NCBI GenBank assembly: GCA_021162935.1 | Contig: JAGGXR010000063.1 | Span: 10,043-74,042, forward strand | Source: Deltaproteobacteria bacterium | Lineage (GTDB): Bacteria > Myxococcota_A > Polyangia > HGW-17 > SLPX01 | Direction: 5' to 3' | DNA length: 64,000 nucleotides | Shown here: positions 1 to 64,000 of the stretch, in pieces | How the letters are laid out: each line of letters begins with the position of its first letter | Position numbering within the stretch: the first letter of the stretch is position 1 | Notes under the pieces: generated by a model | Database searches by the model: none | Told to the model about the DNA's origin: nothing | The model's input: only the letters and a program-made list of their open reading frames with translations | Made by a program: the position numbers and the translations under genes

Positions 1-468
1 CGACTCATGACGGACGTGGTATTCGTTTGTCCTCTACGCAGATCGTTGCAAGCACTTTCGCAGGGCAGCCAAAACGTTTTTATGGGCTCCTTCACGAGAG
101 TGCCGCCGAACACCATCGTAGCGCGTGAAAAGCTGGGGGCCATTCATTCTTCCGAAATCAAGTACGTGTTCGGCACCCTGGATGCGGCGGCTCAAATCGA
201 GAAACCGCTCGATCAGACGGACAGCGACCTGTCTGATGCCATGACGAAGGCATGGTTCTCCATGGCCAAACTTGGCGATCCCGGCGCTGCGCAGGGCGTG
301 GATTGGCCCGCCTACGACACGACATCGACTCGATATCTGGAGTGGAACTGGCCTGCAGAGGTCCACGATGACCTCCGTAAAACCCAATGTGATTACATCG
401 ATGCATTTCGAGATTCGGACCTGTGTCGGTCGGGCGGCACGACATTGCCTCTCGCATGCCTCATGTAG
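1..468 (+). CDS. Carboxylesterase (type B) C-terminal fragment; 5' end lies outside the window
   Basis: The frame is open from base 1. The translation ...GAIHSSEIKYVFGTLD... matches the conserved C-terminal His/Glu region of type-B carboxylesterases. Stop at 466-468. Confidence 0.6.
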   Translation, partial: RLMTDVVFVCPLRRSLQALSQGSQNVFMGSFTRVPPNTIVAREKLGAIHSSEIKYVFGTLDAAAQIEKPLDQTDSDLSDAMTKAWFSMAKLGDPGAAQGVDWPAYDTTSTRYLEWNWPAEVHDDLRKTQCDYIDAFRDSDLCRSGGTTLPLACLM

Positions 469-471
469 ACC

Positions 472-600
472 CCCGCTTTTTGGCGCCACAATCCCATCTC
501 CGTCTCCAGTATTTTCCCCAGACCTGGACACTTCTTGCTTCTTGGCCGCCCATCTGGTTACCCCATTACCCGACGATCCGACGCCCCGACGATTGCGGTG
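472..600 (+). repeat. 128-bp intergenic repeat, copy 1 (family R2)
   Basis: About 85% identical to 18739-18870 in the same orientation (ccacaatc..cgtctccagtattttcccca..ggacacttc.tgcttctt.gcc...tctggttacccca.tacccgacga.ccgacg.cccgacgattg). Lies between the carboxylesterase stop and the amidase start. Confidence 0.7.
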
Positions 601-901
601 CTCGTCACCACCTTTCTCTTCCCGGCCTTTTCTGGTATCCTCCCTTTCCATATAGAAGCATCCCGTGTCTCGTTTCGATGGAGGTTGCAATGGCGAAGTC
701 CAAGCTGAAATTGTCCGGGACCAAGCTCAAGATGGTCGCCGGTATGGTCGAATCCGGTCTCGTGGGACCTGCGCTTCGGACCAAGGTGATGCGGCAGATG
801 GGCCTGGATGCCATCTGGGATGCGCACCTCGACGAAGAGGATGCGCCTGCTTTGGTGCTGACGCGTAGGGCGGATTCGTCCGAAGAGAAGGGGGAGGAGG
901 C

Positions 902-2326
902 ATGACCGGATTTCAATTTCGGACGATTTCGGAACTGGCGGATGCCTACCGCGGAGGCCGCACGAATCCAGTGGCGATTGCGAAGAAGATCCTGGATGCT
1001 GTAGCGGAGTTTGATGCGAACAAGCCGCCCCTTCGTGCGTTCATTGCCCAGCGCTCCGAGGACGTGATGGAGATGGCCGAGGCGTCGCATGTCCGGCATC
1101 AGAAGGGTGAACCCCTTTCTTTGCTGGATGGCATGCCCATCGCCGTCAAGGACGAAATTCATCAGAAGGGGTATCCCACCACCGTGGGGACCTCGTTCTT
1201 GGGGACGATTCCGCAGGACCAGGATGCCACAGTTGTGGCGCGTCTGCGGGCCGCAGGCGCTATCTTGGTGGGCAAGACCAACATGCATGAGGTCGGGATC
1301 GGGGTGACAGGGATCAACCCGCATCATGGGCCGGCCCGCAATCCTTATGACCTGGCTCGAATCACCGGCGGGTCGTCGAGTGGATCGGCGGCTGCCGTGG
1401 CTTCGGGGTTGTGCCCCGTGGCACTCGGAGCGGACGGCGGCGGGTCCATTCGGATTCCGTCGGGCCTCTGCGGTGTGGTCGGTCTCAAGCCAACCTATGG
1501 GCGCGTGTCCGAGCATGGAGCTTTTCCCTTGTGCTGGAGCGTGGCGCACCTTGGACCGATTGCCGGGACCGTTGCGGACACCCTGGAGGTCTATCGAGTC
1601 ATCGCTGGCAAGGACAACAAGGATCCAAACACATGGAGTCAGCCCGACCCGGTGTTTTCCGGCATCTTGGATGGTTCCCTAGAAAACATGACGCTTGGCG
1701 TCTGCCCCGAGTTTTTCAACCAGGCCGACGACGAGGTGGTGGCGGCCTGTCGACAGACCATCCATGCCATGGAGGACCTCGGTGCCAGGACCAAGGAGGT
1801 GTCGATTGCCGGCCTGGCGTACGTGCGGCCGGTCCAGTATCTGACCATCGGTGTCGAGATGGCTGCCGCGCTGTACGAGTACCGCAAGGAAGACAAGACG
1901 CGTTTTGGGGCAGACACTCGGGTCTTGCTCCAGGTAGCCTCTTCTGCGCCCGCCGTGGACTATGTTCGGGCGCAGCAGCTTCGGGGGCGAATCATTGCGG
2001 GCTTCGACGCTGCCCTGGCGGGCGTGGATGTGCTCGTTTCTCCCACCACCGGCAGGACCGCCGCGCCCATCAGCGCCCAGGCGGCCAAGACGGGAGAGAG
2101 TGACGAAGCCCTGCTCGAATCGCTGACCGAGTTTTCCTTTGCCGCCAACCTAACCGGTCTCCCTGCCGTGACCGTGCCGGTGGGCTACGATGAACAGGGG
2201 CTGCCCATTGGATTCCAGATCACTGCGCCGGCCTGGCGTGAGGATTTGGCGTTGCGTTGCGCCGCCGCCGTGGAACGTACCGTGGAGCGCCAGCGACCAC
2301 AGCAGTTCATCGACCTGTTGGAGTAG
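902..2326 (+). CDS. Amidase (amidase-signature family, GatA-like)
   Basis: 474 aa. Contains the [14 protein letters not shown] amidase signature with Ser/Lys catalytic context. Strong RBS gggggaggagg precedes the ATG at 902. Confidence 0.85.
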
Positions 2327-2451
2327 GGAGACTTGTTTGATGTCCGCATTCGGGCGACGAGCGTCTGTTGTTTTTTGTGTTTTTCGTCGCGATCGTCATC
2401 AGACTGTGTCGAGGGGGGCGTGAGGTCTTCGGTCGGCATGGCCGATGGGCG

Positions 2452-2733
2452 TTATTTTCGGAATCCATGATGGGTGTCGTCTTCGTGGCGGTGGCCTCGA
2501 ATCAGTTTCAGGACGGAGAGGAACAGGACGGCACCCACGATTGCCACGCCGAAGCTCCATAAATTGAAACCGGTGACGCCCTTGCCGCCTGCCAGGTTGA
2601 ACAGCAGTCCTCCGACCACGCCGCCCAAGATGCCCACCACGATATTCGTCAGGCAGCCCTGCTGCTGTTCGAGGAGATTCGCGGCGATCCAACCTGCAAT
2701 GCCTCCCAAGATAATCCAAGCAAAGAATCCCAT
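2452..2733 (-). CDS. GlsB/YeaQ/YmgE-family small membrane protein (transglycosylase-associated)
   Basis: 93 aa with two Gly-rich hydrophobic segments (WIILGGIAGWIA... GILGGVVGGLLFNLAGG), typical of the YeaQ/YmgE family. Confidence 0.75.
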   Translation of the reverse strand: MGFFAWIILGGIAGWIAANLLEQQQGCLTNIVVGILGGVVGGLLFNLAGGKGVTGFNLWSFGVAIVGAVLFLSVLKLIRGHRHEDDTHHGFRK

Positions 2734-2930
2734 GCTGTGACCTCGTATCCAGTGGCGTGAGTTCTGTGACTCGATGATGCGTTGACATTCGTTCGCCCCG
2801 TCGGTTGATTCGGCGGGCCGCAGCGGCGACTGCTATCCGGGTTGGTCGCTGCTGTCATCTCAAAGTGATGCCTTGTTGGTTGCGATCGGGCAAGAAAAAA
2901 TGGAGCAGTCGGAAAGGGTTCGTGCTGCGC

Positions 2931-3095
2931 CTAAGGAGGCTGTTCAAAATAGAATTGCCAATTTGGGGCGTCGAGGCGCCCGTCTGGCACGAAGCGACGA
3001 GGGCGCGTACCGGGTGGTACGCAACCGACGAGCGACAAAGCCAGGCGGGATGGATCGGCGTTCCAGATGGCAGATTTATTCTGACCAGCCTCCTA
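2931..3095. mobile_element. MITE-like element, full copy A (165 bp) with terminal inverted repeats
   Basis: Ends taaggaggctgttcaaaat ... attctgaccagcctcctaa are imperfect inverted repeats. The whole element is about 93% identical to the reverse complement of 36610-36775. Intergenic. Internal ORFs 2855-3160(-) and 2873-3229(+) are artefacts. Confidence 0.8.
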
Positions 3096-3156
3096 AACAT
3101 TTGTCTGCGTGTTGGGGCCTGCTTTCCGGTTTCGGTGGCCGCGGGGAGCCGAACGC

Positions 3157-4533
3157 TCATGGCACGGAGACGAAGGCCATCTTCATGCGAAAGTTCGGAC
3201 TGTCTCCTTCAGACCAGGCGACCACGTAGACGTCACCAACGACGTGGGCGGCGGCTGGAGCATAGGGCGGAACCAGGGAGTCTGTCACCGCCCGTAGGGT
3301 GCCCAGGGTGAATTGGCTGCCATCGAAGGTAAACCCCTGGGCCGTGAATTGGTTGTGGAATCCGCTGATGTTTCGATACCAGAACACCGCACCACCGTTC
3401 GCAGCGGCGACCACCCTCGGTGCATAGTCCCGCCCACTGGTTGCGCCCAATGTGATGGATGCCGCGCTGCCGTTCATGTCCGTGCCGTCAGTGAGTATGA
3501 TGTCGTCGTTGGAGGCATAGGCCAAATAGAGAAGGTCGTTGGCCGGATCAACGGCGTAAAAGCTGGACGTGTCGCCGGCAACGGTGGCCACGACGCGAGG
3601 CGGTTGGGGCTGCGGGGTCGCATCTCCTGCTGGTATCATGGCCTGAACCACCTCGTTGTCCTGTCCGTTTCCTCCGCGGACGTAGCTCAAATAGATGTCG
3701 CCCTTGGAGTTCGCTGCGATGCTGGGATAGCTGTCGAAGCGACCGTCTTCGACGTAGCCGTCCACCGCGTTACCCACCAGACTACCGTTTTCGTCGAGGC
3801 TCTGTACGAAGGCCTGGAAGCCGGAAGCCACCGGAAGGCCCCTGACTGCAGCGATGGCGAATCCACCGGTGGGCAGAGCGGCCACCTGGGGACTCATGAC
3901 GTTGCCTGACACGGGCGTTGCGTCGTAGGTGGTTTCAAGGAAGCGGTCGCTCGTCATTTGTGGACTGCCGTCCGGGGCGAAGATCCGGTACGCCACGTCC
4001 ATGTTGTCGATTCCGGTTCCGTTGTCCGAAGACCAGACTACGTAGATGGCATCGTCGGCGATGGCGAGGTCCGGGTCCACGTCGTTTCCCTCGGTCGTGT
4101 TCACCTTGAATGGGGCCATGAGCCGGGATCCGTTGCAACCGAATCGGCTGAGGTACACGTCGAAGTCGCCGTTGTCGTTCGGGAGATTATAGACCAGCCA
4201 GACATCGTGACCATCGAAGGCCACCGCCGCGTGAATCTGGCTGTCCGGCCCCTGGGGATCCACCTCGAAGGGCGTGTCGAGCTGAAGCTGCTCTTGGCAG
4301 GTCTGCGGAACGCCTGCGTCGCCGCCGTCCATGTCCATGGTGGCATCAACGTCCATCCCGATGGCGTCGTGTTCGATTCCCGCATCCTTTCCAGGGCCAG
4401 CATCGGAGCTCTGTTGCGAAGGTGAGGAACAGCCAGCAAACAACAAGGGGACGGCGCACGACAAGAGCCAAAGTGACGGTCGAATCCAGGTGGACTCGAC
4501 GAAGAACGAAGAGCGAAGACCATTTCGATTCAT
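3157..4533 (-). CDS. Secreted lipoprotein, repeat-containing (possible beta-propeller), function unknown
   Basis: Start moved to the ATG at 4533 (MNRNGLRSS..., RBS aggaga). Signal peptide ends in lipobox LFAGC. Body is rich in D/G/Y repeat-like segments. Confidence 0.55.
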   Translation of the reverse strand: MNRNGLRSSFFVESTWIRPSLWLLSCAVPLLFAGCSSPSQQSSDAGPGKDAGIEHDAIGMDVDATMDMDGGDAGVPQTCQEQLQLDTPFEVDPQGPDSQIHAAVAFDGHDVWLVYNLPNDNGDFDVYLSRFGCNGSRLMAPFKVNTTEGNDVDPDLAIADDAIYVVWSSDNGTGIDNMDVAYRIFAPDGSPQMTSDRFLETTYDATPVSGNVMSPQVAALPTGGFAIAAVRGLPVASGFQAFVQSLDENGSLVGNAVDGYVEDGRFDSYPSIAANSKGDIYLSYVRGGNGQDNEVVQAMIPAGDATPQPQPPRVVATVAGDTSSFYAVDPANDLLYLAYASNDDIILTDGTDMNGSAASITLGATSGRDYAPRVVAAANGGAVFWYRNISGFHNQFTAQGFTFDGSQFTLGTLRAVTDSLVPPYAPAAAHVVGDVYVVAWSEGDSPNFRMKMAFVSVP

Positions 4534-5186
4534 GTGTCTGTCTCCTGGGAAATACTGCCGAAGGTTGAACATCTCAGTGATGTCCAGGAATACAGATTCT
4601 ATGATAACAGGTTGTGGTTGGTCAGGGAATTGGTTCGAACCACCACCGGCAGGGACAGACCCAAATCCAGCCGACGCCAAAGACCGACAGAGAGCGCGAA
4701 CTCAGTCGTGAGACGATGTGCGATGGGGCGGGCCTGTTTGCGTCCCTGTCACAAGCAAAGGCGTCCATCCGGCGCGAATGCGCCCGAATGTTTCGACGAA
4801 TTGTCATCGGTTGGTTGAGCCATCCTGACAAAGTGGCGCAATGGTTCGTTGGTGTCGTTCTGGAAGATTTTTTAAATGATAATGAAATCAAAGCGTTGCT
4901 AAAGATTTTTCCTTTTGGCACGGGTCATGCTGTTCAACTGGGTACGAGGGCCGAAGGACCCCAACGATGCATAGGAGGTGCTCCCATGAAGACAGCAGGA
5001 CCACTCGCCATGACCATGGAAAACAGCGTGATAGCCGACCTACCGGCGGAACTCATCGCCAACCTACGAGCCAGGATTGCCCGACGCCCAGGCCGATGGC
5101 GTCGTAGGATGCAGCCCAGGAGCAAGCGGAAGCGCGAGGTCGAAGGCCCCATGCCGGCTTCGGTCTGAGGATACGCAACAGCTTCC

Positions 5187-6380
5187 CTACGGCCGTTCGA
5201 GCATCATGGCCTTGCCCATGCCGCCGCCCACGCAGAGGCTGGCGATGCCCCGGTGCAGATTTCGATGCTGCATTTCGTGGAGCAGGGTCACCACGATACG
5301 GCAGCCCGTGGCGCCGACCGGATGCCCGAGTGCGATTCCCGATCCATTGACGTTCGTGATGCTTCGGTCGAGTTCGAGTGCTTTTTCGCAGGCCAAGTAC
5401 TGGGCGGCAAAGGCTTCGTTCAGTTCGATGAGTTCGATGTCCGAGATGGACAGTTTTTGCCGTTCGAGGAGCTTTCGGATCGCCGGGACCGGGCCGTATC
5501 CCATCCGTTCTGGTTCCACACCCGCCACCTGGTGGTCCACGATGTAGGCCAGAGGCTTCAGGCCGTGCTTTTCGGCGAAGCGTTCCGAAGCCAAGACGGT
5601 GGCGGCCGCTCCGTCGTTGATTCCGGATGCGTTTCCTGCCGTGACGGTTCCGTCCTTTCGGAATGCGGGTTTCAGCTTGGCGAGCTTTTCCATGGTCGTG
5701 CCGCGCCGTGGATGTTCGTCCTGGTCCAGGACGATTTCTTCACCCTTGCGTCCCTTCTTGACCACTGGCACGATTTCGTCTTTGAAACGGCCCTCGTCGA
5801 TGGCGGCGATGGCGCGATTTTGGCTCGTCAGTGCGAGTTCGTCCTGTTCCTCTCTCGTGAGGTGAAATTCTTCGGCCAGGTTTTCGGCCGTGACGCCCAT
5901 GTGGAAGTGGCCAACCGGGTCGGTCAAACCTTCAGTGAGCATGTCGGTCGCCTTGCCGTCCCACATGCGCTTGCCCCAGCGCATGTCGTACAGGGCAAAG
6001 GGAATCCGGCTCATGTTTTCCACGCCTCCCGCCAGGATCACCTCCGACTCGCCGGTCTGGATCTGCTGCATGCCGAAGACCATGGCCTGCATGGCCGAAG
6101 AACATTGACGTTGGATGGTGCATGCCGGCACTTGGGGTGGGATGCCCGCTTTGAGCGAGATGACCCGACCGACGTTGATCTCGTCGGTCCGCGACATGCA
6201 GTTTCCCATCAGGACGTCATTGAGTTGGTCGGGTTGGATGCCCGCCCTGGTCATGGCCTCCTGTGAAACGACGCGGCCCAGCTCCGAAGCCGGGACGTCC
6301 TTGAAAATGCCCCCGAAGGTGCCGATAGCGGTTCGTACCGCACTGAGGATGACCACCCGATCCTTACGTTCCTGTGCCAT
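5187..6380 (-). CDS. Acetyl-CoA C-acetyltransferase (thiolase II)
   Basis: 397 aa. N-terminus VVILSAVRTAIGTFGG, the active-site Cys region and a C-terminal GGGMG motif are typical of thiolases. RBS ggagaa upstream. Confidence 0.9.
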   Translation of the reverse strand: MAQERKDRVVILSAVRTAIGTFGGIFKDVPASELGRVVSQEAMTRAGIQPDQLNDVLMGNCMSRTDEINVGRVISLKAGIPPQVPACTIQRQCSSAMQAMVFGMQQIQTGESEVILAGGVENMSRIPFALYDMRWGKRMWDGKATDMLTEGLTDPVGHFHMGVTAENLAEEFHLTREEQDELALTSQNRAIAAIDEGRFKDEIVPVVKKGRKGEEIVLDQDEHPRRGTTMEKLAKLKPAFRKDGTVTAGNASGINDGAAATVLASERFAEKHGLKPLAYIVDHQVAGVEPERMGYGPVPAIRKLLERQKLSISDIELIELNEAFAAQYLACEKALELDRSITNVNGSGIALGHPVGATGCRIVVTLLHEMQHRNLHRGIASLCVGGGMGKAMMLERP

Positions 6381-6394
6381 GTCGTTCTCCTTGT

Positions 6395-6462
6395 TCTGCC
6401 GTAGGCGGAGTTCTGCCGTAGGCGGAGTCCTGCCGTAGGTGGAGTCCTGCCGTAGGCGGACC
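6395..6462. repeat. Tandem array of a 17-bp unit, four copies (tctgccgtaggcggagt x2, cctgccgtaggtggagt, cctgccgtaggcggacc)
   Basis: Read directly from the sequence. Sits 15-82 bp upstream of the thiolase start, inside the 395-bp divergent intergenic region shared with the PMM gene. Confidence 0.85.
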
Positions 6463-6775
6463 CATTGTCGTGTCGTGATCCCGACGGGCCTGTGAGTGCC
6501 GACGCGGTGCGCCCGATTCGCCGCAACTCATGTTCGAGAGTGTTTTTCTTCGCAACCATCTTGTCAAGCCACCGGCATGTCGTCTCAAGCCACGAACCGG
6601 CATGTCGTCATGGGTAGGCGAATGGAAAGGTCTTGCAACGAGCAGGGCAATCGAGCATCTTTGGCACAGCAGACACATGCTCTGCCTGCAGGGCAACTGG
6701 TCCAAGGAAGGACCGGATACGTTGCTCGGAGCGCCTCGGTCGAGGCGGGGCGGGGTAGACAATGAACGAGGAGGT

Positions 6776-8122
6776 ATGATCGTGGCAGATCCGTTCAAGG
6801 CATACGATGTTCGAGGACTCTATGGCAAAAATGTGACCGACGAGTTGGCCTACCAGGTCGGTCGGGCCTTCGTGGCGCACACGGGGGCGCGGCGCGTGGT
6901 GCTGGGGCACGATATGCGGGTTTCCTCGCCGGCTCTGGCTCGCGAATTTGCTCGTGGATTGAGTGAGGCGGGCGCTGACGTGGAGGACATCGGGCTGGCC
7001 AGCACGGACATGCTCTACTTTGCGGTGATCGATCACGATGCGGACGGCGGGATCGAGGTGACTGCGTCTCATAATCCGGCCCAGTACAACGGATTCAAGG
7101 TGACCAGGAAGCATGCGATTCCGCTTGGTCTGGGCAGCGGCCTGGAGGCGATCGAAGAGCGGGTTCGGTCGAACGACTTGGGGCCCAAGGCGGACAAGCC
7201 CGGAACGGTGACCCAGGTGAACGTGCTCGACGATTTCATTGCGTTCATGCATTCGTTCGTGGACCCGTCCAAGCTGGCGCCGTTGAAGGTCGTGGTGGAC
7301 GTGGGCAATGGAATGGGCGGCATGATTGTGGAGCGGCTGTTCGAAGGGTCGCCGGTGCATCTGGTTCCCTTGTTTTTCGAGCTGGATGGAAACTTTCCAA
7401 ATCACGAGGCCAATCCGCTTTTGGAGGAGAACCGGCGCGACCTCATTGCGAAGGTTCGCGAGGTCGGAGCGGACGTGGGCATCGGTCTGGATGGCGACAC
7501 GGATCGTGCGTTCTTCGTGGACTCGGACGGCTCTTTCTGTTCCGGGGACTTCATTCTGGGTCTGCTGGCGCAGCCCGTGCTGAGGAGTCGTCCCGGCGCG
7601 CTCATCACGTATGACGTGCGTTGCTCGAATTATGTACCCGACACGGTCAAGCGGCTCGGCGGCAGGAGTTTGGTGGGCAAGGTTGGCCACGCCTACGCCA
7701 AGAACCTCATGCGCGAGCATCAGGCTGCGTTCGGCGGCGAGGTTTCGGGCCACTACTATTTCAAGCATCGAGGGGCCTATTTCGATTCGGGCAATCTGAC
7801 CTCGTTGCTTCTGCTCCAGACGCTGACCGAAATGAAGGCGTCGCTCAAGGAAGCCATGGTCGAAACCAAGGACTATCATGTGAGCGGCGAGATCAACTCA
7901 CGAGTGCAGGATGCCGACGAGGTGCTCGACCGGATCGAAAAGATGTTCGGTCCGCGTGGGGAACTGCTCAAGATCGACGGCGTGTCGGTGGTGGGAGACC
8001 GTTGGTGGCTCAACGTCCGAAAGAGCAATACGGAACCGCTGGTTCGCCTGAACTGTGAAGGCCCCACCAAGGAGGCGATGGAGCAGCTTCGGGACGAAGT
8101 CTTGGCGGTGATTCGGCAGTGA
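6776..8122 (+). CDS. Phosphomannomutase/phosphoglucomutase
   Basis: TASHNPAQYNGFKV active-site phosphoserine motif and a GLDGDTDR metal-binding loop. Start set to the ATG at 6776 (MIVADPFKAYDVRG) preceded by gaggagg. The track ORF from 6530 is over-extended. Confidence 0.85.
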   Translation: MIVADPFKAYDVRGLYGKNVTDELAYQVGRAFVAHTGARRVVLGHDMRVSSPALAREFARGLSEAGADVEDIGLASTDMLYFAVIDHDADGGIEVTASHNPAQYNGFKVTRKHAIPLGLGSGLEAIEERVRSNDLGPKADKPGTVTQVNVLDDFIAFMHSFVDPSKLAPLKVVVDVGNGMGGMIVERLFEGSPVHLVPLFFELDGNFPNHEANPLLEENRRDLIAKVREVGADVGIGLDGDTDRAFFVDSDGSFCSGDFILGLLAQPVLRSRPGALITYDVRCSNYVPDTVKRLGGRSLVGKVGHAYAKNLMREHQAAFGGEVSGHYYFKHRGAYFDSGNLTSLLLLQTLTEMKASLKEAMVETKDYHVSGEINSRVQDADEVLDRIEKMFGPRGELLKIDGVSVVGDRWWLNVRKSNTEPLVRLNCEGPTKEAMEQLRDEVLAVIRQ

Positions 8123-8209
8123 AGCACGTTCACGACGTTGATCGGCCAACGTGACCGGAAGACGTTCCTGGACAGAGTGACCGGGGAAGACGGCCGAAGA
8201 GAGCGAATC

Positions 8210-8722
8210 ATGAAGAGACGATGGCCGATGTGGCGAACTGGAAGAGCACGAGGAGCGATTCTGGTCGCTGCGTTGCTCCTGGCGGCAGGCCTTTCGGCAT
8301 GCATGAAGCTTTCGGAGTTTCGCGGCACCTGGTCCGGCACGATCGAGCAGTCGGAGGACGTTCGTGCGGGGTTCGGCCCAGGAACGGAACTCACCCTCAA
8401 TATCGAGGGGATCACCGAGCGGGTCATGTCCGGCACGATCTCCACCTGCGTCCGTGGTTTCGAGCAGGATCAATGTCAGCCGGGGCGATTTCAGGATGCG
8501 GTCCTCAATCCGCTCGAAAAGGCGCAAAACGATGACCTGCGGACCATGACCTTCGGTGGTGATCCCTATGCGGTCTATCTGTTCACGGTGCAACCGGCGG
8601 ACCCAAACGACACCGCGATGCTTTGCATCGTCTCGGTGCACAGCGAACATCGCGTCGAGGTCCGGCTCCTGCGGGGGCAGGATGTCTTCGGAGTTTTTCG
8701 TCTGAAGAAACAGAAGAAATGA
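8210..8722 (+). CDS. Hypothetical lipoprotein
   Basis: MKRRWPMWRTG...LLAAGLSAC gives a signal peptide plus lipobox. No recognisable catalytic motif. Confidence 0.45.
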   Translation: MKRRWPMWRTGRARGAILVAALLLAAGLSACMKLSEFRGTWSGTIEQSEDVRAGFGPGTELTLNIEGITERVMSGTISTCVRGFEQDQCQPGRFQDAVLNPLEKAQNDDLRTMTFGGDPYAVYLFTVQPADPNDTAMLCIVSVHSEHRVEVRLLRGQDVFGVFRLKKQKK

Positions 8723-8782
8723 CGCCTGGCCTGGTTGGTCGGCCGACGCCCTGCACGTCCGTCAGAGGACCGGCATTTCTGG

Positions 8783-9115
8783 TCAGACTTTCAGATACGG
8801 AAGCACCTTCTGGAGCTTCATGGCGACCATGGGGTTGTCCACCTTGAGCTTGCCCGTGGCGAAGAGCTGCATTGCCACCGCGAAGTTACCCATCAGTTTG
8901 TCGAAGTCGTCTTGAGCAACGGTGATGGTGCAGTCTGGTTTGGCCCCGTCACCGGCGCCCACGGTGGGTGGATCGGCCTTGAGATCCATGGTCCAGACGC
9001 CGCCTTCTGGGCCCGAGATGTCGAACTTGAACACGGCGCCGACCTTCTTCATCTTGTCAGCGTGTTTGCTCAGCGCTTTGGGCGCCTTTTCTTCGAAGAT
9101 TTCTTTGGGGCTCAT
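8783..9115 (-). CDS. SCP2 sterol-carrier-like domain protein
   Basis: 110 aa from the ATG at 9115 (MSPKEIFEE...). The pattern FKFDISG...TITVAQDDFDKLMGNFAVAMQLFATGKLKVDNPMVAMKLQKV is characteristic of the SCP2 fold. Confidence 0.65.
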   Translation of the reverse strand: MSPKEIFEEKAPKALSKHADKMKKVGAVFKFDISGPEGGVWTMDLKADPPTVGAGDGAKPDCTITVAQDDFDKLMGNFAVAMQLFATGKLKVDNPMVAMKLQKVLPYLKV

Positions 9116-9676
9116 GCGGTCTCCTTGCAAAAATGGCACGGCTGGCTCGAATGGATCGGCGTCACACGGATCCGGCCGCAGTGTCTGGTGATGGTGGAGC
9201 CTGAGCGCCGACGTGGTCGTTGCGATGAGGCCCTCGCGCATCGAGCCGGTGCGCGAGGTGATTCTTACTCGTTTTCGGCTTGGTAAGGTAGAAAAATGAA
9301 GGCATCGGGATGGCCGCCACCGAAGCCTGAACGTGCAGCGTTGGCGCCAGGGAAAAAAGAGTCGGAAAAAGGTTGAAAATGGAGTCGGATTGGAGCAACT
9401 TCACAAAAAATCGACGAACGTGCTCAAGTCGCGTGGACGCGCTCAACAGGCAGTTCCTGGCATCGTCGGAAAAGACTGCATATGATGCTCTCGGAATTTG
9501 TTGTTTGCCGTTCATTTTTGCACTTGCCGTTTGGACGTCCCGTTCCAACCTCCGGTTCGAAACCCGAGATTGGAGTTCAGAATTGGAGCGAGGCGTTTGA
9601 GCGAAAGGCTTGGACCAGAGGTTCGCACTGCACATGCGGGCCTGGCGTTGGAACTTGGTGTTAGGATCTGGAGATC

Positions 9677-10198
9677 ATGACGAACGCAACGAATGCAATG
9701 ACGAAGACAGGGGCGGGAACGGGACAGGACGTGGACCGCTCCGAAGTGGAGCCGATCGTGGCCGCCTTCCAGGGCCGTCAGGGCGCCATCATTCCCTTAC
9801 TGCAGGAGATCCAGCGACGTTTCGGCTATGTACCGAAGACGGCCGTGGACGTCATTTCTGAAAAGATGGGCGTCTATCCGGTGGAGCTGTACGGCATCCT
9901 GACCTTCTATGCGCAGTTCTACCTCGAGCCGCGGGGTAAGCACACGATCAAGGTCTGCCAGGGGACGGCCTGCTACATCATGGGAGGCAAGCTTCTGCTG
10001 GACCAGCTCGAAGAGGATCTGCAGGTCCACGACGGGGAGACGACCGAAGACGGGCAGTTTACCCTTGAGACGGTGGCCTGCCTCGGTTGTTGCGGCATGG
10101 CCCCCGTCATGATGGTGGACGGCGATTTTTATGGATCGGTGAAGACAAACATTTTGGACTCCATTTTGGAGCATTATCGAGAGCAAGACAAACAATGA
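9677..10198 (+). CDS. NuoE/HndA-like [2Fe-2S] thioredoxin-like subunit of an NADH-dependent oxidoreductase
   Basis: QGTACYIMGG...CLGCCGMAPVMMVDGDFYG matches the four-Cys motif of the 24-kDa NuoE family. The stop overlaps the next start (ATGA). Confidence 0.8.
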   Translation: MTNATNAMTKTGAGTGQDVDRSEVEPIVAAFQGRQGAIIPLLQEIQRRFGYVPKTAVDVISEKMGVYPVELYGILTFYAQFYLEPRGKHTIKVCQGTACYIMGGKLLLDQLEEDLQVHDGETTEDGQFTLETVACLGCCGMAPVMMVDGDFYGSVKTNILDSILEHYREQDKQ

Positions 10199-11970
10199 AT
10201 GACCGACGTGAAACGGCTGCAGGCCGCATCATGGTCTGCACGGGTACGAGCGGCATCTCCAGCGGCGCCGAACAGGTGGCTGCCGGACTGGAGCGCGAAC
10301 TGGACAGCAGAAACCTGCGGGACGCCTGGCACGTGGTCCGTACGGGCGACCGAGGACTGTTCCAGGACGTGCTCGTGGACGTGATTCCGCCCGAGGGAGA
10401 ACGGGTCACCTACGTCAAGGTGAAGCCCAAGGATGTTGGGACCATCGTGGAGGAGCACCTGGTCGGCGGCCAGCCGGTCAAGCGTTTGGCGGCCGGCAAA
10501 CGGTACGACGACTTCTTCGCGACTCAGCAGCGGATCGTCCTGACGAACTGCGGCGAGATCGATCCCGAAGACATCGATGAGTACCTTGACCGTGGCGGCT
10601 ATGACGCGCTCAAGCAGGTGCTCGCCATGGACCCGGACGCGCTCATCGATGAGGTGGAGAAGGCGGGGCTACGCGGACGTGGTGGGGCCGGGTTCCCGAC
10701 CGGGACGAAGTGGCGATTCGCCCGCAAGGCGCAAGGGGTGAGCAAGTATATCATCTGCAACGCCGACGAGGGCGATCCAGGTGCCTTCATGGATCGGTCG
10801 GTTCTGGAGGGCGATCCCCACGCCGTGCTCGAAGGCATGGCCATTGGGGCTTACGCCATCGGGGCCAAACAGGGCTTCATTTATTGCCGGGCCGAGTATC
10901 CGCTTGCACTTAAGCGACTGGATATCGCCATCGCCCAGGCCAAGGAGCGAGGCCTGCTCGGTGAGGGCATCTTCGGCACGGACTTTTCGTTCGACGTGAG
11001 CGTGGTCCAGGGGGCCGGCGCGTTTGTTTGCGGCGAAGAGACCGCGTTGATGTCCTCCATCGAGGGGCATCGTGGCATTCCTCGACCCAGGCCGCCGTTT
11101 CCTGCGCAGAGTGGGTTGTGGGGCAATCCCACCAACATCAACAACGTGGAGACCTTTGCCAACGTTCGTCACATCGTGCTGCGCGGGGCCGACTGGTACG
11201 CGGCCATCGGCACTGAGTCCAGCAAGGGCACCAAGGTGTTTGCCTTGGCGGGCAAGGTGAAGAACACGGGGCTCGTCGAGGTCCCCATGGGGACCACCAT
11301 TCGACAGCTCGTCGAGGGGCCGGGCCGAGGCATGGCGGTCAAGCGGCTCAAACCCAAGGCCGTCCAGATCGGCGGTCCGTCGGGCGGCTGCCTGCCCGAG
11401 ACGATTTGGGACACGCCCATCGACTATGCGAGTTTGTCCGAAACGGGCGCCATCATGGGTTCGGGCGGCATCATCTTCATGGATGAGAAGAGCTGCATGG
11501 TGGACGTGGCCCGCTACTTTCTCGAATTCACCGTGAAGGAGTCCTGCGGCAAATGCGTGCCCTGTCGCGTGGGCCTCAAGCGTATGCTCGAGGCCATCAA
11601 CGAAATTGCTCGTGGGGAGGGGACCCTGGCCCATCTCGACTTCCTCGAGGACATGGCCCACACGATCCAGCAGACGGCGCTGTGTGGCCTGGGCCAGACC
11701 GCGCCCAATCCGGTCCTGACCACGCTGCGGTATTTCCGAGAGGAGTATGAGGCGCACATCGTAGACAAGAAATGCCCTGCTCACGTGTGCACCGATTTGA
11801 TCGAGTTCGTGGTGGACGAAGAAAAGTGTACGAAATGTGGTTTGTGCTTCAAGGCCTGTCCGGCTGGCGCCATCACCTGGCAAAAGGGCGAGTTCGCCAA
11901 GATCGACCAGGAGAAATGTACGAAGTGCAGATCCTGCATCAACGTTTGTGACTTTATGGCAATCCGATGA
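10195..11970 (+). CDS. NuoF/HndC-like flavoprotein (NAD(P)H-binding, FMN, 4Fe-4S) with an N-terminal thioredoxin-like domain and two C-terminal 4Fe-4S ferredoxin motifs
   Basis: Contains GRGGAGFPTGTKW (NuoF FMN/NADH signature) and a Cys cluster ESCGKCVPCRVG. The C-terminal domain has CTKCGLCFKACP and CTKCRSCINVCD. Start is the ATG at 10195. Confidence 0.85.
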   Translation: MNDRRETAAGRIMVCTGTSGISSGAEQVAAGLERELDSRNLRDAWHVVRTGDRGLFQDVLVDVIPPEGERVTYVKVKPKDVGTIVEEHLVGGQPVKRLAAGKRYDDFFATQQRIVLTNCGEIDPEDIDEYLDRGGYDALKQVLAMDPDALIDEVEKAGLRGRGGAGFPTGTKWRFARKAQGVSKYIICNADEGDPGAFMDRSVLEGDPHAVLEGMAIGAYAIGAKQGFIYCRAEYPLALKRLDIAIAQAKERGLLGEGIFGTDFSFDVSVVQGAGAFVCGEETALMSSIEGHRGIPRPRPPFPAQSGLWGNPTNINNVETFANVRHIVLRGADWYAAIGTESSKGTKVFALAGKVKNTGLVEVPMGTTIRQLVEGPGRGMAVKRLKPKAVQIGGPSGGCLPETIWDTPIDYASLSETGAIMGSGGIIFMDEKSCMVDVARYFLEFTVKESCGKCVPCRVGLKRMLEAINEIARGEGTLAHLDFLEDMAHTIQQTALCGLGQTAPNPVLTTLRYFREEYEAHIVDKKCPAHVCTDLIEFVVDEEKCTKCGLCFKACPAGAITWQKGEFAKIDQEKCTKCRSCINVCDFMAIR

Positions 11971-14147
11971 TCTCGATAACTATCAACGGCAAGCGTATCG
12001 AAACCGAGGAAAACAAAACCGTGCTGGAAGCGGCCCTTGCCGCCGGCCAGTACATTCCCAATCTCTGCCATCATCCGGAACTCAAGCCCGTTGGGGCCTG
12101 CCGGATGTGCATCGTGGAGATTGAGGGGCTGCGCGGCTTCCCCACGTCCTGCACCACTATGGTGCGAGACGGCATGGTGGTCCGTTCCGAAACGGATCAG
12201 CTCAAGAAGCTGCGTCGCAACCTCATGTGGCTCTATGAGAGCGAGTATCAGGGGACGCCTCCGTCTGGTTCCCAGCTTGAGATGGTCCAGAAGTGGACGG
12301 GTACCGCCGATTTCGACATGGTGCATCCCCAGCCGGCACAGCGTCCCATCCACGACCAGGATCCTCTTTACGTGCGGGACGCGAATAAATGCATCCTGTG
12401 CGGCAAGTGCACCAGGATCTGTCAGGAGGTTCGCGGGATTGGAGCCATCGGCATTTCGTATCGGGGCATCGCAAGTCAGGTGACCACTGCGTATGAGCTT
12501 CCCCTCGTGGACGCTGGCTGCAAGTTCTGTACGGCCTGCGTCGAGGTTTGTCCTGCTGGTGCTTTTTACGACAAGGCCCCCAGGCTCGCCGCCAAGGAGG
12601 TCGAGGTCGAGGCTGCCGAAACCGGGCAGCCGGCCGAGCGCATCGGTGTGGACTGGGACAAGTGGACCAAGGAAGAGGTGGTCATTTCCTGTCAAACCAC
12701 CTGTCCTGCCGGGATCGATGTTCCCCTGTATACGAGGCTCATCGCCGAAGGGAAGTTCCAGGATTCCTTGGCTGTGATTCGCGAGAAGGTCCCGTTTCCT
12801 CACTCGTTGGGGGCCGTGTGTCCGCACCCCTGTGAGGCAGCTTGCCGGCGCGGCGGGATCAACGAACCCATTGCGATTCGAGAGCTCAAGAAGTTCGTCG
12901 GGTCGCTCGACGATGGATCATGGATGTCTCGGCTGACCCGACGTCCCGATACGGGCAAGAAGGTGGCCGTTTTGGGTTCCGGCCCTGCCGGTCTGACGGC
13001 CGCCTGGTTCCTGCGGCTCGCCGGCCACGAGGTCACGGTTTTCGAGGTGATGCCCAAGGCCGGTGGCATGCTGCGGGCCGCCATTCCGCGGTATCGTCTG
13101 CCCTCCGACGTTTTGGACAAGGAAATCGGCTTCATCGAAAAAATTGGCGTCACCATCGAGACGAACAGCTCTAAGATGACGGCGGACAAGGCTTTCAATC
13201 TTGGGTATGACGCAGTTTTTGCGGCCTATGGTGCGCCCCTGGGCACCAAGATGGGTATTTCGGGCGAGGACGATCCTCGGGTCATGGACGGTCTATCCAT
13301 GCTCAAGGCGGTCGCCTTCGGTCAGGAGTTGAACCTGGGCAAGCGGGTGTGCGTGGTGGGCGGGGGGAATGTTGCCACCGATGCTGCACGGAGCGCATTA
13401 CGGTCCGGAGCAGAGCACGTCACCATGCTGTATCGACGGACGCGATCGGAAATGCCCGCCTTTGCCGAAGAGGTGGAGGCTTGCCTGGAAGAAGGCGTCG
13501 AACTGCGGTTGCTCGTCAACCCAGTTGGAATCACGGCGACCAGTGACCACCTCGACGTTCAGTGCATCAAGATGGAACTGGGCGAGCCCGACGAGAGCGG
13601 ACGGCGGCGCCCCGTGCCCATCGAGGGCAGCGAGTTCGTCATCGCAGCGGACAGTCTCATTATGGCCATCGGTCAGAAGACCGACGTGCCGGACGAATCG
13701 AAGGTACCCGTTTCGAAGCGAGGCCGCATCCTGGTGGACGACGAGACCCAGTCCACTGGGACACCGGGCGTGTACGCCGGTGGTGACGTGGTCACCGGGC
13801 CGGCAACGGTGATCGAGGCCATCGCTGCAGGGCGGCGGGCCGCGGCGAGCATCGATCGATATTTGGGCGGCGATGGCGCCATCGTGGATCAGTCGCTCTT
13901 CGTGCGCGAGCGCGAGAATCCCTACTTGGGCCGCCAGGAGGGTTTTGCCCACCAGCATCGACTCGAACCTGCTCATTTGCCGGCCGAGCAGCGGATCCAC
14001 TCCTTCGATGAGGTGGAGATCGTCTACGACGAGAAGACCGCCATGGCCGAAGCGGATCGATGCCTGCGTTGCCGCCTGCGTCTCGAAATGATCCCTCCTG
14101 CGGACAGCACGCCAGGTTCGGATTCGGCCGCCAACGGATCGGTTTGA
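11967..14147 (+). CDS. Fusion of a 2Fe-2S ferredoxin (NuoG N-terminal-like), 4Fe-4S domains and a GltD/NfnB-like FAD/NAD(P)H oxidoreductase
   Basis: N-terminus ISITINGKRIE...CHHPELKPVGACRMC. Cys clusters CILCGKCTRIC and CKFCTACVEVCP. Dinucleotide-binding motif VAVLGSGPAGLTAAWFL plus GltD-like regions. ATGA overlap with the upstream gene. Confidence 0.8.
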   Translation: MISITINGKRIETEENKTVLEAALAAGQYIPNLCHHPELKPVGACRMCIVEIEGLRGFPTSCTTMVRDGMVVRSETDQLKKLRRNLMWLYESEYQGTPPSGSQLEMVQKWTGTADFDMVHPQPAQRPIHDQDPLYVRDANKCILCGKCTRICQEVRGIGAIGISYRGIASQVTTAYELPLVDAGCKFCTACVEVCPAGAFYDKAPRLAAKEVEVEAAETGQPAERIGVDWDKWTKEEVVISCQTTCPAGIDVPLYTRLIAEGKFQDSLAVIREKVPFPHSLGAVCPHPCEAACRRGGINEPIAIRELKKFVGSLDDGSWMSRLTRRPDTGKKVAVLGSGPAGLTAAWFLRLAGHEVTVFEVMPKAGGMLRAAIPRYRLPSDVLDKEIGFIEKIGVTIETNSSKMTADKAFNLGYDAVFAAYGAPLGTKMGISGEDDPRVMDGLSMLKAVAFGQELNLGKRVCVVGGGNVATDAARSALRSGAEHVTMLYRRTRSEMPAFAEEVEACLEEGVELRLLVNPVGITATSDHLDVQCIKMELGEPDESGRRRPVPIEGSEFVIAADSLIMAIGQKTDVPDESKVPVSKRGRILVDDETQSTGTPGVYAGGDVVTGPATVIEAIAAGRRAAASIDRYLGGDGAIVDQSLFVRERENPYLGRQEGFAHQHRLEPAHLPAEQRIHSFDEVEIVYDEKTAMAEADRCLRCRLRLEMIPPADSTPGSDSAANGSV

Positions 14148-14540
14148 TCTCAGGCCGATCGCATCCGCGCCGGCGCATTGCCTCTCTCCGGCGCATTGCA
14201 TCTCTTCCGATCGTCCTTTCTCGATCGTCTTTTTCCTTTTGACACACATTGCCGTTTCCTGCGGCGTCGCCTCGTTGCAAGGCTGTCTTTGACTCCCTAT
14301 CGTTTTCGTATCCGATGCAATTCGGTGATCGCGCGGGCTTCGGGTCGTTTTCGTCGAGGTCGCCAGACTGTGACATTTGTGCCATAGGTGAAGCCTTTCT
14401 TCACATTCGACATTGTTGTGATGCGTCGTAGGTGTTTGAGATAACGCGAAAAAGTAGGTTGGCACCGACCTTGCTTTTGACTTTGGGTGACTGACACGAA
14501 CCACCAAGGCCGCCAGGCCGGAGCCCAACGAGGTGACATC

Positions 14541-15260
14541 ATGACCAGGAATACACAAACAGCGATCGGCGTGGTTATCGGGATGCTCATGATCCATTCC
14601 GGTACGGCTTGGGCCCAGGCCCAGCCGAATCGGGCAGGCAATCGATCGGCTGCCTGCAACGGAACTGAAGTCTGTGTCTGCGTGGGCGCTGCCTGCGAGG
14701 CACAGGTACCCAGGCGGGCTCTGCCACCGGCACCGCCGGCGCCTCCTCCTCCTCCTGTGGCCCCCGCTCCTCCAGTCGTTTATCAGCAGGGTATGGCGGC
14801 ACCTGCGGCCACGGTGGTCAAGCACAAGAAGGCCCCCAAAAAGCTGCATGTCCGCCTGGGGTTGGCCCTGGATTTTCTGCCCCTGAACCTGGACCTTCGT
14901 CTGTCGGATCACTGGGCCCTCAACACGTCGTTTATGCTTGTCGTGGTGGGATCCGGACATGATAAGGGTTTCTATGGCGGCATCATGGGTGGTTTGGACT
15001 ACTACTTCAAGGGGCGCGCCCTGGACGGATTGCGATTGGGTGCTCGGGTCGGAGTCGTCGGCGTCGGGGCCTGGGGCCAGTGGCACGATGTGTTTCGGTT
15101 CGTCATCGCCCGAGCCGTGATTGGCTATAATTGGACGTTCGACGACATCTTTTCCGTGGGCCTCGAAGGCGGCCTCCAGTACATGCGGGTCGGCGACCAC
15201 GAGGATCATATCAACCTGGTCATCCCCCACGCGCAACTGAGCTTCGGTTTCGTGTTCTGA
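14541..15260 (+). CDS. Small outer-membrane beta-barrel-like protein with a poly-proline linker
   Basis: Start at the ATG at 14541 (RBS gaggtga). Signal peptide ...SGTAWAQA, then PPAPPAPPPPPVAPAPP. Alternating hydrophobic strands and a C-terminal ...SFGFVF terminal-Phe motif typical of outer membrane proteins. Confidence 0.5.
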   Translation: MTRNTQTAIGVVIGMLMIHSGTAWAQAQPNRAGNRSAACNGTEVCVCVGAACEAQVPRRALPPAPPAPPPPPVAPAPPVVYQQGMAAPAATVVKHKKAPKKLHVRLGLALDFLPLNLDLRLSDHWALNTSFMLVVVGSGHDKGFYGGIMGGLDYYFKGRALDGLRLGARVGVVGVGAWGQWHDVFRFVIARAVIGYNWTFDDIFSVGLEGGLQYMRVGDHEDHINLVIPHAQLSFGFVF

Positions 15261-15433
15261 GCCTGTCGAACTCAAGGCGCCTCGTTTCGAGGCTCTTCAC
15301 TAAGTCGAATCAGTTTCCAGACCAATCGACACAAACGAAGAAAGCCAGGAGCCACGCCGCAGACAAAGCGCGGCGTGACCATCATCAACATGGCGAGATG
15401 GAGGGAGTCATCCAGGTCAGCGGAGAGGGTGCG

Positions 15434-16939
15434 TCATCGAGGGCGCGCGGGGCGAGTAGGTCGTTTATGGGCTCGCCTTGATCGTGCGCGGCGCTCAGCG
15501 CGTTTTGTGGCTCGTCGTTTCCTGCTGCGATTGATCTGTGCCCTGAGACGATTGATTTCGGTGCGACGCTTCGGGGCGATACGCAGGGCGTGGGTCAGAA
15601 TTCGTTCGGCCCGAGTGAGGTGACCAAGGGCGAGTTCGCTGCGGGCCCAGGCAAGCCACATGTCGGTCCGGGAACGATATTGTGTGCTCCACGCGATCGT
15701 GCGGAAAAGCACGACGGCCTGTTTGTGGCGTCCCGATCGTGCCAGGCGCAGCGCCTTGGAATAGGTGGCCGTGTTTGCCGGCGTCGCGGTTGCCCCCCCG
15801 GCTGTCTGCCTGGTGGTTGGAGCGCCTTTAGGGGCTGCGGCCGGTGCCGGTGCGCTGTTTGCTCTGACGTTCCCCGTCGACCGACGGCGAACGGGCGCCG
15901 GTTTTTTCGACGGTTCGGCGCTTCTGCTCAAGAGACTGGCAAGTGGATCGACCGAGGTCGGAGCGCGTCGGTGTCTCGGTCGGGAAACGACCGCAGCAGC
16001 CCCACGAGGCCGAACATCCCGGCCCGCAGATTCATCGACCCTGCCACGGCCTCCTCTTCCTGCAGATCGTCCGGACCCAGGTTGACTCGGTCGGGCATGA
16101 AGACCGTCGTAGTAGAGATGCCTCATCTTCAGTGCTCGATGTCCCTGACCACTCCTGTTGGCCCTGGTGGTGAGTTGGACCTCGCGTCCCCTCCCTCGTT
16201 TGTCTACGGCGAATTGATTCTTGCCGATCAGACCACGGTCGACCGAACGAATGGTCCGTCGGGCCGTCTCGTCTTCGAGGGCGTCCTGGGGATTGTCTCC
16301 TCCGACGGCTCCAGTCTGCAGCCCATTTTTTTCATGTGCTTTTTGCAGCGTCAACGTCTCCGACTGGGCGACTTGTTTTTTGTCTGTCTGGGTTTCGAAA
16401 TTGTTCTCACTGGCCACGGTTTGGGCTCGTGGGGTCGGCCTGGGTTCGTTCGGTGATCCGGGAATGACGCGCCCTTTCCAGTAATAGGCGCCCAGAGCGA
16501 TGCCGCAGACGAGCAGGACGGAAAACGCCGTTCCCAGGGCGAATCGTCGCTCCGGCGGCGCAATGAAGACCACGAGGCGTGACCACCAGCCGGGCTTGTG
16601 GCCAGAGCCGTTGTCGGTCGTTTCGTCTCTTTGATGTTCCGATACACGCTTGGGTTCGGGAGCCTCGTGGGCCTTGCTCAGGATCGACTCCACGGTCGCG
16701 CTCGATGGCTCATCGGTTGGCAGAGATCGATAGGCGGCAAGGACGTTCTGGAAATCTTGGACCTGTCCGGCGAGTTTCTGGTCCTCGTCCATGGACGCCT
16801 CGAACTCGGCAGTCTCCTCGGGGGGCATCTCTCCGTAGAGATAATCGACGAGATTCAGACCCGAATCTTGGATTTGGTCTCGGCTCATGTCGTCCCCTCC
16901 GTTCCCGGAGGTGGTATGTCGATCCTCGCCGTTCCTCAT
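15434..16939 (-). CDS. Anti-sigma factor (single-pass membrane, zf-HC2-like N-terminal region, C-terminal TPR, highly basic tail)
   Basis: Immediately downstream of the ECF sigma gene (28-bp gap). N-terminus LVDYLYGEMPPEETAEFEASM resembles the anti-sigma N-terminal domain. One TM segment (LVVFIAPP...GIALGAYYW) and a Arg/Lys-rich C-terminus. Start taken as the ATG at 16939. Confidence 0.5.
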   Translation of the reverse strand: MRNGEDRHTTSGNGGDDMSRDQIQDSGLNLVDYLYGEMPPEETAEFEASMDEDQKLAGQVQDFQNVLAAYRSLPTDEPSSATVESILSKAHEAPEPKRVSEHQRDETTDNGSGHKPGWWSRLVVFIAPPERRFALGTAFSVLLVCGIALGAYYWKGRVIPGSPNEPRPTPRAQTVASENNFETQTDKKQVAQSETLTLQKAHEKNGLQTGAVGGDNPQDALEDETARRTIRSVDRGLIGKNQFAVDKRGRGREVQLTTRANRSGQGHRALKMRHLYYDGLHARPSQPGSGRSAGRGGRGRVDESAGRDVRPRGAAAVVSRPRHRRAPTSVDPLASLLSRSAEPSKKPAPVRRRSTGNVRANSAPAPAAAPKGAPTTRQTAGGATATPANTATYSKALRLARSGRHKQAVVLFRTIAWSTQYRSRTDMWLAWARSELALGHLTRAERILTHALRIAPKRRTEINRLRAQINRSRKRRATKRAERRARSRRAHKRPTRPARPR

Positions 16940-16967
16940 CACATTATCCTAACGCTTCGTGCCTGCA

Positions 16968-17600
16968 TCATGCCTCGGCCGAACGCGGTTTGGTCATGTC
17001 TCGAAATTCGGCCAGGTCCGCGCGGAGCCGTTCCAGTGCATACCGCATCCTGCTCTTGACCGTGTTTTCCGGGCAGCCCAAAATAGCGGCGATTTCTTTG
17101 AAGGGCAGACCAGAAGCTTCTCGGAGCAGGAATACCTCCTTCTGTTCGTTGGGCAGCCTGTCCACGGCTTCCTCGATTTTTGTTCTGAGCCGCCCTTGCA
17201 TGACCTGACGTTCGACCCCTGCATTTGGGTCTTGAACTTTTTGTCCAAGGGTCCGCTCATCATTGTCCCTGGACGATTGATCGAGCGAGGTCGTCTTGCG
17301 GTGGGTCATGCGGCGCAGGTGGTCCACGCAGAGATTTCGCGTGATTCGATAGATCCAGGTGGAAAACTTTGCTCGGCCCTCGAATTCGTTTCCGGATCGG
17401 ACGACTTTGAAAAACACCTCCTGGAGGAGTTCTTCGGCCATGTCTCGACGGGAGACGAATCTCAAGATGAACGAGTAGAGTGGTCTCCTGTACCGGGAGA
17501 ACAGCACATCGAATGCCTGGGGGTCTCCCGAGCCGTACCGATCGAGGAGTTCTTCATCCGTCAGATCGTGCAACGACTTCGCCTCGTTTCTGCACAGCAA
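16968..17600 (-). CDS. ECF (sigma-24/sigma-70 family group IV) RNA polymerase sigma factor
   Basis: Region 2 (LLDRY...FDVLFSRYRRPLYSFILRFV) and region 4 HTH (LPNEQKEVFLLREASGLPFKEIAAILGCPENTVKSRMRYAL). The start codon at 17600 is TTG in the track; the exact start is uncertain. Confidence 0.85.
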   Translation of the reverse strand: MLCRNEAKSLHDLTDEELLDRYGSGDPQAFDVLFSRYRRPLYSFILRFVSRRDMAEELLQEVFFKVVRSGNEFEGRAKFSTWIYRITRNLCVDHLRRMTHRKTTSLDQSSRDNDERTLGQKVQDPNAGVERQVMQGRLRTKIEEAVDRLPNEQKEVFLLREASGLPFKEIAAILGCPENTVKSRMRYALERLRADLAEFRDMTKPRSAEA

Positions 17601-17619
17601 ACACCCGGCGCCTCGGCGG

Positions 17620-17655
17620 CCAAATAGGTAATCCTATTTTGAACAGCCTCCTTAG
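17620..17655. repeat. Partial MITE terminus (36 bp) of the 2931/36610 family
   Basis: ccaaataggtaatcctattttgaacagcctccttag matches the right end of copy B. It lies between the ECF sigma start and the tdk stop and contains the tdk stop codon (TAA on the minus strand, 17652-17654). Confidence 0.65.
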
Positions 17656-18242
17656 TCGATACCCAGTCCTTCCTGGTGCGGCCCTTTCCCTTCGGGCACG
17701 AAGCAGCGCCTGCAGCGCGCCTCGTAGGTCTCTCGGTCTCCCACCATGAATCGCGAGGTGCTTTCCACGAGTCGTTGGCTCCGTGACGCTGGGTTGCCGC
17801 AGACGACACAGATCGCGAGCACCTTCTTCACGTATTCGGCCATGGCCATCAGTCTTGCCATGGCTTCGAATGGTTCGGCACGAAAATCCAGGTCCAGTCC
17901 GGCAACGATGACCCGTTTGCCCGCGTTCGCCAGTTCTTCGCATGCTGATACCAGATCGACGTTGAAGAATTGTCCTTCGTCGATGCCCACCACGTCGGCG
18001 TGTTCAGCGCCCTTGACGATATCGGTCGGTCGGTCCACCGACACGCAGGCCAGTCGGACGTCGGCACGGCTCACGATTTCCGTAGCCCCTGCACGGGTAT
18101 CGATGGCTGGCTTGAACACCACGACGTTCTGTTTCGCGATGGTGGCCAGGCGGCATCTTCGAATGAGTTCCTCGGATTTTCCACTGAACATGGGACCCGT
18201 GATTACTTCGATCCAGCCGATATCCCTTGGCGTCGGATTCAT
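17652..18242 (-). CDS. tdk: Thymidine kinase
   Basis: P-loop GPMFSGKSEELIRR, a conserved Asp/Glu region, and a C-terminal zinc ribbon CVVCG...CRRCF. 196 aa. Confidence 0.9.
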   Translation of the reverse strand: MNPTPRDIGWIEVITGPMFSGKSEELIRRCRLATIAKQNVVVFKPAIDTRAGATEIVSRADVRLACVSVDRPTDIVKGAEHADVVGIDEGQFFNVDLVSACEELANAGKRVIVAGLDLDFRAEPFEAMARLMAMAEYVKKVLAICVVCGNPASRSQRLVESTSRFMVGDRETYEARCRRCFVPEGKGPHQEGLGID

Positions 18243-18738
18243 GGTCGCGTCGTCACTCCATCGTGTTTGTGGCGCATGTCCACGTCGTCACCCAGCCCAT
18301 ACGGTTTGCGGGCACGACCCACAGCCCGCATGGAGGTGTCTATCACCAAACAGGTCCTTTTTCAAACCCAGGAATACTTTGTATGACGCAAGTGGGGATG
18401 CCGCGCCGGACAGCCATGGTCAACTTCGCCAACGGTCGAGCCTCAATCGTCGGGTCGATTTCGTAAAAAGACCACCAAGTGATCGAAGGATGGGGGGTAG
18501 CGGCTCTGACGGGGCCAGGAAAACTTCACCCAATGGGTGAAAGATGAGGGAGTTGTAGGCTCCCTCTTGGCCAGGCCGCCCAACGCTCTTCGGGCCTAGA
18601 TCCGCCCCATCACAACTCTTCACCCAGGCAGCAGCCTTCTCGAAAGGGGCTGCAGGGCGCAGCTGTGCCTTGCCCGGTCACGCAGCAACCAACGAACTCG
18701 GCAACTGGGCTATTTTTGCGCGCCTACGGCCCTCTGAT

Positions 18739-18870
18739 CCGCGTTTTGACGCCACAATCTCTGTCCGTCTCCAGTATTTTCCCCACACATGGACACTTCC
18801 TGCTTCTTTGCCCCTTTATCTGGTTACCCCATTTACCCGACGACCCGACGACCCGACGATTGAGGTCGAG
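18739..18870 (+). repeat. 128-bp intergenic repeat, copy 2 (family R2)
   Basis: Paralogous to 472-600. Lies in the long intergenic region upstream of the saccharopine-dehydrogenase-family gene. Confidence 0.7.
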
Positions 18871-19082
18871 TTTCCGCCATTGACAAGCGGGATGGGGCGC
18901 CTGGCTTGTCGATCAATATTCGATTCGTTCTTCCTGCACGTTTTCCTATTCTCTGTTGCCCCTGTCGCTCATGCAGCAGACCCGTTCGTTTTGGACAAAC
19001 AGCTTGACAAGGCAGCGATCCGTGTGTTCGAACCCCAAAAGAGCAGGGGAACGCAGGTCGTGTTCCTTTTGTGGAGGTTGTG

Positions 19083-20219
19083 ATGGCAGAGATCGTGGTA
19101 TTGGGTTGTGGACTGATGGGGCGCGTGATCGCCGAGGACCTTGCAGATCAAGGACGAAACCACGTGGTGGTGGTGGATCGTCGGGCGGATGCGGCCGCCT
19201 TCGTCGAGGGGCTCGATTCGGTGGAATTTCGGCGGGTGGACGTGTCGGACGTGGGACGGACCGGTGATTGGTTCGAACAGGCGGACTTGGTGGTGGGCGC
19301 CCTGCCGGGGGCGGTGGGATTCGCCATGCTGCGGCGGCTCATTCGGGCCGGATGTCGACGCGTGTTGGATATTTCTTTCATGCCGCAGGACCCCATGGAA
19401 CTGGACGCCCTTGCCCGGGAGAAGGGCGCGTGCTGCGTGGTGGACGGCGGCGTGGCGCCTGGCTTGAGTCACATGCTCGCCGCACACCTTTCGAGTCGGA
19501 TCGAACAGCCAGAGGAGCTGCGCATCCTGGTGGGCGGCCTGCCTCAGCGCAGGAGTCTGCCGTTCGAGTACATGTCGGTGTTTTCCCCGAGGGACGTGAT
19601 CGAGGAATACACGAGGCCGGCACGCATTCGGTGGGCGGATCGTGTGGTGGAACGACCGGCCCTGAGCGGCCTGGAACTGGTGGACGTACCAGGGGTGGGA
19701 ACCCTGGAGGCCTTCTTGACCGATGGGCTTCGAAGTTTGCTCCGGGACGAGACGATTCCGTTCATGGAAGAAAAGACGCTTCGCTATCCAGGTCACGCGG
19801 CCAGGATGCAGATGCTGGCCGATGCCGGCTTCTTTGCCGTGGACCCGGTGGCCTTGAGCGATGCGACGGTGCGACCGGTGGAACTGACGGCCAAGCTGCT
19901 CGAACAGGCCTGGCGGCCCAAGGCGGGAGACCTGGATCTCACGGTGCTGCATGTGGAGGTGTCAGGCAAGGACGCTTCGGGCGAGCCCGTACGCTGGCGG
20001 GCCGACATGCTCGACAGGGCGCAGCCCGAGGGACCGAGTTCCATGGCACGGACCACGGGCTACACGGCGACCGGGTTGGCCAGGCTCCTGCTGAACGACC
20101 GATGGACCGCACCGGGTGTGACTGTGCCAGAGACGATTGGTCGCGACTCGGATCTCGTCGAGGCTCTGATCGCCCACATGAAGGAACGGAAGGTTCGGAT
20201 CGACATTTCGGGTGGCTGA
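19083..20219 (+). CDS. Saccharopine dehydrogenase (NADP-binding) family oxidoreductase
   Basis: N-terminal Rossmann motif IVVLGCGLMGRVIAEDL. Length and C-terminal region are typical of the Sacchrp_dh family. ATG at 19083 with ggagg 5 nt upstream. Confidence 0.65.
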   Translation: MAEIVVLGCGLMGRVIAEDLADQGRNHVVVVDRRADAAAFVEGLDSVEFRRVDVSDVGRTGDWFEQADLVVGALPGAVGFAMLRRLIRAGCRRVLDISFMPQDPMELDALAREKGACCVVDGGVAPGLSHMLAAHLSSRIEQPEELRILVGGLPQRRSLPFEYMSVFSPRDVIEEYTRPARIRWADRVVERPALSGLELVDVPGVGTLEAFLTDGLRSLLRDETIPFMEEKTLRYPGHAARMQMLADAGFFAVDPVALSDATVRPVELTAKLLEQAWRPKAGDLDLTVLHVEVSGKDASGEPVRWRADMLDRAQPEGPSSMARTTGYTATGLARLLLNDRWTAPGVTVPETIGRDSDLVEALIAHMKERKVRIDISGG

Positions 20220-20221
20220 TG

Positions 20222-20252
20222 GATGGCAGATCTGTTCTGACCAGCCTCCTGA
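20222..20252. repeat. Solo MITE terminus (31 bp)
   Basis: gatggcagatctgttctgaccagcctcctga matches the right end of MITE copy A. Sits 3 bp after the saccharopine-DH-family stop. Confidence 0.6.
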
Positions 20253-20349
20253 CGTGAATGGCAGGAGTGACTGTGTCCAATAATTTGATGGTCGACGGAT
20301 GGTTGCTGGTTGACTCATTGTCTGGCGGGGATCGGGTAGGAGGTGTAAG

Positions 20350-21312
20350 ATGTCGCTGAATACTGATGGAAGAAAGTGGATCTACGGTCCTGTGCCGTCT
20401 CGTCGGTTTGGCCTGTCGTTGGGCGTGGACCTGGTGCCCTACAAGGTTTGTTCCTATGATTGCGTCTACTGCCAGGTGGGAAAGACGACGGACCGGGAGG
20501 TTGACCTTCGGGATTGGGTGGAGCCTCGCGTGGTGGCCGACGCCGTGGTCGATGCGGTGTCAGGCGACGTGAGGCCGGACGTGGTCACCATGGCCGGATC
20601 GGGAGAGCCGACCTTGTATCGTAGTTTGGGGCTTCTCATTCACGATATCAAGGACCGCACTGCCGGCATTCCCGTGGTGGTCCTGACCAATGGGAGCCTG
20701 TTTTGGATGGACGAGGTGGTCGAAGCGGTCGAAGAGGCAGATGTGCTCGCTCCGTCTTTGGATGCGGGTGATGAGAAGACCTTTCGTGGGCTGAATCGGC
20801 CGCATCCTTCTATCACGTTCGACCGCATGCTCGATGGCCTGGAAAAAGTGACTCATGCATTTGCGGGGACCGTGCGGCTCGAGGTGATGCTCGTGGCCGG
20901 AGCCAACGATTCCAACGAGAGTCTCCACAGGATTGCTCATTGCATGGAGCGTCTGCGCGTGGACGTGGTGGACGTGAACACGGTCGTGCGTCCGGTTCCG
21001 GGAGCCAGGCCCATGGCCTGTAGCCTCGCGGTGCTCGAAAAAGCGGCGGCGATTTTTGGGCCTAAGGCCCATATCGTGCCCGAGGAGGCGGATCTGCATG
21101 GTCGGGAGTCCGAACTGAAGTCTCTGACCGACGCAGCGGATCGGATTCTGGCACTTGTGAGCAGACGACCGGCGACCCCCGCCCAGATCCGGGTGGCGCT
21201 CGGCCTCCAGCCCGTGATCCAATCCAAGGCCCTGGCCAAGCTTCTGCATGACGGTCGGGTCGTGGAGCGGATTTTGGATGGAGATGCGTTTATTGCCGTG
21301 AACAGGAAGTGA
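20350..21312 (+). CDS. Radical SAM protein (COG0731-like Fe-S oxidoreductase)
   Basis: GPVPSRRFGLSLGVDLVPYKVCSYDCVYCQ contains the CxxxCxxC radical-SAM cluster motif. RBS gtaggaggtg. Confidence 0.7.
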   Translation: MSLNTDGRKWIYGPVPSRRFGLSLGVDLVPYKVCSYDCVYCQVGKTTDREVDLRDWVEPRVVADAVVDAVSGDVRPDVVTMAGSGEPTLYRSLGLLIHDIKDRTAGIPVVVLTNGSLFWMDEVVEAVEEADVLAPSLDAGDEKTFRGLNRPHPSITFDRMLDGLEKVTHAFAGTVRLEVMLVAGANDSNESLHRIAHCMERLRVDVVDVNTVVRPVPGARPMACSLAVLEKAAAIFGPKAHIVPEEADLHGRESELKSLTDAADRILALVSRRPATPAQIRVALGLQPVIQSKALAKLLHDGRVVERILDGDAFIAVNRK

Positions 21313-21320
21313 TTGGAACG

Positions 21321-22475
21321 CTATTTCCAACGGGCAATGTTCAGTTTACGTCCTGGCGTGACGGTGATCAGGCGGATCATGGATTTCTTGCCGTCGTAGC
21401 TCCTGAATTCCACCTTGTAGGGCTTGGCTCGGGCTGGGATGCCGATTTCGTTCCAGAGTCCAACGTCCCGGCCGTCCACCCGGATTCGGGCCCAGGGCGT
21501 CAGTTTGACGATGAGGACGCCGATACCGAAATTTCTCTTTGTCACCTGTCCTCGCTTGACGAAGACGCGCATCTTTCTGCCGACATGATACCTGCGGTAA
21601 TAGAAGATGACGGAGTATTCACCCTCGGGTACCAGAAGTTGTTTGATGGGGGTTTTTTTGCCCACGAGAGGCGCCCTGTTGATCCACACCTCGCAGGGGA
21701 ACGATGCCGTGAGGGTGAGCTTGCCCAGGACAGGTGAATTCTTGAGCCGTTTTCTGACCTCGCGTGCATTTTTCCCGCCGGGCATGACGCGCAGATACCG
21801 GACATAATAGGCTTGGGCCTGCTTCGTCTCGTGGAGTTTGGCGTACACCTGGCCGATCCACCGCAGGGCTCCGACCAGGGTCGGGTCCAGCATGAGGGCC
21901 GCCTGGAAGTACTTGATGGATGTGTGGTATCGGTGCCTTCGTGTCGCCTTCAATCCAAGGGTGAACGCTTTGACGCCGAAGGTTCGGGCGGATGCATGGG
22001 CCGCCAGATCCGAATCCACGAATGGAGCCGGCATGGACGCCATGGCCTTGATGGCGGTTTGGGCGGCGGCGATTTTTTTCGCATCCTTGGAGATCTTGAT
22101 GAAACGACGGAACGTTTCTGATGCCTCCACGAACTGTCCTGACATTCGGTAGACCTGTGCCAGCCGATACATGAGTTTGGGATTGTCGCCGGTCAGCGCC
22201 ACGGCGCCGCGGTACAGGACCGCCGCCTTGACGATGTTGCCTTGGTCGATGGCCGCCTCGGCCGCTTTGGTCAGCCAGGTGGCGTTTGGCATTTTTGGGT
22301 TTGAGGTTGCAGCACGGGCCGACGGCCGTGCCATTCCATGCCGACGGGCGTGCCCCTGTCTCGTTCTGGCTACAGCACGGTGGTGACGGGGTCGAGCTTG
22401 GGCCGGAGCAGCCATGAGAAGGGTGCAGACGAGGGAAAGGAGTCCAATGCGGGTTGGAGGAGCAATGCTGTTCAT
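21321..22475 (-). CDS. Secreted TPR plus PEGA-domain protein
   Basis: Start at the ATG at 22475 (MNSIAPPTRIGLLSLVCTLLMAAPAQA signal peptide). TPR-like helical repeats, then C-terminal PEGA-type beta domains (LTLTASFPCEVWINRAP..., LIVKLTPWARIRVDGRDVG...). Confidence 0.6.
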   Translation of the reverse strand: MNSIAPPTRIGLLSLVCTLLMAAPAQARPRHHRAVARTRQGHARRHGMARPSARAATSNPKMPNATWLTKAAEAAIDQGNIVKAAVLYRGAVALTGDNPKLMYRLAQVYRMSGQFVEASETFRRFIKISKDAKKIAAAQTAIKAMASMPAPFVDSDLAAHASARTFGVKAFTLGLKATRRHRYHTSIKYFQAALMLDPTLVGALRWIGQVYAKLHETKQAQAYYVRYLRVMPGGKNAREVRKRLKNSPVLGKLTLTASFPCEVWINRAPLVGKKTPIKQLLVPEGEYSVIFYYRRYHVGRKMRVFVKRGQVTKRNFGIGVLIVKLTPWARIRVDGRDVGLWNEIGIPARAKPYKVEFRSYDGKKSMIRLITVTPGRKLNIARWK

Positions 22476-22680
22476 GACGTTTGCCTCTCGGTCTGGCGTG
22501 CGCTGGGGCGACAACGAACGCTGATGGTGCTTCCAATGGTGATCGTTTCGACGTTTTATGCCTGTTTTCCCGGAGTCGGAAAATTGGCTTTCTTGTCGCT
22601 GTTGTGGAATTTTAGCGTAAATCCGTTGCTTGGCAAAGTTCCTTTTGCTATGGTTATGTGAGCTAGCAGACGAAAGGCCC

Positions 22681-23613
22681 ATGGTTCCCACGAGAATTTT
22701 GTTATTGGAGCGGAACAAGCTCCACCTCCGGAAGCTGACGCGGGTCCTGACCTGCACCGGTGTCGAAGTCATCCCAATGGAGGACAAGTCCGAACTGTCT
22801 TTGCATTTGGACGACCAACCGGCGGTTTTATGCGCAGACGCGGTGGATCTGTCTTCCGTGGTCGCGATTCTGGATGCACGTCAGGACATCCGTGCTGTGG
22901 TCTGGACAGCCAGCCAGGACCGCGCCGTCCTGGAGCGGGCGCTCGACCATCCTCGCCTTAGTCACATTTTGGGGCGAGCGTCACCCGATGTTCCTCCGAG
23001 GGAATGGGAGATTCTATGGACGGTGCGACGGATGATAACCGGCGAGCGTCCGTCGCTGGCCAGCCTGTTGCATTGGGGGTACACGGGCTTCAAAGAGACG
23101 GTTCGTACCCCACGCGATCGGGACCTGTGCGTCGAGGGAGTCGTTCGTTTTTGTGAGCGCCTCAATACGCCCGGTCGAGTTCGGGAGATGCTCGGGGAGT
23201 TCGCGCACGAATTGTTGATGAATGCCATGTACGATGCTCCAGTCGACGCGGCTGGACAACCCAAGTACGCCCATGACCGAAAGGCGCAGATCGAGTTGTC
23301 CGACGACGAAGCCGCGGTGATCCGCTGTGCGTCTGATGGGACGAAAATTCTCATTTCGGTGGTGGATCGGTTTGGGAGATTGCCACGGGACAAGGTGTTT
23401 TCCGGGATGCTCCGCGGATTGGATGGCGGAATCATGGATAAAAGTTACGGCGGAGCCGGTCTTGGGATGGTATATGTCTATAAGGCGAGTGTTGTTTCGA
23501 TATTTGACGTCGAACCAGGCAAGCGAACCGAGGTGACCGGGATTTACGAATTGGACCTGAATCAACGAATTTTTCGAACTTTGCCCAGGTCAGTGCATGT
23601 ATTCATCGGGTGA
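22681..23613 (+). CDS. Degenerate receiver-like domain fused to a GHKL ATPase (RsbW/SpoIIAB-like anti-sigma kinase-like), paralog 1
   Basis: The N-terminal about 110 aa have receiver-like topology, but the acidic pocket is replaced (ILLLERN). The C-terminal domain has an N-box ELLMNAMYDAP, a G1-like VVDRFGRL and G2 GGAGLGMVY. Paralogous to 28957-29955. ATG at 22681. Confidence 0.55.
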   Translation: MVPTRILLLERNKLHLRKLTRVLTCTGVEVIPMEDKSELSLHLDDQPAVLCADAVDLSSVVAILDARQDIRAVVWTASQDRAVLERALDHPRLSHILGRASPDVPPREWEILWTVRRMITGERPSLASLLHWGYTGFKETVRTPRDRDLCVEGVVRFCERLNTPGRVREMLGEFAHELLMNAMYDAPVDAAGQPKYAHDRKAQIELSDDEAAVIRCASDGTKILISVVDRFGRLPRDKVFSGMLRGLDGGIMDKSYGGAGLGMVYVYKASVVSIFDVEPGKRTEVTGIYELDLNQRIFRTLPRSVHVFIG

Positions 23614-23694
23614 GACTTGGGACGACTGCCGTTCAGGGTTCGCGCTGAGAAGTGGAAAATATTCTTGCCGGTGTTCTGAAAGAGGAGTGATGCG

Positions 23695-25911
23695 ATGACG
23701 GGAGCAATGAACCAGGCGGGAGGGCAGCCGAAGCTTCAGATTGCGAAGATCGTCGAAGGCGACATCATGAGCCTTCGATTCATCGGGACCATTGATGAGG
23801 ATTTCGATGGGAAGCAGATGGCAGAGACGGTCAAAGGGACGCTGATTTTGGATCTTGGGCAGGTGCGGCGCATCAGCTCTTTCGGTATTCGTGAGTGGGT
23901 CGACTTCATCGGTGCAGCCAGCGAGAAGTGCAAGGCCATCTACTTCGTCGAGTGCTCTCCGAAGGTGATGGACCAGTTCAACATGGTGGCGAACTTTGCT
24001 GGCAAGGGACGCGTCCTTTCCTTTTATGCCCCGTACCGATGCGATTACTGCGACGACGATCGGGTGCGACTCGTTCAGGTGGAGGACAGCTGGGACGATA
24101 TTCAGAACATGCACCTGCCGGACTATCCCTGCGAGTCCTGTGGAAACCCTGAGTATTTCGATGAAGATCCCCAGAGCTTCTTCAATCACTTGATCAACCA
24201 GCCCAAGGTCGAGCCGGATCCGGCGGTGGCCAATTTTTTGGCCACGAAGCTCAACTATACGGTATCCGATGCCGCGAGGCGGCTTCGCATCGAGAAGCAC
24301 ATTGGTAGGGCAACCTATATCAAGTTGGCCGGGGATCTGGATGCCGACTTCCCGAAGAACAAGATTGTCGAGGGGTTGGAAGGCGATGTGGTGTTCGACG
24401 TGGGAAGCCTCGGCCGCATCGACGACGCAGGAGCTACGGTTTGGGCCAACGCCATGCAGGAGATCGCCCAGACTGCGTCGCGTGTCATGGTCAGACACGC
24501 GACACCTGGTTTCATCGAACGACTCACCACGCCCGAGGCGCTCGCCGGCAAGGTGGAGGTGCTCGACCTCTATATGCCGTTTGCCTGTTCCCATTGCGGC
24601 ACGACGGCAGCGCAACTCGTGGACGTGGCCGAGCATTTCGACGTGCTTAAATTTGCGACACCTCCGGAGATGACCTGCTCGGATTGCGGCGCCAAGACCG
24701 ATTGCGTTGCATCCGAGGAGTTCATGGCGCAGGTTGCCGGGCTGCCGAAGCCCGATCTGTCGTCGGACCTGAAGAAGTTCTTCGACGAGGCGGAAGAAAT
24801 CGTCAACCGTCCTCCGGTAGCTGCTGCACAGGGGCCGCAGGCGGGCCTGCCTTCGTTGGGTGGGGGGGCGGCGCCCATGGTGGCGCCGGCACGGACCATG
24901 GGGCTCGCCGCTCTGATTGCCGTGGTGGTTTCATTGGTCGTGGTGCTCGGTGTGGGGCTCATGGTCTGGAAGTACGTCCAGATGAAGAAGACGAAGCTCT
25001 ACGACGAGGCTGGGACCGTGGTGAAACAGAAGGCGGCCAAGCTGCCTGGCTGGATGAAGAAGGCCAAGACGAAGAGTGTGTGGCGTGATGGGGGCGTCCT
25101 GACGGTGGTGGGCTATTCTCACAGCGCCAGGGACAGCGAGCAAGCTCGTCAGTTGGCGGTGGAAGACGCCCTGGAGAGCATCGTGCAAGAGATTGCCGAC
25201 GGCGTGCAGAACGAGGACTGGAAGCAGGCGGTTATGGCCCAATACAAGGACGTTCGATCCGACAGCATCGAGCGCCTCAAGACCGCCATGACCGCAAAGG
25301 ATGCGGATGCCGTTCGAAAAGCCAGGAAGAAGGTGTGGGAAGCGAGACGCCGGGTGGCCAAGGCGTTTAGGGCCACGGCCTACGAGGTGCCCAAGGAGGG
25401 AGACGACTTTTGGCAGAAGCTCAAGACGTCGGACGGCATTCGTTGGCGGTATTGGGTCATCATCCAGGTGGACGAAAAGAAGATCGAGGGGTATCGCCAG
25501 CACTATACGAAGTTGTACAAGACGCAGGGCGTGATCGTCGCAAACTACTTTCCCGGCTTGGCTTGGGCCTATCCGACGGCGACCGCGGGAGCCGTCGTCT
25601 TGAAGGTGGATGCCGGTAGCCCCTGGCGGGTCCCCGGTTTGGAGCGTGGCAATCTGATCGTGGAATGTCGGCGCCAGCAGATTGGCAGCGGCAAGGTTTT
25701 CGTGGAGTCCATCGATGAGACGACGCGGCTTTTCAAGGATTCGGGCGGTCGGGTCGAGTGCAAGACGCTGTACGGGTCGGTGGTGCGGCCGGTCGGGTAC
25801 GAGATTGCCCGGAAAACCCAGCCAAGGGTCCACAACGGCGGGCGAACGTATCCGCACCATCGGCCGGCCACCACGTTCACCGGAAATGTGTGGGACGATC
25901 CCACGAAATGA
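23695..25911 (+). CDS. Membrane-anchored protein with two tandem STAS-like domains, each followed by a Cys4 zinc-ribbon, one TM helix, and a C-terminal PDZ-like domain
   Basis: STAS module 1: LILDLGQVRRISSFGIREWVDF...ECSPKVMDQFNMVANF then FYAPYRCDYCD...CESCG. Module 2: VVFDVGSLGRIDDAG...LYMPFACSHCG...CSDCG. TM segment GLAALIAVVVSLVVVLGVGLMVW. C-terminal region GLERGNLIVECRRQQIGSGKVFVESI. RBS gaaagaggag. Confidence 0.6.
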   Translation: MTGAMNQAGGQPKLQIAKIVEGDIMSLRFIGTIDEDFDGKQMAETVKGTLILDLGQVRRISSFGIREWVDFIGAASEKCKAIYFVECSPKVMDQFNMVANFAGKGRVLSFYAPYRCDYCDDDRVRLVQVEDSWDDIQNMHLPDYPCESCGNPEYFDEDPQSFFNHLINQPKVEPDPAVANFLATKLNYTVSDAARRLRIEKHIGRATYIKLAGDLDADFPKNKIVEGLEGDVVFDVGSLGRIDDAGATVWANAMQEIAQTASRVMVRHATPGFIERLTTPEALAGKVEVLDLYMPFACSHCGTTAAQLVDVAEHFDVLKFATPPEMTCSDCGAKTDCVASEEFMAQVAGLPKPDLSSDLKKFFDEAEEIVNRPPVAAAQGPQAGLPSLGGGAAPMVAPARTMGLAALIAVVVSLVVVLGVGLMVWKYVQMKKTKLYDEAGTVVKQKAAKLPGWMKKAKTKSVWRDGGVLTVVGYSHSARDSEQARQLAVEDALESIVQEIADGVQNEDWKQAVMAQYKDVRSDSIERLKTAMTAKDADAVRKARKKVWEARRRVAKAFRATAYEVPKEGDDFWQKLKTSDGIRWRYWVIIQVDEKKIEGYRQHYTKLYKTQGVIVANYFPGLAWAYPTATAGAVVLKVDAGSPWRVPGLERGNLIVECRRQQIGSGKVFVESIDETTRLFKDSGGRVECKTLYGSVVRPVGYEIARKTQPRVHNGGRTYPHHRPATTFTGNVWDDPTK

Positions 25912-25953
25912 GGCTCGTGACGCAATGAGGCTCGTGACGCAGCGAGGTTCGAG

Positions 25954-27174
25954 ATGAGGAACTGGATTGCATTCGGGCTGCTTGCCTTGGCGGTCATGGC
26001 TGGCACCCCGGCCCGGGGACAGACGTTCTCCAGCCCCCGACAACGTGCCAAGTACGTACGCCTGTATAACAAGGGGAACGCCTTTTTGTATCAGGGCCAA
26101 TATGTTCCCGCCATTGCTCATTTCAAGCAGGCCATTGCCATCGCCCCCCAGTTGCCCGGTGCCTGGCGGCAGCTCGGGTTGGCCTACGAGGGCATGGAGG
26201 AGTATCGGTCGGCCATCAGGGCCTATCAGCAGTATTTGAAGTATGCTGGCACGAGAGGAAAGTACGCCGTCAAGGTGATGCTGCGCATCAACGTGTGCCG
26301 GTCCAAGGTTGGGCTGCCGCCGAAGAAATTCGAAACCTTCCTGACAGGACGGCCGGGCATGGTCAACGTGACCTGCAACGTCGAGGGTGCTCTGGTTCGG
26401 GTCGACAACGTTCAGCGAGCTTCGACGCCGACCGGTCCCTTGCCAGTCTCCCCGGGGTTGCACACGATCACGGTCTCCAAGGTGGGGCGTTTGCCCTGGA
26501 GTTCCTCGATTGTGATCCAATCGGGGCAGAACGCCTCGGTGAACGCGGTCCTCAAGCCCGATCCCTCGTATCATCTTATCGTAGTTCGTCCGAGAATTGC
26601 CGTTCCCAAGACGACCCGGGCCTCGGTGATCATGAGGGTCAACGTCAAGCAATTCCAGGTGTTCGCCAACGGCAAGCGGGTGGCTTCTGGTGCTACCGGA
26701 GCCTATGAGTTGGGATCGGGGATCTGGCTGGTCGAGGTGCGGGCGCCTGGGATGCTGACCTGGAGCCGTAAGGTGTCTCTGGGCAAGGGAGAACATCGGG
26801 TGTTCGACGTTCGGTTGTACAATCGAAAGCGGCAGATTGCATTCAGTCGATATGCCTGGGCGACCTTGGCGACGGCGGCCGCACTGACCATCGTGGGCGC
26901 TGGATTCGGGTTTGCCGAGGACCATGCTTATGAACGGGTTCGAGATCGGGATGCATCGTCGAGGCAGGAACTGGATGACTTCGCCCGTCGCGGTAAGGCC
27001 TATCGAGCGGTTTCTTTGACCCTGTATGGTGCCGCCGGTGCGGCACTCATCACGTCGGCCGTGTTTTTTTTGCTGCATCACAGGAGTGAGTCTGCGACAG
27101 GCAAAGTCCCTCTGTCGCTATCTGTGGGGCGCAGGGGTGTTTCCCTGTCCTTTACCAGGGAGGTGGATTTCTGA
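25954..27174 (+). CDS. Secreted TPR plus PEGA-domain protein with a C-terminal TM anchor
   Basis: Signal peptide LLALAVMAGTPARGQ. TPR-like AIAHFKQAIAIAPQLPGAWRQLGLAYEGMEEYRSAIRAYQQYL. Two PEGA-like modules (MVNVTCNVEGALVRVDN..., IWLVEVRAPGM...). TM segment WATLATAAALTIVGAGFGFA. Confidence 0.65.
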   Translation: MRNWIAFGLLALAVMAGTPARGQTFSSPRQRAKYVRLYNKGNAFLYQGQYVPAIAHFKQAIAIAPQLPGAWRQLGLAYEGMEEYRSAIRAYQQYLKYAGTRGKYAVKVMLRINVCRSKVGLPPKKFETFLTGRPGMVNVTCNVEGALVRVDNVQRASTPTGPLPVSPGLHTITVSKVGRLPWSSSIVIQSGQNASVNAVLKPDPSYHLIVVRPRIAVPKTTRASVIMRVNVKQFQVFANGKRVASGATGAYELGSGIWLVEVRAPGMLTWSRKVSLGKGEHRVFDVRLYNRKRQIAFSRYAWATLATAAALTIVGAGFGFAEDHAYERVRDRDASSRQELDDFARRGKAYRAVSLTLYGAAGAALITSAVFFLLHHRSESATGKVPLSLSVGRRGVSLSFTREVDF

Positions 27175-27599
27175 TGCGGACAACGGTCTTGTGGTCGCTC
27201 GTCGTCTCCGCTCTCGTCATGGGGAGTGGCTGTCCTCTTGGTCACGACCAGTACGATACGTCCCGGAGTTGCGTCGAAAATAGCCAATGCCCCGGCAGTG
27301 AGATCTGCCTTGCTCCAGATGCATCAGTGGGCGATGGCGGCGGGTTGGCTCAAAGTACCTGCCAGGCCGAAGAGGGGCTGACCCGTTGCGTCTTCGGCGA
27401 TGCCGGAGTTTCCTACTACTGTTCGTCGTCCGGAGCGTCTTGCTATCACCAAATAAGGACCTGTCTCGAATTCGACCGTGATGCGGGCTGTCCAAACGGC
27501 TGCGAGGACGATGCGGGCAATCAATGGGACGCGGGTTGCACCAAGTGGCAGCCGGAGCGTTTTGGATGCCACGAGGCGAAATCCGGGAGGTATCGATGA
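27174..27599 (+). CDS. Small Cys-rich secreted lipoprotein
   Basis: Signal peptide plus lipobox LVMGSGC. 16 Cys in 141 aa. Start overlaps the upstream stop and the stop overlaps the downstream start. Confidence 0.45.
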   Translation: MRTTVLWSLVVSALVMGSGCPLGHDQYDTSRSCVENSQCPGSEICLAPDASVGDGGGLAQSTCQAEEGLTRCVFGDAGVSYYCSSSGASCYHQIRTCLEFDRDAGCPNGCEDDAGNQWDAGCTKWQPERFGCHEAKSGRYR

Positions 27600-28915
27600 C
27601 CATGTCACCACGCGGATCGTCTCGGCAGAGCAGATCGGCCCTTGCTCCGCATGGAGCGGTCCGTCGGGCATTGCTGGGCGGGGCGACATCGTTTATCCTG
27701 GCGGTGGTTTTATTTTGGACCTTTCCCGCCCGAGCAGGCGGTTTCACGAGGGCGACGGGCATTGGAGCCCGGGCATCCGGCATGGGCGGTGGCTTTGCGG
27801 CTGTGGCGAGTGATGCGTCGGCCGTATTTTACAACCCGGCTGGCTTGGTGACCATCCCATCGGATGTGCTGGTGGGGTCGGAGTTGGTCTTCATCATTCG
27901 GAAGTACCAACCTTCCGGGGGCGAGATGGAAAAGGCGTCGACCGTTCCGCTTCCGCTTCCCTATGCCTTCGGGTCCGCTCGGTTCTTGGTGGGACAGGGC
28001 ATCCACATGGCGCTCGGTTTGGGGATCTATGCGTCTCAAGGGGGGGCAATCGAGTACAAGCAGCGGCCCATCACGGAGGGGATCGTCAAGTCCAGGGTCG
28101 GCCTGTATGAGTTCGTTCCTGCCGTGGCTCTCGAATTGAGCCGCAGGGTCCATGTGGGAGCGAGTCTTCGGATTGGACTCGGGTTCTTTTCAGTGAATCG
28201 CGGCTGTGGAGACCTGCTGAGCTGCAACCAAGGACGGATGGCTCAGACATTCACTGTGTTGGACACGATGTACGGGGTGGGATTCGGGTATGCGCTGGGC
28301 ATCCTGGTGGAGCCGTTTGACGGATTCACGGTGGGCGCCACGTATCATTCGAACATCAATGTGACGGCTCGCGGCAACGGTGCTCTGCATGCAGGAGGAG
28401 CCACCTATGATACGTCGGTCCGGCTGCCGTTTCCCCAGAGCGTCAGGCTCGGATTGGCGTACCGTATCAACCCGAAGTGGCTCGTTGCCTTTCAGGCGGA
28501 TTGGGTCGACAATTCCAGCTTTCAGGAACTGTTCGTGGACGTCAAGAAGGTGCATCTGCCGCGTTCTTTGATGACGACGCAGATGGATTGGGTTGACAGC
28601 TACGCCGTGCATGCCGGGGTGGAGTTCCAGCCGTTGTCTTGGCTTCAGGTGCGTTGGGGAATCGTTTACGATTCCAGTGCCATCAAGCTGCAGTATCGCA
28701 GCCGTGACCTGGAGGATGCCGAGAAGATTGGCTTTGACGCGGGCGTTTCGTTCCTGTTCGGTCGATGGCGTATCGAGGCCAGCCTGGATACAATGATGGG
28801 CGATGTGGCCAATGGGTTCAAGTCCGTGACGGTGCCCCAGAGCGCCTTGGCGCCTGGAAAACACTATCCTGGAGGCGCGGTCTACACGCACCTGGCTGCC
28901 GGCGCCCGTTTCTGA
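27596..28915 (+). CDS. FadL/OmpP1/TodX-family outer-membrane hydrophobic-compound transporter
   Basis: GARASGMGGGFAAVASDASAVFYNPAGL is the family N-terminal signature. About 14 predicted beta strands and a C-terminal aromatic residue. Start at the ATG at 27596 (ATGA overlap). Confidence 0.75.
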   Translation: MTMSPRGSSRQSRSALAPHGAVRRALLGGATSFILAVVLFWTFPARAGGFTRATGIGARASGMGGGFAAVASDASAVFYNPAGLVTIPSDVLVGSELVFIIRKYQPSGGEMEKASTVPLPLPYAFGSARFLVGQGIHMALGLGIYASQGGAIEYKQRPITEGIVKSRVGLYEFVPAVALELSRRVHVGASLRIGLGFFSVNRGCGDLLSCNQGRMAQTFTVLDTMYGVGFGYALGILVEPFDGFTVGATYHSNINVTARGNGALHAGGATYDTSVRLPFPQSVRLGLAYRINPKWLVAFQADWVDNSSFQELFVDVKKVHLPRSLMTTQMDWVDSYAVHAGVEFQPLSWLQVRWGIVYDSSAIKLQYRSRDLEDAEKIGFDAGVSFLFGRWRIEASLDTMMGDVANGFKSVTVPQSALAPGKHYPGGAVYTHLAAGARF

Positions 28916-28956
28916 CATTCGATCCACAAAAGACGGGATAGGGGGGCAGTGAGTCG

Positions 28957-29955
28957 TCAGACGGTCGAAACCATGGCTTCAGCGTCTTCGTCCGGATCAA
29001 TGGTGAAAATGTGGAGAGAGTGGGCGTCGTAGTACGGATCCTTGGCGTTCTTGCGGAGGTCGAAGAGGCAGATGACTTCCGTGGTCTCACCTGGTTTCAC
29101 ATTGGCTACGAAGCGGGACACGGATTGCATGACGAAGTAGAGTCCAAGGCCGGCGCCCAAATTCGGGTCGCGGAGGGGCTGGCCTTTTTCTTCGGAGGCT
29201 CGGACGAGCTGATCGAGTACCTTGTTTTTTCTGAGTTGGCCGTAACTATCTTGGACCGAGAGGGCCAGGAATCGACCGTCACAGGCGTATCTGAGCAGGA
29301 CAGATTCGGAGCCTACCGCACCCCCTCCCGGTATCGCCCGCTTCATGAGATCGGCCCTGGACGCCCCCTGTGCCAGGACGGGTGCGTCGTAGAGGGCATT
29401 CATGAGGAGTTCGTCCGCCACCACTTCGATTCGGCTGATGGCATGTCGCCGGATGCCGACGGATTGGGCGAAATCGGCGATTTTCTGGACGGCCGCGCGT
29501 TTTTCGTCGTAGGTCGCAATGGTAGCCTCGTGGGCCACTGTTCCCCAAGTAAGGTATTTTTCCAAACCAAAAATATCGTGGGAAAGCAGCTTGATGCTGG
29601 TGACCACGAGTTCATCCTCTTCGAGAGGCGCTTCCCGGCACAGTAGGTTGTCGCACTGCTCCTGGTAGAGCAGGTTCAGTCCTTCCTCCCAGCGTTCCCA
29701 GTTACCCACGAGCAGGAGATTGGCAGGCCAGGTGACCGAGGCCATGAGTTTGGTCACGGCGTCCGTGTCCGCCGACTGTTGATCCACGATGATGATGGCG
29801 GGGTGAAGTTTACTGAGGTTGGACAGGTCATCACATGAGTCAGCGAAGGTCACTTGCGTTCCGGTGGCCTGGAGCGTTCTGCGGACCATACGGCGCAACT
29901 TGACGTCATTGGTGACGCAGACACACGTATCGATCATTTTCATAGGAGACTTCAT
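28957..29955 (-). CDS. Degenerate receiver-like domain fused to a GHKL ATPase, paralog 2
   Basis: Receiver-like N-terminus (AIIIVDQQSADTDAV, acidic pocket degenerate CVTND). N-box ELLMNALYDAP and G2 LGAGLGLYFV. Divergently transcribed from the 2068-aa TPR gene. Confidence 0.55.
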   Translation of the reverse strand: MKSPMKMIDTCVCVTNDVKLRRMVRRTLQATGTQVTFADSCDDLSNLSKLHPAIIIVDQQSADTDAVTKLMASVTWPANLLLVGNWERWEEGLNLLYQEQCDNLLCREAPLEEDELVVTSIKLLSHDIFGLEKYLTWGTVAHEATIATYDEKRAAVQKIADFAQSVGIRRHAISRIEVVADELLMNALYDAPVLAQGASRADLMKRAIPGGGAVGSESVLLRYACDGRFLALSVQDSYGQLRKNKVLDQLVRASEEKGQPLRDPNLGAGLGLYFVMQSVSRFVANVKPGETTEVICLFDLRKNAKDPYYDAHSLHIFTIDPDEDAEAMVSTV

Positions 29956-30406
29956 CAATTTTCAGTCTACCTGCATTTTTACTATTTCTCAACTTTTTTT
30001 CGCCGTCTTTTTGCGTATCTTTGTCGTTTTTTACTTCGGTTTCTGGCCGGTCATGGGAAACACTGGGCTCGGTCGGTGGAAATACGGGTTATGAGTCCGG
30101 TCGGTTGATGGCATCGGCCCCCATCGAATTGCTGGCTCGTTGACGTATGACTTGCATGCATGCTGATTTTTGCGAGATACCCTGGAATCGTTTGCTTCAT
30201 GGTTGTGGCCGGAGCAGAACGGAGATATGGTGCCCTGGTGACCTATCGGGAGCATGTGAATGTCTGTTGGCGCATCGGGCGTCGGGGTATGTGGCTGACA
30301 AGGAATCGTGCCTGGTGCCACAGATAGATGGCACGCTTCGCCTCGTGGTTGTGATTCTGGTGAATTGTTGTAGTTTTTTGATGCATCAGCCCTGAAGAGG
30401 GGAGAC

Positions 30407-33400
30407 ATGGAGAAAAGAAGGATCGGCCAAGGTAAGGCCATACAGGAGCGCAGCATCGAGGCGGACATGATGGAAGTGTCTGCTTTGCTGGCGCGGGAAG
30501 CACGGGAGTTCCCTGATCGAGACCGTCGTGAGGCGTTGTATCTGAGATTGGCAGTGATCTGTTGGATCCTGTTCGAGGACCTGGATGCCGCTCTTCGCTA
30601 TCTGGATGAGATCGAGTCGCTGTCGGCCGATGGATACCTGTTCAAGAGAAGTTTGTTGTTGGCGGCAGGAGACAGGGTCGGGTTGCGTCGTTTGCTCGAT
30701 TTATCCGTGTCCGAAGGCGTTTGTGCGAGTATTTCTTCGTGTACGCTGGCGGCGGCCGAGACCTTCGCCTTCGTCGAGCAGGATTGGCAAAAGACAGCAG
30801 CTCGTTCGAAGCATATGTTTGGGGGACCGTTCGATGAATCCCTGAACGAGTTGGTCACCTTGGCGCTTGAAATGGCCAAGGACCGCAAGGCCCTCATGCG
30901 GCATTTATCGGAACATGGAGGCATGGCGGGGCATTTCAGGTTGGCGACGATCGTTGGCGACGTGGAGGAACACCGCGAGGAATCCATGCGTATCCTGCGG
31001 GAAATGCTCGATACGCTGCAGGGGGCGGATGAGCATGACTCCTCGACGGAGGCGATGACCAGGTTGGTGTTGGAACGGTTGTGGGAGTTGAACTTCGTCC
31101 GTCCGCCGCTGCGGATTCCTGCCGCTGTGGGCGTCGATTGCCTTTTGGGAAAGAAGTTGGAGCTATTGGGGGACGTGCCCGAGGAGATGTCCGAGGCAAA
31201 CGTGGTGCGGTATCTCCTTGCCCAATGGCACCGGGAACAGGGGGCCCTGGATCGAACGGCCGAGATGCTGGAGTCATTGGCGCAATCCGAGAACCGTTGG
31301 GGGCGGTGTCTCGCGTTAGAGTCGCGCCGTGCGGTCGCCGTGGAGCGAGCCCAGTGGAAGGAACTTTCTGGCTTCTATTCTGAATTGGCAGATGAACTGA
31401 CCGGTTCGTCCTGGAGCGGTGTCTATCGTTTTCGAGCTGCGGAATTGGCGGAGTGCTCCTATTCGACTGACGAAGAGGTGGAAACACTCGCTCGTCAGGC
31501 GCTTGCGGACCTGAAGGATGGAGCACAGGCTCTTGCGATGTTGGAGCGAATCCTGGCCAGGCGCGGCGACGTTGCTGGGCTGGCGGATCTGTTCGAAGCA
31601 GCAGCGGAACGCACGGGGAAGCATCATTACGCCCGTTGGGCGGCACATGTCGTCGAGTTTCAGGTCTCCGACCCGGAGCGGGCCAAGGCGCTTCGATTCT
31701 TTGGGACTACGGATCCTTCGTTTGAGGACCTGTTGGACCGGGTTCGGGTCGAATGGCGGCTCCATCACGCGGACCAGGTGCGGACGTTGTGCGAGACGCT
31801 TGCTGGCTGCGCCATACAGCAAGGGGATGGGGACAGCGGGAAATGGTGGTCGTCGATATGGTCGCTGGCCGCAGGGCTGTCTGCCCTGCGGGTCGAGGAC
31901 GGCATGGAGGCCGAGCGCTTGTTGAAGCAGGCCGTGGATGCGGACTCTTCGGAGCCGGTGGCTTCCATGGCCTTGGCGGTTTTCTATCGCCGTTGGGGGC
32001 AATGGGATGCGGCGATCGAGCGGCTCGAAATGGTCGGAGATCTTCTTAGGTCCACGGCCGCCAAGGTGCATGCCCTGCGAACTCTGGCTCGGGTTGCCGG
32101 GATGCACACCGACCGCACCGACTTGGCCGAAAAGAGTCTGGAAAAGGCGCTGGAGTTGACCCCGGACGATCCGGCTGTCCTCCATGAAATGGCGTTGCTG
32201 GCCGACAAGAGAGAGGATTTCGAACGGGGGCTGCAGCTTCGTCACAAGGCTGCGACGTTGCTCGAGGGCAGCTTCCGTGCCGCCGTCTTGTGGGCTGAAA
32301 TCGGTCGTAGTTATGCGGAACATGGCGACGATGAGGCCGCCGAAAAGGCGTTTGTTCGGTCATTGGATGTGGACGAGAGCCAGATGGATGTTCTGACCGA
32401 TCTCAGTGACATCTACCGCAGACAGCGTCGATGGCCGGAATTGCTCGAATCGGTTCAGCTGCTGCTGGAGCGGGACGAGGAACACGCGGCGGATCTCCAT
32501 GTCGAGGCAGCGCGGCTCGTTCTGAGACAGCACATGGATACGAGCGAGGCTCTTGGCCATTATCGGACCGCGCTCGAGATCAATCCTGAGCATGACAAAG
32601 CCCTCAATGGGCTTGAACGCCTCTGCCGACGAGAAGGGCGTTGGGCGGACCTGATCGACGCGCTTCGCAAGGTGCCCGCAAATGCTGATCGGGTCACCAT
32701 GTTGCTCAATGCATTCGAACGTCTGTCACAGTGGGACGAACTCATCGAGGTGGCGGAGAAGCGCATCGAGGAGACTGGAGATGTGAGTGAGGTGGCTGAG
32801 CTTGCGAGGCGCATCGCCAGCGTCTATGAGTCACAGCTCGGTCAGCCCGATGATGCATTGACCTGGTACAAGAAGGCGTTCGTCGCCAACCCCGGGGACC
32901 GTGAGGTTGCTGCGGTTTACGAAAAGTACTTGAGTCGGGAGGAGCGCTGGGAGGATCTGGCCGAGGCGCTCAAGAGAGAGGTCCAGGTCCTTTCCGACGA
33001 CAAGAAACGTGCCCTGAAGGTGCGCAGGAGATTGGCCGACGTGTTGGCGGACCGTCTTGGGCAGGTTGGGGAGGCGGTTTCCGTTCTGGAACAGGTCGAC
33101 AAGGATGGAGAAGCCAATGAAGATATTTGGCTTCGATTGGCCGACCTGTATGGCCGACTGGGGCGTGTCAAGGATGAACTGGATGTCCTGGAACGGATTG
33201 CTGGGTCCAGTCGAGACCGCGACATGCAGGTGTCCCTGCTCGTCCGGGCGGGAAAGGTTCGAGAGGAGAAAGGGGACGACGAGGGCGCTCTGCAGACGTA
33301 TATCCGTGCCTTCCAGCTCGACCCCGCTCACCGGGATGCTTTTACGGCTGTCGAGCGTCTCTGTTACAAGCTCAAGGTATGGAAGGAGACGTTGGACCTC

Positions 33401-36400
33401 TACAATCGTGCCATCGAGTTGGTGGAACAGCAGGGTAGCAGGGCCTATCGACTGGCGGATCTCTATGCCCGCCGTGGGCAGCTCCAATTGCAGTATATGT
33501 CCCAGCCGGGTGAGGCTGCGGCATCGTATCTCAAGGTCCTGGAGCTTGATCCCAATGAGGACAGGACGGTCAAGTTTCTCGAGTCTATTTTCTCGGAAGA
33601 AGGCGACTGGGAAGGCCTCATGGCGGGCTATGACTATCGTATCAGTCTTCTCGACGATCCAAAAAAGAGGGCCGAGACCTACCGGAGAGCCGCTCGGGTA
33701 GCGGCGGGAAAACTCAACGATCAGAAGCGGGCTTCAGAGTACTACGCGGGCCTGCTCAAGGATGCGCCGGGTGACGACGAGGCACTCGACGCCCTGGAAC
33801 GCCATTATGAACGGAACAGGTTGTGGGAGGAATTGGCGAACATTCTTTTGATGAAGCTGGAGCGCCCGGCTGAGAAAGAAATTCGGGTGGCTCGCTATCT
33901 GCGGCTCGGTCTGATTTATGAAGAAGGGCTCCAGGACGCACAACGGGCCGTGGATGCCTACAAGCAGGGGTTGGAACTCGATCCGAATAATGTGAAAGCG
34001 CTCGAATCGCTTGCTCGCATCTACGAGGCGACCGAGCGTTGGGCCGAGTTCGTGGACGTGGCTCGAAAGCAAATACGGCAAACGGGCGACCGGAATTCCA
34101 AGGCGCTGCTCTACTTCAAATGCGGTTCGGTCATGGAGGCAAAGTTCTCCAAGGAGAACGACGCCATTCGGTATTATAAGGCGGCCATCAAGACTTCGCC
34201 GTCCTGTCTGCCTGCCGTCCACGGGCTTCGCGATCTCTATCTCAGGAAGCAGGAATGGCAGAGGGTCTTGGAGACCCTCGAATTGGAGACGAAGCTGTGG
34301 CAGGAACCTCGTGAAAAGGCCGGTGTCTTCGCCCAGATCGGGAAGGTCTACCTGGATGGCTTGGGCGATTCCCAGAAGGCACGCCGCTATTTCGAGTCCG
34401 CACGAAACCTGGATCCTGAATCCGTTCCTGCTGTGCGTGCCCTGTTCGACATGGCATTCGACTCGCAGAATTGGTCCCGGGCTGTCGAATTGGCTTCATT
34501 GCTCGGACAGAAGGCGATGCGGGAGGGAGAGCCGGCCGAGCGAAGCGAATTTTATCGCAAACGTGGCGTCGTGGCCGAGAAGACGCGGCATTTTCAAGCG
34601 GCGGCGGAGAATTACGTGGCCGCGTTGGATGCCAGGCCCGAGAATCTGGCCGCGTTGGATGCGTTGACCGCGCTGTGTCGCAGTCACCCCTCGGCGTATG
34701 AGTATCAAGATGTGTTCAAGGAATTGGACCACCGATACAAACGCATGGCGTGGCCCGAGGCTCAGGCCCGTATCTTGGTGGCGCGAGGCGCTCTCCAGGA
34801 GCAGTCATACCAGATCGACGAGGCCGAATCTTCCTATCGACAGGCCGTTACCTTGGCGCCTGGCGACCTGAGTGTTCTTGGTTCCATGGTGGACCTGCTG
34901 TATCGGTTGAGACGTTGGTCGGACGCCGTGAAGTTGCTCGAGGAATTCGTACGGCGTTCTGGGGTGTCTCAGGACGATCGGGTGCAGGCTCTCGTTCGTG
35001 CCGGCGGCATCATGTCCGAGGGTGCCATGGACACGAGGGCGGCTGAGAAGTTGTTTCTCAGAGCCCTTCGCCTTCAGTCTCGGAGTCGGGATGCGCTTTA
35101 CGGATTGGCTCAGGAGTTGGTGCTTCAGCGTCGGCTCCAGGAGGCCCAGCGGCGTTGCGCGGAATTGATCGAAGTAGCGGCGGATCCTGCGCATACGGCG
35201 CCGCCGGAAGACTTGGGGCTATACTACTATTACCAGGGCCGCATTTTCGAGGCCATGGGAGATGCTCGAAAAGCTGGCTTGAGCTACAGAAGGGCGGCTG
35301 ATCTGAATCCGGGATACCCACCTCCAGTCATTGCGTTGGGAGAACGGTATCTTCGTGAGGGAGATATTCGTCAGGCGGAGTCTCTGTTGTCGTCCTCGTC
35401 AGTGTCTGCCGAAGAGGTTGGCAGGTTCGAAGAAGCGCTGGAATTGCGCCGTGCCCTCGCGCGCCTCCAGGCCGAAAGCGGTAACCTGGATGCGGCCATC
35501 GGCGAATTGCGCGCCATCGTGGCCGACGATCGCGGAAAGGTCGATGATCGGATAGGCCTGGCCCGATTGTATCTTCGGACCAAGGATGGGTCCGCCGCCG
35601 CGATCGAACAGTTGCTGTCGGCTTTGGAGCAGGAGCCGGCGAACGTTCTGGCGATTCAACTGCTTGCCTCTGTCTGGGCGACCCAAGAACAGTGGGATGC
35701 CGTGCGCCGAGCCTGGGACGTCATGCTGTTGCTCGGACGTTCCGGGGACGTTCCAGAGCAGGCGACAGCCACGGTGCGGCCGAGCATGGAGGCGATGCCT
35801 CATTTGCGCGTCAGCGACGAGGTGACCCAGATTGCATCTCGATTTTCAGGACCGTTCGAGAATCTGTTTCGGGCGATCCGGGGGGGCGTCGACCTGATCT
35901 ACCCCGTGACGTACATTGGCAAGAATCACGTTCCATATACGGATGCGGAAGTGCCAGGTTTCGTCGAGGAGACTCGGTGGCTTCTCAATGCATTTGGTTG
36001 GAAGGATCGCGCGGACGTGTTTGTCGCGGAAGATGTTCCCGGGCGTCTGTCGCTGATGACCAAAGGAGAACGGGTTCAGGTCGTGCTCGATCGTGTGTTC
36101 GTCTCGGGCGACATTGGGATCGTGCGTTTTGCTTTGGCCAAAGCACTTGCGTACGAGCGATTCGGACTGACCGTGTTGGGGCGTCTCGGCCCGAAAGAAC
36201 GCAACGAAGTCGGGCAACTGCTCTTGGGGATTGCGGTGCCTGCAGAGAAGCGTCTTCCTCAAGTTGTGGAGTTCCTCGATGCACTGCCTCGCAAGGAGCA
36301 CAAGGCTGCGGATCGGATTGCTCTCGCCGCCGGGGAAGACATGCTTCTTGCCAGCCCAAGGCAGTGGATGCGGGACGTGGATCGGAGTACCGAGCGACTG

Positions 36401-36613
36401 GCGCTTGCCTTTTTGGATGACATAGTTTTAGCGTTGAAAGCCATGGCTTTGATGCAGGCCGAAGAAATGGTCATCGAATCGGGACAGAATCTGGCACTTG
36501 TTTACGGCGTGGATGGGGCGTGGGAACTGCTTCCATATTATATTGGCCCCGACCAGGCCAGGGCCATCGTGGCACTTTCGTCCGAGCCGGATCAGAAACC
36601 GGTGCAGAATTAG
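30407..36613 (+). CDS. Giant TPR-repeat protein (2068 aa) with a non-TPR C-terminal domain of about 250 aa
   Basis: One continuous ORF. Dozens of 34-aa TPR-like repeats throughout (for example AYIRAFQLDPAHRDAF, ASYLKVLELDPNE). RBS ggggag. The stop TAG at 36611-36613 lies inside the MITE terminus. Confidence 0.7.
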   Translation: MEKRRIGQGKAIQERSIEADMMEVSALLAREAREFPDRDRREALYLRLAVICWILFEDLDAALRYLDEIESLSADGYLFKRSLLLAAGDRVGLRRLLDLSVSEGVCASISSCTLAAAETFAFVEQDWQKTAARSKHMFGGPFDESLNELVTLALEMAKDRKALMRHLSEHGGMAGHFRLATIVGDVEEHREESMRILREMLDTLQGADEHDSSTEAMTRLVLERLWELNFVRPPLRIPAAVGVDCLLGKKLELLGDVPEEMSEANVVRYLLAQWHREQGALDRTAEMLESLAQSENRWGRCLALESRRAVAVERAQWKELSGFYSELADELTGSSWSGVYRFRAAELAECSYSTDEEVETLARQALADLKDGAQALAMLERILARRGDVAGLADLFEAAAERTGKHHYARWAAHVVEFQVSDPERAKALRFFGTTDPSFEDLLDRVRVEWRLHHADQVRTLCETLAGCAIQQGDGDSGKWWSSIWSLAAGLSALRVEDGMEAERLLKQAVDADSSEPVASMALAVFYRRWGQWDAAIERLEMVGDLLRSTAAKVHALRTLARVAGMHTDRTDLAEKSLEKALELTPDDPAVLHEMALLADKREDFERGLQLRHKAATLLEGSFRAAVLWAEIGRSYAEHGDDEAAEKAFVRSLDVDESQMDVLTDLSDIYRRQRRWPELLESVQLLLERDEEHAADLHVEAARLVLRQHMDTSEALGHYRTALEINPEHDKALNGLERLCRREGRWADLIDALRKVPANADRVTMLLNAFERLSQWDELIEVAEKRIEETGDVSEVAELARRIASVYESQLGQPDDALTWYKKAFVANPGDREVAAVYEKYLSREERWEDLAEALKREVQVLSDDKKRALKVRRRLADVLADRLGQVGEAVSVLEQVDKDGEANEDIWLRLADLYGRLGRVKDELDVLERIAGSSRDRDMQVSLLVRAGKVREEKGDDEGALQTYIRAFQLDPAHRDAFTAVERLCYKLKVWKETLDLYNRAIELVEQQGSRAYRLADLYARRGQLQLQYMSQPGEAAASYLKVLELDPNEDRTVKFLESIFSEEGDWEGLMAGYDYRISLLDDPKKRAETYRRAARVAAGKLNDQKRASEYYAGLLKDAPGDDEALDALERHYERNRLWEELANILLMKLERPAEKEIRVARYLRLGLIYEEGLQDAQRAVDAYKQGLELDPNNVKALESLARIYEATERWAEFVDVARKQIRQTGDRNSKALLYFKCGSVMEAKFSKENDAIRYYKAAIKTSPSCLPAVHGLRDLYLRKQEWQRVLETLELETKLWQEPREKAGVFAQIGKVYLDGLGDSQKARRYFESARNLDPESVPAVRALFDMAFDSQNWSRAVELASLLGQKAMREGEPAERSEFYRKRGVVAEKTRHFQAAAENYVAALDARPENLAALDALTALCRSHPSAYEYQDVFKELDHRYKRMAWPEAQARILVARGALQEQSYQIDEAESSYRQAVTLAPGDLSVLGSMVDLLYRLRRWSDAVKLLEEFVRRSGVSQDDRVQALVRAGGIMSEGAMDTRAAEKLFLRALRLQSRSRDALYGLAQELVLQRRLQEAQRRCAELIEVAADPAHTAPPEDLGLYYYYQGRIFEAMGDARKAGLSYRRAADLNPGYPPPVIALGERYLREGDIRQAESLLSSSSVSAEEVGRFEEALELRRALARLQAESGNLDAAIGELRAIVADDRGKVDDRIGLARLYLRTKDGSAAAIEQLLSALEQEPANVLAIQLLASVWATQEQWDAVRRAWDVMLLLGRSGDVPEQATATVRPSMEAMPHLRVSDEVTQIASRFSGPFENLFRAIRGGVDLIYPVTYIGKNHVPYTDAEVPGFVEETRWLLNAFGWKDRADVFVAEDVPGRLSLMTKGERVQVVLDRVFVSGDIGIVRFALAKALAYERFGLTVLGRLGPKERNEVGQLLLGIAVPAEKRLPQVVEFLDALPRKEHKAADRIALAAGEDMLLASPRQWMRDVDRSTERLALAFLDDIVLALKAMALMQAEEMVIESGQNLALVYGVDGAWELLPYYIGPDQARAIVALSSEPDQKPVQN

Positions 36614-36775
36614 GAGGCTGGTCAGAATGAATCTGCCATCTGGAACGCCGATTCATCCCGTCTGGCTTTGTCGCTCCTCGGTTGCGTACCACCCGGTACG
36701 CGCCCTCGTCGCTTCGTGCCAGACGGGTGCCTCGACGCCCCAAATTGGCAACCCTATTTTGAACAGCCTCCTTAG
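36610..36775. mobile_element. MITE-like element, full copy B (166 bp), inverted relative to copy A
   Basis: Runs ttaggaggctggtcagaat ... ttttgaacagcctccttag. About 93% identical to the reverse complement of 2931-3095. Abuts or overlaps the 3' end of the giant TPR gene. Confidence 0.8.
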
Positions 36776-36907
36776 CCAGTTGTGTCGGTGTCTGGAACCG
36801 CACCAGTGAGCTTCTGGACAACAAGAGTTTTTGTGGATAGTATTGCATCATATGTCAACAGCACATGCTAACCAAATACGCGGCGCTTTTGTGACAGCAG
36901 AGGTCCC

Positions 36908-37846
36908 ATGAATCAGAAATTTCAGGCTACGATTCAACAGCGTGACGATGTGACCTACCTAAAACTGTCGGGGGTCATTGATGAAGACAATGAGTTGTTC
37001 GACATTCTGGACAGTGTCGGGCCGGGGTCTGCGGTCATCAATCTGTCCGAAATCGAGCGGATCAATTCCTGTGGCGTTCGCGACTGGGTGAATTGGTTGA
37101 ACAAGCTGGAGAAGAAGGGGTCCAAGGTGGTCTTGGTGGAGTGCAGTCCAGCCATTGTCGCCCAGATTAACCTGGTCAACAACTTCACCGGAAACGGCAT
37201 CGTCAAGAGCTTCTATGCTCCGTATTTTTGTCCGGCCTGCGATCTCGAAAAAGTCCTCCTCGTGGACATGGATGATGTGGCCGGCATGGATGAGCCCAAG
37301 GCTCCCATCTGCCGTTGCGATGAATGCGATGGTGTGATGGATTTCGATGACATGGAGGAGTCGTATTTCGCGTTCGTTTCGACGGCGCACAAAGGGGCCG
37401 TCGACGCCCATGTGACCAAGGTCGTTTCGGAATTGGCCGAGGACGACGGATCCGGCGGAGGTCGGGTCAAGACTCGGAAGTCGTCGAGTTTTTCTTCGGT
37501 GGGTTCGTCGCGGAGTCGGACTGGGTCGCAGGTTTCGAGTGTGTCGTTACCGTCCCTTCCGTCGGTGCCGTCGCTTCCATCTCTTCCTTCTTTGTCCAGT
37601 ATTGAACAATCACGTCCGGGGCACGGTGGGAACTCGGCCCCGATGGCTCCGGCTCCACGTTCCGCCAAGACGAATCTCGTCCTGATCGTGGTGGCCATTC
37701 TCCTGCTCGTTGCTATCGTCATGCTCGCTTACGTGATTTTTGGCATGAACAGCAAGGGCCATGGGTCGGATTCAGCGGCTGTCGTCCTGGGATTGTTGGA
37801 GGCTGGTTCGGCTGCAGGAACCTACAGAAGTAGTTCTTTTTTGTAA
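36908..37846 (+). CDS. Membrane-anchored STAS-like domain plus Cys4 zinc-ribbon protein
   Basis: [21 protein letters not shown]...[22 protein letters not shown] then [11 protein letters not shown]...CRCDECDG. Ser/Pro-rich linker ([19 protein letters not shown]). TM segment [24 protein letters not shown]. Confidence 0.6.
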
Positions 37847-38358
37847 TCCACGAGTTCTTTTTGGACCCCAAGGAGGGCCTCGTTGCTGGACAGGAGTTGT
37901 CTGGTCCGTTCCTGAACTTTCTCGACGAGACGTTCTCGTTCTCGTGCCTCCGTTTCCAGCATTTCTTGGTACTTGATCTGCACCATGGCTTCGTCAGTGA
38001 CGTTTCGGAGAATGACGAGCGCCCCGGTGATGGTTCCGTTGTCATCGCGGAGGGGAATACCGCTCATGATCATGTTGATGGCGTCTTCGGACTCCTTGGG
38101 CTTCCCGACGATTTCATCGAGGCGGACGTGGCGGCCTGCGTCCATGCATTCGGCCCCGATGTCCCGTTCGATTTCCATCACTTGCCCGAGCGTCTTCCCC
38201 TTGAGTTTTCTAGCGATATTTCTCGGGAAGAGACCGTAAAACATACGGTTGAATGCTAGGATATGACCTTCTTTGTCCACGATATAGTAGGCGTCGATGA
38301 TGACGTCACTGAATTTTGCAAAGGTTTCGATCAAGTCCATATCGTCCACACCTTCCAA
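37822..38358 (-). CDS. PAS-domain protein with a C-terminal coiled coil
   Basis: 178 aa. PAS-like core ([25 protein letters not shown]...[13 protein letters not shown]) followed by a heptad-rich tail. Confidence 0.5.
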
Positions 38359-38804
38359 ATCCGAATCAGTTCTAGTGAGACATATCTACGATCCGCGCGT
38401 CCAAAAGTCAAAAGGTAGACGGTTCGATGGGGGCCTAGGAACGATTCATGGTCACGGAGCAGGGCACCGTCGTTCTGCCAGCCTTCCTTGGGGCCATACC
38501 ACTGCTTGGTCTCCAAATCTTGGATCGTTTCTAAGTGGGTGCCCGATAGCCGTTGACCTTTGCCGGTATCGTCCGTAATATCGCCACAGTGAGTGGGGTA
38601 CTGGACTTGGCCCGCTGGATGTGGCGATGAGGTTCGTTTGATAATGGGTTGCTAGGCAGCGACCCTGCTCGCGAGGCTGTCAAGGCTTGAGGAAGGCGCG
38701 TGTCGAGCTTATTTCCATGAAAAGCTGCCGCCTGTTTTGATAGATGCAGCCCCGGATGTTGAGACAATCGTGACCGACTTTTCTAGGTATTGAGGTGTAT
38801 GACC

Positions 38805-40565
38805 ATGGCACGAGGTATGTCCATTAGTGCAAAGATGATTGTGACGACGATGGGGTTGCTGGCCTTCGTCATCGTGTTGTTTGCCTATCTGAACTATCGG
38901 AACGTGACCAAGGTCTATGGTGATTCCACGGAGCGGCAGCGTCAGACATATGAAAAGAGCATCAAGGATGCCGCCGCCGCACAGATCATTGCGTTTGCAG
39001 AACCGAGCAAAGCAGCCATGCAGGAAGAGAATTGGGCTGCAGTGCAGCAATTCGTGGTTCCCATTCGCGAACGTGACCCACGAATTTTGTACATTTGGAT
39101 TGCCAACTCGGCGGGCAAGATCGTTGCCTCTGCCGATGAGAAGGAAAACAAGCGCGTTTCGAACAAAGTGGCCCAGAATTTCCTGCTGGATCCGGTTCGC
39201 AAACAGCTCGTGCCCCATAGGATCATTCCGAAAAAGCCATCGGGCAAGGTGTCTCCTATGCGGGTGGCGGGGAAGGTTCAGTCGTTTCATGGCATGCGTG
39301 TCATGGTCAATGCGGAACGGCTCATTTCGCAAGGTGTCTACGTCGGGGCGGTCGTCCTGGTCTACAGCTTGAAACAACTCGACGATATGGTCGGAAAGTT
39401 GACCAGAAGGAAAGTCCGTGAATCGCGAAAGGCCTTCATTCGAACGGCCATGGTGGGCGCATTGTTCCTTCTCGTCGGTGCCCTTTTGGCCATTGTTCAG
39501 GGCGTGAGTATTTCGCGACCCGTAAAGCGGTTGGCGGACAGTGCGGCCTTGATCGCCCGAGGTGACTTGGAATCACGAGTGGCCGTCAATACCGGCGGCG
39601 AGCTTGGACTTTTGGCTCAGAATTTCAATTTCATGGCCGATCAACTCGTGGTCCTGCTCCACGAGACCGCCACCAAGGCCACCATGGAAAAGGAACTGGA
39701 AGTGGCACGAACCATCCAGGAAGCCCTGGTTCCCAGTAACGAGGTCGTGGACAAGAACGGCGTCCTGCAACTTGCCGGTTTCTTCGAACCTGCGACGGAA
39801 TGCGGAGGGGACTGGTGGAGTTTCTTCGACATCGTCGATGACAAAGTGTTGATCATCATTGGGGACGTCACGGGACACGGCGTGCCTTCGGCTATGATCA
39901 CGGCGACGGCGAAGAGTGCCGTGGACACGCTGCGTTTTGTGAAGGATAATTCCTTGTCCGTGACCTATCTCATGGAGATCCTCAACAAGGCCATCTACGA
40001 GAGTGCGAAGCGTCAGTTCGTGATGACCTGTTTCGTCACGGTCGTGGATCTCAAGGCGTTGACCATTACGTATGCGAACGCGGGGCACAATTTTCCGTAT
40101 TTGTATCGGGAAGTGGATGGAAAGGGGCGGTTCAGCGTCTTGATGAAGAGAGGAAACCGACTGGGCGACCTGGTGGAATCCACGTATGAGTCCAAGACGG
40201 AAAAGGTACAGCCCGGCGATATTCTCGTTTGGTACACAGATGGTATCGTGGAATGTGAAAATGAGCGAGGCGAAGAATACGGAGAAAAGCGGTTCCGAGC
40301 GGCCATCAGGCGGGCTCGCAACGAAACCGTGGGTCCGTTGCGGGACGCAGTGGTGCATGAAGCCAACGAGTTTTTCGGCTCCATGCCGAGAAAAGACGAT
40401 ATCACCATGGTGGTGGGCCGGATCTATGCACCGGGCGAGGCTCCTTCTGTTCCGAGGAAGAGGCAAGCTGAAGATGCAGATCTCCAGGGATCTGAGAGTA
40501 CGCAGGGAGCTGAGAGTCCGACGGGGAAGGACGGCAATGGGGAGTCATCAGATGCGACGGCGTGA
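38805..40565 (+). CDS. Membrane sensor HAMP plus PP2C (SpoIIE/RsbU-type) serine phosphatase
   Basis: TM1, a periplasmic region of about 180 aa, then TM2. HAMP (PVKRLADSAALIARGDLESRVAVNTGGELGLLAQNFNFMADQL). PP2C motifs GDWWSF, IIIGDVTGHGVPSAM, VWYTDGI. ATG at 38805. Confidence 0.8.
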   Translation: MARGMSISAKMIVTTMGLLAFVIVLFAYLNYRNVTKVYGDSTERQRQTYEKSIKDAAAAQIIAFAEPSKAAMQEENWAAVQQFVVPIRERDPRILYIWIANSAGKIVASADEKENKRVSNKVAQNFLLDPVRKQLVPHRIIPKKPSGKVSPMRVAGKVQSFHGMRVMVNAERLISQGVYVGAVVLVYSLKQLDDMVGKLTRRKVRESRKAFIRTAMVGALFLLVGALLAIVQGVSISRPVKRLADSAALIARGDLESRVAVNTGGELGLLAQNFNFMADQLVVLLHETATKATMEKELEVARTIQEALVPSNEVVDKNGVLQLAGFFEPATECGGDWWSFFDIVDDKVLIIIGDVTGHGVPSAMITATAKSAVDTLRFVKDNSLSVTYLMEILNKAIYESAKRQFVMTCFVTVVDLKALTITYANAGHNFPYLYREVDGKGRFSVLMKRGNRLGDLVESTYESKTEKVQPGDILVWYTDGIVECENERGEEYGEKRFRAAIRRARNETVGPLRDAVVHEANEFFGSMPRKDDITMVVGRIYAPGEAPSVPRKRQAEDADLQGSESTQGAESPTGKDGNGESSDATA

Positions 40566-42984
40566 GACAGTAGTTCTGGCTTTGATTCTTGCAGCGATTT
40601 GGTCCAGCACGGTGCTGGCTCAGGGCCGAACGAGCACCGTGACGCAGGCTCAGCAGGCTGTTCGGGCCGGGGACAAGGCCTACGCGGCGAAACATTATAA
40701 AGAGGCCGAGGCCCAGTATCGGCGCGCGCTCGCCTACGACATGTCCCTAGTCGGGGCCGTGGAGAATCTGGCGGCCATTTACTATACGCAAGGAAGACAT
40801 CAGGAAGCCGTAACCCTGCTCAGGTCGGCATTGCGTGCGAATTCGAACAATGCCCATCTGCAGGAGTGGCTTGGTCTGCATTTGATCAAGCTCCATCATG
40901 CTGCCGAAGGGATTCGGTATCTGAAGGCTGCGGTCAAACAGGACCACAAGCTTTTCTTGGCGCAGATCAAGTTGGGGGCTCATTATTTGAAGACGAGGCA
41001 GTGGAAGAAGACGGTCGGGGCTTTTTGGAACTTTTTGAAGTACCGGCCAAAGTCTGCCAGTGCCCCGGATCCCGTGGTGCATCGGCTGCTCGGAGTGGCC
41101 TACATGCATCTGGGCCGATACCCCGAGGCTCAGACACGACTGCTCAGGTCTTTGGCGCTCAGACCAAAGTATGCGAGGGCCGAGTTGGACCTGGCCGAAG
41201 TGTATGTCGATCGCGGTTTTTGCGCGCCTGCTCTGGGAATCTTCCGGAAGTACCGCCGGTTGAGGAATCGTCGACCTCGCCTCATCTACCTCGCCTCGGT
41301 CTGCTACTTCAAGACCAAGAGCAAGGCGCAGGCGCTCAAGTCCATTACCGAGTATTTGCGTCGTCGACCGAACAGCCTGCGAGGCAGACTCCTCCTGGGT
41401 GATATCCATTTGTACTACAAGGAGTACAGCCATGCTCTGGCCGCCTTCAGGCGAGCCGTACGGTCGGCTCCCGCGTCTGTTCCCGCTGCCGTGAAGTACG
41501 CATCGGCACTCATCGGCCTCAGAATGTATGGCAAGGCCATTCGGGTGCTAGAAACGACGCTTCCACGGGCGGGAGACAACCCGGAACTCCTCGAAGCATT
41601 GGGCAAAGCCTATCTGAAGACAAAGAAGTATGCGGCGGCTGCCCGATATCTGCGGCGACTGACAGCCGCTCGGCCGAAGGCCGTGGCGGGTTGGGCCCTT
41701 CAGGGGAACGCCCTGTTCCTCATGGGCAAGACCGAAGATGCCATTACGTCGTACCGGAAGGCCCACGCATTGTCGCATGGCAAGAACAGTATGGCGCGAA
41801 ACGGTCTGGTCGCCGCCATGAATCGGAAGGCAGGGGACCTGCTCAAGGCTCACAATCGGCAAGCTGCTTTGGCGCTTCTCAAAGATGCCTATGGGTTGGA
41901 TCCGAGACGCTTGATGACCCTGCGCAATCTTGGCTTGTTGTATCTCCTGTCGGGCCAACCTCGCAAGGCGGTTGCCTTTCTCGAACGGTGTTTTCGCAAA
42001 GTGCCGCGGGATCTGGTGGTCAATCGATTGTTGGGGCGAATCTACCTCGAGCAGGGGCAACTCAACAACGCCAGGGCGAGCTACATTCGGGCTCGGCAGG
42101 CGGCCTATCGTATCGGAGGCGTGGTGCTCGGCGATGTCCAGACGGAGTTTGCGGTGCTGTTGGCCAGGCAGGGAAAATTGGACGACGCCATTTCGCAACT
42201 GAAGCAGGCTATCATCAATACGCGTGTCGACAAGCGGTCGAATCTCGTGGCTCGACGAGACTTCGTGGCTCTTTCGCTCGTTCTTGGTAGTCGCCTCCTG
42301 GAGGCCGGAAAAGGCGATGCGGCGCTCGCGTATCTCGAACCGGCGATCCAGGAGGCAAAGGGCCTGACGGGAACCAAGGCAGCCATGGTTCGTTTCCTGT
42401 TGGCCATGGCCTATGTCGACGTGGCAAAATGGGGAAAGGCCACCGCGTTGTTTCGAGCCATCGGAAAGGGGGGGGTGTTTCGAAAGGTCCTAAAACCGCC
42501 TTATGACAAGTTGGGTCTGAAGTTTTTCGAGGTCTATGCGGCCTATCGTCAGGGACGGTACGGTTATGCGGCGACATCTTTTCGCAAACTTGCCCGGCGG
42601 GCTAAGGGGACGTTACGAAAGAAGATCCAGGATATTCTGCGCTCCTGCAACGAGTACGACGCCACGAATATGCTGCGAAGCGGGCATTTGAAGCAAGCCA
42701 TTGCATCGTTGAGGGCGGCTGCGCGATATGGAGGGTCCCGGGAGGCCCGCCATAATTTGGCTCTGGCCCTGTACCGGGCAGGGCACGTGGCGAAGGCGAT
42801 TCGGATGTGGCGCTCAGGAGGAATGCCTCCCCAGGCCTGGTGCAACCTTGGTGCGCATTACGACAACATCGGGCAGCCTGCCAAGGCGTATGAGTTTTAC
42901 AAGAAGTGCGTGGCTCGGGGAGGTGGGGGCGCCGAGGTGCGTAAGAGGATTCAGGTCAAGCAGAAGCTGTTTGGATTCAAGTAG
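40552..42984 (+). CDS. Secreted TPR-repeat protein (810 aa)
   Basis: Start at the ATG at 40552 (MRRRETVVLALILAAIWSSTVLAQG signal peptide), overlapping the PP2C gene end by 14 bp. TPR repeats throughout. Confidence 0.7.
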   Translation: MRRRETVVLALILAAIWSSTVLAQGRTSTVTQAQQAVRAGDKAYAAKHYKEAEAQYRRALAYDMSLVGAVENLAAIYYTQGRHQEAVTLLRSALRANSNNAHLQEWLGLHLIKLHHAAEGIRYLKAAVKQDHKLFLAQIKLGAHYLKTRQWKKTVGAFWNFLKYRPKSASAPDPVVHRLLGVAYMHLGRYPEAQTRLLRSLALRPKYARAELDLAEVYVDRGFCAPALGIFRKYRRLRNRRPRLIYLASVCYFKTKSKAQALKSITEYLRRRPNSLRGRLLLGDIHLYYKEYSHALAAFRRAVRSAPASVPAAVKYASALIGLRMYGKAIRVLETTLPRAGDNPELLEALGKAYLKTKKYAAAARYLRRLTAARPKAVAGWALQGNALFLMGKTEDAITSYRKAHALSHGKNSMARNGLVAAMNRKAGDLLKAHNRQAALALLKDAYGLDPRRLMTLRNLGLLYLLSGQPRKAVAFLERCFRKVPRDLVVNRLLGRIYLEQGQLNNARASYIRARQAAYRIGGVVLGDVQTEFAVLLARQGKLDDAISQLKQAIINTRVDKRSNLVARRDFVALSLVLGSRLLEAGKGDAALAYLEPAIQEAKGLTGTKAAMVRFLLAMAYVDVAKWGKATALFRAIGKGGVFRKVLKPPYDKLGLKFFEVYAAYRQGRYGYAATSFRKLARRAKGTLRKKIQDILRSCNEYDATNMLRSGHLKQAIASLRAAARYGGSREARHNLALALYRAGHVAKAIRMWRSGGMPPQAWCNLGAHYDNIGQPAKAYEFYKKCVARGGGGAEVRKRIQVKQKLFGFK

Positions 42985-43010
42985 GCAAGAGGACGAACGG
43001 AGTGGATGTG

Positions 43011-43937
43011 ATGAATGCTCAGTTCAGATCGTCGTCGGCGGGGTTGCTGGCGATTTTGTTGGGAGGCATCGCCGTTCTCGTCGTGGCGTTTGCTGTGAGG
43101 CCGGATGATGCGCGGGCCCAAACACCGGGGGGCGTGACGCAACTCGTGCTTGGAATTTACTGCCCGAATGCGAAGTTCGGTGGAAGCGGCGCCCGCTGGG
43201 GGTACATCAATCGCGTGGCGAAGCACGTCGCGAACATCACGGGCATTCCCACCAAGGGCAGAGCGTTTGGCAGCTCCGGCTCTTTCGGAGGTAGTCTTGG
43301 GCGACTGGATTTTGCGGTGGTTGATCCGATTTATCTCTGTCGACACCGGGGCCGTTTGCGTGTTTTGCTCACCGGCAGGATGGGCGGTGGGTCTCGTGCT
43401 TCCTGGGCCCTGTTTGCACGATCGTCGGGTGGTGTCATGGGGTTGCGTGGCAAGAGACTCATCGTTGCCCAAGCCTCGGGGGCTGAGACGAGCTTTGCAG
43501 AAGGCATGTTTTATGGCCAGATTGCCGTGAGCAAGTTCTTTTCGAGGGTGAAGCGAGCTCCCGATCTCGCTTCGGCTGTGGCAGCTGTACGTGGCGGATC
43601 GGCGGACGCCGTTTTCGCCCCCACTTCCATGGGAGGTGGCCTGTCGCGTGTGTTTTCTGCCGGGAGCGTGCCCAACGCCGGGTTCGTGCTCGTTCGCAGG
43701 AGCCTGCCGGGGGCATTGGTCTCCAAGGTGCGGGCTGCTGTTCGAGGGTACGGTGCCGGCGGTGTCGGTGGCTGGGGGGGCGCTGGTGGCTACAGTTGTC
43801 GATTTGGGCGCAGACACTTCTCCATGGCGTCCGTGAGGCCTCGCCCTGTCCGGTTTTCGGGGGCTTCGGTTCTTCGCTTGCGTTTCGGTATGGACTTTTC
43901 CTTACAAGACGTGCAAAAATACTATTGGCGACCGTAG
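43011..43937 (+). CDS. Signal-anchored protein, possibly PhnD/SsuA-type periplasmic binding-protein-like; Gly-rich C-terminus
   Basis: N-terminal hydrophobic segment LLAILLGGIAVLVVAFAV. The segments LVLGIYCPN...GKRLIVAQASG...GGSADAVFAP resemble a type-2 periplasmic-binding-protein fold. Weak call. Confidence 0.35.
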   Translation: MNAQFRSSSAGLLAILLGGIAVLVVAFAVRPDDARAQTPGGVTQLVLGIYCPNAKFGGSGARWGYINRVAKHVANITGIPTKGRAFGSSGSFGGSLGRLDFAVVDPIYLCRHRGRLRVLLTGRMGGGSRASWALFARSSGGVMGLRGKRLIVAQASGAETSFAEGMFYGQIAVSKFFSRVKRAPDLASAVAAVRGGSADAVFAPTSMGGGLSRVFSAGSVPNAGFVLVRRSLPGALVSKVRAAVRGYGAGGVGGWGGAGGYSCRFGRRHFSMASVRPRPVRFSGASVLRLRFGMDFSLQDVQKYYWRP

Positions 43938-43967
43938 GAGTAGGAATGTAAGCGAGGCGACGTGTTC

Positions 43968-44516
43968 ATGGACGTTGATGTGAATCCAAACGGAAGAGAA
44001 TCTGCTGCCGTGGTACCCATGTCAGCAGGCGGTGGTAGTCAGGCCTTGACCTGGAAGGTCGAGGCAGGCCCGGACGGCCTGATCCGGGTGAGCCTTCGGG
44101 GCGAGGTGGATGAGAATGCCAATCTCGTGAAGTTGGCTTCGGATATGAAGGGGCGTGTGACCTTGGATTTGGCCGATGTTCGACGGATCAACTCGGCCGG
44201 TGTACGTGAGTGGGTGAACTTCGTTCGCAATCTTCCGAATGTCGAGGAAATGGAGTTCGTTCGTTGCAGCCCGACGATCGTCAATCAGTTGAATATGATC
44301 TACAATTTTCGGGGTGAAGCCGTCGTGAAAACGTTTTTTGCCCCGTATTTGTGCGAACATTGCGACGTGGAGGTTGATGTCCTCCTTGATGTGGACGTGC
44401 ATTTTCATGATCGGGATCCCAAGCACGTTCCCGAATTTCGGTGTCAACATTGTGGGAATCTTCTCGAATTCGATGACATCCCTGAACGGTATTTTGCCTT
44501 TGTTGCACAAGTGTGA
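43968..44516 (+). CDS. Soluble STAS-like domain plus Cys4 zinc-ribbon protein (third paralog)
   Basis: VTLDLADVRRINSAGVREWVNF...RCSPTIVNQLNMIYNF then FFAPYLCEHCD...CQHCG. Stop overlaps the histidine-kinase start (ATGA). Confidence 0.6.
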   Translation: MDVDVNPNGRESAAVVPMSAGGGSQALTWKVEAGPDGLIRVSLRGEVDENANLVKLASDMKGRVTLDLADVRRINSAGVREWVNFVRNLPNVEEMEFVRCSPTIVNQLNMIYNFRGEAVVKTFFAPYLCEHCDVEVDVLLDVDVHFHDRDPKHVPEFRCQHCGNLLEFDDIPERYFAFVAQV

Positions 44517-45850
44517 TGCCCCCTGAAATTGGTTTGGAATCAGACGTTGCCCTGCCGGATGTGGTTCGTCAACTTCTCGACGGACTGGCGGATGCTGCGG
44601 TCGTTCTCAGGAGGGATCGGACAGTCGTCTACTGGAATGACGCCTACCTCCATTATTCGGGTAAACGTCGTCGAGCGCTGAAGAGGGCGGCTGACGAGGG
44701 GCGTCCGTGTTTCGAAATTTTCGGGCTCGACATTTGCCACAAGGACTGCGCATTGGAGGCCACGGCGCATCTCGGCCGAGCGGTGCGTATGGATGAAATC
44801 GGTGCTGTGCGTGGCGACGGTGAGCACCTGACGCTCATTGTCACTGCAACTCCTCTCGGTCATGGGCTCTTTCTTGAAACGTATCGCGACGTGACGGCCG
44901 ATGCGCGCATTCAAAGGAACTACAAACTCCTCCTGGAGCGAGAGCGGGAGGCCAAAGAGGATCTCGAGCGGGTGGTGGGGGTCAGGACCGAGGAGTTGCG
45001 GACCGCAAATGCAGACCTCAAGGCCGCCCAGGCCATGCTGGTGCATCAGGAGAAGATGTCGTCACTTGGGCGGCTCGTTGCCGGGATTGCGCACGAGCTG
45101 AACAATCCCATCAATTTCGTTTATGGGAACATCGATTTCGTCGAAGAGTATTTCCAGAATGTGTTCAGCCTCGTGAAACGTTACGAGGAACTCTTGCCCG
45201 ATGATCCGGAGACCAAGGCCAAGGTCAACGCCTTCAAGGATGAGATCGAATACGATTACCTGATGCGGGATGCCACAAAGTTGCTGGCCAGCATTCGGTA
45301 CGGCGCTGAGAGAACGGCCTCCATCGTCCGGGACCTCAAGACATTCAGTCGTGCCGGGGCCGGTCAGATGGCCGAAGCAGACCTCGTTTCTGGAATCCAT
45401 GCGACCTTGAACCTGCTCCATTCGGTCATCAAGGATCGGATCGAGGTGGAGTTGGACATCGAGCCGCTCAAGCCAGTAATGTGCAACGTGGGGCACATCA
45501 ATCAGGTGTTCATGAACATCCTTCAGAACGCGGTGGATGCCATCGATGGTCCAGGCAAGATTGTGATCCGGACCAGAAACATGAAAGATGGCGTTCAGAT
45601 CGTGTTCAAGGACAGTGGGTCTGGGATCCCCTATGGGAATATCAGTAAGCTCTTTGAGCCGTTCTACACCACGAAGGGAGTCGGGAAGGGGACTGGTCTG
45701 GGCCTGGCCATCTGTGATGGCATCGTGCGGAGTCACGGAGGGCGCATCGGAGTGGAGAGTCGGCCTGGTTCCGGTGCCGTCTTTGTTTTGGAGTTGCCCT
45801 ACATGCCACCGGACATGAACGCTGCACGTGGTTCTGGCGAGAACGCGTGA
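44513..45850 (+). CDS. PAS sensor histidine kinase
   Basis: PAS-like N-terminus, coiled coil, HisKA H-box LVAGIAHELNNPINFV, HATPase N box (NILQNAVDA), G1 DSGSGIP and G2 GTGLGLAI. Confidence 0.85.
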   Translation: MMPPEIGLESDVALPDVVRQLLDGLADAAVVLRRDRTVVYWNDAYLHYSGKRRRALKRAADEGRPCFEIFGLDICHKDCALEATAHLGRAVRMDEIGAVRGDGEHLTLIVTATPLGHGLFLETYRDVTADARIQRNYKLLLEREREAKEDLERVVGVRTEELRTANADLKAAQAMLVHQEKMSSLGRLVAGIAHELNNPINFVYGNIDFVEEYFQNVFSLVKRYEELLPDDPETKAKVNAFKDEIEYDYLMRDATKLLASIRYGAERTASIVRDLKTFSRAGAGQMAEADLVSGIHATLNLLHSVIKDRIEVELDIEPLKPVMCNVGHINQVFMNILQNAVDAIDGPGKIVIRTRNMKDGVQIVFKDSGSGIPYGNISKLFEPFYTTKGVGKGTGLGLAICDGIVRSHGGRIGVESRPGSGAVFVLELPYMPPDMNAARGSGENA

Positions 45851-45853
45851 GCG

Positions 45854-48800
45854 TCAGGGGCGCCGTCGTCGTCGTCGGGGCATGCGGAATCCACCTTTGA
45901 ATCGACAGTAGGGCGGGCCGCCAGTGCTCGTTCGATGCAGCAATAGGATGGGAAAGGGGCGTCCGTAGAGGATTTGGGGATCCAGGAACTGCTTTTCCAG
46001 TTGGAAGGAATCCAGAAATCGCCGATGATAGCGCATCTTACGCCAGGAAAAGAAGGAGCGGGGCGCCGACACGATGTAGGCAAGTTTCGTGTGGCAGACC
46101 TTCTCGTAGAATCCTGTCTCGGTGAGGAGGCCGGCGAGGAAACGATTGGTGTTCGTGTCCACGATTTCCGCGGCAATATGGCGATGGGCGAGGAGTGCCA
46201 GCAACGGGGCAATCGCGGACGCCCCCACAATGGTTTCGTCTGGGGTCGTGTGGTCGTGGATGTACGCTGCGATGGTCGGTGCCGAGACGAAGTGGCGCTT
46301 CTTGTTCCAGAGGAATTGCCGGAATCCAGGGACGCTCTCGGCGCGGACCCGATGGTCTTCCCAGAATAGAGCTTTGACAGCAGGACTGAGGGCGTCGGCG
46401 ACCATGGGCTTGTGCCAGGCATAATGCAGAACCTGTCCCTTGCGGCGGAATTCCGACTTGTGGACATGTTGCGCCCAATTTTCACAACTTGGGTAGAGGC
46501 TGACCAGAAAGGTCAGCACGGCTGTCGACCACAAGAGTCGGGATCGATATCCGCCGATAACAGCGCCGACGCCAGACTTGGCCGATGCGCGGTGGGACCG
46601 CTGTGTTTTTCCGGTCTTGCTCCCTTTCGACGCTTTCGGCTCGTCTTTGTGAAGAGCGGATGATGATGGAACGGCCAGCCAGGCGGAGAGGAGCCTGATG
46701 AGACTGTATGCCGTCAGGATGGCCATGAGCGGATACCAGAGCACGAAGTAGAACGAGTAGAGACGGTGGAACATGCTGAATTCCACGACGAGGGCGGCGG
46801 TCACGAGCCACAAGATGGCGATGGTTCCATCGGAGTCGTTCCAGAAGAGTGCGCCCGCCAGGTTTTGGAATCTCGTCCATCCATTCTTGCGGTTGGTCTG
46901 GTGATCGAGTCGGAACCAGCGTTTCAGAAAATCGGCCCAGGGTCGTTCTGGGGCCGGACCGACCAATCCGGTCCTCGGAAGCAATCGTATTTTCACCGCC
47001 AGCCAAATCGGTAGGGCCAGCAGGGTCGTCCAGATCATGTGTCCATGATAGAAGCTGGTTTTCTTGAGGGACTTTCCGCTCATGAGAACGTAGACGTTGT
47101 AGAACAGCGCCTTGATCATGTGAATCGGGCCTTCCAGGTAGGTCATGTGGCGCGGGTCCATCGGCCGTTTTTTTCCGTGATATCGGTATACGCCATTCAA
47201 GAAAGCAGAGCCTGCCAGGCCATAGAACACCAGATTGAACGTGCCCCAGACGCCGAGCAGCCCTATTGCGTATGCGACGCCGAACCGGTTGCTCCGAGTG
47301 AAGGTCAGTATGATGAGCGCTGCTGCTGCTGCCGCCGAGTAGAAGCCAGTCGATAGAGCCGTGCCCATGAGCAGGCCAGAGACCAGAGGCCGACCAGACA
47401 CGAGCGCGTAGACCGACGTCATGACGAACATGACCGTCAGGTTGATGCCCGTCATGTTGACTGCTGCGTTCAGCACGGCGAAGGAATAGGCGTAGAGGGC
47501 CAGGGCCACGAGGGCTCCGATCCGACCGATGAGCTTCTTTCCAATGAGCAGCACCATGATGCCCGATACGAGGGCGGCACCCATCGAGATCATTTTGGCC
47601 AGCAGGATGTGGAAACCGAAGAGGCGGAACAGGAATGCTGGAATGAGGAGATGCACGGGAGGATGGGCAAAGAAGAAGTCGCGGTAGGGCAGCTTGCCGT
47701 GCGCGAGCAGCATGGCCTGGTAGTAGTAGATGTTTTCGTCCGTGGCCGTGTAGCCCATCGCCTGGAGTTCCAGGGCCACGAAACCAGCCAAGAGGGCGGC
47801 CGCCCCGATCCAAAAGGGAAGGGACTCCTGCCACCATGCTGTGGATGCCGAGGTGGCGTCATCCGACAGCGACTCTCCTTGTGCGGCCGTTTTGTCGTCC
47901 TTTTCCCGGCCCATCGACCATCGAGAGAGTGACTCCATGGAAAGCGTCCATGTCGAAGGAGGCTTCATCAGCAGATTCGCAGCGCACCATGCGACCAGGA
48001 GCATCCAGGCGCCTTCTGTCAGGGCGAGGAGCATGATCCCCATAGGACCGTGCGTTCCCGACAGGACGGCGAAGAGGGGACTGGTTGCAAGGAGCACGAT
48101 TGCCACGGCCCACAGCCACCGTACCATTGTTTTTTGCATAACGGTCAGGGCGACGGCGGAGACACCGGCTGCAATCCAGATGGTGAGGGCTGCGATTCCC
48201 GTGCCCACTTTGCCCTCTCCCAATGCGACTAAGGCGGAAACGAATGGAATGTGTCGTTCGCCCAGATGGTAGACTGGCATGACGGCGCTCAGAACGACGA
48301 TCGCCGCAGATGTAAGGCCCACCGAGCGGGCGAGGAGGTTGTCATGGTCCATGATGAAGGCCCAGAGGGCGCCGGACACCAGGGCCGATGCCGCAAGCAC
48401 AGAGCCCCCCCAGGGGGCGGCATTCCAGGCGCCGAAGGGCTGCATCCGCAGCGATGGATTGTACCAGCACAGCAGGGACAGACCAGCCAGACTAGCGGAA
48501 CCGGCAAGGACAGCCGGCCAGGAGCGGCTACGCAGCGAAGGGATCCAGGCGCCCACCGCTGCCAGACCGGACAGGGGGACCAGCAGCAACATGGCGGTGA
48601 TGATACCTGGACTGTCGAGGTGTGGACGGAGCAAGGGAGCATGTCCCATGACGTTCCACAGGAAGGCCTTGTCGGCCCAGGGAAGCAGAGACAAGACCAG
48701 GAGCAAGCCTCCAAGGACGAGGGGTGTCCAGGGAAATGAGAGCGGAGAGCTGAAAAACTCGTGACTCGGAGTCACCTGGATTGTTGCATGCGAATGCGGA

Positions 48801-48997
48801 TGGCTCGACAGTTCGGCTTGCTGTGTTTCTGCGGCCGGGCTGGCATTGGGTTTCTCGTCCGGGGCGGCATCCACATCACAGGACCGTTGCTTGGGGGCGG
48901 ACATCTGCTTAGCTGGTCGCCTGGCCTGTCCTTTGTCCGTTTTCGACTGAGCCTTCGAGTGCGACTTTTTCCCGCTGCTCTTTTTTCCTCGCGCCAT
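45854..48997 (-). CDS. GT-C glycosyltransferase of the ArnT/PMT (GT83/GT39-like) family with an extra N-terminal polytopic membrane domain
   Basis: DENIYYYQAMLLAHGKLPYRDFFFAHPP matches the ArnT/PMT first-loop motif DE..Y...G..LPY....KPP. More than 20 predicted TM helices, about 430 of them ahead of the motif. Start at the ATG at 48997 (RBS gagagg). Confidence 0.6.
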   Translation of the reverse strand: MARGKKSSGKKSHSKAQSKTDKGQARRPAKQMSAPKQRSCDVDAAPDEKPNASPAAETQQAELSSHPHSHATIQVTPSHEFFSSPLSFPWTPLVLGGLLLVLSLLPWADKAFLWNVMGHAPLLRPHLDSPGIITAMLLLVPLSGLAAVGAWIPSLRSRSWPAVLAGSASLAGLSLLCWYNPSLRMQPFGAWNAAPWGGSVLAASALVSGALWAFIMDHDNLLARSVGLTSAAIVVLSAVMPVYHLGERHIPFVSALVALGEGKVGTGIAALTIWIAAGVSAVALTVMQKTMVRWLWAVAIVLLATSPLFAVLSGTHGPMGIMLLALTEGAWMLLVAWCAANLLMKPPSTWTLSMESLSRWSMGREKDDKTAAQGESLSDDATSASTAWWQESLPFWIGAAALLAGFVALELQAMGYTATDENIYYYQAMLLAHGKLPYRDFFFAHPPVHLLIPAFLFRLFGFHILLAKMISMGAALVSGIMVLLIGKKLIGRIGALVALALYAYSFAVLNAAVNMTGINLTVMFVMTSVYALVSGRPLVSGLLMGTALSTGFYSAAAAAALIILTFTRSNRFGVAYAIGLLGVWGTFNLVFYGLAGSAFLNGVYRYHGKKRPMDPRHMTYLEGPIHMIKALFYNVYVLMSGKSLKKTSFYHGHMIWTTLLALPIWLAVKIRLLPRTGLVGPAPERPWADFLKRWFRLDHQTNRKNGWTRFQNLAGALFWNDSDGTIAILWLVTAALVVEFSMFHRLYSFYFVLWYPLMAILTAYSLIRLLSAWLAVPSSSALHKDEPKASKGSKTGKTQRSHRASAKSGVGAVIGGYRSRLLWSTAVLTFLVSLYPSCENWAQHVHKSEFRRKGQVLHYAWHKPMVADALSPAVKALFWEDHRVRAESVPGFRQFLWNKKRHFVSAPTIAAYIHDHTTPDETIVGASAIAPLLALLAHRHIAAEIVDTNTNRFLAGLLTETGFYEKVCHTKLAYIVSAPRSFFSWRKMRYHRRFLDSFQLEKQFLDPQILYGRPFPILLLHRTSTGGPPYCRFKGGFRMPRRRRRRP

Positions 48998-49574
48998 TTG
49001 GTTCCTCTCATCCTGGTGTACGGCCGTGCACATTAGCCTGAAGGCGTCTGGAAGGAAACAGGTTTGACTGAGGTGCAACGAGCCGTCATACAGCCACGGG
49101 CATAGGTGATCGCATCAGCCGAACGAGATGCTGGACCGCAGAGCGTTCAGTTCGACTTGGAGGAACGGGCAGTTGGTTGGGTGGGAGACGGCTTTGCCGA
49201 TGGCAGTTCTCTGGGACGGGCCCCACAGGCCCTTCGGGCCATGTCTGGCCCTCGCCGCCGGTCTTGCAGGCCTTTCGGCCTGAGCGACTCGGCGTATACG
49301 CCCTTTCGAACTGCCACCTGGGCTACGTCGTCTCCCACCGTTTGTAGATGCCGGGTTCTGTTGCCATCGCGAGGTGATGGCAGTTGGGGAAGTGATGGCA
49401 GTTGGTTGGGTGGGAGACGGCAGTGGAAATGGGATTGGGTGACGTGTGGAGTTTGAGGGGGGGCGCGCGCCGCGGGTTGCTGGATTGACAGGTTTATGGC
49501 CGGTGACCTATAAGTCGTAGCGTGCTGCGAACGGATGGAGCAGCCATTGTTGGAATGGAGGCATTGGAGTCATC

Positions 49575-51356
49575 ATGGGTAGCGTTGTGATCGTGATCAT
49601 TGCTCTCGTGGTCTATGGGGGGCTCTATTTTACCTATGGCAAGTGGCTCGAACGAAGGGTGGTGGGATCGGACCCCAAACGGCCCACGCCGGCCCATGTG
49701 CTTCGGGATGGGGTGGACTACGAGCCAGCCAATCGTTTCGTGCTGTTCGGTCATCACTTTGCATCCATTGCCGGGGCTGCGCCCATCGTCGGACCGGCCA
49801 TTGCCATGGCATGGGGGTGGCTGCCTGGGCTCCTTTGGGTGCTGGCGGGCAATGTGTTCATTGGGGCAGTCCACGATTACCTGTCATTGATGGCGTCGGT
49901 GCGATACGACGGCAAGTCGGTGCAGTGGGTGGCGAGCCGAGTGATCGACCGGAAGATGGGCTATCTCTTCGGATGGTTTATCCTGGCAGTGCTCATTTTG
50001 GTGGTGGCGGCCTTTGCGGCGATCGTCGGGGGACTCTTCGTCAAGACGCCCGAGGTGGCCACGTCTTCCTCTGTGTTCATCTTGTTGGCCCCAGTCTTGG
50101 GGTATCTCATCTACAAGACTCGGTTGGGACTCAAGTGGTCCACGTTGTTCGGGCTTCTGTTCATCGTGGTTGCCATCCTTGCTGGATTCTACGTCCAGAT
50201 ACGACTTTCCTACAATATCTGGATGGGCATCCTCTTCGTCTATATCGTGGCAGCTGCATCCCTGCCGGTGACCGTGCTCCTTCAGCCTCGCGACTACATG
50301 AACTCCTGGCTGCTCGTGGTCGGTCTGGCCGTGGGAGCAGCTTCGGTTCTGGTGGCTCATCATTCCATGGCCTTGCCGGCGTTCAGCTCCTTTTCCGTCA
50401 ACATAATCACGAGTCATACTCCGTTCTGGCCGGTGATTCCTTTGATCATCGCCTGTGGCTCGCTCTCTGGGTTTCATGCATTGGTGGCATCGGGCACCAC
50501 GTCGAAGCAACTCGATTCCGAGGCGAGTGGCCTGTTTATCGGCTATGGCGCCATGTTCACCGAGGGATTGCTGTCGTCCATCGTCATCGTCGCCATCGGC
50601 GCCTTTGGATACCAAGCTTTGAGTCTGGCCGGTGTGCCCGCTGATCAGATGCCTCATTCGGCGTCCGCCTTTGGCGTCAGGTATGGTTTTCTCGTCGAGC
50701 ATTACATGGGGGGGTCTCCCGTGCACATGTTCGCCAGGAGTTATGGATTGGCCGCCCACGATGCCTTCGGCTTGCCGATCGCCACCGTTTCCATTATGGC
50801 AGCCCTCTGGGTTTCTGCGTTTGCCATGACGTCTTTGGATACGTCCAACCGGATCGCCCGATATACGTGGACCGAGCTACTCGAACCGCTCAGGTCCAGG
50901 AACGAGTCGCTTCATCGCATTTTGTCATCTCGGCTGATGGGTGCGGTGGTTCCGGCCGTGGCCGGCATCGGCCTAGCCTGGAGTGGAAGTTGGCGCATGT
51001 TGTGGCCGGCATTCGGCGGAGCGAATCAGATGTTGGCGTCCATTGCCCTGTTCACCGTAGCCGTCTGGGTCATCCAGGTGCGCAAGGCGCCTGCCTGGCC
51101 CGTGGTGATTCCAGCGCTGCTGCTTTGGGTGACGGTCACTGCCGCCCTGCTTTGGTACCTGGTCGCTGCAGTGCCCATTCAGTGGGAGAAGAGCAAGGGG
51201 CAGGCCATCGTCATCGGCGGGCTGATGGTCCTCATGCTTGTGATGAACGGAGCGCTCATCGTCGATTTTTTCCGTCGTACCAGAAAGAAGAAGTCGCATG
51301 ATGAGGGCACGAACCCAGAGTCCATGACTCAGTCGAACGACCAGAGGCAGCCATGA
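49575..51356 (+). CDS. cstA: Carbon starvation protein A (peptide/pyruvate transporter family)
   Basis: 593 aa polytopic protein. N-terminus MGSVVIVIIALVVYGGLYFTYGKWL...FGHHFASIAGAAPIVGPAIAMAWGWLPGLLWVLAGNVFIGAVHDY is the CstA signature. Confidence 0.9.
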   Translation: MGSVVIVIIALVVYGGLYFTYGKWLERRVVGSDPKRPTPAHVLRDGVDYEPANRFVLFGHHFASIAGAAPIVGPAIAMAWGWLPGLLWVLAGNVFIGAVHDYLSLMASVRYDGKSVQWVASRVIDRKMGYLFGWFILAVLILVVAAFAAIVGGLFVKTPEVATSSSVFILLAPVLGYLIYKTRLGLKWSTLFGLLFIVVAILAGFYVQIRLSYNIWMGILFVYIVAAASLPVTVLLQPRDYMNSWLLVVGLAVGAASVLVAHHSMALPAFSSFSVNIITSHTPFWPVIPLIIACGSLSGFHALVASGTTSKQLDSEASGLFIGYGAMFTEGLLSSIVIVAIGAFGYQALSLAGVPADQMPHSASAFGVRYGFLVEHYMGGSPVHMFARSYGLAAHDAFGLPIATVSIMAALWVSAFAMTSLDTSNRIARYTWTELLEPLRSRNESLHRILSSRLMGAVVPAVAGIGLAWSGSWRMLWPAFGGANQMLASIALFTVAVWVIQVRKAPAWPVVIPALLLWVTVTAALLWYLVAAVPIQWEKSKGQAIVIGGLMVLMLVMNGALIVDFFRRTRKKKSHDEGTNPESMTQSNDQRQP

Positions 51357-51640
51357 CCATGTGGACCTGGTTGTCGCACGCCATGGAACGAGCGGCGGGG
51401 CTCACCCATTCGCTTCTGGCGGAACAGGCGACCTCGCTGGCTCAGTTCCAACTTGCAGAGATGGAGCGGTTTTTTGCACTCCTCGTGCTTGGGCCTGTGG
51501 TTGGTCTGCCCACGGCTCCACCGGCTCTGGCATTGGACCTGCTGCCCTTGATGGAAGCCGAGCTTACGGATCTCATTCGAAGCACGCCCGACTTGATGGA
51601 CATGCAAGGCCGACTGGCCGGTGTCTTTGATATCACATGA
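51353..51640 (+). CDS. Small hypothetical protein translationally coupled to cstA
   Basis: 95-aa ORF overlapping the cstA stop (ATGA). It occupies the position of the ybdD-type small gene that often follows cstA, but shows no sequence resemblance I can assert. Confidence 0.3.
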   Translation: MTMWTWLSHAMERAAGLTHSLLAEQATSLAQFQLAEMERFFALLVLGPVVGLPTAPPALALDLLPLMEAELTDLIRSTPDLMDMQGRLAGVFDIT

Positions 51641-51860
51641 CGGATCACGCCGTGGCGGGCCACGCCGAGAGGGACCACGCCGAGACGGGCCACGCTGTGG
51701 CGGGCCACATGTGGTTGGTCCAAGATGGATGATTGATGACGGATGATGGACCATCGCAGCGTACAGGGTGACGGCATGCAGCATTGCAGGCGGATCGAGG
51801 TTTGATTCCATGGCCGGACGTTCGAATCGAGAACGGGATGAGAGGCGGGATGATCGAGCG

Positions 51861-52892
51861 ATGGCCGACGACGGGCCCATCGTTGCTTTTTTTCTCGGAA
51901 AGGGTGGGACGGGGAAAACCACGGCATGCCTGGCCATGGGCCTTGCGGCCGCCCGCAGCCATCTCAGGGTGCAAGCCGTTTCTTTGGATATGGCGCACAA
52001 TCTCTTGGATTTGGCGGGATTCGAATCCGGACCTGGACGACATCGCACGATCGATGGGTTGGCTCTGGTCGAACCCGATCTCGATGCGATTCTGAATCAG
52101 GAGGTGGCCCGGGTGCAGCGGCAGGTCGAGGCTGGCTATGCACATCTGCATTCGCTTGGCCTTGGTCGTCTGTTCAAACTGCTTGGCCGCTCTCCTGGGC
52201 TGGCCGAAACCTCGGTGGCCTCGTATCTCTGGAAGTTGCGTCGAGACCTGCGGGACAAGGTGGACCTGTTGCTCGTGGACATGCCCCCGACTGCCACGGC
52301 AATGAGGATTCTGGCCATGCCGGAACTGAATATCGGTTGGCTCGAAGGCCTTGTGGATCTCCGTCGCCGGATTTTGGATCTTCGCGGTGCGATTGCCAGG
52401 GCAAAAGGTCAAGACGTTACCCAAGACGGCGCCGATCGGAATGCAGGCGGAGAGGCCACGCCGGAACGCGTTGGGACACAGACGGTGTCGGAGCAAGCCA
52501 GGATGCAGGCTCTGGCGGAGGAGGCGGGGGCCGGCAGCAGTGTGATCGGTGATCGGGTCATGGATCGGATGGCGGAGTTGGTCGAGCAGAATCGACGTTT
52601 GGCCTCCTGGATCGAGCAAAAGGGCAGGACGGTCGTGCTGGCGGGAGGTGCCGACGTGACGGTTCGGGAGGCGGCCCTGGTTGCCAAGGAGTTCGCCCCG
52701 GACCTGCTCCTGTGGAATCGACAGCGGTTTTCAGGGGCGTTGCCCAAGGTGTTGGCAAAGGTCCCACAGTTGGATTTCGTCGGGTTGGGTGACGAGCCCG
52801 GTCTCGACGACTTGGCACAGGCGGGAACGCCGTTGCTGGATGTCTTGGTGGGGCAGGGGCTCTCTCTTCACGAATCGAATGGAGAGCCCTGA
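51861..52892 (+). CDS. ArsA/Get3-like P-loop ATPase
   Basis: IVAFFLGKGGTGKTTACLAMGLAAA is a deviant Walker A of the ArsA/ParA/Mrp class. DMPPTA is switch-like. Start chosen at the ATG at 51861; an alternative is 51810. Confidence 0.6.
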   Translation: MADDGPIVAFFLGKGGTGKTTACLAMGLAAARSHLRVQAVSLDMAHNLLDLAGFESGPGRHRTIDGLALVEPDLDAILNQEVARVQRQVEAGYAHLHSLGLGRLFKLLGRSPGLAETSVASYLWKLRRDLRDKVDLLLVDMPPTATAMRILAMPELNIGWLEGLVDLRRRILDLRGAIARAKGQDVTQDGADRNAGGEATPERVGTQTVSEQARMQALAEEAGAGSSVIGDRVMDRMAELVEQNRRLASWIEQKGRTVVLAGGADVTVREAALVAKEFAPDLLLWNRQRFSGALPKVLAKVPQLDFVGLGDEPGLDDLAQAGTPLLDVLVGQGLSLHESNGEP

Positions 52893-53692
52893 TGACCGTT
52901 GCGGAAGCGGTTCAGGTAGGGGCTGTTTTGGCCGGCATTTTTCCTGGAACGGTGCTCTGGTTGTGGATGCTCATTTTCTTGGGCTTGGCGATGGCCCTGA
53001 CCTATCTGTGGGGGCGTCGCAGAAACGTGGCACGCATCCAGAGCATTTCGGGGGCCTTGGAACGAACGCTCGCCCCCAAGGACAAGACCTACACCTGGAT
53101 CGGTGGCCTCATCGGTTTTCACGCCACCTACGTGATGTCTGGGGCCGCCATCGCCGACCTTCGGATCACGGCGACGTTGTTGCCGCGGCACTCACTGCTC
53201 TTCCTTCCTGTGTCCAGACTCCTGATGGGCTCCGACCGGCTCTTTTTGACCGCGTATCTGGCTCGACCGTTCGAAGGTGAGCTCCACGTCGTGCGCCCGT
53301 CACATCTGCGATGGCGACTGGGGGGCCTGTCCGAGCGGGGGACGCTCGAGCGTGGAACGCTTGAGCGTGCAGCGCTTGACCATGGCGCCTTGGGCCGAAC
53401 AGTCGGCCATGACTCGTCTGACGCCTCTTCCGGTGGGCGGTCGTCTGGGCGGCCGCTGCCGGAGCTGACCGTCCTGTTCCATTCGCCGTTGGGACCGGAT
53501 TTGGCCAGGATCGGTGTCACAACCGAACTGGCGCGTGATCTGGTTCATTTTGCCGTGGTCCCCGACGAGTCCACCGTGTTCATTCAGATCGTTCCCCGCA
53601 ATGACGCAGTCGTGCGGGCCGCTGGGCGAGCGCTGTTGGCGGTCGTGGAGCAGCTCGGTCGCACAGACGAGGATGAAACGAACCAAAGCTGA
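52892..53692 (+). CDS. Hypothetical membrane protein coupled to the ArsA-like ATPase
   Basis: ATGA overlap with the upstream gene. Two N-terminal TM helices (VGAVLAGIFPGTVLWLWMLIFLGLAMALTYLW). Repeats GTLERGTLERAALDHGALG. Confidence 0.45.
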   Translation: MTVAEAVQVGAVLAGIFPGTVLWLWMLIFLGLAMALTYLWGRRRNVARIQSISGALERTLAPKDKTYTWIGGLIGFHATYVMSGAAIADLRITATLLPRHSLLFLPVSRLLMGSDRLFLTAYLARPFEGELHVVRPSHLRWRLGGLSERGTLERGTLERAALDHGALGRTVGHDSSDASSGGRSSGRPLPELTVLFHSPLGPDLARIGVTTELARDLVHFAVVPDESTVFIQIVPRNDAVVRAAGRALLAVVEQLGRTDEDETNQS

Positions 53693-54131
53693 AAAGGAGG
53701 CAGACGGAAACGAACTGAACGTCGGCAGGTCACATCAGTCGTGAGCGTTGTACAGGAGTCGGTTGGCTGCCATGAGCCATCCCAACCAGAGGACGAGGAG
53801 GAACGCCCAGAAGGGGACGACCGGACGACCTCGCACCGTGGCGCAGGTGGTCACATACGGGTCGTCGGTCACCGGGCAGGTTCCGACATTGTGCGCTCAA
53901 AAACGCTACGTTGTCGTATGGATAGTCAGCAGAGTCCTGGTCCACAGGCTCAAAATCCAGGTCCAGAGCCTGCCTGGATCGAAGGACCCGCCGTGACCCT
54001 GACCGTGTTGCAATTGGACCAACTCGAAACCATTGTGGGCTTTCGACACGAATTTTAGTATCATGCAAGAGTAACCCGGACTCAGCCGTGGGCCAGGTAG
54101 CGGCATTGCCCGGTGGTCGAGATTCAGGGAG

Positions 54132-55430
54132 GTGCTGATGCATTCGAGTCCATGGTTCATGTCCTTTTTCAGTTCATTCCTCGATGGTGATGCTGTTCCA
54201 TGTGGATTGGGGAGTGCCGGCCGGCGGCCTGTCCGGTTCGTCTCGGGATTCTTTGCCGCCAGTCTTGGTTTGGCGGTCCTCCTCCATGGTGCTTCTGCGG
54301 CGGCCGCGCCGTATCACGGTCACTGGCGATCCGGGCAGGTACGACTTGTTCTGCGACCGAACGGAACCTACGTCTTCGGAAACGGACATGGTACCTATGT
54401 GGCGCGAAACGGATTTTTGTTCTTTCGTGCGCCTCGGGTGACCGGGCTGACGCCTTATCGTTATTGGGTGCAGGGCGGTCGACTCAGGCTGCAGGCGGCC
54501 AATGCCGCCTATTTGGACTTCGTGCGGGTGGGGGCGAGCCAAGTAGCGCCGACTTCATCTGCGGCCGTGTCGCCCGTTCAGGGCGCGGGGACGGGTAGGG
54601 TGCTGGCTCGGGCACCGACAGGAGAGCAGTTGACCGATCGGGACGTATCCGTGGGCTTGGCGACTCTCGAGTTCATGATCCACGGAACCCTCACCGGAAC
54701 GGAACGGCGGCTGCTCAAGGGTGCAGCCATCCTTGATTTCAAGGCTCATCCTGTCGTGCAGGTGCAGGGCTATCGCACGTTAGCGGCAAGCCTTGCCAGG
54801 ATTCGGTCCATGACCAATCCCCTCAGGGTTGGACTCTTGCGCCAGGCGCTGCTGGTCACCTTTTACCGCCAGATGCTGGCTGTGAAGTCTCACATCCTTC
54901 CGCCTTTCGTGCGCGTCCTGTTTCATCGGGTTCGGGAGCTCGCGTTCGATGCGGCCAACGGACTGCTTGTGACCTCCAATGATGTGGACGCATACCTGGC
55001 TTATCTGAGCTTTTTGTATCAGTTGGCCTTCCACAAACAGGTCGCCTTTTCGCGACGGGATCACCGCAAAATAGAGCGGGCGCTGCGGGCCAGATTTGCG
55101 AAAATGACAGTGGGGCAGAGGAGGTCTTTGTGCAGCATGTCGTTTTTCTGGGATCATTTTCGACAGTCATGGCGCAGGGCCACGGCTGGTCAGCGTCTCG
55201 CCTTTGCTCGTCGAGTCGTTGCTCGGATGGGCGGGCGTCGCCCTGCCGCAGGTCGATCGCGTTATCGCACCAGGATTGCTCCTCGGTATCGGCGCAGACG
55301 CCGTGGTCACATGAATCAGTCCACGTACAGCACGTTGGTCCATGTCTTGAACAACGATTACGTGGGCACCATGAACGCCATCAACACGGGTTTCGGCTCG
55401 CCCTATCGTTATCACGTCAAGTACTACTGA
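54132..55430 (+). CDS. Hypothetical secreted protein
   Basis: 432-aa ORF with an N-terminal hydrophobic signal-like segment (FFAASLGLAVLLHGASAAAAP) and an Arg-rich C-terminal region. No recognisable domain. Start uncertain. Confidence 0.4.
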   Translation: MLMHSSPWFMSFFSSFLDGDAVPCGLGSAGRRPVRFVSGFFAASLGLAVLLHGASAAAAPYHGHWRSGQVRLVLRPNGTYVFGNGHGTYVARNGFLFFRAPRVTGLTPYRYWVQGGRLRLQAANAAYLDFVRVGASQVAPTSSAAVSPVQGAGTGRVLARAPTGEQLTDRDVSVGLATLEFMIHGTLTGTERRLLKGAAILDFKAHPVVQVQGYRTLAASLARIRSMTNPLRVGLLRQALLVTFYRQMLAVKSHILPPFVRVLFHRVRELAFDAANGLLVTSNDVDAYLAYLSFLYQLAFHKQVAFSRRDHRKIERALRARFAKMTVGQRRSLCSMSFFWDHFRQSWRRATAGQRLAFARRVVARMGGRRPAAGRSRYRTRIAPRYRRRRRGHMNQSTYSTLVHVLNNDYVGTMNAINTGFGSPYRYHVKYY

Positions 55431-55435
55431 ATCCA

Positions 55436-55730
55436 CGACTTCCCCCAAATCCAGGGATCAAAATCAGGATTCCATTATAATTCTGTCTGGATAGGTCTGC
55501 CCACAAGTGAAAATGGGGGATTTCCATACGAGACAAAATGGACCTCCAGTTGGTAAGGAAAGGGGGTTGAACGCCTTATTTTCCTTTGCCAAGACAAGAA
55601 GGTCCATGCCCATGGCACATCGAATCGGTTGGAAATTACGAGCACAAATCGACACTCCGGGCATTTAGATGGGGAGGCTTGTCCTGGCCGGCATAGAAGG
55701 TCAAAATAGGACCGGCCGGACGCGGGGTAG
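55436..55730 (+). repeat. 295-bp low-GC direct repeat, copy 1 (family R3)
   Basis: About 93% identical to 58597-58890. Begins 6 bp after the stop of the preceding gene. GC content is well below the local average. Internal short ORFs differ by indels between copies, so it is non-coding. Confidence 0.8.
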
Positions 55731-55739
55731 GAGGTATTG

Positions 55740-56182
55740 TCAAATCTGGTGTATAGCCGCCTCGGTCGTACCCTGTGATAAGTTTTCTACGCGTTCGCCA
55801 TCTTTGAATTTCACTCCGTCGACTACATCGGCCAAAAGCTTGTGGCCCCGGAGTCGTCGCCATTTGTTCTGCGCCGTCTCCATCAATTTCCAGGCCATCG
55901 CCTGGCAAGCCAATGTGCTCCCTGTATTCCCAGATCCAGCCACTCCATGATTCCCTGCATTTGGTGCCAGGCAGCTCTCTGCAAAAGAGTTCCAAATGAT
56001 ACATAGGCTCCGTGGCTCGCGCATTGTCCATGTTCCAGGCATCTGTGTATCAGGTTGTTGTCGTTTAGGGTGTCGAGCCACAGCAGGGGCGATGCTCCGT
56101 GACGTTTGAGCATGGCAATAACTGCAGCCAGGAACACAAACATGTCCATGAGGATTCTAATGCGTGGGTTCGAATGTTTCAC
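55740..56182 (-). pseudogene. Probable insertion-sequence/transposase remnant
   Basis: Low-GC segment with two overlapping short minus-strand ORFs in different frames (...KWRRLRGHKLLADVVDGVKFKDG... and ...MEWLDLGIQGAHWLARRW...). Frame-shifted and fragmentary. Family not identified. Confidence 0.3.
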
Positions 56183-56307
56183 CGAGCCTCCAATGGCAAG
56201 GCTAATGGTGTGGAAGAAGTCATGTCAACGTGAATCTGGAATGAGTCTGACAATTGGACTATGGTCTTGCGGTAAGCTTGTTGGAGACAGGAGCGATTTT
56301 CGAAGCT

Positions 56308-56556
56308 ATGGAAAGCACCGCACATGAGAAGCGTCAATGGGTCAGACTGACTTACGCATGCAATAACAAGTGCGTTTTTTGTCATGACAGCATTGTGCAA
56401 AGCGGCGAGATGGTACCCCGTGAAATCCTGGAAAAGGAGATATCAGAAGGCCAGGACCAGGATTGTCGCGCGGCCGAGATCTGCAAGCGCTTCAGACGAT
56501 GCGCGGCACGAGAGGCAACCTGCGTGGCTTCGGAACCGGACGATCCGTCACAGTAG
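56308..56556 (+). pseudogene. N-terminal fragment (82 aa) of a radical SAM enzyme
   Basis: WVRLTYACNNKCVFCHD carries the CxxxCxxC motif. The ORF stops after about 60 further residues where it abuts the convergent pectate-lyase-like gene. GC is about 50%. Confidence 0.5.
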
Positions 56557-58443
56557 AGAGTTTATGTAGATTTCAATATTATGGTAACTTTGGTGCGCGG
56601 GTACATGGTGAGCATCCTCGGGATCATTCTTGTCCAATCCATGCGCAGTCTCCCAGACGTCGGGCATGCCATCGTGGTCCGTGTCGATGGGTGCTGTGCC
56701 GGATGCGTAGGGAATGGGCCAGGTAGCGGTTGACTTGGATTCATCATCAATCCACCTGTAGGGAGGGCCTGGTTCCGTCGTTTGATGAGAATACTGATCG
56801 ATCGCCTCGAGGTCGACAGAATCTCTCGGCCAGGCGCCGATGTTCTTCTGTCCTACATAAGCACCTCTGGACAGCATCCAATCGGTGGCAATCGCCAAGG
56901 GAAGAACCGTTGTCTCTGCAGCAGGTTTGGCAAATGGATAGGATGTCGTCATCATGCTGGGATCACTGGGACCAACATTGCACAGAGCACTCGCGCCCGT
57001 TGGGTATGGGTCCACGGCACAAAACACGAACGATTGCGGTTGCGAGTCGGATGTTCGTTTGGGCGTGATGTTGCTGCTCAGGAAGATCTTCGAGCCAGCA
57101 TTGACCCATGTCCCATTGCCCCGATCTTCCGTTTGGAAAATCAACGCTGATGCGCCCGCAGACGCGTCTGTTACTGGAGAATTGTTGTCAGGTCCGAGAT
57201 ATATCTCATTGTTAATGAAGACCGCCAAGGAAGGCCCGGCCACGAAGCCTTCAATGTCGCTATTCTGGGAGCCAGCAACTTCTGTGGAGCCCCATCCAGT
57301 ATTGTATGCGAGGTTGTTGATCACCTCCACATAGGAAGCTGGTTCCAACCCGATGACCCCAACGGCGCTACCACCGCCGCCCATTCTTGGGTTCCTACGT
57401 TTGGAATGCACATATAGATTCCGTGCAGCCGTAACATATTTGGCCCCGCAGCCAATGAGCAAGCTTCTCGCTGCCGCGTTCGTATCGCCGGATGGATACT
57501 CCAGGGGCTCAAAGAAGATGTTGTTGGTCGCACTGAGATTCTGAGCATTGTAGTAACCAAGTGTAAGCAACTTCCCGGTGCTCCAACTGAAGCTACAATG
57601 ATCGACAATGGCATTGCGCATTGTGTGCTTGGGGTTCTCATAGGCACCAATAATGCTTAGAGACCCTGCTCCCTGCTGAAAAGGATTGTTCCCAGATCTG
57701 AATCTGAGACCCCTGATGATAAGTTCTTCGACGTCATAGACATCTAGATCATGATAATCGTAATTGGGGTATTCTCCGGATGGGGATCGCGTGCCAGCAC
57801 CAAAGGATATCCCTCCATTGGTTAGACAAATTCCGTCCCCAGGAGCCGTCTGTCCAGCAATGGTCAAGTAGCCGGTGTAGCTATATATAGGTGGCGAATC
57901 TGAATGATCTGGACGAAATCTCCAGAAAGCACCCAGGTTGATGATACCACCCGTATCAAATACGATGATTCTTGGATATTTCTCTCTCAGTGCCCAGAGG
58001 AACGAACCCGAGTAGCCATTGCCGTCATCCACATAATGCGAGCTGAGCGTGTTGACATGCAGGACCTTCGGCAAGTCGGCTGGATCGTTGGACGATTCGT
58101 ACTTCGCGTACGCGCCCCTCGTCTGAGCGCCAAACCCTTCGGCGCCAGGAAAGGCGAGGGCTGGGCCTGTCTGGCCTGCGTCGGCGGAATCGCCGTCCGC
58201 ACTCGCATCCTGCACCGTGCTCGCATCCTGCGCGGCGTCCGCGTCCTGCACCGTGCTCGCATCGTGCGCGGCGTCCGCGCTCGAGTCGGAGCATGCCGCG
58301 GGGACGAGGCCCGTCCCCAAGAGAAGCGCACCAACCATACCCGTCGCCATGCGGGCCGCCACACTCTGCCGAGCGTGGAACCGTGACTGCGCTTCCCGAT
58401 GTTCTTGCTTTCGACAACGGGATTCGGAGAAAGTCGTCTTCAT
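56548..58443 (-). CDS. Secreted pectate-lyase-like right-handed beta-helix lipoprotein with C-terminal calcium-binding (thrombospondin-type-3-like) repeats
   Basis: Signal peptide plus lipobox LLGTGLVPAAC (an alternative ATG is at 58350). Mature N-terminus ALAFPGAEGFGAQTRG is typical of pectate lyases. Beta-helix repeat patterns. C-terminus IDTDHDGMPDVWETAHGLDKNDPED. Confidence 0.6.
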   Translation of the reverse strand: MKTTFSESRCRKQEHREAQSRFHARQSVAARMATGMVGALLLGTGLVPAACSDSSADAAHDASTVQDADAAQDASTVQDASADGDSADAGQTGPALAFPGAEGFGAQTRGAYAKYESSNDPADLPKVLHVNTLSSHYVDDGNGYSGSFLWALREKYPRIIVFDTGGIINLGAFWRFRPDHSDSPPIYSYTGYLTIAGQTAPGDGICLTNGGISFGAGTRSPSGEYPNYDYHDLDVYDVEELIIRGLRFRSGNNPFQQGAGSLSIIGAYENPKHTMRNAIVDHCSFSWSTGKLLTLGYYNAQNLSATNNIFFEPLEYPSGDTNAAARSLLIGCGAKYVTAARNLYVHSKRRNPRMGGGGSAVGVIGLEPASYVEVINNLAYNTGWGSTEVAGSQNSDIEGFVAGPSLAVFINNEIYLGPDNNSPVTDASAGASALIFQTEDRGNGTWVNAGSKIFLSSNITPKRTSDSQPQSFVFCAVDPYPTGASALCNVGPSDPSMMTTSYPFAKPAAETTVLPLAIATDWMLSRGAYVGQKNIGAWPRDSVDLEAIDQYSHQTTEPGPPYRWIDDESKSTATWPIPYASGTAPIDTDHDGMPDVWETAHGLDKNDPEDAHHVPAHQSYHNIEIYINSLL

Positions 58444-58596
58444 GATGCCCCCTACACTCCATGAGAAAATTGATGGATTCGTAAAAAGTCGGATTTTTTC
58501 AAGTAACTGAAACAATTGATTAAGTTCTCATTTTTGCTTGACATGATATCTTGCTTGTAGCACATTTATTTCATGATTTCAATTCATTACAGGACA

Positions 58597-58890
58597 GAAC
58601 TTCCCCCAAATCCAGAGATCAAAAACAGGATTCGATTGTAATTCTGTCTGGATAGGTCTGCCCACAAGTGAAAATGGGGGATTTCCATACGAGACAAAAT
58701 GGACCTCCAGGTGGTAAGGAAAGGGTGTTAACGCCTTATATCCCTTTGCCAAGACAAGAAGGTCCATGCCCTTGGTGCATCGAATCGGTTGGAAATTACG
58801 AGCACAAATCGACACTCCGGGCATTTAGATGGGGAGGCTTGTCCTGGCCGGCATAGAAGGTCAAAATAGGACCGGCCGGGCGCGGGGTAG
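58597..58890 (+). repeat. 295-bp low-GC direct repeat, copy 2 (family R3), abutting a hairpin and the transposase gene
   Basis: Paralog of 55436-55730. Its last 22 nt plus the following sequence form the inverted repeat ggaccggccgggcgc...gcgcccggccggaggtcc (58869-58922), immediately before the transposase ATG. Confidence 0.8.
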
Positions 58891-58926
58891 TAGCCCCATG
58901 GTTTGCGCCCGGCCGGAGGTCCAAAC

Positions 58927-60012
58927 ATGCTTTCTCTACCCCGTCTCGGTGTGCCCTGCAAGATCGTGGACCTGAAGCCACCCGAAGTCGCGCGATGTCC
59001 GCGATGCAGTGCATGGTCCCCACGTAACGAGATTCGTTTTCGCTACTTATGGGAGCCAGACCTGCTTCATCCAAGCGTCGTCGAACTGGAAGCAGGGGGC
59101 TACTTGTGCCCGGATTGTCCTGAGGGGAGGAAGTGGTTCATGCTGCTGCCGGAGGACTACAAGACGAGCGGCCAGTACAGCGTGCTGGCGCGATTGCTGG
59201 TCGTCGAGTTGGTGCGCGACTACAAGATGTCGGCGGAGCAGGCCGCTGCCTGGGGTCGAGACAAGCTCCATCTGGCGAAGCTTGATGCGAGCACAGTGCT
59301 CGATTGGTTTCGCGAGGCCGGCGACCGGCGAGAGTTTCTCATCCCCTGGACGAAAGATGAGCGCGTGCGTTACCTGGTGCGGCAACGAGGGCACCGGCAT
59401 CTGTTGTACAAGGGAAAGCTCAAAAGCGGCAAGGCGTTGGCCGAAATCTGCAAGACGCCGTATGGCGAGACGATCGTCAAGGAGAAGGACGGCGAGGAAA
59501 AGGCGTGCTTCGTCCACGTCGGCTTCCTCCCGGTTCGTCTGCCGGAGTGTCCCCGACGGCCTTTATGGCTGGTGGTGGCGAAGGGGTTCGGCGAGGAGCC
59601 GATGATGCTTCTGACGACCGAGCCGATGCGACGGTACGGCAAGGTTCTGTGGTGGGCGGTGGCTGCATATCTGACGCGCTGGCGGGTGGATGACACGATC
59701 CTGTTCATCAAACAGAGCTACGGCTTGGAAAACGTGCGCGTGCTGACCTACCGGCGTCTCAAAAACCTGGTGACCTTACTGCTGGCGGTGGCGTATTTTA
59801 CGGCTGTGCGCGTAGGCCTGAACGCGAGGTTGAAAATCTTGGCCCTACATGTGCTGGACGCAGCCAAACGCCTGTTCGGGATTCCCGACTTTCGGTACTA
59901 TGCTTTGTCCGATGGCATGAAGGACATTCTGCACAAAACGGGAAAAGGGACCTTGCACGCACGAAACGAGAAAATTGTATCTGACCCGCAACTCTCCCTA
60001 TTCGATCCCTGA
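58927..60012 (+). CDS. IS4/IS5-superfamily-like DDE transposase (short form, N-terminal Cys4 zinc finger)
   Basis: C-terminal YLTRWRVDDTILFIKQSYGLENVRV...LLLAVAYF matches the Y-x2-R-W-x-I-E-E-F-x-K / LE / IAW signature (YREK region) of IS4/IS5 transposases, but with the first Glu replaced by Asp. N-terminus has CPRC...CPDC. ATG at 58927. Confidence 0.5.
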   Translation: MLSLPRLGVPCKIVDLKPPEVARCPRCSAWSPRNEIRFRYLWEPDLLHPSVVELEAGGYLCPDCPEGRKWFMLLPEDYKTSGQYSVLARLLVVELVRDYKMSAEQAAAWGRDKLHLAKLDASTVLDWFREAGDRREFLIPWTKDERVRYLVRQRGHRHLLYKGKLKSGKALAEICKTPYGETIVKEKDGEEKACFVHVGFLPVRLPECPRRPLWLVVAKGFGEEPMMLLTTEPMRRYGKVLWWAVAAYLTRWRVDDTILFIKQSYGLENVRVLTYRRLKNLVTLLLAVAYFTAVRVGLNARLKILALHVLDAAKRLFGIPDFRYYALSDGMKDILHKTGKGTLHARNEKIVSDPQLSLFDP

Positions 60013-60132
60013 ATTTTTTTTTGGAAGTCCTGCTACTAAATCGGGTCTATTTCCGGTGACTGTTGGCGGTCGTGGTCCTTGGCAGGTGGCGGTCGCTGTC
60101 TTTCTGTTTGTCCGGGGCGAGGCGTCTGGGGT

Positions 60133-61383
60133 CTATTCGAGCACCAGGCTTGCCGGTCCATGTTGCTGCCCGCTGGCGTCGAATACGTACAGATACGCGG
60201 TATCTGCAGCCTGGAACGAGCCTTCGTTCAGCGTAAAGGTGATGGAGCCGTTGCTCCACTGCGTGGCGATCTGCACCTCCAGGTGCCGGCAGTCGTCGTA
60301 GTTCGGCGCGTCTCCGAGGACCACCCGGGCGAAGGTTCCGTCGAGGTAGATGCCACCGTATTGACGATAGAAGACGGATCCGGATTCGTCGAATCCGTAG
60401 TTGCCGCCAAATCGGATGTTGTCGAAGTATTCATTGGGCGTGGATTCTGAATCGTACACGTCGATGTGTTGGACGCGAAAGATGCGCTGATTGTCGATGC
60501 GAAGCTCCATGGAGCCGTCGAAGGTTTTCGGAGCGGAATTGAGGCGGTAGAACAGTTCCACGTGATACCAGCGTCCAATGGGCAGGGCGTAGCTAGACGT
60601 CCAACTCAAAGGTCTGCCATAGAATCCGCCGCCGCCTGGGATATCCAGGTTGGCGTTTTGTTCGTCGTTGGTGTCCCCTGCGATACCGCCCAGGGCGCTG
60701 CAGAGCAGGTCTGTACCGTCATTGATGATCTGCATGGCCTCGTGCGGATTCTGGCCGGGGCTCATGTAGATCCATTTGAAGTTGGCCGCACCGGTCGCCA
60801 TGTGGCTCGCTTCGAATCCCGGCTCGAAGTAGTCCCACCAGGACAGATAGAGGACCTTCGATTCGGGCAGGTTCGTCTGGACGCCGGCGCTGTAGCCGCC
60901 AGCCTCCCAGTTGCCGCGGGCGCTGTACTCGAGTCGAGCATAATATTGCTGCGATGCGCGCCCCTTGACCCTGGAGTCAGGTAGGTCATCGGCCAGATTG
61001 ACCATGATGTCTGCTGCTCCCAGGCTCCAATAGCGGTCGTCGAATGCGCCCATTTCCTGGAATCGTTGGGCCTGGTCCGGATGCTGGTACGAGGCACGAA
61101 ACGGCGCAGCCGGATCCTTTTGTCCGAATCCGCTGCCCGAAACGACGACGGACGAACCATGGATCAGGTCGCCGGTGACCGTGAGGGTGCCGTTCGTGTT
61201 CGTGCCGGAGTCAGCCTGCGAACCGGCGTCCCAGTTTTCGTTGTTCTGGTTCGACTGGTGGTCGTCATCGGAGCAGGCGGTGACGAGCATGGCCAGGAGC
61301 AAGGATGCGCAGAGCCATGGTCTGTTACCAATGAGAGGTTCGGATAGCAAAGATGCAGGCAGTAGGGATGCCGGAATGATCAT
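60133..61383 (-). CDS. Secreted lipoprotein, concanavalin/LamG-like; possible polysaccharide lyase or glycan-binding protein
   Basis: Lipobox LLAMLVTACSDD. Asn/Ser/Thr-rich linker. C-terminal region is paralogous to the next gene (…WIDG/RIDN…NxRFGGNYG / FFENYWNSG). Start uncertain (61383 or 61422). Confidence 0.45.
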   Translation of the reverse strand: MIIPASLLPASLLSEPLIGNRPWLCASLLLAMLVTACSDDDHQSNQNNENWDAGSQADSGTNTNGTLTVTGDLIHGSSVVVSGSGFGQKDPAAPFRASYQHPDQAQRFQEMGAFDDRYWSLGAADIMVNLADDLPDSRVKGRASQQYYARLEYSARGNWEAGGYSAGVQTNLPESKVLYLSWWDYFEPGFEASHMATGAANFKWIYMSPGQNPHEAMQIINDGTDLLCSALGGIAGDTNDEQNANLDIPGGGGFYGRPLSWTSSYALPIGRWYHVELFYRLNSAPKTFDGSMELRIDNQRIFRVQHIDVYDSESTPNEYFDNIRFGGNYGFDESGSVFYRQYGGIYLDGTFARVVLGDAPNYDDCRHLEVQIATQWSNGSITFTLNEGSFQAADTAYLYVFDASGQQHGPASLVLE

Positions 61384-61451
61384 CGATTTTGGTTGAGCGA
61401 TTGGTCTGGTGGCCCATTGCATGTTTCTTTCTCCACCTCGTTTGTGGGTTT

Positions 61452-62546
61452 TTACAGACACCCGATGGGTTGGGTCGAGACGACGATGTTGTCGAAGTAT
61501 CGTTCTTGCTCGACCGGGGATCCGCTATTCCAGTAGTTCTCGAAGAACACCGCGTTGAGCGCGTAGTCCGTGTAGGTCCCTACGAAATTGAGGTGATCCC
61601 GTCTTGCTTCGAGGTTTCCGTCGATCCAAAATTCCTGGACGCCGTTGCTTTGGCCCGGGTCGTTGAGTTTGACATGCGCTTCGATGCAGTACCAGGTGCC
61701 CGAATGATTCGTGGCGAAGATCGGGGTCGTGCCAGCCAGGTTGCCGAGCCATTGGAGGTGACTGAAGTCGTTGTAGCCCTGGCATTGCACGTTCCCATTT
61801 CCGTCCACGCAACTGGCCGGGTCGATGAGCAGGTAATCGCCCTGACTCCACAGGTGCGCGATCATCGCCTGGGACCAATCACTCGATGACGCGAACACCG
61901 TGGCCCGGGATAGCTTGGCTGGGCTGCCCTGCCATCCTGGCTGGTTGCGCAGGTACATGCGATAGTAAATCTCGCGAAAGTCCTCGTTGGATCGGATGCC
62001 CTTGTCCATGTAGGACTGCGGGTTGCGTCCGAACGCGAGCTTGACGCCACCGGCACCCACCTCGCCGGCTTGCCACTTGATTTTCAGGCCACGCGTATTG
62101 CTGTATCCGACTCCATTCGTCACGACGCAGTCGCCATTGTTGTTGTCGTATTCGAAGTAGCGACCTTGGCCCACGAGTGGATCGGTGCTTTCGAAATCGT
62201 CGCAGAAAATCCATGCAGGATGGTTGGCCTGCCAATTTTGGCATTCGGCCGCGTTGACGCCTCCATCGGATCCGGGACTCGCGTCCGCACCGGCGTTCGC
62301 ATCGGATCCAGCGTTTGCATCGCTGTTCGTTTGCGCGTCCTTTTTCGAATTTCCATCCTTTGTTGCGTTGCCGTCATTGCTCTGGTTCGCATCCATGCGG
62401 GACCCGGTATCCAAAGCAGCGTCTGCGTGCGACGATCCCGCCTTGTCAGGGCAGCCAGCCATGGTCAAAGCCAAGGTTGACGCCAATAGAGCTGTCCCCA
62501 TGTGCAGGAATACCTCCAAAGATATCACTGCCTGTTTTTTTTCCAT
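61452..62546 (-). CDS. Secreted lipoprotein, paralog of the preceding gene, with a low-complexity Ala/Asp/Asn/Ser linker
   Basis: Start at the ATG at 62546 (MEKKQAVISLEVFLHMGTALLASTLALTMAGC lipobox). Linker DANAGSDANAGADASPGSDGG. C-terminal domain aligns with 60133-61383. Confidence 0.45.
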   Translation of the reverse strand: MEKKQAVISLEVFLHMGTALLASTLALTMAGCPDKAGSSHADAALDTGSRMDANQSNDGNATKDGNSKKDAQTNSDANAGSDANAGADASPGSDGGVNAAECQNWQANHPAWIFCDDFESTDPLVGQGRYFEYDNNNGDCVVTNGVGYSNTRGLKIKWQAGEVGAGGVKLAFGRNPQSYMDKGIRSNEDFREIYYRMYLRNQPGWQGSPAKLSRATVFASSSDWSQAMIAHLWSQGDYLLIDPASCVDGNGNVQCQGYNDFSHLQWLGNLAGTTPIFATNHSGTWYCIEAHVKLNDPGQSNGVQEFWIDGNLEARRDHLNFVGTYTDYALNAVFFENYWNSGSPVEQERYFDNIVVSTQPIGCL

Positions 62547-62581
62547 GTGGTTTCTTGTCATTGCTCGATATCCCTCCCATT

Positions 62582-64000
62582 TCACTTCGAATCAGGTAAA
62601 AAAAATGGCCACAGGCCAATGTTGACCTTGGTGGCATTCTTGTAGACCGAAGGGTCACCGGTATTCAGGCAAGGCGATCCGGCCAATGGTTTGTACTGGT
62701 CGGATGCATCCAGGGATGGATTTGCCTCCAGCGAATGCGTTTCGCCTGCGTAGGAGGCTCGGTATGTGTCGAGGGTCAAGGGATGGTCGCCGCTGCCGGT
62801 CCAATCGACTCGTGCCACGATGGAGTCGTCCACGTGGAACACGTTGAAGTCGGAATCGAATCCGCGGTTCAAGAACCAATCCGGCCAACGTTTCTCGCCC
62901 GCCGAGTTATTGAAGTAGATCCCCACCCCCGAGCCGATGAACGCGTTGTTGCGGACCATCTGGCCCACGGACCATTGGGACACGTGGATGCCGTGTTTGC
63001 AGTCGATGAACAAGTTATTGAACACGCGGCTTCCGTATTCATTCGACGAGTCTTCGTTGGACGCGTACGCGATGCCCGACCCGCAGCGTTCCAGGATGTT
63101 TTCGCGGATCGTCCAGTTGCCCCCCGGGTAGGTGTGACCCTCGTCGCCCTCTCCGTCGCAGCCCTTCCAGTTGCATCGTGGCCCTGGCGGTTGGATGCAT
63201 TGGCCTACGTCGTGGATCCAGTTGCCCACTACGTGGAGGTTGGATACGCCGCCTTTTGTCGTGATGCCTCCATTGAGCATGCCCCAAACTTCGTTTGAGC
63301 AGGCCCACAGGTCGGCCTCGTCGCCCGACACCATGAACGTGATACCTTTGGAGTTGGACCCGTTGCCGCCCCAATAGCGGGAATCGTGGGCCAGGTTGCG
63401 TCGAACCATCACGCCCTGGCTGTACGCGATGAAAATGCTGTAGGAGTTGTCGTCTCCGTTGGCGTTGTGTCCGAAATCATTGTCCTGCACGAGCAGGTAG
63501 TCTGACCCTTCGAAGTGACTGGCCGAAGGTTGGGTGTATCGGAAGGTCAGACCCTCCATCACCATGTACGGACAGCCGATGGCGCTCAGGAACTGGCCCT
63601 GAGAAGCCTCGAAAGTCGCCTGGGTCATGTCCATCCCGGCTGGCGGGCGAATGTACAGGAAGCAGCCCTGGTTGTCCCGGCCGCACCCGGTCCCTGAATC
63701 GTCGGCCTTGGTCCAGGTTCCGGGGTCCATCACGTCCGACGTGTTCGCATGGGACCGCACGCCGTTGCGCATCTCCATGACGTGGATGATGCGGGTTTCG
63801 TCCGTGGTCCACAACCCAGTGGGATCGAACTCCAGAAACTCGGCGCTCGTGCGCCACAAGCCGTTGCCAGCGTCCTGCCAGACTCCGGCGGCAATGGGCA
63901 CCGAACCAATCAGCACGGGCATTGCCCCCTCGTCGGCACGGATCAGGAAGTAGGCGTCGGCCGTGCCCGGTCGGCTCAGGTGGATGCGGCTTTTCCCCTC
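62582..64000 (-). CDS. Right-handed parallel beta-helix (pectin-lyase-fold) protein; N-terminus lies outside the window
   Basis: No stop between 63922 and the window edge in this frame. PbH1-like repeats (NNAFIGSGVGIYFNNS, HVVGNWIHDVG, NNLFIDCKHGIHV). Stop overlaps the next gene start region. Confidence 0.6.
   Translation of the reverse strand, partial: EGKSRIHLSRPGTADAYFLIRADEGAMPVLIGSVPIAAGVWQDAGNGLWRTSAEFLEFDPTGLWTTDETRIIHVMEMRNGVRSHANTSDVMDPGTWTKADDSGTGCGRDNQGCFLYIRPPAGMDMTQATFEASQGQFLSAIGCPYMVMEGLTFRYTQPSASHFEGSDYLLVQDNDFGHNANGDDNSYSIFIAYSQGVMVRRNLAHDSRYWGGNGSNSKGITFMVSGDEADLWACSNEVWGMLNGGITTKGGVSNLHVVGNWIHDVGQCIQPPGPRCNWKGCDGEGDEGHTYPGGNWTIRENILERCGSGIAYASNEDSSNEYGSRVFNNLFIDCKHGIHVSQWSVGQMVRNNAFIGSGVGIYFNNSAGEKRWPDWFLNRGFDSDFNVFHVDDSIVARVDWTGSGDHPLTLDTYRASYAGETHSLEANPSLDASDQYKPLAGSPCLNTGDPSVYKNATKVNIGLWPFFLPDSK

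Follow-up and report, generated by a model that had tools for sequence, protein, structure and literature searches.

A 159-base non-coding mobile element (MITE) that inserts at TAA/TTA and carries a conserved, strand-asymmetric hairpin

What lies at this locus is a short, non-coding repeat set among ordinary genes. The window, that is, the whole 64-kb stretch of DNA which was analysed, has a G+C content of ~59%, and the genes neighbouring the repeat are those for an amidase, a thymidine kinase, an ECF sigma factor, a saccharopine dehydrogenase-like enzyme, a radical SAM protein, a 2068-aa TPR protein, and a STAS protein. Proteins identical to the window's are found on contigs from samples SPET22-1 and JGI 3300017593, with no exact-protein record found for ORF 3157-4680 (as delimited here). 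Two full copies of the repeat are present, in opposite orientation. A repeat search of the window recovers them as arms of 166 nt (2931-3096 and 36610-36775) which are 96% complementary, and blastn places their identity at 95.8%. Both searches confirm the repeat as real, and each full copy consists of an element proper of 159 nt, running from GG to CC, which is bounded on both sides by a trinucleotide. The features are as follows.

2932..2934, + strand: left target-site duplication of copy 1, TAA, read directly; the matching TAA is at 3094-3096
2935..3093, + strand: full copy 1, element proper, 159 nt, GG...CC; 131.6 bits by nhmmer against the family profile
2935..2950, + strand: left terminal inverted repeat of copy 1, GGAGGCTGTTCAAAAT, from motif search and alignment
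2968..2982, + strand: conserved 5' half of the inner helix and loop (GCGTCGAGGCGCCCG), pairing with 3046-3060, from alignment and consensus fold
2994..3036, + strand: apical domain, i.e., GCGACGAGGGCG, a short covarying hairpin (3006-3021), then CAACCGACGAGCGAC, from alignment and fold
3046..3060, + strand: conserved 3' half of the inner helix and loop (CGGGATGGATCGGCG), from alignment and consensus fold
3078..3093, + strand: right terminal inverted repeat of copy 1, ATTCTGACCAGCCTCC (reverse complement GGAGGCTGGTCAGAAT)
3094..3096, + strand: right target-site duplication of copy 1, TAA, read directly
17607..17654, - strand: solo left end, ~45 nt plus TAA, from repeat, blastn and profile searches
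20222..20249, + strand: solo right end, 28 nt at 93% identity, then TGA, from repeat and motif searches
36610..36612, + strand: target-site duplication of copy 2, reading TTA on the + strand, read directly
36613..36771, - strand: full copy 2, element proper, 159 nt, between the TPR gene and the STAS gene (36908-37846)
36772..36774, + strand: second target-site duplication of copy 2, reading TTA on the + strand

Copy 1 is flanked by two genes of the - strand, a Transgly_assoc-like gene whose end is near 2452 and a gene of 458 aa that ends at 3157, and both of the full copies are antisense to their flanking genes. The solo left end matches over 39 nt at 90% identity, extending to 50 nt at 88%, while the solo right end begins 2 nt beyond where the saccharopine dehydrogenase-like gene (19071-20219) stops. 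An end motif, AGGAGGCTGKTCARAAT, occurs six times in the window, once at each end of either full copy and once at each solo end (17636-17652 and 20234-20250), against a shuffle expectation of 0.51, with six occurrences reached in 0 of 100 shuffles. A permissive profile search of the 64 kb found no further copies beyond these two full and two partial ones, and a third solo end was seen elsewhere, in locus L009.

Much of this had been anticipated by a sequence-only reading of the window, which had proposed a MITE-like repeat (MITE being used here for a small, non-autonomous DNA transposon) with two full and two partial copies. The partial copies are real, as is the high similarity of the full ones, though the ~93% identity which was claimed is slightly low given the 95.8-96% measured. 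The 19-bp inverted repeats that were described do exist as inverted ends, but their outer TAA does not belong to them: that TAA is a direct repeat, the target-site duplication, and the inverted repeat proper starts at GG. An AGGAGG within the inverted repeat is likewise present in the subfamily of the window, but is not a feature of the family, other subfamilies having GGGTTCGCG, GGGCTTGTG, GGACCCGCG and others instead. The same reading took the element to lack coding capacity, and this holds up. Public annotations call no gene across it, such that ORFs crossing the element are to be viewed as artefacts, and its substitutions are of a compensatory, pairing kind rather than codon-like.

Relatives were sought first by end and then by core. 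A scan of a genome collection with the 17-mer end motif returned mostly chance matches, the true ones being 11 loci from three MAGs only, i.e., CAYFWA01 and CAYOTU01 (both 'uncultured Myxococcales') and JBDRSE01 ('bacterium'), at 76-81% identity. As the alignment of these homologues displayed compensating stems beside stretches conserved in sequence, metagenomes were then scanned using a pattern of three such stretches, requiring GAGGGCG, AACCGAYGA and GATGRATC. That scan found copies on at least 120 metagenome contigs, with 104 complete copies among the matches listed. Across representatives the element is 154-163 nt in length, and among the matches listed the host contigs range from 36 to 73% GC while the core sequence stays conserved. 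An unannotated copy also is carried by plasmid NZ_CP087953.1 of Desulfosarcina sp. BuS5 (Thermodesulfobacteriota), at 100044-100206 (L232:5999-6169) and flanked by TTA/TTA. This plasmid has conjugal-transfer (Tra) genes and is typed as non-mobilizable by MOB-suite. In viral contigs the core pattern matched nothing, and the six matches there to a shorter pattern were due to chance, being rejected by the family profile.

No gathering-level Rfam match was found in the window, and at permissive thresholds the window plus four related loci gave only chance-level hairpin matches to microRNA precursor models. Full-text searching of the literature for the core strings, together with MITE and IS5 keyword searches, found no description of the family. 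The family is large and apparently undescribed, and occurs in many sediment and symbiont bacteria. At least 16 contigs end inside of a copy, as would be expected because such a repeat breaks assemblies; the contigs of L244 and L239, for example, stop inside or beside the element. In one relative (L208) a copy has itself been entered. Its two halves are ~1.7 kb apart, flanked by TAA and TTA, and within its core, between GGCAAGGCGCGAG and GAGGGCG, is an insertion sequence with a 533-aa transposase ORF (L208:278-2180, - strand), which from its sequence I take to be of the IS110 family. This suggests that the family may serve as a landing site for IS110-type elements.

A search for target-site duplications, which the sequence-only reading had called for, found them here as well as about copies in other genomes. 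Every well-bounded copy is GG...CC with a trinucleotide on each side. For ~100 homologous copies, among the matches listed, the flanks of the well-bounded ones are TAA/TAA in 29 cases and TTA/TTA in 27, with a handful mixed, a count which combines a boundary table with the manual reading of mis-bounded rows. Tips are paired in every subfamily, those of the window copies being the 16-nt GGAGGCTGTTCAAAAT and GGAGGCTGGTCAGAAT, and both kinds of flank occur inside single subfamilies of near-identical members, e.g., five TAA and eight TTA in the case of GGGTTCGCGA. As concordant flanks place A opposite A, or T opposite T, in the hairpin described below, pairing cannot explain their concordance, whereas a duplicated target does. 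TAA and TTA are furthermore reverse complements, and therefore represent a single target which has been entered in both orientations. Reconstructed, the empty site reads C-TAA-G, with the C present in 36 of 56 cases and the G likewise in 36 of 56, i.e., CTWAG. A few subfamilies (L135, L157) instead are flanked by CTAG, which is the target type of the IS5 group. Duplication of TA (as by IS630-type elements) or of TTAA was considered and rejected, since either would require that the ends of the element vary.

A filled site can also be compared with an empty one. The STAS protein adjoining copy 2 has an 89%-identical homologue on L246/L247, where the element is absent. There, at the same stop codon as copy 2, the empty site reads CAGAACTAGgcga, and the spacer between the TPR gene and the STAS gene is 118 nt, versus 295 nt in the window. 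The TPR gene ends as ...CAGAACTAG in L246/L247 and as ...CAGAATTAG[GAGG...159 nt...CCTCC]TTAgcc in the window. The lineages being compared are not isogenic strains, as their intergenic DNA has diverged (CTA as against TTA at the site itself).

Copies also land beside or upon one another. At L011:4347-4682 two copies of different subfamilies are back to back, one being inside of the TAA which flanks the other (a shared TAA), and at L191:246-578 two copies, again of different subfamilies, are back to back in inverted orientation and a few bases apart. At L182:1368-2319 a single 191-aa gene, presumably pyrE-like from its translation, has a copy on either side, both in the same orientation, and the arrangement mimics a 939-bp composite element. 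L243:5029-5202 joins the left flank, TAA and element of window copy 1 (2932-3096) to a TTA and the end of an SBP_bac_5 gene. Either this is a real rearrangement, i.e., a recombinant between two copies, or it is an assembly chimera, but such a junction across two copies shows how the rare mixed flanks can arise.

The repeat, in short, is a 159-base non-coding mobile element, a MITE, which inserts at TAA/TTA. It is small, has terminal inverted repeats, is accompanied by a duplication that varies with the site, has no gene called over it, and is dispersed among several genomes (four MAGs, one plasmid, and at least 120 metagenome contigs), with presence and absence seen at orthologous sites. The MITE reading with which the analysis began is therefore supported.

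Where copies land relative to genes is not haphazard. Of 82 unique copies, 34 (~40%) sit against an ORF 100 or more codons long whose stop codon is exactly the duplication (TAA) or is formed from the duplication together with the element's first G (TAG). At no other scanned offset does such an ORF end beside any of the 82 copies. Orientation relative to the abutted gene is unbiased, with 14 copies sense and 20 antisense. The window provides both kinds of stop. The TPR gene (30407-36613, 2068 aa) has a TAG stop at 36611-36613 that is composed of the copy 2 duplication and the first G of the element, and the thymidine kinase gene (17652-18242, - strand) has a TAA stop at 17652-17654 that is the TAA of the solo left end. 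In the latter case the kinase at the junction (17470-17760) is of 196 aa and stops at the element's TAA, ~45 nt of left end come next, and the ECF sigma gene begins 52 nt beyond the kinase stop. The kinases of relatives are of 203-208 aa, and in L252 and L254, in both of which the kinase is of 208 aa, the kinase and sigma genes overlap by 8 nt. The simplest reading of this junction would be of an insertion followed by a deletion, with the alignment too diverged to fix the boundaries of the latter. Remnants of such elements, as the solo end between thymidine kinase and ECF sigma factor illustrates, can become built into gene boundaries.

A mechanism by which such a distribution might come about can be sketched. 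A transposase encoded elsewhere would bind the terminal inverted repeats over ~16-20 bp, and the 159-bp element would enter the pentamer CTWAG via a 3-nt staggered cut, repair of which would then duplicate TWA (TAA or TTA). The duplicated TWA plus the element's first G would rebuild a stop codon. In G+C-rich genomes TAA and (T)TAG occur mostly as stop codons, CTAAG and CTTAG being for the most part the contexts of stops, and insertions at stop codons presumably are tolerated because the duplication rebuilds the stop. Such insertions would be nearly neutral and so may accumulate at the 3' ends of genes, in either orientation. Landing upon stop codons while also rebuilding them would be a clean example of target choice making a transposon nearly harmless.

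Taken as a whole, the account of a non-autonomous DNA transposon with IS5/PIF-type insertion into CTWAG is one which I hold to be probably correct. Both the family of the transposase and mobilization in trans are suggested by the duplication and target signature, the assignment to family resting upon this insertion signature because no partner was found. Specifically, an autonomous element with matching ends, as sought by the sequence-only reading, was not found in the window, in ~230 related loci (~1.4 Mb), or on the BuS5 plasmid. A search for inverted, TWA-flanked arms which are 0.4-4 kb apart and enclose a transposase found none, matching only the two MITE copies of L182. A motif scan of ORFs of the related loci for an IS4/IS5 transposase signature was negative, no partner element lay beside the chance 17-mer matches, and no protein or ORF recurred beside the copies, the last being as expected for scattered insertions. 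Transposases of the BuS5 plasmid (IS4, IS3, Tn3) were considered as partners and rejected, the ends of its IS4 being unrelated, and an ORF upstream at L209, which I take to be a decayed IS4-like C-terminus, is uninformative in this regard.

The element is more than a decayed insertion sequence with inverted ends, as its interior is a conserved, covarying and strand-asymmetric hairpin. RNA folding, as proposed in the sequence-only reading, has the whole element, rather than its inverted tips alone, forming a single long, imperfect hairpin from end to end. The strand 5'-GGAGGCTGTTC... folds at -96.4 kcal/mol (z = -9.6) and its complement at -79.7 using RNA parameters, versus -41.2 and -36.9 for the same strands using DNA parameters. 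A consensus hairpin of 46 pairs was based on 29 representatives, no two of which are more than 92% identical. Standard pairs occupy 92.7% of its cells versus 74.6% in column shuffles (0 of 500 reaching the observed value), and sliding the partners reduces pairing to 30-43% of cells. Compensatory change is seen at 32 of the 46 pairs, running along the whole of the hairpin. The same strand folds better in 37 of 37 representatives, its mean energy being -89.5 kcal/mol against -72.0 over the full element, and -51.4 against -39.0 kcal/mol over the inner part alone. G.U pairs are several-fold commoner than A.C mismatches, by manual count from the pair table.

Unpaired positions are conserved too, and in a manner that differs between the arms. 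In the inner helix, where GTCGAGGCGCC faces GGGATGGATCG, a 2x2 GG/GA loop precedes a G.U pair and a bulged A, and the apical GAGGA opposite GACGA can be read as two tandem G.A pairs about a G-C pair. Invariance of GAGGGCG, AACCGAYGA and GATGRATC is in part imposed, since the metagenome scan required these, but the partner strand GTCGAGGCGCC was not in the search pattern and yet is conserved. Copies found solely by profile or blastn (L140, L191, and that of the BuS5 plasmid) retain the inner-helix motif while having a plain hairpin for an apical domain, i.e., in the BuS5 copy and, as the same variant, at L140:3-159, GAAAGCGTAGGAATATC..GATATTTCTACGCTTTC in place of the GAGGAGGGCG/AACCGACGAG motif. 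From one subfamily to the next it is the terminal repeats that differ widely and the interior that is conserved, where MITEs usually show the opposite; in part this is a matter of ascertainment, as three core motifs had been required by the metagenome scan. The interior is a rod-like hairpin with non-canonical loops that are conserved, and selection maintains it on one strand.

The compensatory changes and the 37-of-37 strand asymmetry are left unexplained by a transposase which reads double-stranded ends, and this counts against a plain MITE account. A different perspective has the element as above all a functional module of structured RNA or single-stranded DNA, for which the ends and duplication are only a means of spreading. 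Selection would then be mainly on the fold, e.g., as a protein-binding small RNA, an RNase III or stability element, or a terminator, which would explain conservation across very different hosts. The excess of standard pairs over shuffles, the compensatory change at 32 of 46 pairs, the better folding of one and the same strand in all 37 representatives, the preference for G.U over A.C, the loops that are asymmetric between arms (GG/GA, bulged A, tandem G.A), and the retention of core sequence across hosts of 36-73% GC all are what such a module should display. Against it are the lack of orientation bias relative to abutted genes, the antisense placement of both full copies of the window, and consensus scans which found no promoter or terminator in the window copies. 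The apical motif can be swapped for a plain hairpin, the core conservation is partly a product of the search pattern, there is no Rfam family, and the module in any case is compatible with mobility by transposition. As a primary description it seems to me unlikely. Movement of the hairpin as single-stranded DNA by an HUH (Y1) transposase, whether as a REP/REPIN with its RAYT or as an IS200/IS605 palindrome-associated element, could be suggested by the length and strand specificity of the hairpin and by the existence of solo and doublet arrangements. Those systems, however, are without target-site duplication, while here left and right TWA co-vary within subfamilies. Nor is there a bias in orientation relative to local GC skew (35 versus 38), as distinct from lagging-strand-dependent elements, nor a Y1 transposase or other recurrent gene beside the copies, and true inverted repeats reach the tips. 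As a duplication is present while strand bias and an associated gene are not, the element is not of REP/REPIN or IS200/IS605 type, and I consider this means of movement to be very improbable.

More improbable still is a family of recombination sites, i.e., integron attC-like or otherwise the target of a site-specific recombinase. The hairpin, being imperfect, strand-asymmetric and about as long as an attC site, would fit with such sites, as would the single gene flanked by direct-orientation copies in L182, but the ends do not have the attC order of R-boxes, the copies are scattered over unrelated housekeeping loci, each is flanked by a duplicated trinucleotide, and no integrase is nearby. Readings as attC, retron, 6S-like RNA or ribozyme were rejected, their defining features being absent.

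Returning to the MITE with IS5/PIF-type insertion as the preferred reading, there still is the matter of what its interior does. Orientation is random both with respect to genes and to GC skew, such that the fold would be selected neither via a host transcript nor via a mechanism dependent on the replication strand, and a host function tied to the neighbouring genes is less likely since orientation relative to them is random. My best guess is that the interior acts as a folded single strand, either as RNA, should the element be transcribed, or as a hairpin or cruciform which joins close-set ends. I would go further only tentatively, and with some doubt: the interior could function as a module of folded RNA or single-stranded DNA, mounted on interchangeable IS5-type ends and selected across distant bacterial phyla, one which binds a conserved protein or acts in its own transposition rather than being a passive relic of some insertion sequence. 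In any case the hairpin core, conserved and strand-specific, is a candidate for a new structured nucleic-acid motif.

Comparison with known systems may help in placing the family. The present insertion signature is shared by DDE transposases of the IS5 family (IS427 and IS1031 groups) and by PIF/Harbinger, the related eukaryotic enzymes that mobilize Tourist MITEs. Tourist MITEs and PIF/Harbinger duplicate TWA, maize PIF preferring CWCTTAGWG, and the pseudo-palindromic CTWAG of the present family resembles that target. Correia elements (NEMIS) of Neisseria are MITEs of 100-160 bp that similarly have inverted ends, a conserved centre, a location adjacent to genes, and long hairpins in transcripts. 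They, however, duplicate TA, are unrelated in sequence, and are known from Neisseria only, versus TWA and distant hosts here. ERIC/IRU elements of enterobacteria and vibrios are likewise non-coding, imperfect palindromes of ~127 bp, puzzlingly conserved across genera and with structure of the transcribed strand, but they too are unrelated in sequence and are not known to have the TWA duplication and stop-codon targeting of the present family. REPINs share with it a long hairpin, multiple extragenic copies, and compensatory evolution, and differ in being tied to RAYT and in having no duplication, while the present family has a duplication and no recurrent neighbour gene.

Closest are MITEs derived from the IS5 family (IS427/IS1031 groups, e.g., IS1237) and Tourist/PIF elements, which also are small, non-coding and multicopy, with a 3-bp TTA/TAA duplication. 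In IS1237 (PMC2516522), a member of the IS5 family intermediate between the IS427 and IS1031 groups, the duplicated target is TTA/TAA and the inverted repeat is GAGGTGGTTTCAG. Short inverted repeats with G-rich tips thus are found in both, i.e., GAGGTGGTTTCAG in IS1237 and GGAGGCTGGTCA here. Unlike with IS5-type and Tourist MITEs, no cognate transposase was found in the loci searched, the terminal repeats are variable and the interior conserved, the hairpin, with its covariation and strand asymmetry, takes in the whole element, and hosts span 36-73% GC. On the criteria tested the family is a MITE with an IS5/PIF-type insertion signature, and it is the structured core and the breadth of hosts which are the features worth following up. 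For genome annotation, the genomes of Myxococcota-like bacteria, of Desulfobacterota, and of many uncultured sediment and symbiont bacteria gain a large repeat family that had been unannotated. Its breaking of metagenome assemblies, along with its capacity to create chimeric contigs (L243, L244, L239), bears on MAG quality.

The window has other repeats as well. Direct repeats of ~300 bp (55438-55733 and 58599-58893), 94-95% identical and 3.16 kb apart, flank an ORF at 56548-58515 (- strand). They lie in the lowest-GC part of the window (52%), where five neighbouring ORFs have 0 Pfam matches. A 49-nt direct repeat (499-547 and 18764-18812), 92% identical, is unrelated to the MITE. Directly upstream of the ORF at 6530-8122 are ~5 head-to-tail repeats of the 17-nt unit GTTCTGCCGTAGGCGGA (6376-6460). 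Short tandem repeats within long ORFs, at 58204-58275 (18 nt) and 51639-51708 (15 nt), probably are coding repeats.

Follow-up and report, generated by a model that had tools for sequence, protein, structure and literature searches.

Does this operon of three genes, whose products resemble NuoE, NuoF and a fusion of NuoG with GltD, encode a flavin-based electron-bifurcating transhydrogenase, and if so, is it one of the known kinds? The initial annotation supposed the former from the subunit logic of StnABC and HydABC. That logic holds, since the best solved relatives of all three proteins are indeed NfnABC/StnABC and HydABC. In our opinion the answer to the first question is probably yes: the genes would encode a soluble Bfu (HydABC-like) heterotrimer, most likely an Nfn-type ferredoxin-dependent NADPH:NAD+ transhydrogenase. 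As to the second, the operon appears to specify a compact, rearranged relative of NfnABC/StnABC, and this variant is itself uncharacterised. Nfn-type transhydrogenases set the NADPH/NADH/ferredoxin balance in anaerobes, and Kremp et al., observing that some organisms have neither Nfn nor Stn, asked about a third complex.

The operon and its neighbourhood

The features of the locus are collected in Table 1, with positions given in the window, that is, the whole 64-kb stretch of DNA that was analysed. The three genes had been described as coupled through ATGA overlaps, and both overlaps are found, AACAATGAATG between genes C and B (10195-10198) and CCGATGATC between genes B and A (11967-11970). 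The list of open reading frames starts gene B at a TTG (10087); the homologues are consistent with the ATG at 10195. GC3 of the three genes (0.74-0.76) is similar to that of the window's other real genes, and gene C has a GGAG ribosome-binding site 6 nt upstream. Promoter and terminator sites count here as weak evidence only, because they are no more numerous in the region than the shuffled expectation.

Table 1. Genes and features of the operon (window positions)
Feature	Position	Strand	Details and basis
Gene C, BfuC/StnA/NuoE-like	9677..10198	+	173 aa
Gene B, BfuB/StnB/HydB-type NuoF-like	10195..11970	+	591 aa
N-terminal domain of subunit B	10195..10509	+	without B5 ligands; alignment, ...TGDRGLF motif
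Zn hinge (B2) and B3/B4 of subunit B	11755..11964	+	H521, C527, C532 (with C434), then two CxxCxxCxxxC (B3/B4, residues 545-585); motif alignment
Gene A, short NfnA/StnC-like	11967..14147	+	726 aa; putative NADPH-input subunit
[2Fe-2S] domain A1	11967..12257	+	residues 1-97; C34, C45, C48, C62; Fer2_4
Cys-free linker	12258..12353	+	residues 98-129; no Cys, low pLDDT
NuoG-type ferredoxin-like domain, 2x[4Fe-4S] A2/A3	12354..12623	+	C142, C145, C148, C152, C185, C188, C191, C195; Fer4_Nqo3
GltD/NfnL-like unit	12687..13871	+	Fer4_20 positions 31-105, FAD and NADPH Rossmann folds; C242, C246, C285, C289, C293, K308, GSGPAG (FAD), R377, GGGNVA ... YRR 489-491 (NADPH)
C-terminal tail	13992..14075	+	residues 676-703, C699-x2-C702; displaced first Fer4_20 segment
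Terminator-like hairpin and T-run	14208..14227	+	60 nt past the gene A stop codon; weak

The flanking genes encode a putative lipoprotein and a putative outer-membrane protein. There are no nuo genes near the operon, and an Rfam scan of the whole window gave no match. The absence of an adjacent hydrogenase or formate dehydrogenase catalytic subunit, reported earlier, extends further: Pfam finds none in the window's scanned ORFs (all but three ORFs at 60133-63922 were covered, and some gave no Pfam match), and no such gene adjoins the operon in 12 related loci.

It could be argued that the proteins serve as a NAD(P)H/ferredoxin module for a catalytic partner encoded elsewhere (such as a hydrogenase, a formate dehydrogenase or 11-subunit complex I), onto which they dock, so that NADPH is not the third substrate. 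Indeed the Bfu family is modular, BfuA subunits of other types pass electrons to extra subunits (PMC9304861), and proteins resembling subunit A are known from other gene contexts. However, only the three operon genes are conserved across 10 loci from different phyla with unrelated flanks, with no conserved partner gene beside them. Further, subunit A stops right after its GltD unit, without the NuoG/Fdh-like C-terminal domains that contact partners, and its complete FAD/NADPH site already supplies a third substrate. Docking of this kind therefore seems to us very unlikely. Proteins of the same architecture as A are also found without B and C, so that A may by itself have a different partner or role.

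A bifurcating-type core with an altered B5 site

Gene C matches 2Fe-2S_thioredx (PF01257, E 6e-50). The predicted ligands of its [2Fe-2S] cluster C1 (C94, C99, C135 and C139) have the same 5/36/4 spacing as C74/C79/C115/C119 of Thermococcus sibiricus NfnC (PMC12018979), and the top PDB matches are 7t2r_C, 9bov_C, 8a6t_C and 8oh5_A. The protein is thus the NuoE-like 2Fe-2S subunit that had been proposed, and it has the composition of a BfuC (NuoE-like, IPR002023, with [2Fe-2S] C1).

BfuB is defined by a 51-kDa FMN domain, SLBB, NuoF 4Fe-4S and 4Fe-4S ferredoxin-type domains (IPR011538, IPR019554, IPR019575 and IPR017896; Schut et al. 2022, PMC9304861). Gene B possesses this set: Complex1_51K (PF01512, 6e-48), NADH_4Fe-4S (PF10589, 4e-33), two C-terminal Fer4 motifs (PF00037, 2e-14) and an SLBB match of E 2.3e-5, whose 24.6 bits lie slightly below the 27-bit cut-off. 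The predicted sites of subunit B are FMN/NAD(H), B1 [4Fe-4S] (C451/454/457/497), the Zn hinge (B2), and B3 and B4, which sit in a C-terminal ferredoxin-like domain; the Zn-hinge and B3/B4 positions are missing from E. coli NuoF. All ligands of B1 and C1 are found, as are the ligands of B2, B3 and B4 expected for the family (PMC9304861). Subunit B scores 726-785 bits against bifurcating BfuB chains of the PDB versus 427 (FdsB), 409 (Nqo1) and 354 (E. coli NuoF). Pfam and PDB matches agree with the original description of a HydB-like protein with two C-terminal 4Fe-4S motifs.

The initial annotation had proposed two checks of this subunit, its bifurcation signatures and its phylogeny, and both outcomes favour the bifurcating type. 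Losey et al. 2020 distinguish bifurcating beta subunits by A/E..M in the NADH site, F near FMN and GGPSG; subunit B has the bifurcating-type residue at all these diagnostic positions (GDPGAFMDR, GAGAFVCGEE, GGPSG), whereas E. coli NuoF has T..K, Y and GGAGT. In a Kimura-corrected NJ tree of subunit B (566 columns, 200 bootstraps) it groups with Bfu-type subunits, far from the complex I protein, E. coli NuoF, which shares 40% identity with it and sits on a long branch. A respiratory complex I N-module was considered and rejected: there is no full-length NuoG, no nuo context and no non-bifurcating NuoF residue.

The same tree places the locus, as far as subunit B sequences tell, in a clade separate from the characterised Stn/Nfn-Bfu enzymes, a point that had gone unseen. 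The clade has 100% bootstrap support and the Nfn/Stn clade (Sporomusa ovata, Caldicellulosiruptor saccharolyticus, T. sibiricus), 98.5%; their sister relation has only 63% in this simple NJ tree. The BfuB of Nfn corresponds to clade 53 of Schut et al. (PMC9304861). The clade of our operon spans at least 8 phyla, archaea among them, and is present in lineages such as Planctomycetota, Omnitrophota, Elusimicrobiota, Kiritimatiellia, Dehalococcoidia and Thermoplasmatota, with 52-66% identity from Planctomycetota to Thermoplasmatota archaea, and the same operon occurs also in loci L085, L086 (archaeal) and L087. We regard the genes, their domains, ligand conservation and homology, the clade membership and the autonomy of the operon as established here.

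One site departs from the family pattern. When five solved BfuB chains and 22 locus-encoded homologues are aligned with it, the N-terminal domain of subunit B shows no cluster ligands, which the initial annotation had not seen. The 4-Cys ([2Fe-2S]) and 3-Cys (Zn or [2Fe-2S]) B5 motifs are replaced by C-x-GTSG ... GDRGLF in all 13 clade members, with a single Cys left; the L085 protein has no Cys at all in this region. The B5 metal site listed for the Bfu family (PMC9304861) would therefore be missing from subunit B. The domain itself is retained across the clade and GDRGLF is invariant.

Does this loss speak against bifurcation? The necessity of B5 is currently disputed. Deletion of the B5-bearing domain greatly lowered bifurcation by T. 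kivui HydABC, and the B5 cluster of the S. ovata enzyme was reported essential (both summarised in PMC12018979), so that without any of these ligands bifurcation could be altered or lost. Later structures show that B5 is not necessarily redox-active, and in those of two active Nfn enzymes (C. saccharolyticus and T. sibiricus) Zn occupies the site. It is thus conceivable that the same complex with the same cofactors does not bifurcate, and that after the loss of B5 it acts as a plain NADPH:NAD+ transhydrogenase or diaphorase, or as an uncoupled NAD(P)H:ferredoxin oxidoreductase. The absence of B5 ligands throughout the clade, together with the role of B5 or its domain in T. kivui and S. ovata, would fit this, and Bfu sub-types without B3/B4/B5 domains are regarded as non-bifurcating (PMC11406978). 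On the contrary, the B5 domain, GDRGLF, B3/B4, the Zn hinge, C1 and the bifurcating-type residues are all retained here, while homologues of the non-bifurcating type do not have them, and the metal at B5 of the two active Nfn enzymes is redox-inert Zn. We consider a non-bifurcating complex unlikely.

A shortened and rearranged large subunit

Gene A matches Fer2_4 (1e-20), Fer4_Nqo3/2x[4Fe-4S], Fer4_7, Fer4_20 (3e-18) and Pyr_redox_2 (1e-36), just as expected of the fusion between a NuoG-type 2Fe-2S domain, 4Fe-4S motifs and a GltD/NfnB-type FAD/NADPH domain described initially. Fer2_4 and Fer4_Nqo3/Fer4_7 supply the 2Fe-2S and 4Fe-4S ferredoxin-type domains of a BfuA (PMC9304861). The best PDB matches by sequence are 9bov_A (8e-160), 9n5u_A and 8oh5_C; Foldseek returned the same top three entries, which confirms the best hits only.

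What had escaped notice is that, by alignment, the order of the modules differs from StnC and that the Fdh-like domain is missing. Residues 2-99, 115-219 and 242-702 of A correspond to 4-108, 588-694 and 104-578 of StnC-type proteins. The A1 domain aligns to residues 4-99 of C. saccharolyticus NfnA and S. ovata StnC, and its Cys are invariant among 22 homologues. The linker that follows stands at the position of the His-ligated [4Fe-4S] cluster in NuoG/HydA and of the GltD insertion in StnC, and PF10588 has no Pfam match in subunit A. The A2/A3 domain aligns to StnC/NfnA residues 600-690, after their GltD domain. Subunit A ends 23 residues past the last CxxC, and Pfam detects no molybdopterin-type domain in it.

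Fer4_20 shows the very circular permutation of StnC/NfnA, in which the CxxC segment comes after the flavin domain; we regard this as a shared derived feature. Taken alone, the tail matches positions 1-28 of the profile (E 1.3e-4), and positions 31-105 are matched by residues 241-312. This tail aligns to the post-GltD segment of StnC/NfnA, is invariant in the 22 homologues and has pLDDT 74-87; we infer that it completes cluster A6. The second Rossmann fold has a YRR motif, which in GltD/NfnB proteins binds the NADPH 2'-phosphate. This motif is invariant in the same 22 proteins, as are C246, C285, C289, K308 and R377, which align to StnC without gaps. K308 is equivalent to K170 of the C. saccharolyticus and S. 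ovata proteins and R377 to S. ovata R239 (PMC10482914, PMC11829005); K170 and R239 of S. ovata StnC were shown to be functionally important (R239 variants were tested; PMC10482914). The AlphaFold2 model is good for the GltD unit and unreliable in the Fe-S domains, where residues 118-211 have pLDDT below 50. Contact between A6 and A3 is only assumed, because the domain order is changed.

A GltD-like flavin could in principle be the site of another reductive reaction, making the complex a NADPH-dependent sulfur/polysulfide reductase (Nso-like) or an electron donor related to glutamate synthase. The T. litoralis NsoABC homologue was first described as a sulfur oxidoreductase that depends on NADPH (cited in PMC10482914 and PMC7483475), but Kremp et al. 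suggest that Nso may itself be an Nfn-type NADH-dependent Fd(red):NADP+ oxidoreductase. The best NCBIfam matches are named 'glutamate synthase small subunit' and glutamate dehydrogenase genes adjoin the operon in three of the 10 loci; however, every NCBIfam match is under its curated cut-off (559 vs 916 bits), and gltB is absent from the scanned ORFs of the window and from related loci. Glutamate synthase itself was rejected, and we give either of the two roles hardly any credence.

Proposed mechanism and relation to known enzymes

The transhydrogenase reading, which was also the initial one, is favoured by the closest structures, the bifurcating signatures and the lack of a hydrogenase or formate dehydrogenase partner. 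The substrates, electron path, bifurcation and direction in the cell that follow are our proposal. The reaction would be 2 NADPH + NAD+ + Fd(ox) <-> 2 NADP+ + NADH + Fd(red). NADPH would reduce the FAD of the GltD-like domain, from which single electrons would pass through A7 (C246, C285, C289, K308), A6 (C242, C293, C699, C702), A3, A2 and the [2Fe-2S] cluster A1 to subunit B, where B1 [4Fe-4S] and FMN would receive them. High-potential electrons would reduce NAD+ on FMN at the B1-FMN-C1 'flavobicluster', while low-potential ones would exit by way of subunit C, with its mobile [2Fe-2S] cluster C1, and go on to B3, B4 and ferredoxin.

The clusters predicted for the large subunit are exactly the five of the proven electron path, without the dead-end Fdh-like domain; since that domain is missing, so are the dead-end clusters A4/A5. 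The enzyme would thus be a minimal one of about 162 kDa with 9 Fe-S clusters, no Fdh-like domain and no B5 metal. Given that the A4/A5/Fdh-like branch lies off the electron path in published structures and that active Nfn enzymes carry Zn at B5, both losses are compatible with activity. Judging from the sequences, we lean slightly towards the view that the clade is a naturally minimised Nfn-Bfu, horizontally spread, that bifurcates without a B5 metal or an Fdh-like scaffold.

The compact form retains the cofactors that the cryo-EM studies of 2023-2025 put on the productive path and drops the parts argued to be dispensable (A4/A5, the Fdh-like domain and the B5 metal), which commends it as a small system in which to test the 'flavobicluster' model of Bfu bifurcation. 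If our view is correct, FAD, FMN, 9 Fe-S clusters and one Zn make up the smallest working Bfu machine, and this natural experiment would settle the disagreement over B5 in the bifurcation site. The compact form is annotated only as 'FAD-dependent oxidoreductase', across many uncultured lineages, thus metabolic reconstructions are likely to miss it. We found no description of the tandem form of about 700 aa in the literature; the StnC homologues listed by Kremp et al. are all of 894-1241 aa.

With NuoEFG/Nqo1-3 and FdsABG the three subunits share ancestry and the positions of FMN, N3/B1, N1a/C1 and N1b/A1. E. coli NuoF differs by non-bifurcating residues at all diagnostic positions and by the lack of a C-terminal ferredoxin domain and Zn hinge, and the C-terminal domains of NuoG are missing from subunit A. 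NfnSL/NfnAB (4ylf, 5jca) has a homologous GltD-like FAD/NADPH domain with two [4Fe-4S] clusters (E 3e-83, TM 0.78 target-normalised) and presumably the same overall reaction. In contrast to NfnSL, neither the operon nor the scanned ORFs of the window hold a small NfnS/NfnA subunit (PyrK-like, FAD and [2Fe-2S]), hence its rejection as an identity; further, Fer4_20 is permuted and a Lys is among the ligands of the FAD-proximal cluster, as it is in StnC.

The bifurcating hydrogenases HydABC (7q4v, 7p5h, 8a6t) and NiFe-HydABCSL (7t2r) have the same bifurcating core ligands, and 7t2r_B is the single best PDB match of subunit B (785 bits, 61% identity). Unlike our operon, they have a 4-Cys [2Fe-2S] site at B5 and an H-cluster or NiFe subunit, in place of which A has a flavin/NADPH domain.

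NfnABC/StnABC of S. ovata (8oh5), C. saccharolyticus (9bov) and T. sibiricus (9n5u) are 57-59% identical to the products of the operon in subunit B and 44-47% identical in the GltD unit. At 726 aa the large subunit is shorter here than there (963-1178 aa), and its order is 2Fe-2S, 2x[4Fe-4S], GltD rather than the 2Fe-2S, GltD, 2x[4Fe-4S], Fdh-like domain of Stn, so that GltD is not inserted between the 2Fe-2S and ferredoxin-like domains and the C-terminal Fdh/NuoG-like domain with A4 and A5 is absent. B5 has neither the [2Fe-2S] ligands of the S. ovata enzyme nor the Zn ligands of the other two. The GltD flavin of StnC is reported to be non-bifurcating, with bifurcation assigned to the BfuBC core. 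What the two have in common is the gene order (NuoE-like, NuoF-like, GltD/NuoG fusion), the large-subunit modules including the GltD/NfnL-like FAD-NADPH domain with two [4Fe-4S] clusters and a FAD-proximal cluster held by three Cys and Lys (K170; here K308), the permuted Fer4_20, the R239 equivalent, the B1-FMN-C1 core, the Zn hinge and the B3/B4 domain.

The operon and its surroundings

The initial annotation had described the locus as a NuoE-like, a NuoF-like and a GltD-fusion gene, and this description is right: the open reading frames, the ATGA overlap at both junctions and the Pfam domains agree with it. GC3 of the three genes (0.74-0.76) is in line with that of the real genes of the window (59% GC). 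Gene 2 matches Complex1_51K, SLBB, NADH_4Fe-4S and two ferredoxin-type 4Fe-4S motifs, and gene 3 matches Fer2_4, a NuoG-type 2x[4Fe-4S] domain, Fer4_20 and Pyr_redox_2. Because NCBIfam gives only sub-threshold matches (NuoE, NuoF and 'glutamate synthase small subunit' models), the proteins lie outside all NCBI-named families.

Features of the operon and of its three products (nucleotide positions in the window; residue numbers within each subunit)
Feature	Location	Strand	Description
Gene 1, subunit C	9677-10198	+	173 aa; Pfam NuoE-type 2Fe-2S_thioredx
Gene 2, subunit B	10195-11970	+	591 aa, counted from ATG overlapping upstream stop
Gene 3, subunit A	11967-14147	+	726 aa
C1 ligands, subunit C	C94, 99, 135, 139		spacing identical to T. 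sibiricus C74/79/115/119
B1 ligands, subunit B	C451, 454, 457, 497		present
Zn hinge B2 ligands, subunit B	C434, H521, C527, C532		present
B3/B4 ligands, subunit B	eight Cys, residues 545-585		present
2Fe-2S domain, subunit A	residues 2-99		aligns to StnC/NfnA 4-108
Ferredoxin-like 2x[4Fe-4S] domain, subunit A	residues 115-219		aligns to StnC/NfnA 588-694
GltD unit, subunit A	residues 242-702		aligns to StnC/NfnA 104-578

The intergenic region 5' of gene 1 is 390 bp long, and a weak terminator-like hairpin follows gene 3. A strong hairpin (9232-9258; 12-bp stem, 9 G-C pairs), which lacks a proper T-run, lies about 420 nt 5' of the operon within the 3' end of the ORF at 8735-9286. Rfam has no match in the window. 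On the 5' side are an amidase, a thiolase, a phosphoglucomutase, a putative lipoprotein and a 183-aa ORF without a Pfam match; on the 3' side are a putative outer-membrane protein, TPR proteins, saccharopine dehydrogenase, a radical-SAM protein, FadL, CstA and a histidine kinase. None of the ORFs scanned in the 64-kb window matches a hydrogenase, a formate dehydrogenase, nuo, gltB or a stand-alone ferredoxin, in agreement with the earlier remark that no hydrogenase or formate dehydrogenase catalytic subunit is adjacent.

The neighbourhood is unusually rich in TPR proteins (30407-36613, 40186-42984 and 25954-27174 on the plus strand, 21321-22787 on the minus strand), one of 2068 aa, one of 932 aa and two more, one with a PEGA domain. 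Four large ORFs lack a Pfam match (23695-25911, plus; 45854-49078, 56548-58515 and 3157-4680, minus; 738, 1074, 655 and 507 aa); GC3 is gene-like (0.71-0.77) in three of them and just 0.58 in the 655-aa ORF.

A bifurcating-type core with an altered N-terminal metal site

Against all PDB sequences, subunit B matches five B chains of bifurcating complexes over its full length with 726-785 bits (NiFe-HydABCSL, 7t2r; Caldicellulosiruptor saccharolyticus NfnABC, 9bov; Thermococcus sibiricus NfnABC, 9n5u; T. kivui HydABC, 7q4v; Sporomusa ovata StnABC, 8oh5), whereas non-bifurcating FdsB reaches 427, Nqo1 409 and E. coli NuoF 354 bits. The best PDB matches of subunit C are in the same complexes. Losey et al. 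(PMC7311640) gave sequence criteria telling bifurcating from non-bifurcating NuoF homologues. Aligned with E. coli NuoF, which has T..K, Y and GGAGT at the diagnostic positions, subunit B has the bifurcating state at every one (GDPGAFMDR, GAGAFVCGEE, GGPSG).

It is at B5, the N-terminal metal site, that subunit B departs from its relatives. In S. ovata StnB three Cys are found there and a cluster has been reported, and the C. saccharolyticus and T. sibiricus NfnB proteins hold Zn (PMC11829005, PMC12018979). In the window the motif reads C15-x-GTSG ... TGDRGLF; only one ligand position is still Cys, and two others have Asp and Phe instead. All clade relatives examined (L001-L009, L085, L086, L087) have a motif of this type, and in L085 even the last Cys is replaced by Ser. 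Judged from these sequences, the loss of B5 ligands is a family trait and not a sequencing accident.

The main rival explanation is that this loss abolished bifurcation, an idea based on results with T. kivui and S. ovata mutants, as summarised in PMC12018979. However, Zn-containing Nfn enzymes are active and all other bifurcation-specific features are retained here, and we regard this explanation as rather unlikely.

Rearranged modules in subunit A

The best PDB sequence matches of subunit A are C. saccharolyticus NfnA (8e-160), T. sibiricus NfnA and S. ovata StnC, and the same three entries are the top structural matches of its AlphaFold model. Mapping by HMMER and BLAST alignments reveals a different module order. 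Characterised StnC/NfnA proteins carry the GltD unit as an insertion that separates the 2Fe-2S domain from the ferredoxin-like one, and they continue into a long Fdh-like domain; in the window the ferredoxin-like domain precedes the GltD unit, and the protein ends 23 residues past it. Within the GltD unit the arrangement is Stn-like, with Fer4_20 permuted as aligned in StnC/NfnA: residues 241-312 correspond to profile positions 31-105, while the C-terminal tail (676-703, with C699-x2-C702), taken alone, corresponds to positions 1-28 (E 1.3e-4).

According to the C. saccharolyticus and T. sibiricus structures, the productive path is FAD-A7-A6-A3-A2-A1-B1, and clusters A4 and A5 of the Fdh-like domain form a dead-end branch (PMC11829005, PMC12018979). 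Subunit A keeps exactly A1, A2, A3, A6 and A7. Three further features lie in gap-free alignment and do not vary among 22 diverse homologues: K308, the Lys ligating the FAD-proximal cluster, which corresponds to K170 of the S. ovata and C. saccharolyticus proteins, where mutation abolished or halved activity (PMC10482914, PMC11829005); R377, equivalent to R239 of S. ovata StnC, an Arg with tested variants; and the YRR motif of the NADPH Rossmann fold.

The initial interpretation as a Stn/Nfn-like bifurcating enzyme is thus supported by the best PDB relatives, the bifurcating signatures, the NADPH site and the autonomous operon. In our opinion the best-supported reading, and a probable one, is an Nfn-type enzyme of the HydABC-like Bfu family. 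NADPH would enter at the FAD of subunit A, from which electrons would pass to the B1-FMN-C1 site; NAD+ would be reduced at the FMN and ferredoxin via C1, B3 and B4, in a reaction that would be reversible. Because the operon is autonomous and the NADPH site complete, a hidden catalytic partner of these proteins is improbable, and another reaction at the GltD-like flavin is very improbable indeed.

The clade and its relation to known enzymes

A word-indexed search with subunit A returned at least 120 distinct 90%-identity clusters of proteins of about 690-720 aa (51-63% identity over 93-100% of the query), with source labels that include Planctomycetota, Phycisphaerae, Sedimentisphaerales, Kiritimatiellia, Aerophobetes, Dehalococcoidia and Thermoplasmatota; further groups, from a GTDB scan, are Omnitrophota, Elusimicrobiota and Dissulfurispiraceae. 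A library of 50%-identity representatives reduces the clade to essentially one entry, P0123 (700 aa, 792 bits), the rest of the top 150 being mostly long Stn-type proteins. The surroundings of one member, which include Cdc6 and Alba genes, are archaeal. Since the clade is tight yet phylogenetically scattered, its distribution suggests horizontal spread.

The order C (about 160 aa), B (about 585 aa), A (about 700 aa), usually with overlapping junctions, holds at every locus examined, and these are the sole conserved genes when the flanks of ten loci are compared all-against-all. A neighbour-joining tree built from 29 B-subunit sequences (566 columns, 200 bootstraps; outgroup E. coli NuoF) gives 100% support to the window's clade and 98.5% to the canonical Nfn/Stn clade; support for a sister relation of the two is weak (63%).

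Glutamate dehydrogenase adjoins the operon in three of ten clade loci (L002 11483-14491, L007 1219-2601, L008 4039-5421), glutamine synthetase does so in the archaeal locus (L086 2066-3403), and pyruvate:ferredoxin oxidoreductase lies 3 kb 3' of the operon in L001 (13007-16552). These links to NADPH-consuming nitrogen assimilation and ferredoxin supply are anecdotal. The assembled B gene of a Dehalococcoidia MAG (L087 2536-4266) is broken by a stop or frameshift, which reflects either misassembly or a pseudogene.

Other architectures occur around A-like proteins. A Chloroflexia MAG (L012 5600-10112) has a C-B-A operon with a tandem-order A (706 aa, 46% identity) and a B (638 aa) that keeps a 3-Cys B5 motif and groups outside the window's clade, with B::GltD fusion proteins; short tandem A and B5 loss are therefore separable. 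The apparent fusion loci (L035, L038, L044, L057, L059; Dehalococcoidia, Desulfobacterales, Eubacteriales) have a NuoE-like gene and then a NuoF-like protein of 1011-1053 aa, to whose C-terminus a GltD unit seems to be fused. A NuoG-like ORF follows in L035 and L038 (911-931 aa), L057 (605 aa) and L059 (239 aa); none was identified after B in L044. Such a fusion, if real, is another way of joining an NADPH domain to the Bfu core.

Two further C-B-A operons (L080 7995-10025, L081 7992-10019), with B subunits inside the canonical Nfn/Stn clade, have an A of about 675 aa in Stn order (2Fe-2S, GltD, 2x4Fe-4S) that ends without the Fdh-like domain, which was therefore lost, or never gained, in that lineage too. 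A different operon, which appears uncharacterised, is centred on a tandem-order A-like protein in Agathobacter ruminis JK623 (L051 6487-11218), with similar ones in L027, L029, L030, L041, L043, L047 and L052; the hosts are Lachnospiraceae and Bacteroidales. Its genes encode, in order, a FAD_binding_2 flavoprotein (482 aa), the A-like protein (705 aa), which unlike subunit A of the window has the NuoG His-ligated cluster motif PF10588, and a truncated NuoF-like protein (369 aa; NADH_4Fe-4S and 2xFer4, no FMN domain); NuoE is absent. Tandem proteins (730-970 aa, 34-48% identity) without adjoining NuoE- or NuoF-like genes occur in Betaproteobacteria (L018, L021, L023, L026, L031, L037, L065), archaea (L034, L040, L053) and Dehalococcoidia/Chloroflexia (L010, L011, L014, L015, L017), some with extra terminal regions (DUF7508 in L040).

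A limited literature search turned up no account of the tandem A form of about 700 aa, nor of any BfuB whose B5 domain lacks ligands, which is absence of evidence. The Stn discovery paper (PMC7483475) gives StnC homologues of 894-1241 aa in Firmicutes, Proteobacteria, Synergistetes and Euryarchaeota; the Bfu family paper (PMC9304861) places Nfn-Bfu, its clade 53, in Euryarchaeota, Firmicutes, Synergistetes and Bacteroidetes and calls the BfuBC cofactors absolutely conserved; and the three structural papers (S. ovata, C. saccharolyticus and T. sibiricus enzymes) treat the inserted architecture alone. Recognising the clade would fill an annotation gap in many uncultured anaerobes, and the compact enzyme is a natural test case for a mechanistic question under current debate. 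The enzyme type will not surprise a specialist: on its sequence, the locus belongs to a widespread and uncharacterised variant of an enzyme kind that is already known.

Follow-up and report, generated by a model that had tools for sequence, protein, structure and literature searches.

A proposed serine-phosphorylation partner switch with zinc-ribbon STAS proteins and a histidine kinase as its likely target in a myxobacteria-like genome

The window analyzed here, a 64,000-nt stretch of DNA from a myxobacteria-like genome, contains two conserved modules, A (21321-28915) and B (28957-45850), which encode a set of switch parts: one phosphatase, two kinases and four zinc-ribbon STAS modules. On balance, we lean toward reading these parts as a Ser-phosphorylation partner switch built on zinc-ribbon STAS proteins, with a PAS histidine kinase and not a sigma factor as its target. 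Profile searches and structure prediction recovered, at the positions given below, the full set that had originally been predicted (STAS, RsbW/SpoIIAB-type kinase, SpoIIE-type PP2C), and the set is indeed multiplied and partly membrane-anchored. As the original prediction had supposed, the gene set is not that of a described system: no describing paper was found in the literature searched, and searches for myxobacterial or Bdellovibrio STAS partner switches and for MXAN_4562 and its neighbors returned only a 2010 phosphatome survey. We regard the system as a real, widespread and undescribed variant of non-sigma partner switching, not as a categorically new system.

Components of the two modules

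The genes of the two modules are as follows.

Module A
g02, 21321..22472, minus strand (start codon approximate): TPR protein with a hydrophobic N-terminal region, divergent from g03
g03, 22681..23613, plus strand: pseudo-receiver and SpoIIAB/RsbW-type GHKL Ser kinase, paralogue a
g04, 23695..25911, plus strand: two STAS and C4 zinc-ribbon modules, one TM helix, periplasmic C-terminal region
g05, 25954..27174, plus strand: exported TPR-PEGA protein with hydrophobic helices at the C-terminus
g06, 27174..27599, plus strand: small lipoprotein-like protein
g07, 27596..28915, plus strand: outer-membrane beta-barrel of the FadL/TodX family
Module B
g08, 28957..29958, minus strand: pseudo-receiver and SpoIIAB/RsbW-type GHKL Ser kinase, paralogue b, divergent from g09
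g09, 30407..36613, plus strand: 2068-aa TPR protein without signal peptide
g10, 36908..37846, plus strand: STAS and zinc ribbon, Ser/Pro-rich linker, C-terminal TM anchor
g11, 37822..38358, minus strand: stand-alone PAS and coiled-coil protein
g12, 38790..40565, plus strand: TM, periplasmic domain, TM, HAMP, PP2C (SpoIIE-family) Ser phosphatase
g13, 40552..42984, plus strand: 810-aa TPR protein with a signal-peptide-like N-terminus
g14, 43002..43937, plus strand: PhnD-like solute-binding protein, membrane-anchored or exported
g15, 43962..44516, plus strand: soluble STAS and C4 zinc-ribbon switch protein
g16, 44513..45850, plus strand: cytoplasmic PAS-HisKA-HATPase histidine kinase, proposed output

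From g12 through the g15-g16 pair, the genes share one strand with short gaps or overlaps between them. A defense-system search of the window with PADLOC gave only a weak, Cys-rich spurious match (PD-T7-4, 6e-5). TPR proteins, a lipoprotein and an outer-membrane barrel resemble the Agl-Glt/Nfs complexes of Myxococcus; Pfam scans of chosen window ORFs revealed no feature indicating such complexes, and the idea of a gliding machinery was dropped.

Structure prediction and profile searches support all four STAS modules. Searched against the PDB, the STAS family profile found TM1442 and SpoIIAA, its N-S-x-G lining up with D-S-x-G, and the phosphorylatable Ser at the N-terminus of helix 2 is that of a partner-switch protein. 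It is present in three of the four modules and not, as first claimed, in all: the second STAS of the 738-aa g04 (residues about 190-380) reads IDDAG, with Asp at the acceptor position. Of 120 g04 homologues, 97 have Pro, 21 Asp and 2 Glu at this position, and Ser62 of STAS1 is conserved in every one (120/120); the acceptor Ser of the g15 family, Ser78 in g15, is likewise invariant (118/118). Every STAS module also carries a C4 zinc ribbon, a feature absent from the original description. Its four Cys are invariant in an alignment of the four modules, and each of the eight Cys of g04 is conserved in at least 119 of 120 homologues.

Pfam and NCBIfam have no model for the combined STAS and zinc-ribbon (STAS-ZnR) unit. 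The family, which includes sensor-STAS fusions, falls into about 3,700 clusters of proteins at 50% identity. Against Pfam, g04 gave weak STAS and STAS_2 matches. Some of its 616 homologues have a PF13180 PDZ domain, and its own periplasmic C-terminal region contains a PDZ-like segment; the periplasmic part had no significant match among PDB sequences. g10, which is syntenic in relatives and has an INSCG motif and four Cys, scored 24.0 bits against Pfam STAS, over the 22.6 cut-off, and 1.7e-5 against the NCBIfam anti-sigma factor antagonist superfamily, under that family's cut-off.

The kinases g03 and g08 are paralogues (26% identity, E 2e-24) in which a SpoIIAB/RsbW fold and a degenerate receiver-like N-terminus were recovered, in agreement with what had been predicted. 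Both are HATPase_c_2 proteins with N, G1 and G2 boxes, and the ATP-binding motifs, whose absence would have counted against the prediction, are conserved: N-box E..N, G1 Asp/Gly and G2 GxGLG are invariant across 121 homologues, and g03 matches all invariant columns of the family alignment (N-box E/N, G1 D..G, G2 GxGLG). Since the G1 box reads D-x-[YF]-G-x-L instead of D-x-G-x-G, we grade ATP binding as likely. Among solved structures, the anti-sigma factors SpoIIAB, UsfX and RsbW come closest to g08, whose sequence alone had no significant match among PDB sequences. The kinase-family profile recognizes receiver domains (E 3e-5). Of the residues of a functional receiver (acidic pair, Asp, Thr/Ser, Lys), only Asp59 is kept (119/121); Thr16 and a variable residue replace the acidic pair, Gly85 replaces the Thr/Ser (112/121), and the conserved Lys is absent.

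The predicted phosphatase of the switch is g12, which matched Pfam SpoIIE (PF07228, 8.7e-41) and HAMP (3.9e-13) and has intact PP2C motifs (GGDWW, GDVTGHG, TDG, DDIT). Its best NCBIfam match was SiaA (3.2e-26), at 92 bits against a 700-bit equivalog cut-off, and the periplasmic part of its orthologues in loci L061 and L065 contains sCache_3_2. Myxococcus and Anaeromyxobacter have no SpoIIE-type phosphatase other than a HAMP-SpoIIE protein (PMC2887360); in M. xanthus, the 2010 phosphatome survey gives MXAN_4562 as the sole HAMP-SpoIIE protein.

Pfam also supported the predicted PAS and TPR proteins. g13 matched TPR families and lies between the PP2C gene and g14 in most loci. The syntenic g14 had no Pfam match of its own, and neither it nor its family profile found anything significant among PDB sequences; its PhnD-like label comes solely from its orthologues, 5 of 11 aligned matching PF12974 Phosphonate-bd (best 2.8e-7). 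g09, presumably a cytoplasmic protein, matched many TPR families, and in Polyangia loci the STAS-TM gene is preceded by an orthologue of about 2050-2130 aa. The syntenic g11 (PAS_9, 1.7e-7) is paralogous to the PAS domain of g16.

In module A, g02 (TPR_2, 1.5e-15) has orthologues divergently upstream of the g03 orthologue in two related loci, L086 and L087 (31-49% identity). In the same two loci, orthologues of g05 (TPR_1, 8.6e-13; PEGA, 8.3e-9) follow g04, and orthologues of g07 (Toluene_X, 2.4e-33) occupy the same position. The N-terminus of g06, which has an orthologue in L087, ends in GSGC; its stop codon overlaps the start of g07 as ATGA, and GGGAGG lies upstream of the g07 ATG at 27596.

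Candidate output of the switch

Histidine kinase g16, also borne out by Pfam (HATPase_c, 3.3e-25; HisKA, 5.4e-8; PAS), has the H-box HELNNP, and its start overlaps the stop codon of g15. In 60 of 76 non-redundant loci, the next gene after STAS-ZnR encodes a PAS-HK; these are not 60 independent observations because Polyangia dominate the set. In three loci (L065, L068 and L073) a PAS-GGDEF gene takes this place, and in 12 no PAS gene does, Fibrobacteria having a TPR protein there. The PAS domains of these cyclases are 31-40% identical to that of g16 (E 1e-23 and 1e-21), and those in L065 and L068 are homologous to g11 as well (E 3e-17 and 4e-10). Because other phyla place a PAS-GGDEF protein with a homologous PAS in the same slot, the output is more likely the translationally coupled PAS-HK. 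The target of the switch is most likely g16 and not a sigma factor, and gene order together with PAS homology points to an effect of the STAS protein on the PAS kinase. The earlier proposal, that the switch acts on the TPR scaffolds or on the STAS proteins themselves, is probably incorrect.

Information might instead run the other way, with g16 phosphorylating Asp59 of the receiver-like domain and so setting Ser-kinase activity. HsbR is controlled in this way by HptB, as are SypE and CrsR by receiver domains. The retention of Asp59, the profile match to receivers and the presence of an HK in the same operon fit such a flow, as do the precedents of a receiver with an RsbW-type kinase in HsbR (PMC6482189) and SypE (PMC10120452). 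We nevertheless find it unlikely: the Mg-binding acidic pair, Thr/Ser and Lys of receivers are all replaced, a canonical CheY-like receiver after the HK in 37 of 60 loci is a more obvious phospho-acceptor, and PAS-GGDEF variants without any HK still keep the receiver-like domain.

In a classical anti-sigma switch, the GHKL proteins would hold a sigma factor encoded elsewhere, which unphosphorylated STAS-ZnR would free. The structural neighbors of g08 point this way, and 5 kb upstream of the island there is an unlinked ECF sigma gene (16968-17600, minus strand). The known RsbW-type anti-sigma factors act on sigma-B/F-type factors; none is known for ECF sigmas. In keeping with the original prediction, no island ORF matched Pfam Sigma70. 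Nor does a sigma factor occur among the recurrent gene clusters around 85 related loci, which leaves no candidate sigma partner for the kinases among these genes. In addition, the kinases have an extra pseudo-receiver, absent from anti-sigma factors of the SpoIIAB/RsbW type, and relatives have enzymes (HK or GGDEF) at the neighboring position. We therefore consider this arrangement quite unlikely. The predicted lack of a response regulator holds for this DNA, in that no island ORF matched Pfam Response_reg and the whole window has no canonical REC; it fails for relatives, which encode the CheY-like regulator after the kinase.

For the switch that we favor, we propose that g03 and g08 are Ser kinases whose substrate is the invariant Ser with which helix 2 begins in the STAS partner of each. 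We infer the pairings: g03 would phosphorylate STAS1 of the membrane protein g04, and g08 would act on g10 and/or g15. The single HAMP-PP2C, g12, would take the phosphate off STAS, sensing the periplasm through its own domain and probably also through exported g13 and PhnD-like g14. Unphosphorylated STAS-ZnR, its C4 ribbon packed onto the STAS domain, may bind its kinase and/or a target, most likely g16, which in relatives would signal to the CheY-like single-domain regulator. Module A (g02-g07) could serve as a second, envelope-spanning input branch with the same chemistry, running from the FadL-like barrel through the lipoprotein and TPR-PEGA proteins to the inner-membrane PDZ-like/2xSTAS-ZnR protein. 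Paralogy, and adjacency in this genome only, suggest the connection between A and B.

Conservation and relation to known switches

The gene order recurs in dozens of genomes, with strong synteny across Myxococcota that extends to Bdellovibrionota, Fibrobacteria and Omnitrophota, which argues against the random juxtaposition that would have undone the original prediction. Orthologues of g03 (45-65% identity) lie directly upstream of g04 orthologues. A GHKL gene stands immediately upstream of STAS-ZnR in Fibrobacteria, Omnitrophota, Bdellovibrionales, several Myxococcota and a Gammaproteobacteria-labelled MAG, and kinase and STAS-ZnR are fused into one polypeptide in at least two proteins (L065, P0440). 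Kinase and STAS are thus genetically linked by adjacency in many lineages and by fusion. Neighborhood clustering used a crude ORF caller that picks antisense ORFs in high-GC DNA (clusters 6, 9 and 11), and only clusters supported by tblastn or Pfam were used.

What had been described as a single island is two independently conserved modules, which are neighbors in this genome and 1.5 Mb apart in one relative, where module A occupies 193-216 kb and module B 1707-1728 kb of one MAG contig. The halves could even be unrelated, A being an envelope system and B a separate signaling operon, and g05-g07 were not found within 10 kb of the module B loci of relatives. This seems very unlikely to us, as the same unusual STAS-ZnR and pseudo-receiver-GHKL families occur in both modules, the module A genes include no phosphatase, the HAMP-SpoIIE protein being the sole SpoIIE-type one in Myxococcus and Anaeromyxobacter, and compact loci in other lineages line up 2xSTAS-ZnR, GHKL, STAS-ZnR and HK in one row. 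The question concerns the unity of the island alone, and either answer is compatible with a switch acting on g16.

An enzyme in the output slot places the system beside non-sigma partner switches such as SiaABCD, in which the HAMP-PP2C SiaA, the kinase SiaB and the STAS-like SiaC govern the cyclase SiaD (PMC7647112, PMC8457831). The window shares this layout, in which genes for a HAMP-PP2C, a kinase and a switch protein are followed by that of an enzyme, with g12 through g15-g16 on one strand. However, SiaC belongs to the DUF1987 family, takes its phosphate on Thr68 and has no zinc ribbon like that of the window STAS proteins, no DUF1987/SiaC switch protein with a GGDEF target was found in the window, and SiaB lacks the receiver-like domain of the window kinases. 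The output slot holds a PAS histidine kinase instead of the diguanylate cyclase SiaD of Pseudomonas aeruginosa, and the window has two kinases, four STAS modules (two STAS proteins being membrane-bound), and additional TPR, PhnD-like and outer-membrane proteins. The RsbU/RsbV/RsbW and SpoIIE/SpoIIAA/SpoIIAB switches of Bacillus share the three folds and the acceptor Ser at the N-terminus of helix 2; the window differs in having no sigma factor, a zinc ribbon on STAS, a kinase pseudo-receiver, and HAMP and periplasmic input on the phosphatase.

In CrsR-CrsA (Shewanella), one protein combines a receiver-type domain with a kinase of the RsbW type, which phosphorylates a single-domain STAS protein. 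HsbR-HsbA (Pseudomonas) and SypE-SypA (Vibrio fischeri) are built alike and also include non-sigma outputs (PMC6482189, PMC10120452). HsbR, SypE and CrsR unite receiver, PP2C and kinase in one protein with a working phospho-acceptor, whereas in the window the PP2C sits in a membrane protein of its own and most catalytic residues of the receiver are gone. Nostoc Hmp, Sinorhizobium Bgr and Anabaena HenR/All4160 are further non-sigma STAS/kinase/PP2C triads (PMC9127174; 10.64898/2026.04.08.717354 and its reference list). Their targets are enzymes or cell-surface processes, as we propose here, and none is reported with a zinc-ribbon STAS, a pseudo-receiver kinase or an adjacent candidate-target histidine kinase.

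Two-component or GGDEF genes downstream of RsbRST modules are known in Gram-negative bacteria. The window resembles such modules in having several STAS proteins with a kinase and differs in that no RsbR/RsbS/RsbT orthology was seen and in having membrane-anchored STAS proteins. The "stressosome-type" label first given to it lacks specific support, and a large STAS complex that keeps the kinases bound until stress sets them free seems very unlikely to us: RsbR and RsbS matches were weaker than those to RsbV and SpoIIAA, the HAMP input of the g12 PP2C means that there is no RsbT-type kinase to RsbU N-domain relay, and two membrane-anchored STAS proteins misfit an icosahedral cytoplasmic particle. 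An RsbRST stressosome module with an alternative output is found in Vibrio vulnificus (PMC9237108).

Significance

A bolder reading, which we offer as speculation with a limited chance of being right, is that zinc-ribbon STAS proteins form a large unnamed superfamily in Myxococcota, Bdellovibrionota and phyla close to them, and that the system is an envelope-spanning, non-transcriptional switch gating an HK/CheY-like or c-di-GMP pathway. The FadL-like channel, lipoprotein and TPR-PEGA protein would report through PDZ-TM-2xSTAS-ZnR, the periplasmic HAMP-PP2C, TPR and PhnD-like sensor would reset the switch, and giant TPR scaffolds would organize the complex. The STAS state would directly gate the HK and CheY-like pathway or, elsewhere among the phyla, the synthesis of c-di-GMP, and thereby surface behavior, e.g. 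motility, predation or envelope remodeling. If so, a partner switch directly controlling a histidine kinase would connect the two major phosphorylation systems of bacteria in a new way.

Textbooks describe partner switches as sigma-factor regulators, yet a growing list of them acts on enzymes. The branch described here brings in a novel architecture of the switch domain, a kinase whose receiver has become a fossil and a histidine kinase as likely target. The exchange of PAS-HK for PAS-GGDEF between phyla provides a clean comparative handle on the STAS-HK link. The signaling networks of myxobacteria-like predators are large and poorly mapped; if the link is real, it would show how Ser/Thr phospho-switches are coupled to two-component signaling in these bacteria.

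Two conserved gene modules

We built a gene map of the studied region, which comes from a metagenome-assembled Deltaproteobacteria bacterium (locus tags J7M25_078xx; window G+C ~0.59), from the ORF listing and its translation. "STAS-ZnR" denotes a STAS module with a C4 zinc ribbon.

Genes of module A (g02-g07) and module B (g08-g16)
g02: 21321-22472, minus strand, divergent first gene of module A
g03: 22681-23613, plus strand, GHKL kinase, paralogue a
g04: 23695-25911, plus strand, protein with two STAS-ZnR modules
g05: 25954-27174, plus strand, module A gene
g06: 27174-27599, plus strand, module A gene
g07: 27596-28915, plus strand, FadL-like barrel
g08: 28957-29958, minus strand, GHKL kinase, paralogue b
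g09: 30407-36613, plus strand, giant, presumably cytoplasmic TPR protein
g10: 36908-37846, plus strand, STAS-ZnR protein with TM segment (STAS-TM)
g11: 37822-38358, minus strand, stand-alone PAS protein
g12: 38790-40565, plus strand, HAMP-PP2C phosphatase
g13: 40552-42984, plus strand, TPR protein
g14: 43002-43937, plus strand, putative binding protein
g15: 43962-44516, plus strand, soluble STAS-ZnR protein
g16: 44513-45850, plus strand, PAS-HisKA-HATPase histidine kinase (PAS-HK)

Pfam, profile searches and structural models together bore out the original prediction of a full partner-switching component set, comprising STAS modules, GHKL kinases, a PP2C phosphatase, a PAS protein, a PAS-HK and TPR proteins. 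Strong Pfam matches were confined to the phosphatase (g12; SpoIIE 8.7e-41, HAMP 3.9e-13), the histidine kinase, the PAS domains, the TPR proteins, PEGA and the FadL-like barrel (g07; Toluene_X, 2.4e-33).

We retrieved 80 genomic loci around relatives of g15, added further loci by exact-protein look-ups, and located counterparts of the window proteins in them with tblastn. The gene set proved syntenic in relatives. The module B order recurs in Polyangia (Haliangiales, Kofleriaceae, Polyangiaceae) at 25-70% identity: GHKL-b (divergent), giant TPR, STAS-TM, PAS (opposite strand), HAMP-PP2C, ~800-aa TPR, g14-like, STAS-ZnR and PAS-HK. Module A, with g02 divergent and then g03, g04, g05, g06 and g07, is kept as a unit in two relatives' loci, L086 and L087. 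One MAG contig carries both, with module A at 193-216 kb and module B at 1707-1728 kb. Thus, what had been described as one island is two separately conserved modules that are merely neighbours in the window genome. In both L086 and L087, genes for a Hanks-type kinase, an OmpA-TSP_3 protein, a TonB-dependent receptor and a response regulator lie close to module A, in inverted arrangements; the module A of the window has none of them nearby.

In distant lineages, the system is reduced to a core. Fibrobacteria locus L061 has the order Cache-HAMP-PP2C, GHKL, STAS-ZnR, TPR protein; Bdellovibrionales locus L069 has double STAS-ZnR, GHKL, HK, REC, GHKL, STAS-ZnR; and several Myxococcota loci have double STAS-ZnR, GHKL, STAS-ZnR, HK. 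The window (19071-20219) and a distant relative's locus (L002, 18277-19632) both have a gene of the saccharopine-dehydrogenase family close to the system, a recurrence that is possibly coincidental.

Input-side roles were assigned from sequence and neighbouring genes. In g12, two TM segments flank a domain of ~180 residues, at which place orthologues have sCache_3_2. The N-terminus of g13 is signal-peptide-like, and g14 is predicted to be a binding protein of divergent PhnD-like type (PF12974 matches in 5 of 11 orthologues, the best at 2.8e-7). Module A may contribute an outer-membrane FadL-family barrel, a lipoprotein, TPR-PEGA proteins and the PDZ-bearing g04.

Over the window as a whole, almost all 2-kb blocks have a positive GC skew, whose cumulative value climbs steadily from 0 to ~2.9, consistent with the majority of long genes lying on the plus strand. 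Two Fe-S flavoprotein genes occupy 10087-14147, the first NuoF-like (Complex1_51K, NADH_4Fe-4S, Fer4) and the second with 2Fe-2S, 4Fe-4S and Pyr_redox_2 (GltD-like) domains; as a pair they suggest an NADH-linked, possibly bifurcating, oxidoreductase.

GHKL kinases and STAS zinc-ribbon modules

Because Pfam support was weak for STAS (24 bits for g10; g04 under the cut-off) and GHKL (HATPase_c_2, 19.6 bits for g08 and nothing for g03), both were checked by further means. The g08 family (alignment A2) gave a predicted structure with a pLDDT of 88, and g03 and g08 are clearly paralogous. Variation across 121 GHKL homologues is absent or very rare at the Glu and Asn of the N-box, at the Asp and Gly of G1 and in the GxGLG of G2. 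The description of the kinase N-termini as degenerate and receiver-like was accurate: the acceptor Asp remains (119/121), and the acidic pair, Thr/Ser and Lys are gone.

The g15 family has many members, and its sequence is well conserved (alignment A1). In a PDB search, its profile matched the anti-sigma antagonists TM1442, SpoIIAA and RsbV, with its invariant N-S-x-G aligned to their D-S-x-G phospho-site. In the predicted g15 structure, Ser78 starts helix 78-89, the position of the phospho-Ser in SpoIIAA. These profile matches and the model uphold the proposed STAS fold. All four STAS modules can be aligned with one another, and each has four invariant Cys, which make a zinc ribbon that follows the STAS core and packs onto it, a feature absent from the original prediction.

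An acceptor Ser had been claimed for all four modules. This holds for g15 (INSAG), g10 (INSCG) and g04 module 1 (ISSFG; Ser in 120/120 g04 orthologues) but not for g04 module 2 (IDDAG), where the 120 orthologues have Pro (97), Asp (21) or Glu (2) and never Ser/Thr. Therefore, three rather than four STAS modules are phosphorylatable. A search of the whole 64-kb window found no STAS-ZnR or GHKL copies beyond those listed.

There is no model of the STAS-ribbon unit in Pfam or NCBIfam. Counting representatives of 50%-identity clusters, the A1 profile matched 4,488 at E<=0.001, 3,670 at <=1e-10 and 912 at <=1e-30, the weaker of which may include ordinary STAS proteins. Double STAS-ZnR modules are fused to 1-3 FIST sensor domains, Hanks-type Ser/Thr kinases or PDZ domains in proteins of up to 1831 aa (P0420, P0430, P0431, P0458, P0462; loci L064, L067, L069, L072, L078, L082). 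In compact loci, a C-terminal Hanks-type kinase takes the place of the TM segment and PDZ domain. Given these varied partners, the double module acts as a transducer for a range of input domains.

The pseudo-receiver-GHKL kinase is itself joined to a STAS-ZnR module in single chains, one of 487 aa in Omnitrophota (L065, 3255-4718) and one of 482 aa (P0440). These natural joinings of the proposed kinase with its proposed substrate are the strongest sequence-level evidence that the two may act on each other.

Candidate output of the switch

As originally predicted, no island ORF carries a sigma domain in Pfam, and a canonical receiver domain is absent not only from the island but from the whole window. 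The three folds that define a partner switch are present and genetically linked, and the sigma-factor partner is missing from the island; this is therefore not an RsbW/sigma-B-type system, which it very likely resembles at the phosphorylation step. An ECF sigma gene does lie outside the island, 5 kb upstream (16968-17600, minus strand; Sigma70_r2, r4_2 and Sigma70_ECF). After it, within 15434-17600 (minus strand), comes an ORF of 502 aa that has no match in Pfam and is possibly its anti-sigma factor. Saccharopine-dehydrogenase-like and radical-SAM genes separate the sigma gene from the studied region.

In 76 non-redundant loci with sufficient downstream sequence, the gene immediately after STAS-ZnR encodes a PAS-HK in 60, a PAS-GGDEF protein in 3, a GHKL protein in 1 and something else in 12; these are not independent events, because the sample is mostly Polyangia. 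The start of g16 overlaps the stop codon of g15 in the window. Most informative are the three PAS-GGDEF diguanylate cyclases, found in an Omnitrophota MAG (L065, 4723-5772), a Gammaproteobacteria-labelled MAG (L068, 10462-11496) and a Myxococcota MAG (L073, about 10450-11454). Their PAS domains share 31-40% identity with that of g16 (E 1e-23, 1e-21) and also resemble g11. A common PAS on two output enzymes, always right after the switch, points to the PAS domain or coiled-coil stalk of the adjacent enzyme as what the STAS-ZnR switch would act on.

In 37 of the 60 loci, the HK is followed by a canonical CheY-like regulator of a single domain, which is absent after g16 in the window. That slot is occupied by a gene convergent with g16 (45854-49078, minus strand), whose 1074-aa product is a polytopic membrane protein and matches PMT_2 weakly (dolichyl-phosphate-mannose glycosyltransferase-like).

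Relation to described systems

Partner switches that act on targets other than sigma factors are well established (PMC6482189, PMC10120452, PMC9127174, 10.64898/2026.04.08.717354), so the missing sigma factor is not surprising by itself. The nearest in logic is SiaABCD, whose STAS-like protein, with its phosphorylation controlled by a HAMP-PP2C phosphatase and a small kinase, binds the stalk of an adjacent cyclase (PMC7647112, PMC8457831). SiaB and SiaC were among the structural-search matches of the kinase and STAS models, and SiaA was the best NCBIfam match of g12. However, the window system is not a member of SiaABCD, because its switch protein differs, g12 scores far below the SiaA model cut-off, and its candidate output is an HK. 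In contrast to HsbR/SypE/CrsR, it has a separate phosphatase and a fossil receiver.

We found no published description of this gene set in the literature, in keeping with the earlier reading, which did not recognise it as a described system. The only literature trace is a HAMP-SpoIIE orthologue group in a 2010 survey (sce8427, MXAN_4562, Adeh_0917), and M. xanthus and A. dehalogenans have no other phosphatase of the SpoIIE type (PMC2887360); the correspondence of this group to g12 is putative. The significance of the system would be greater if its STAS switch directly controls a histidine kinase, or if module A has a trans-envelope role.
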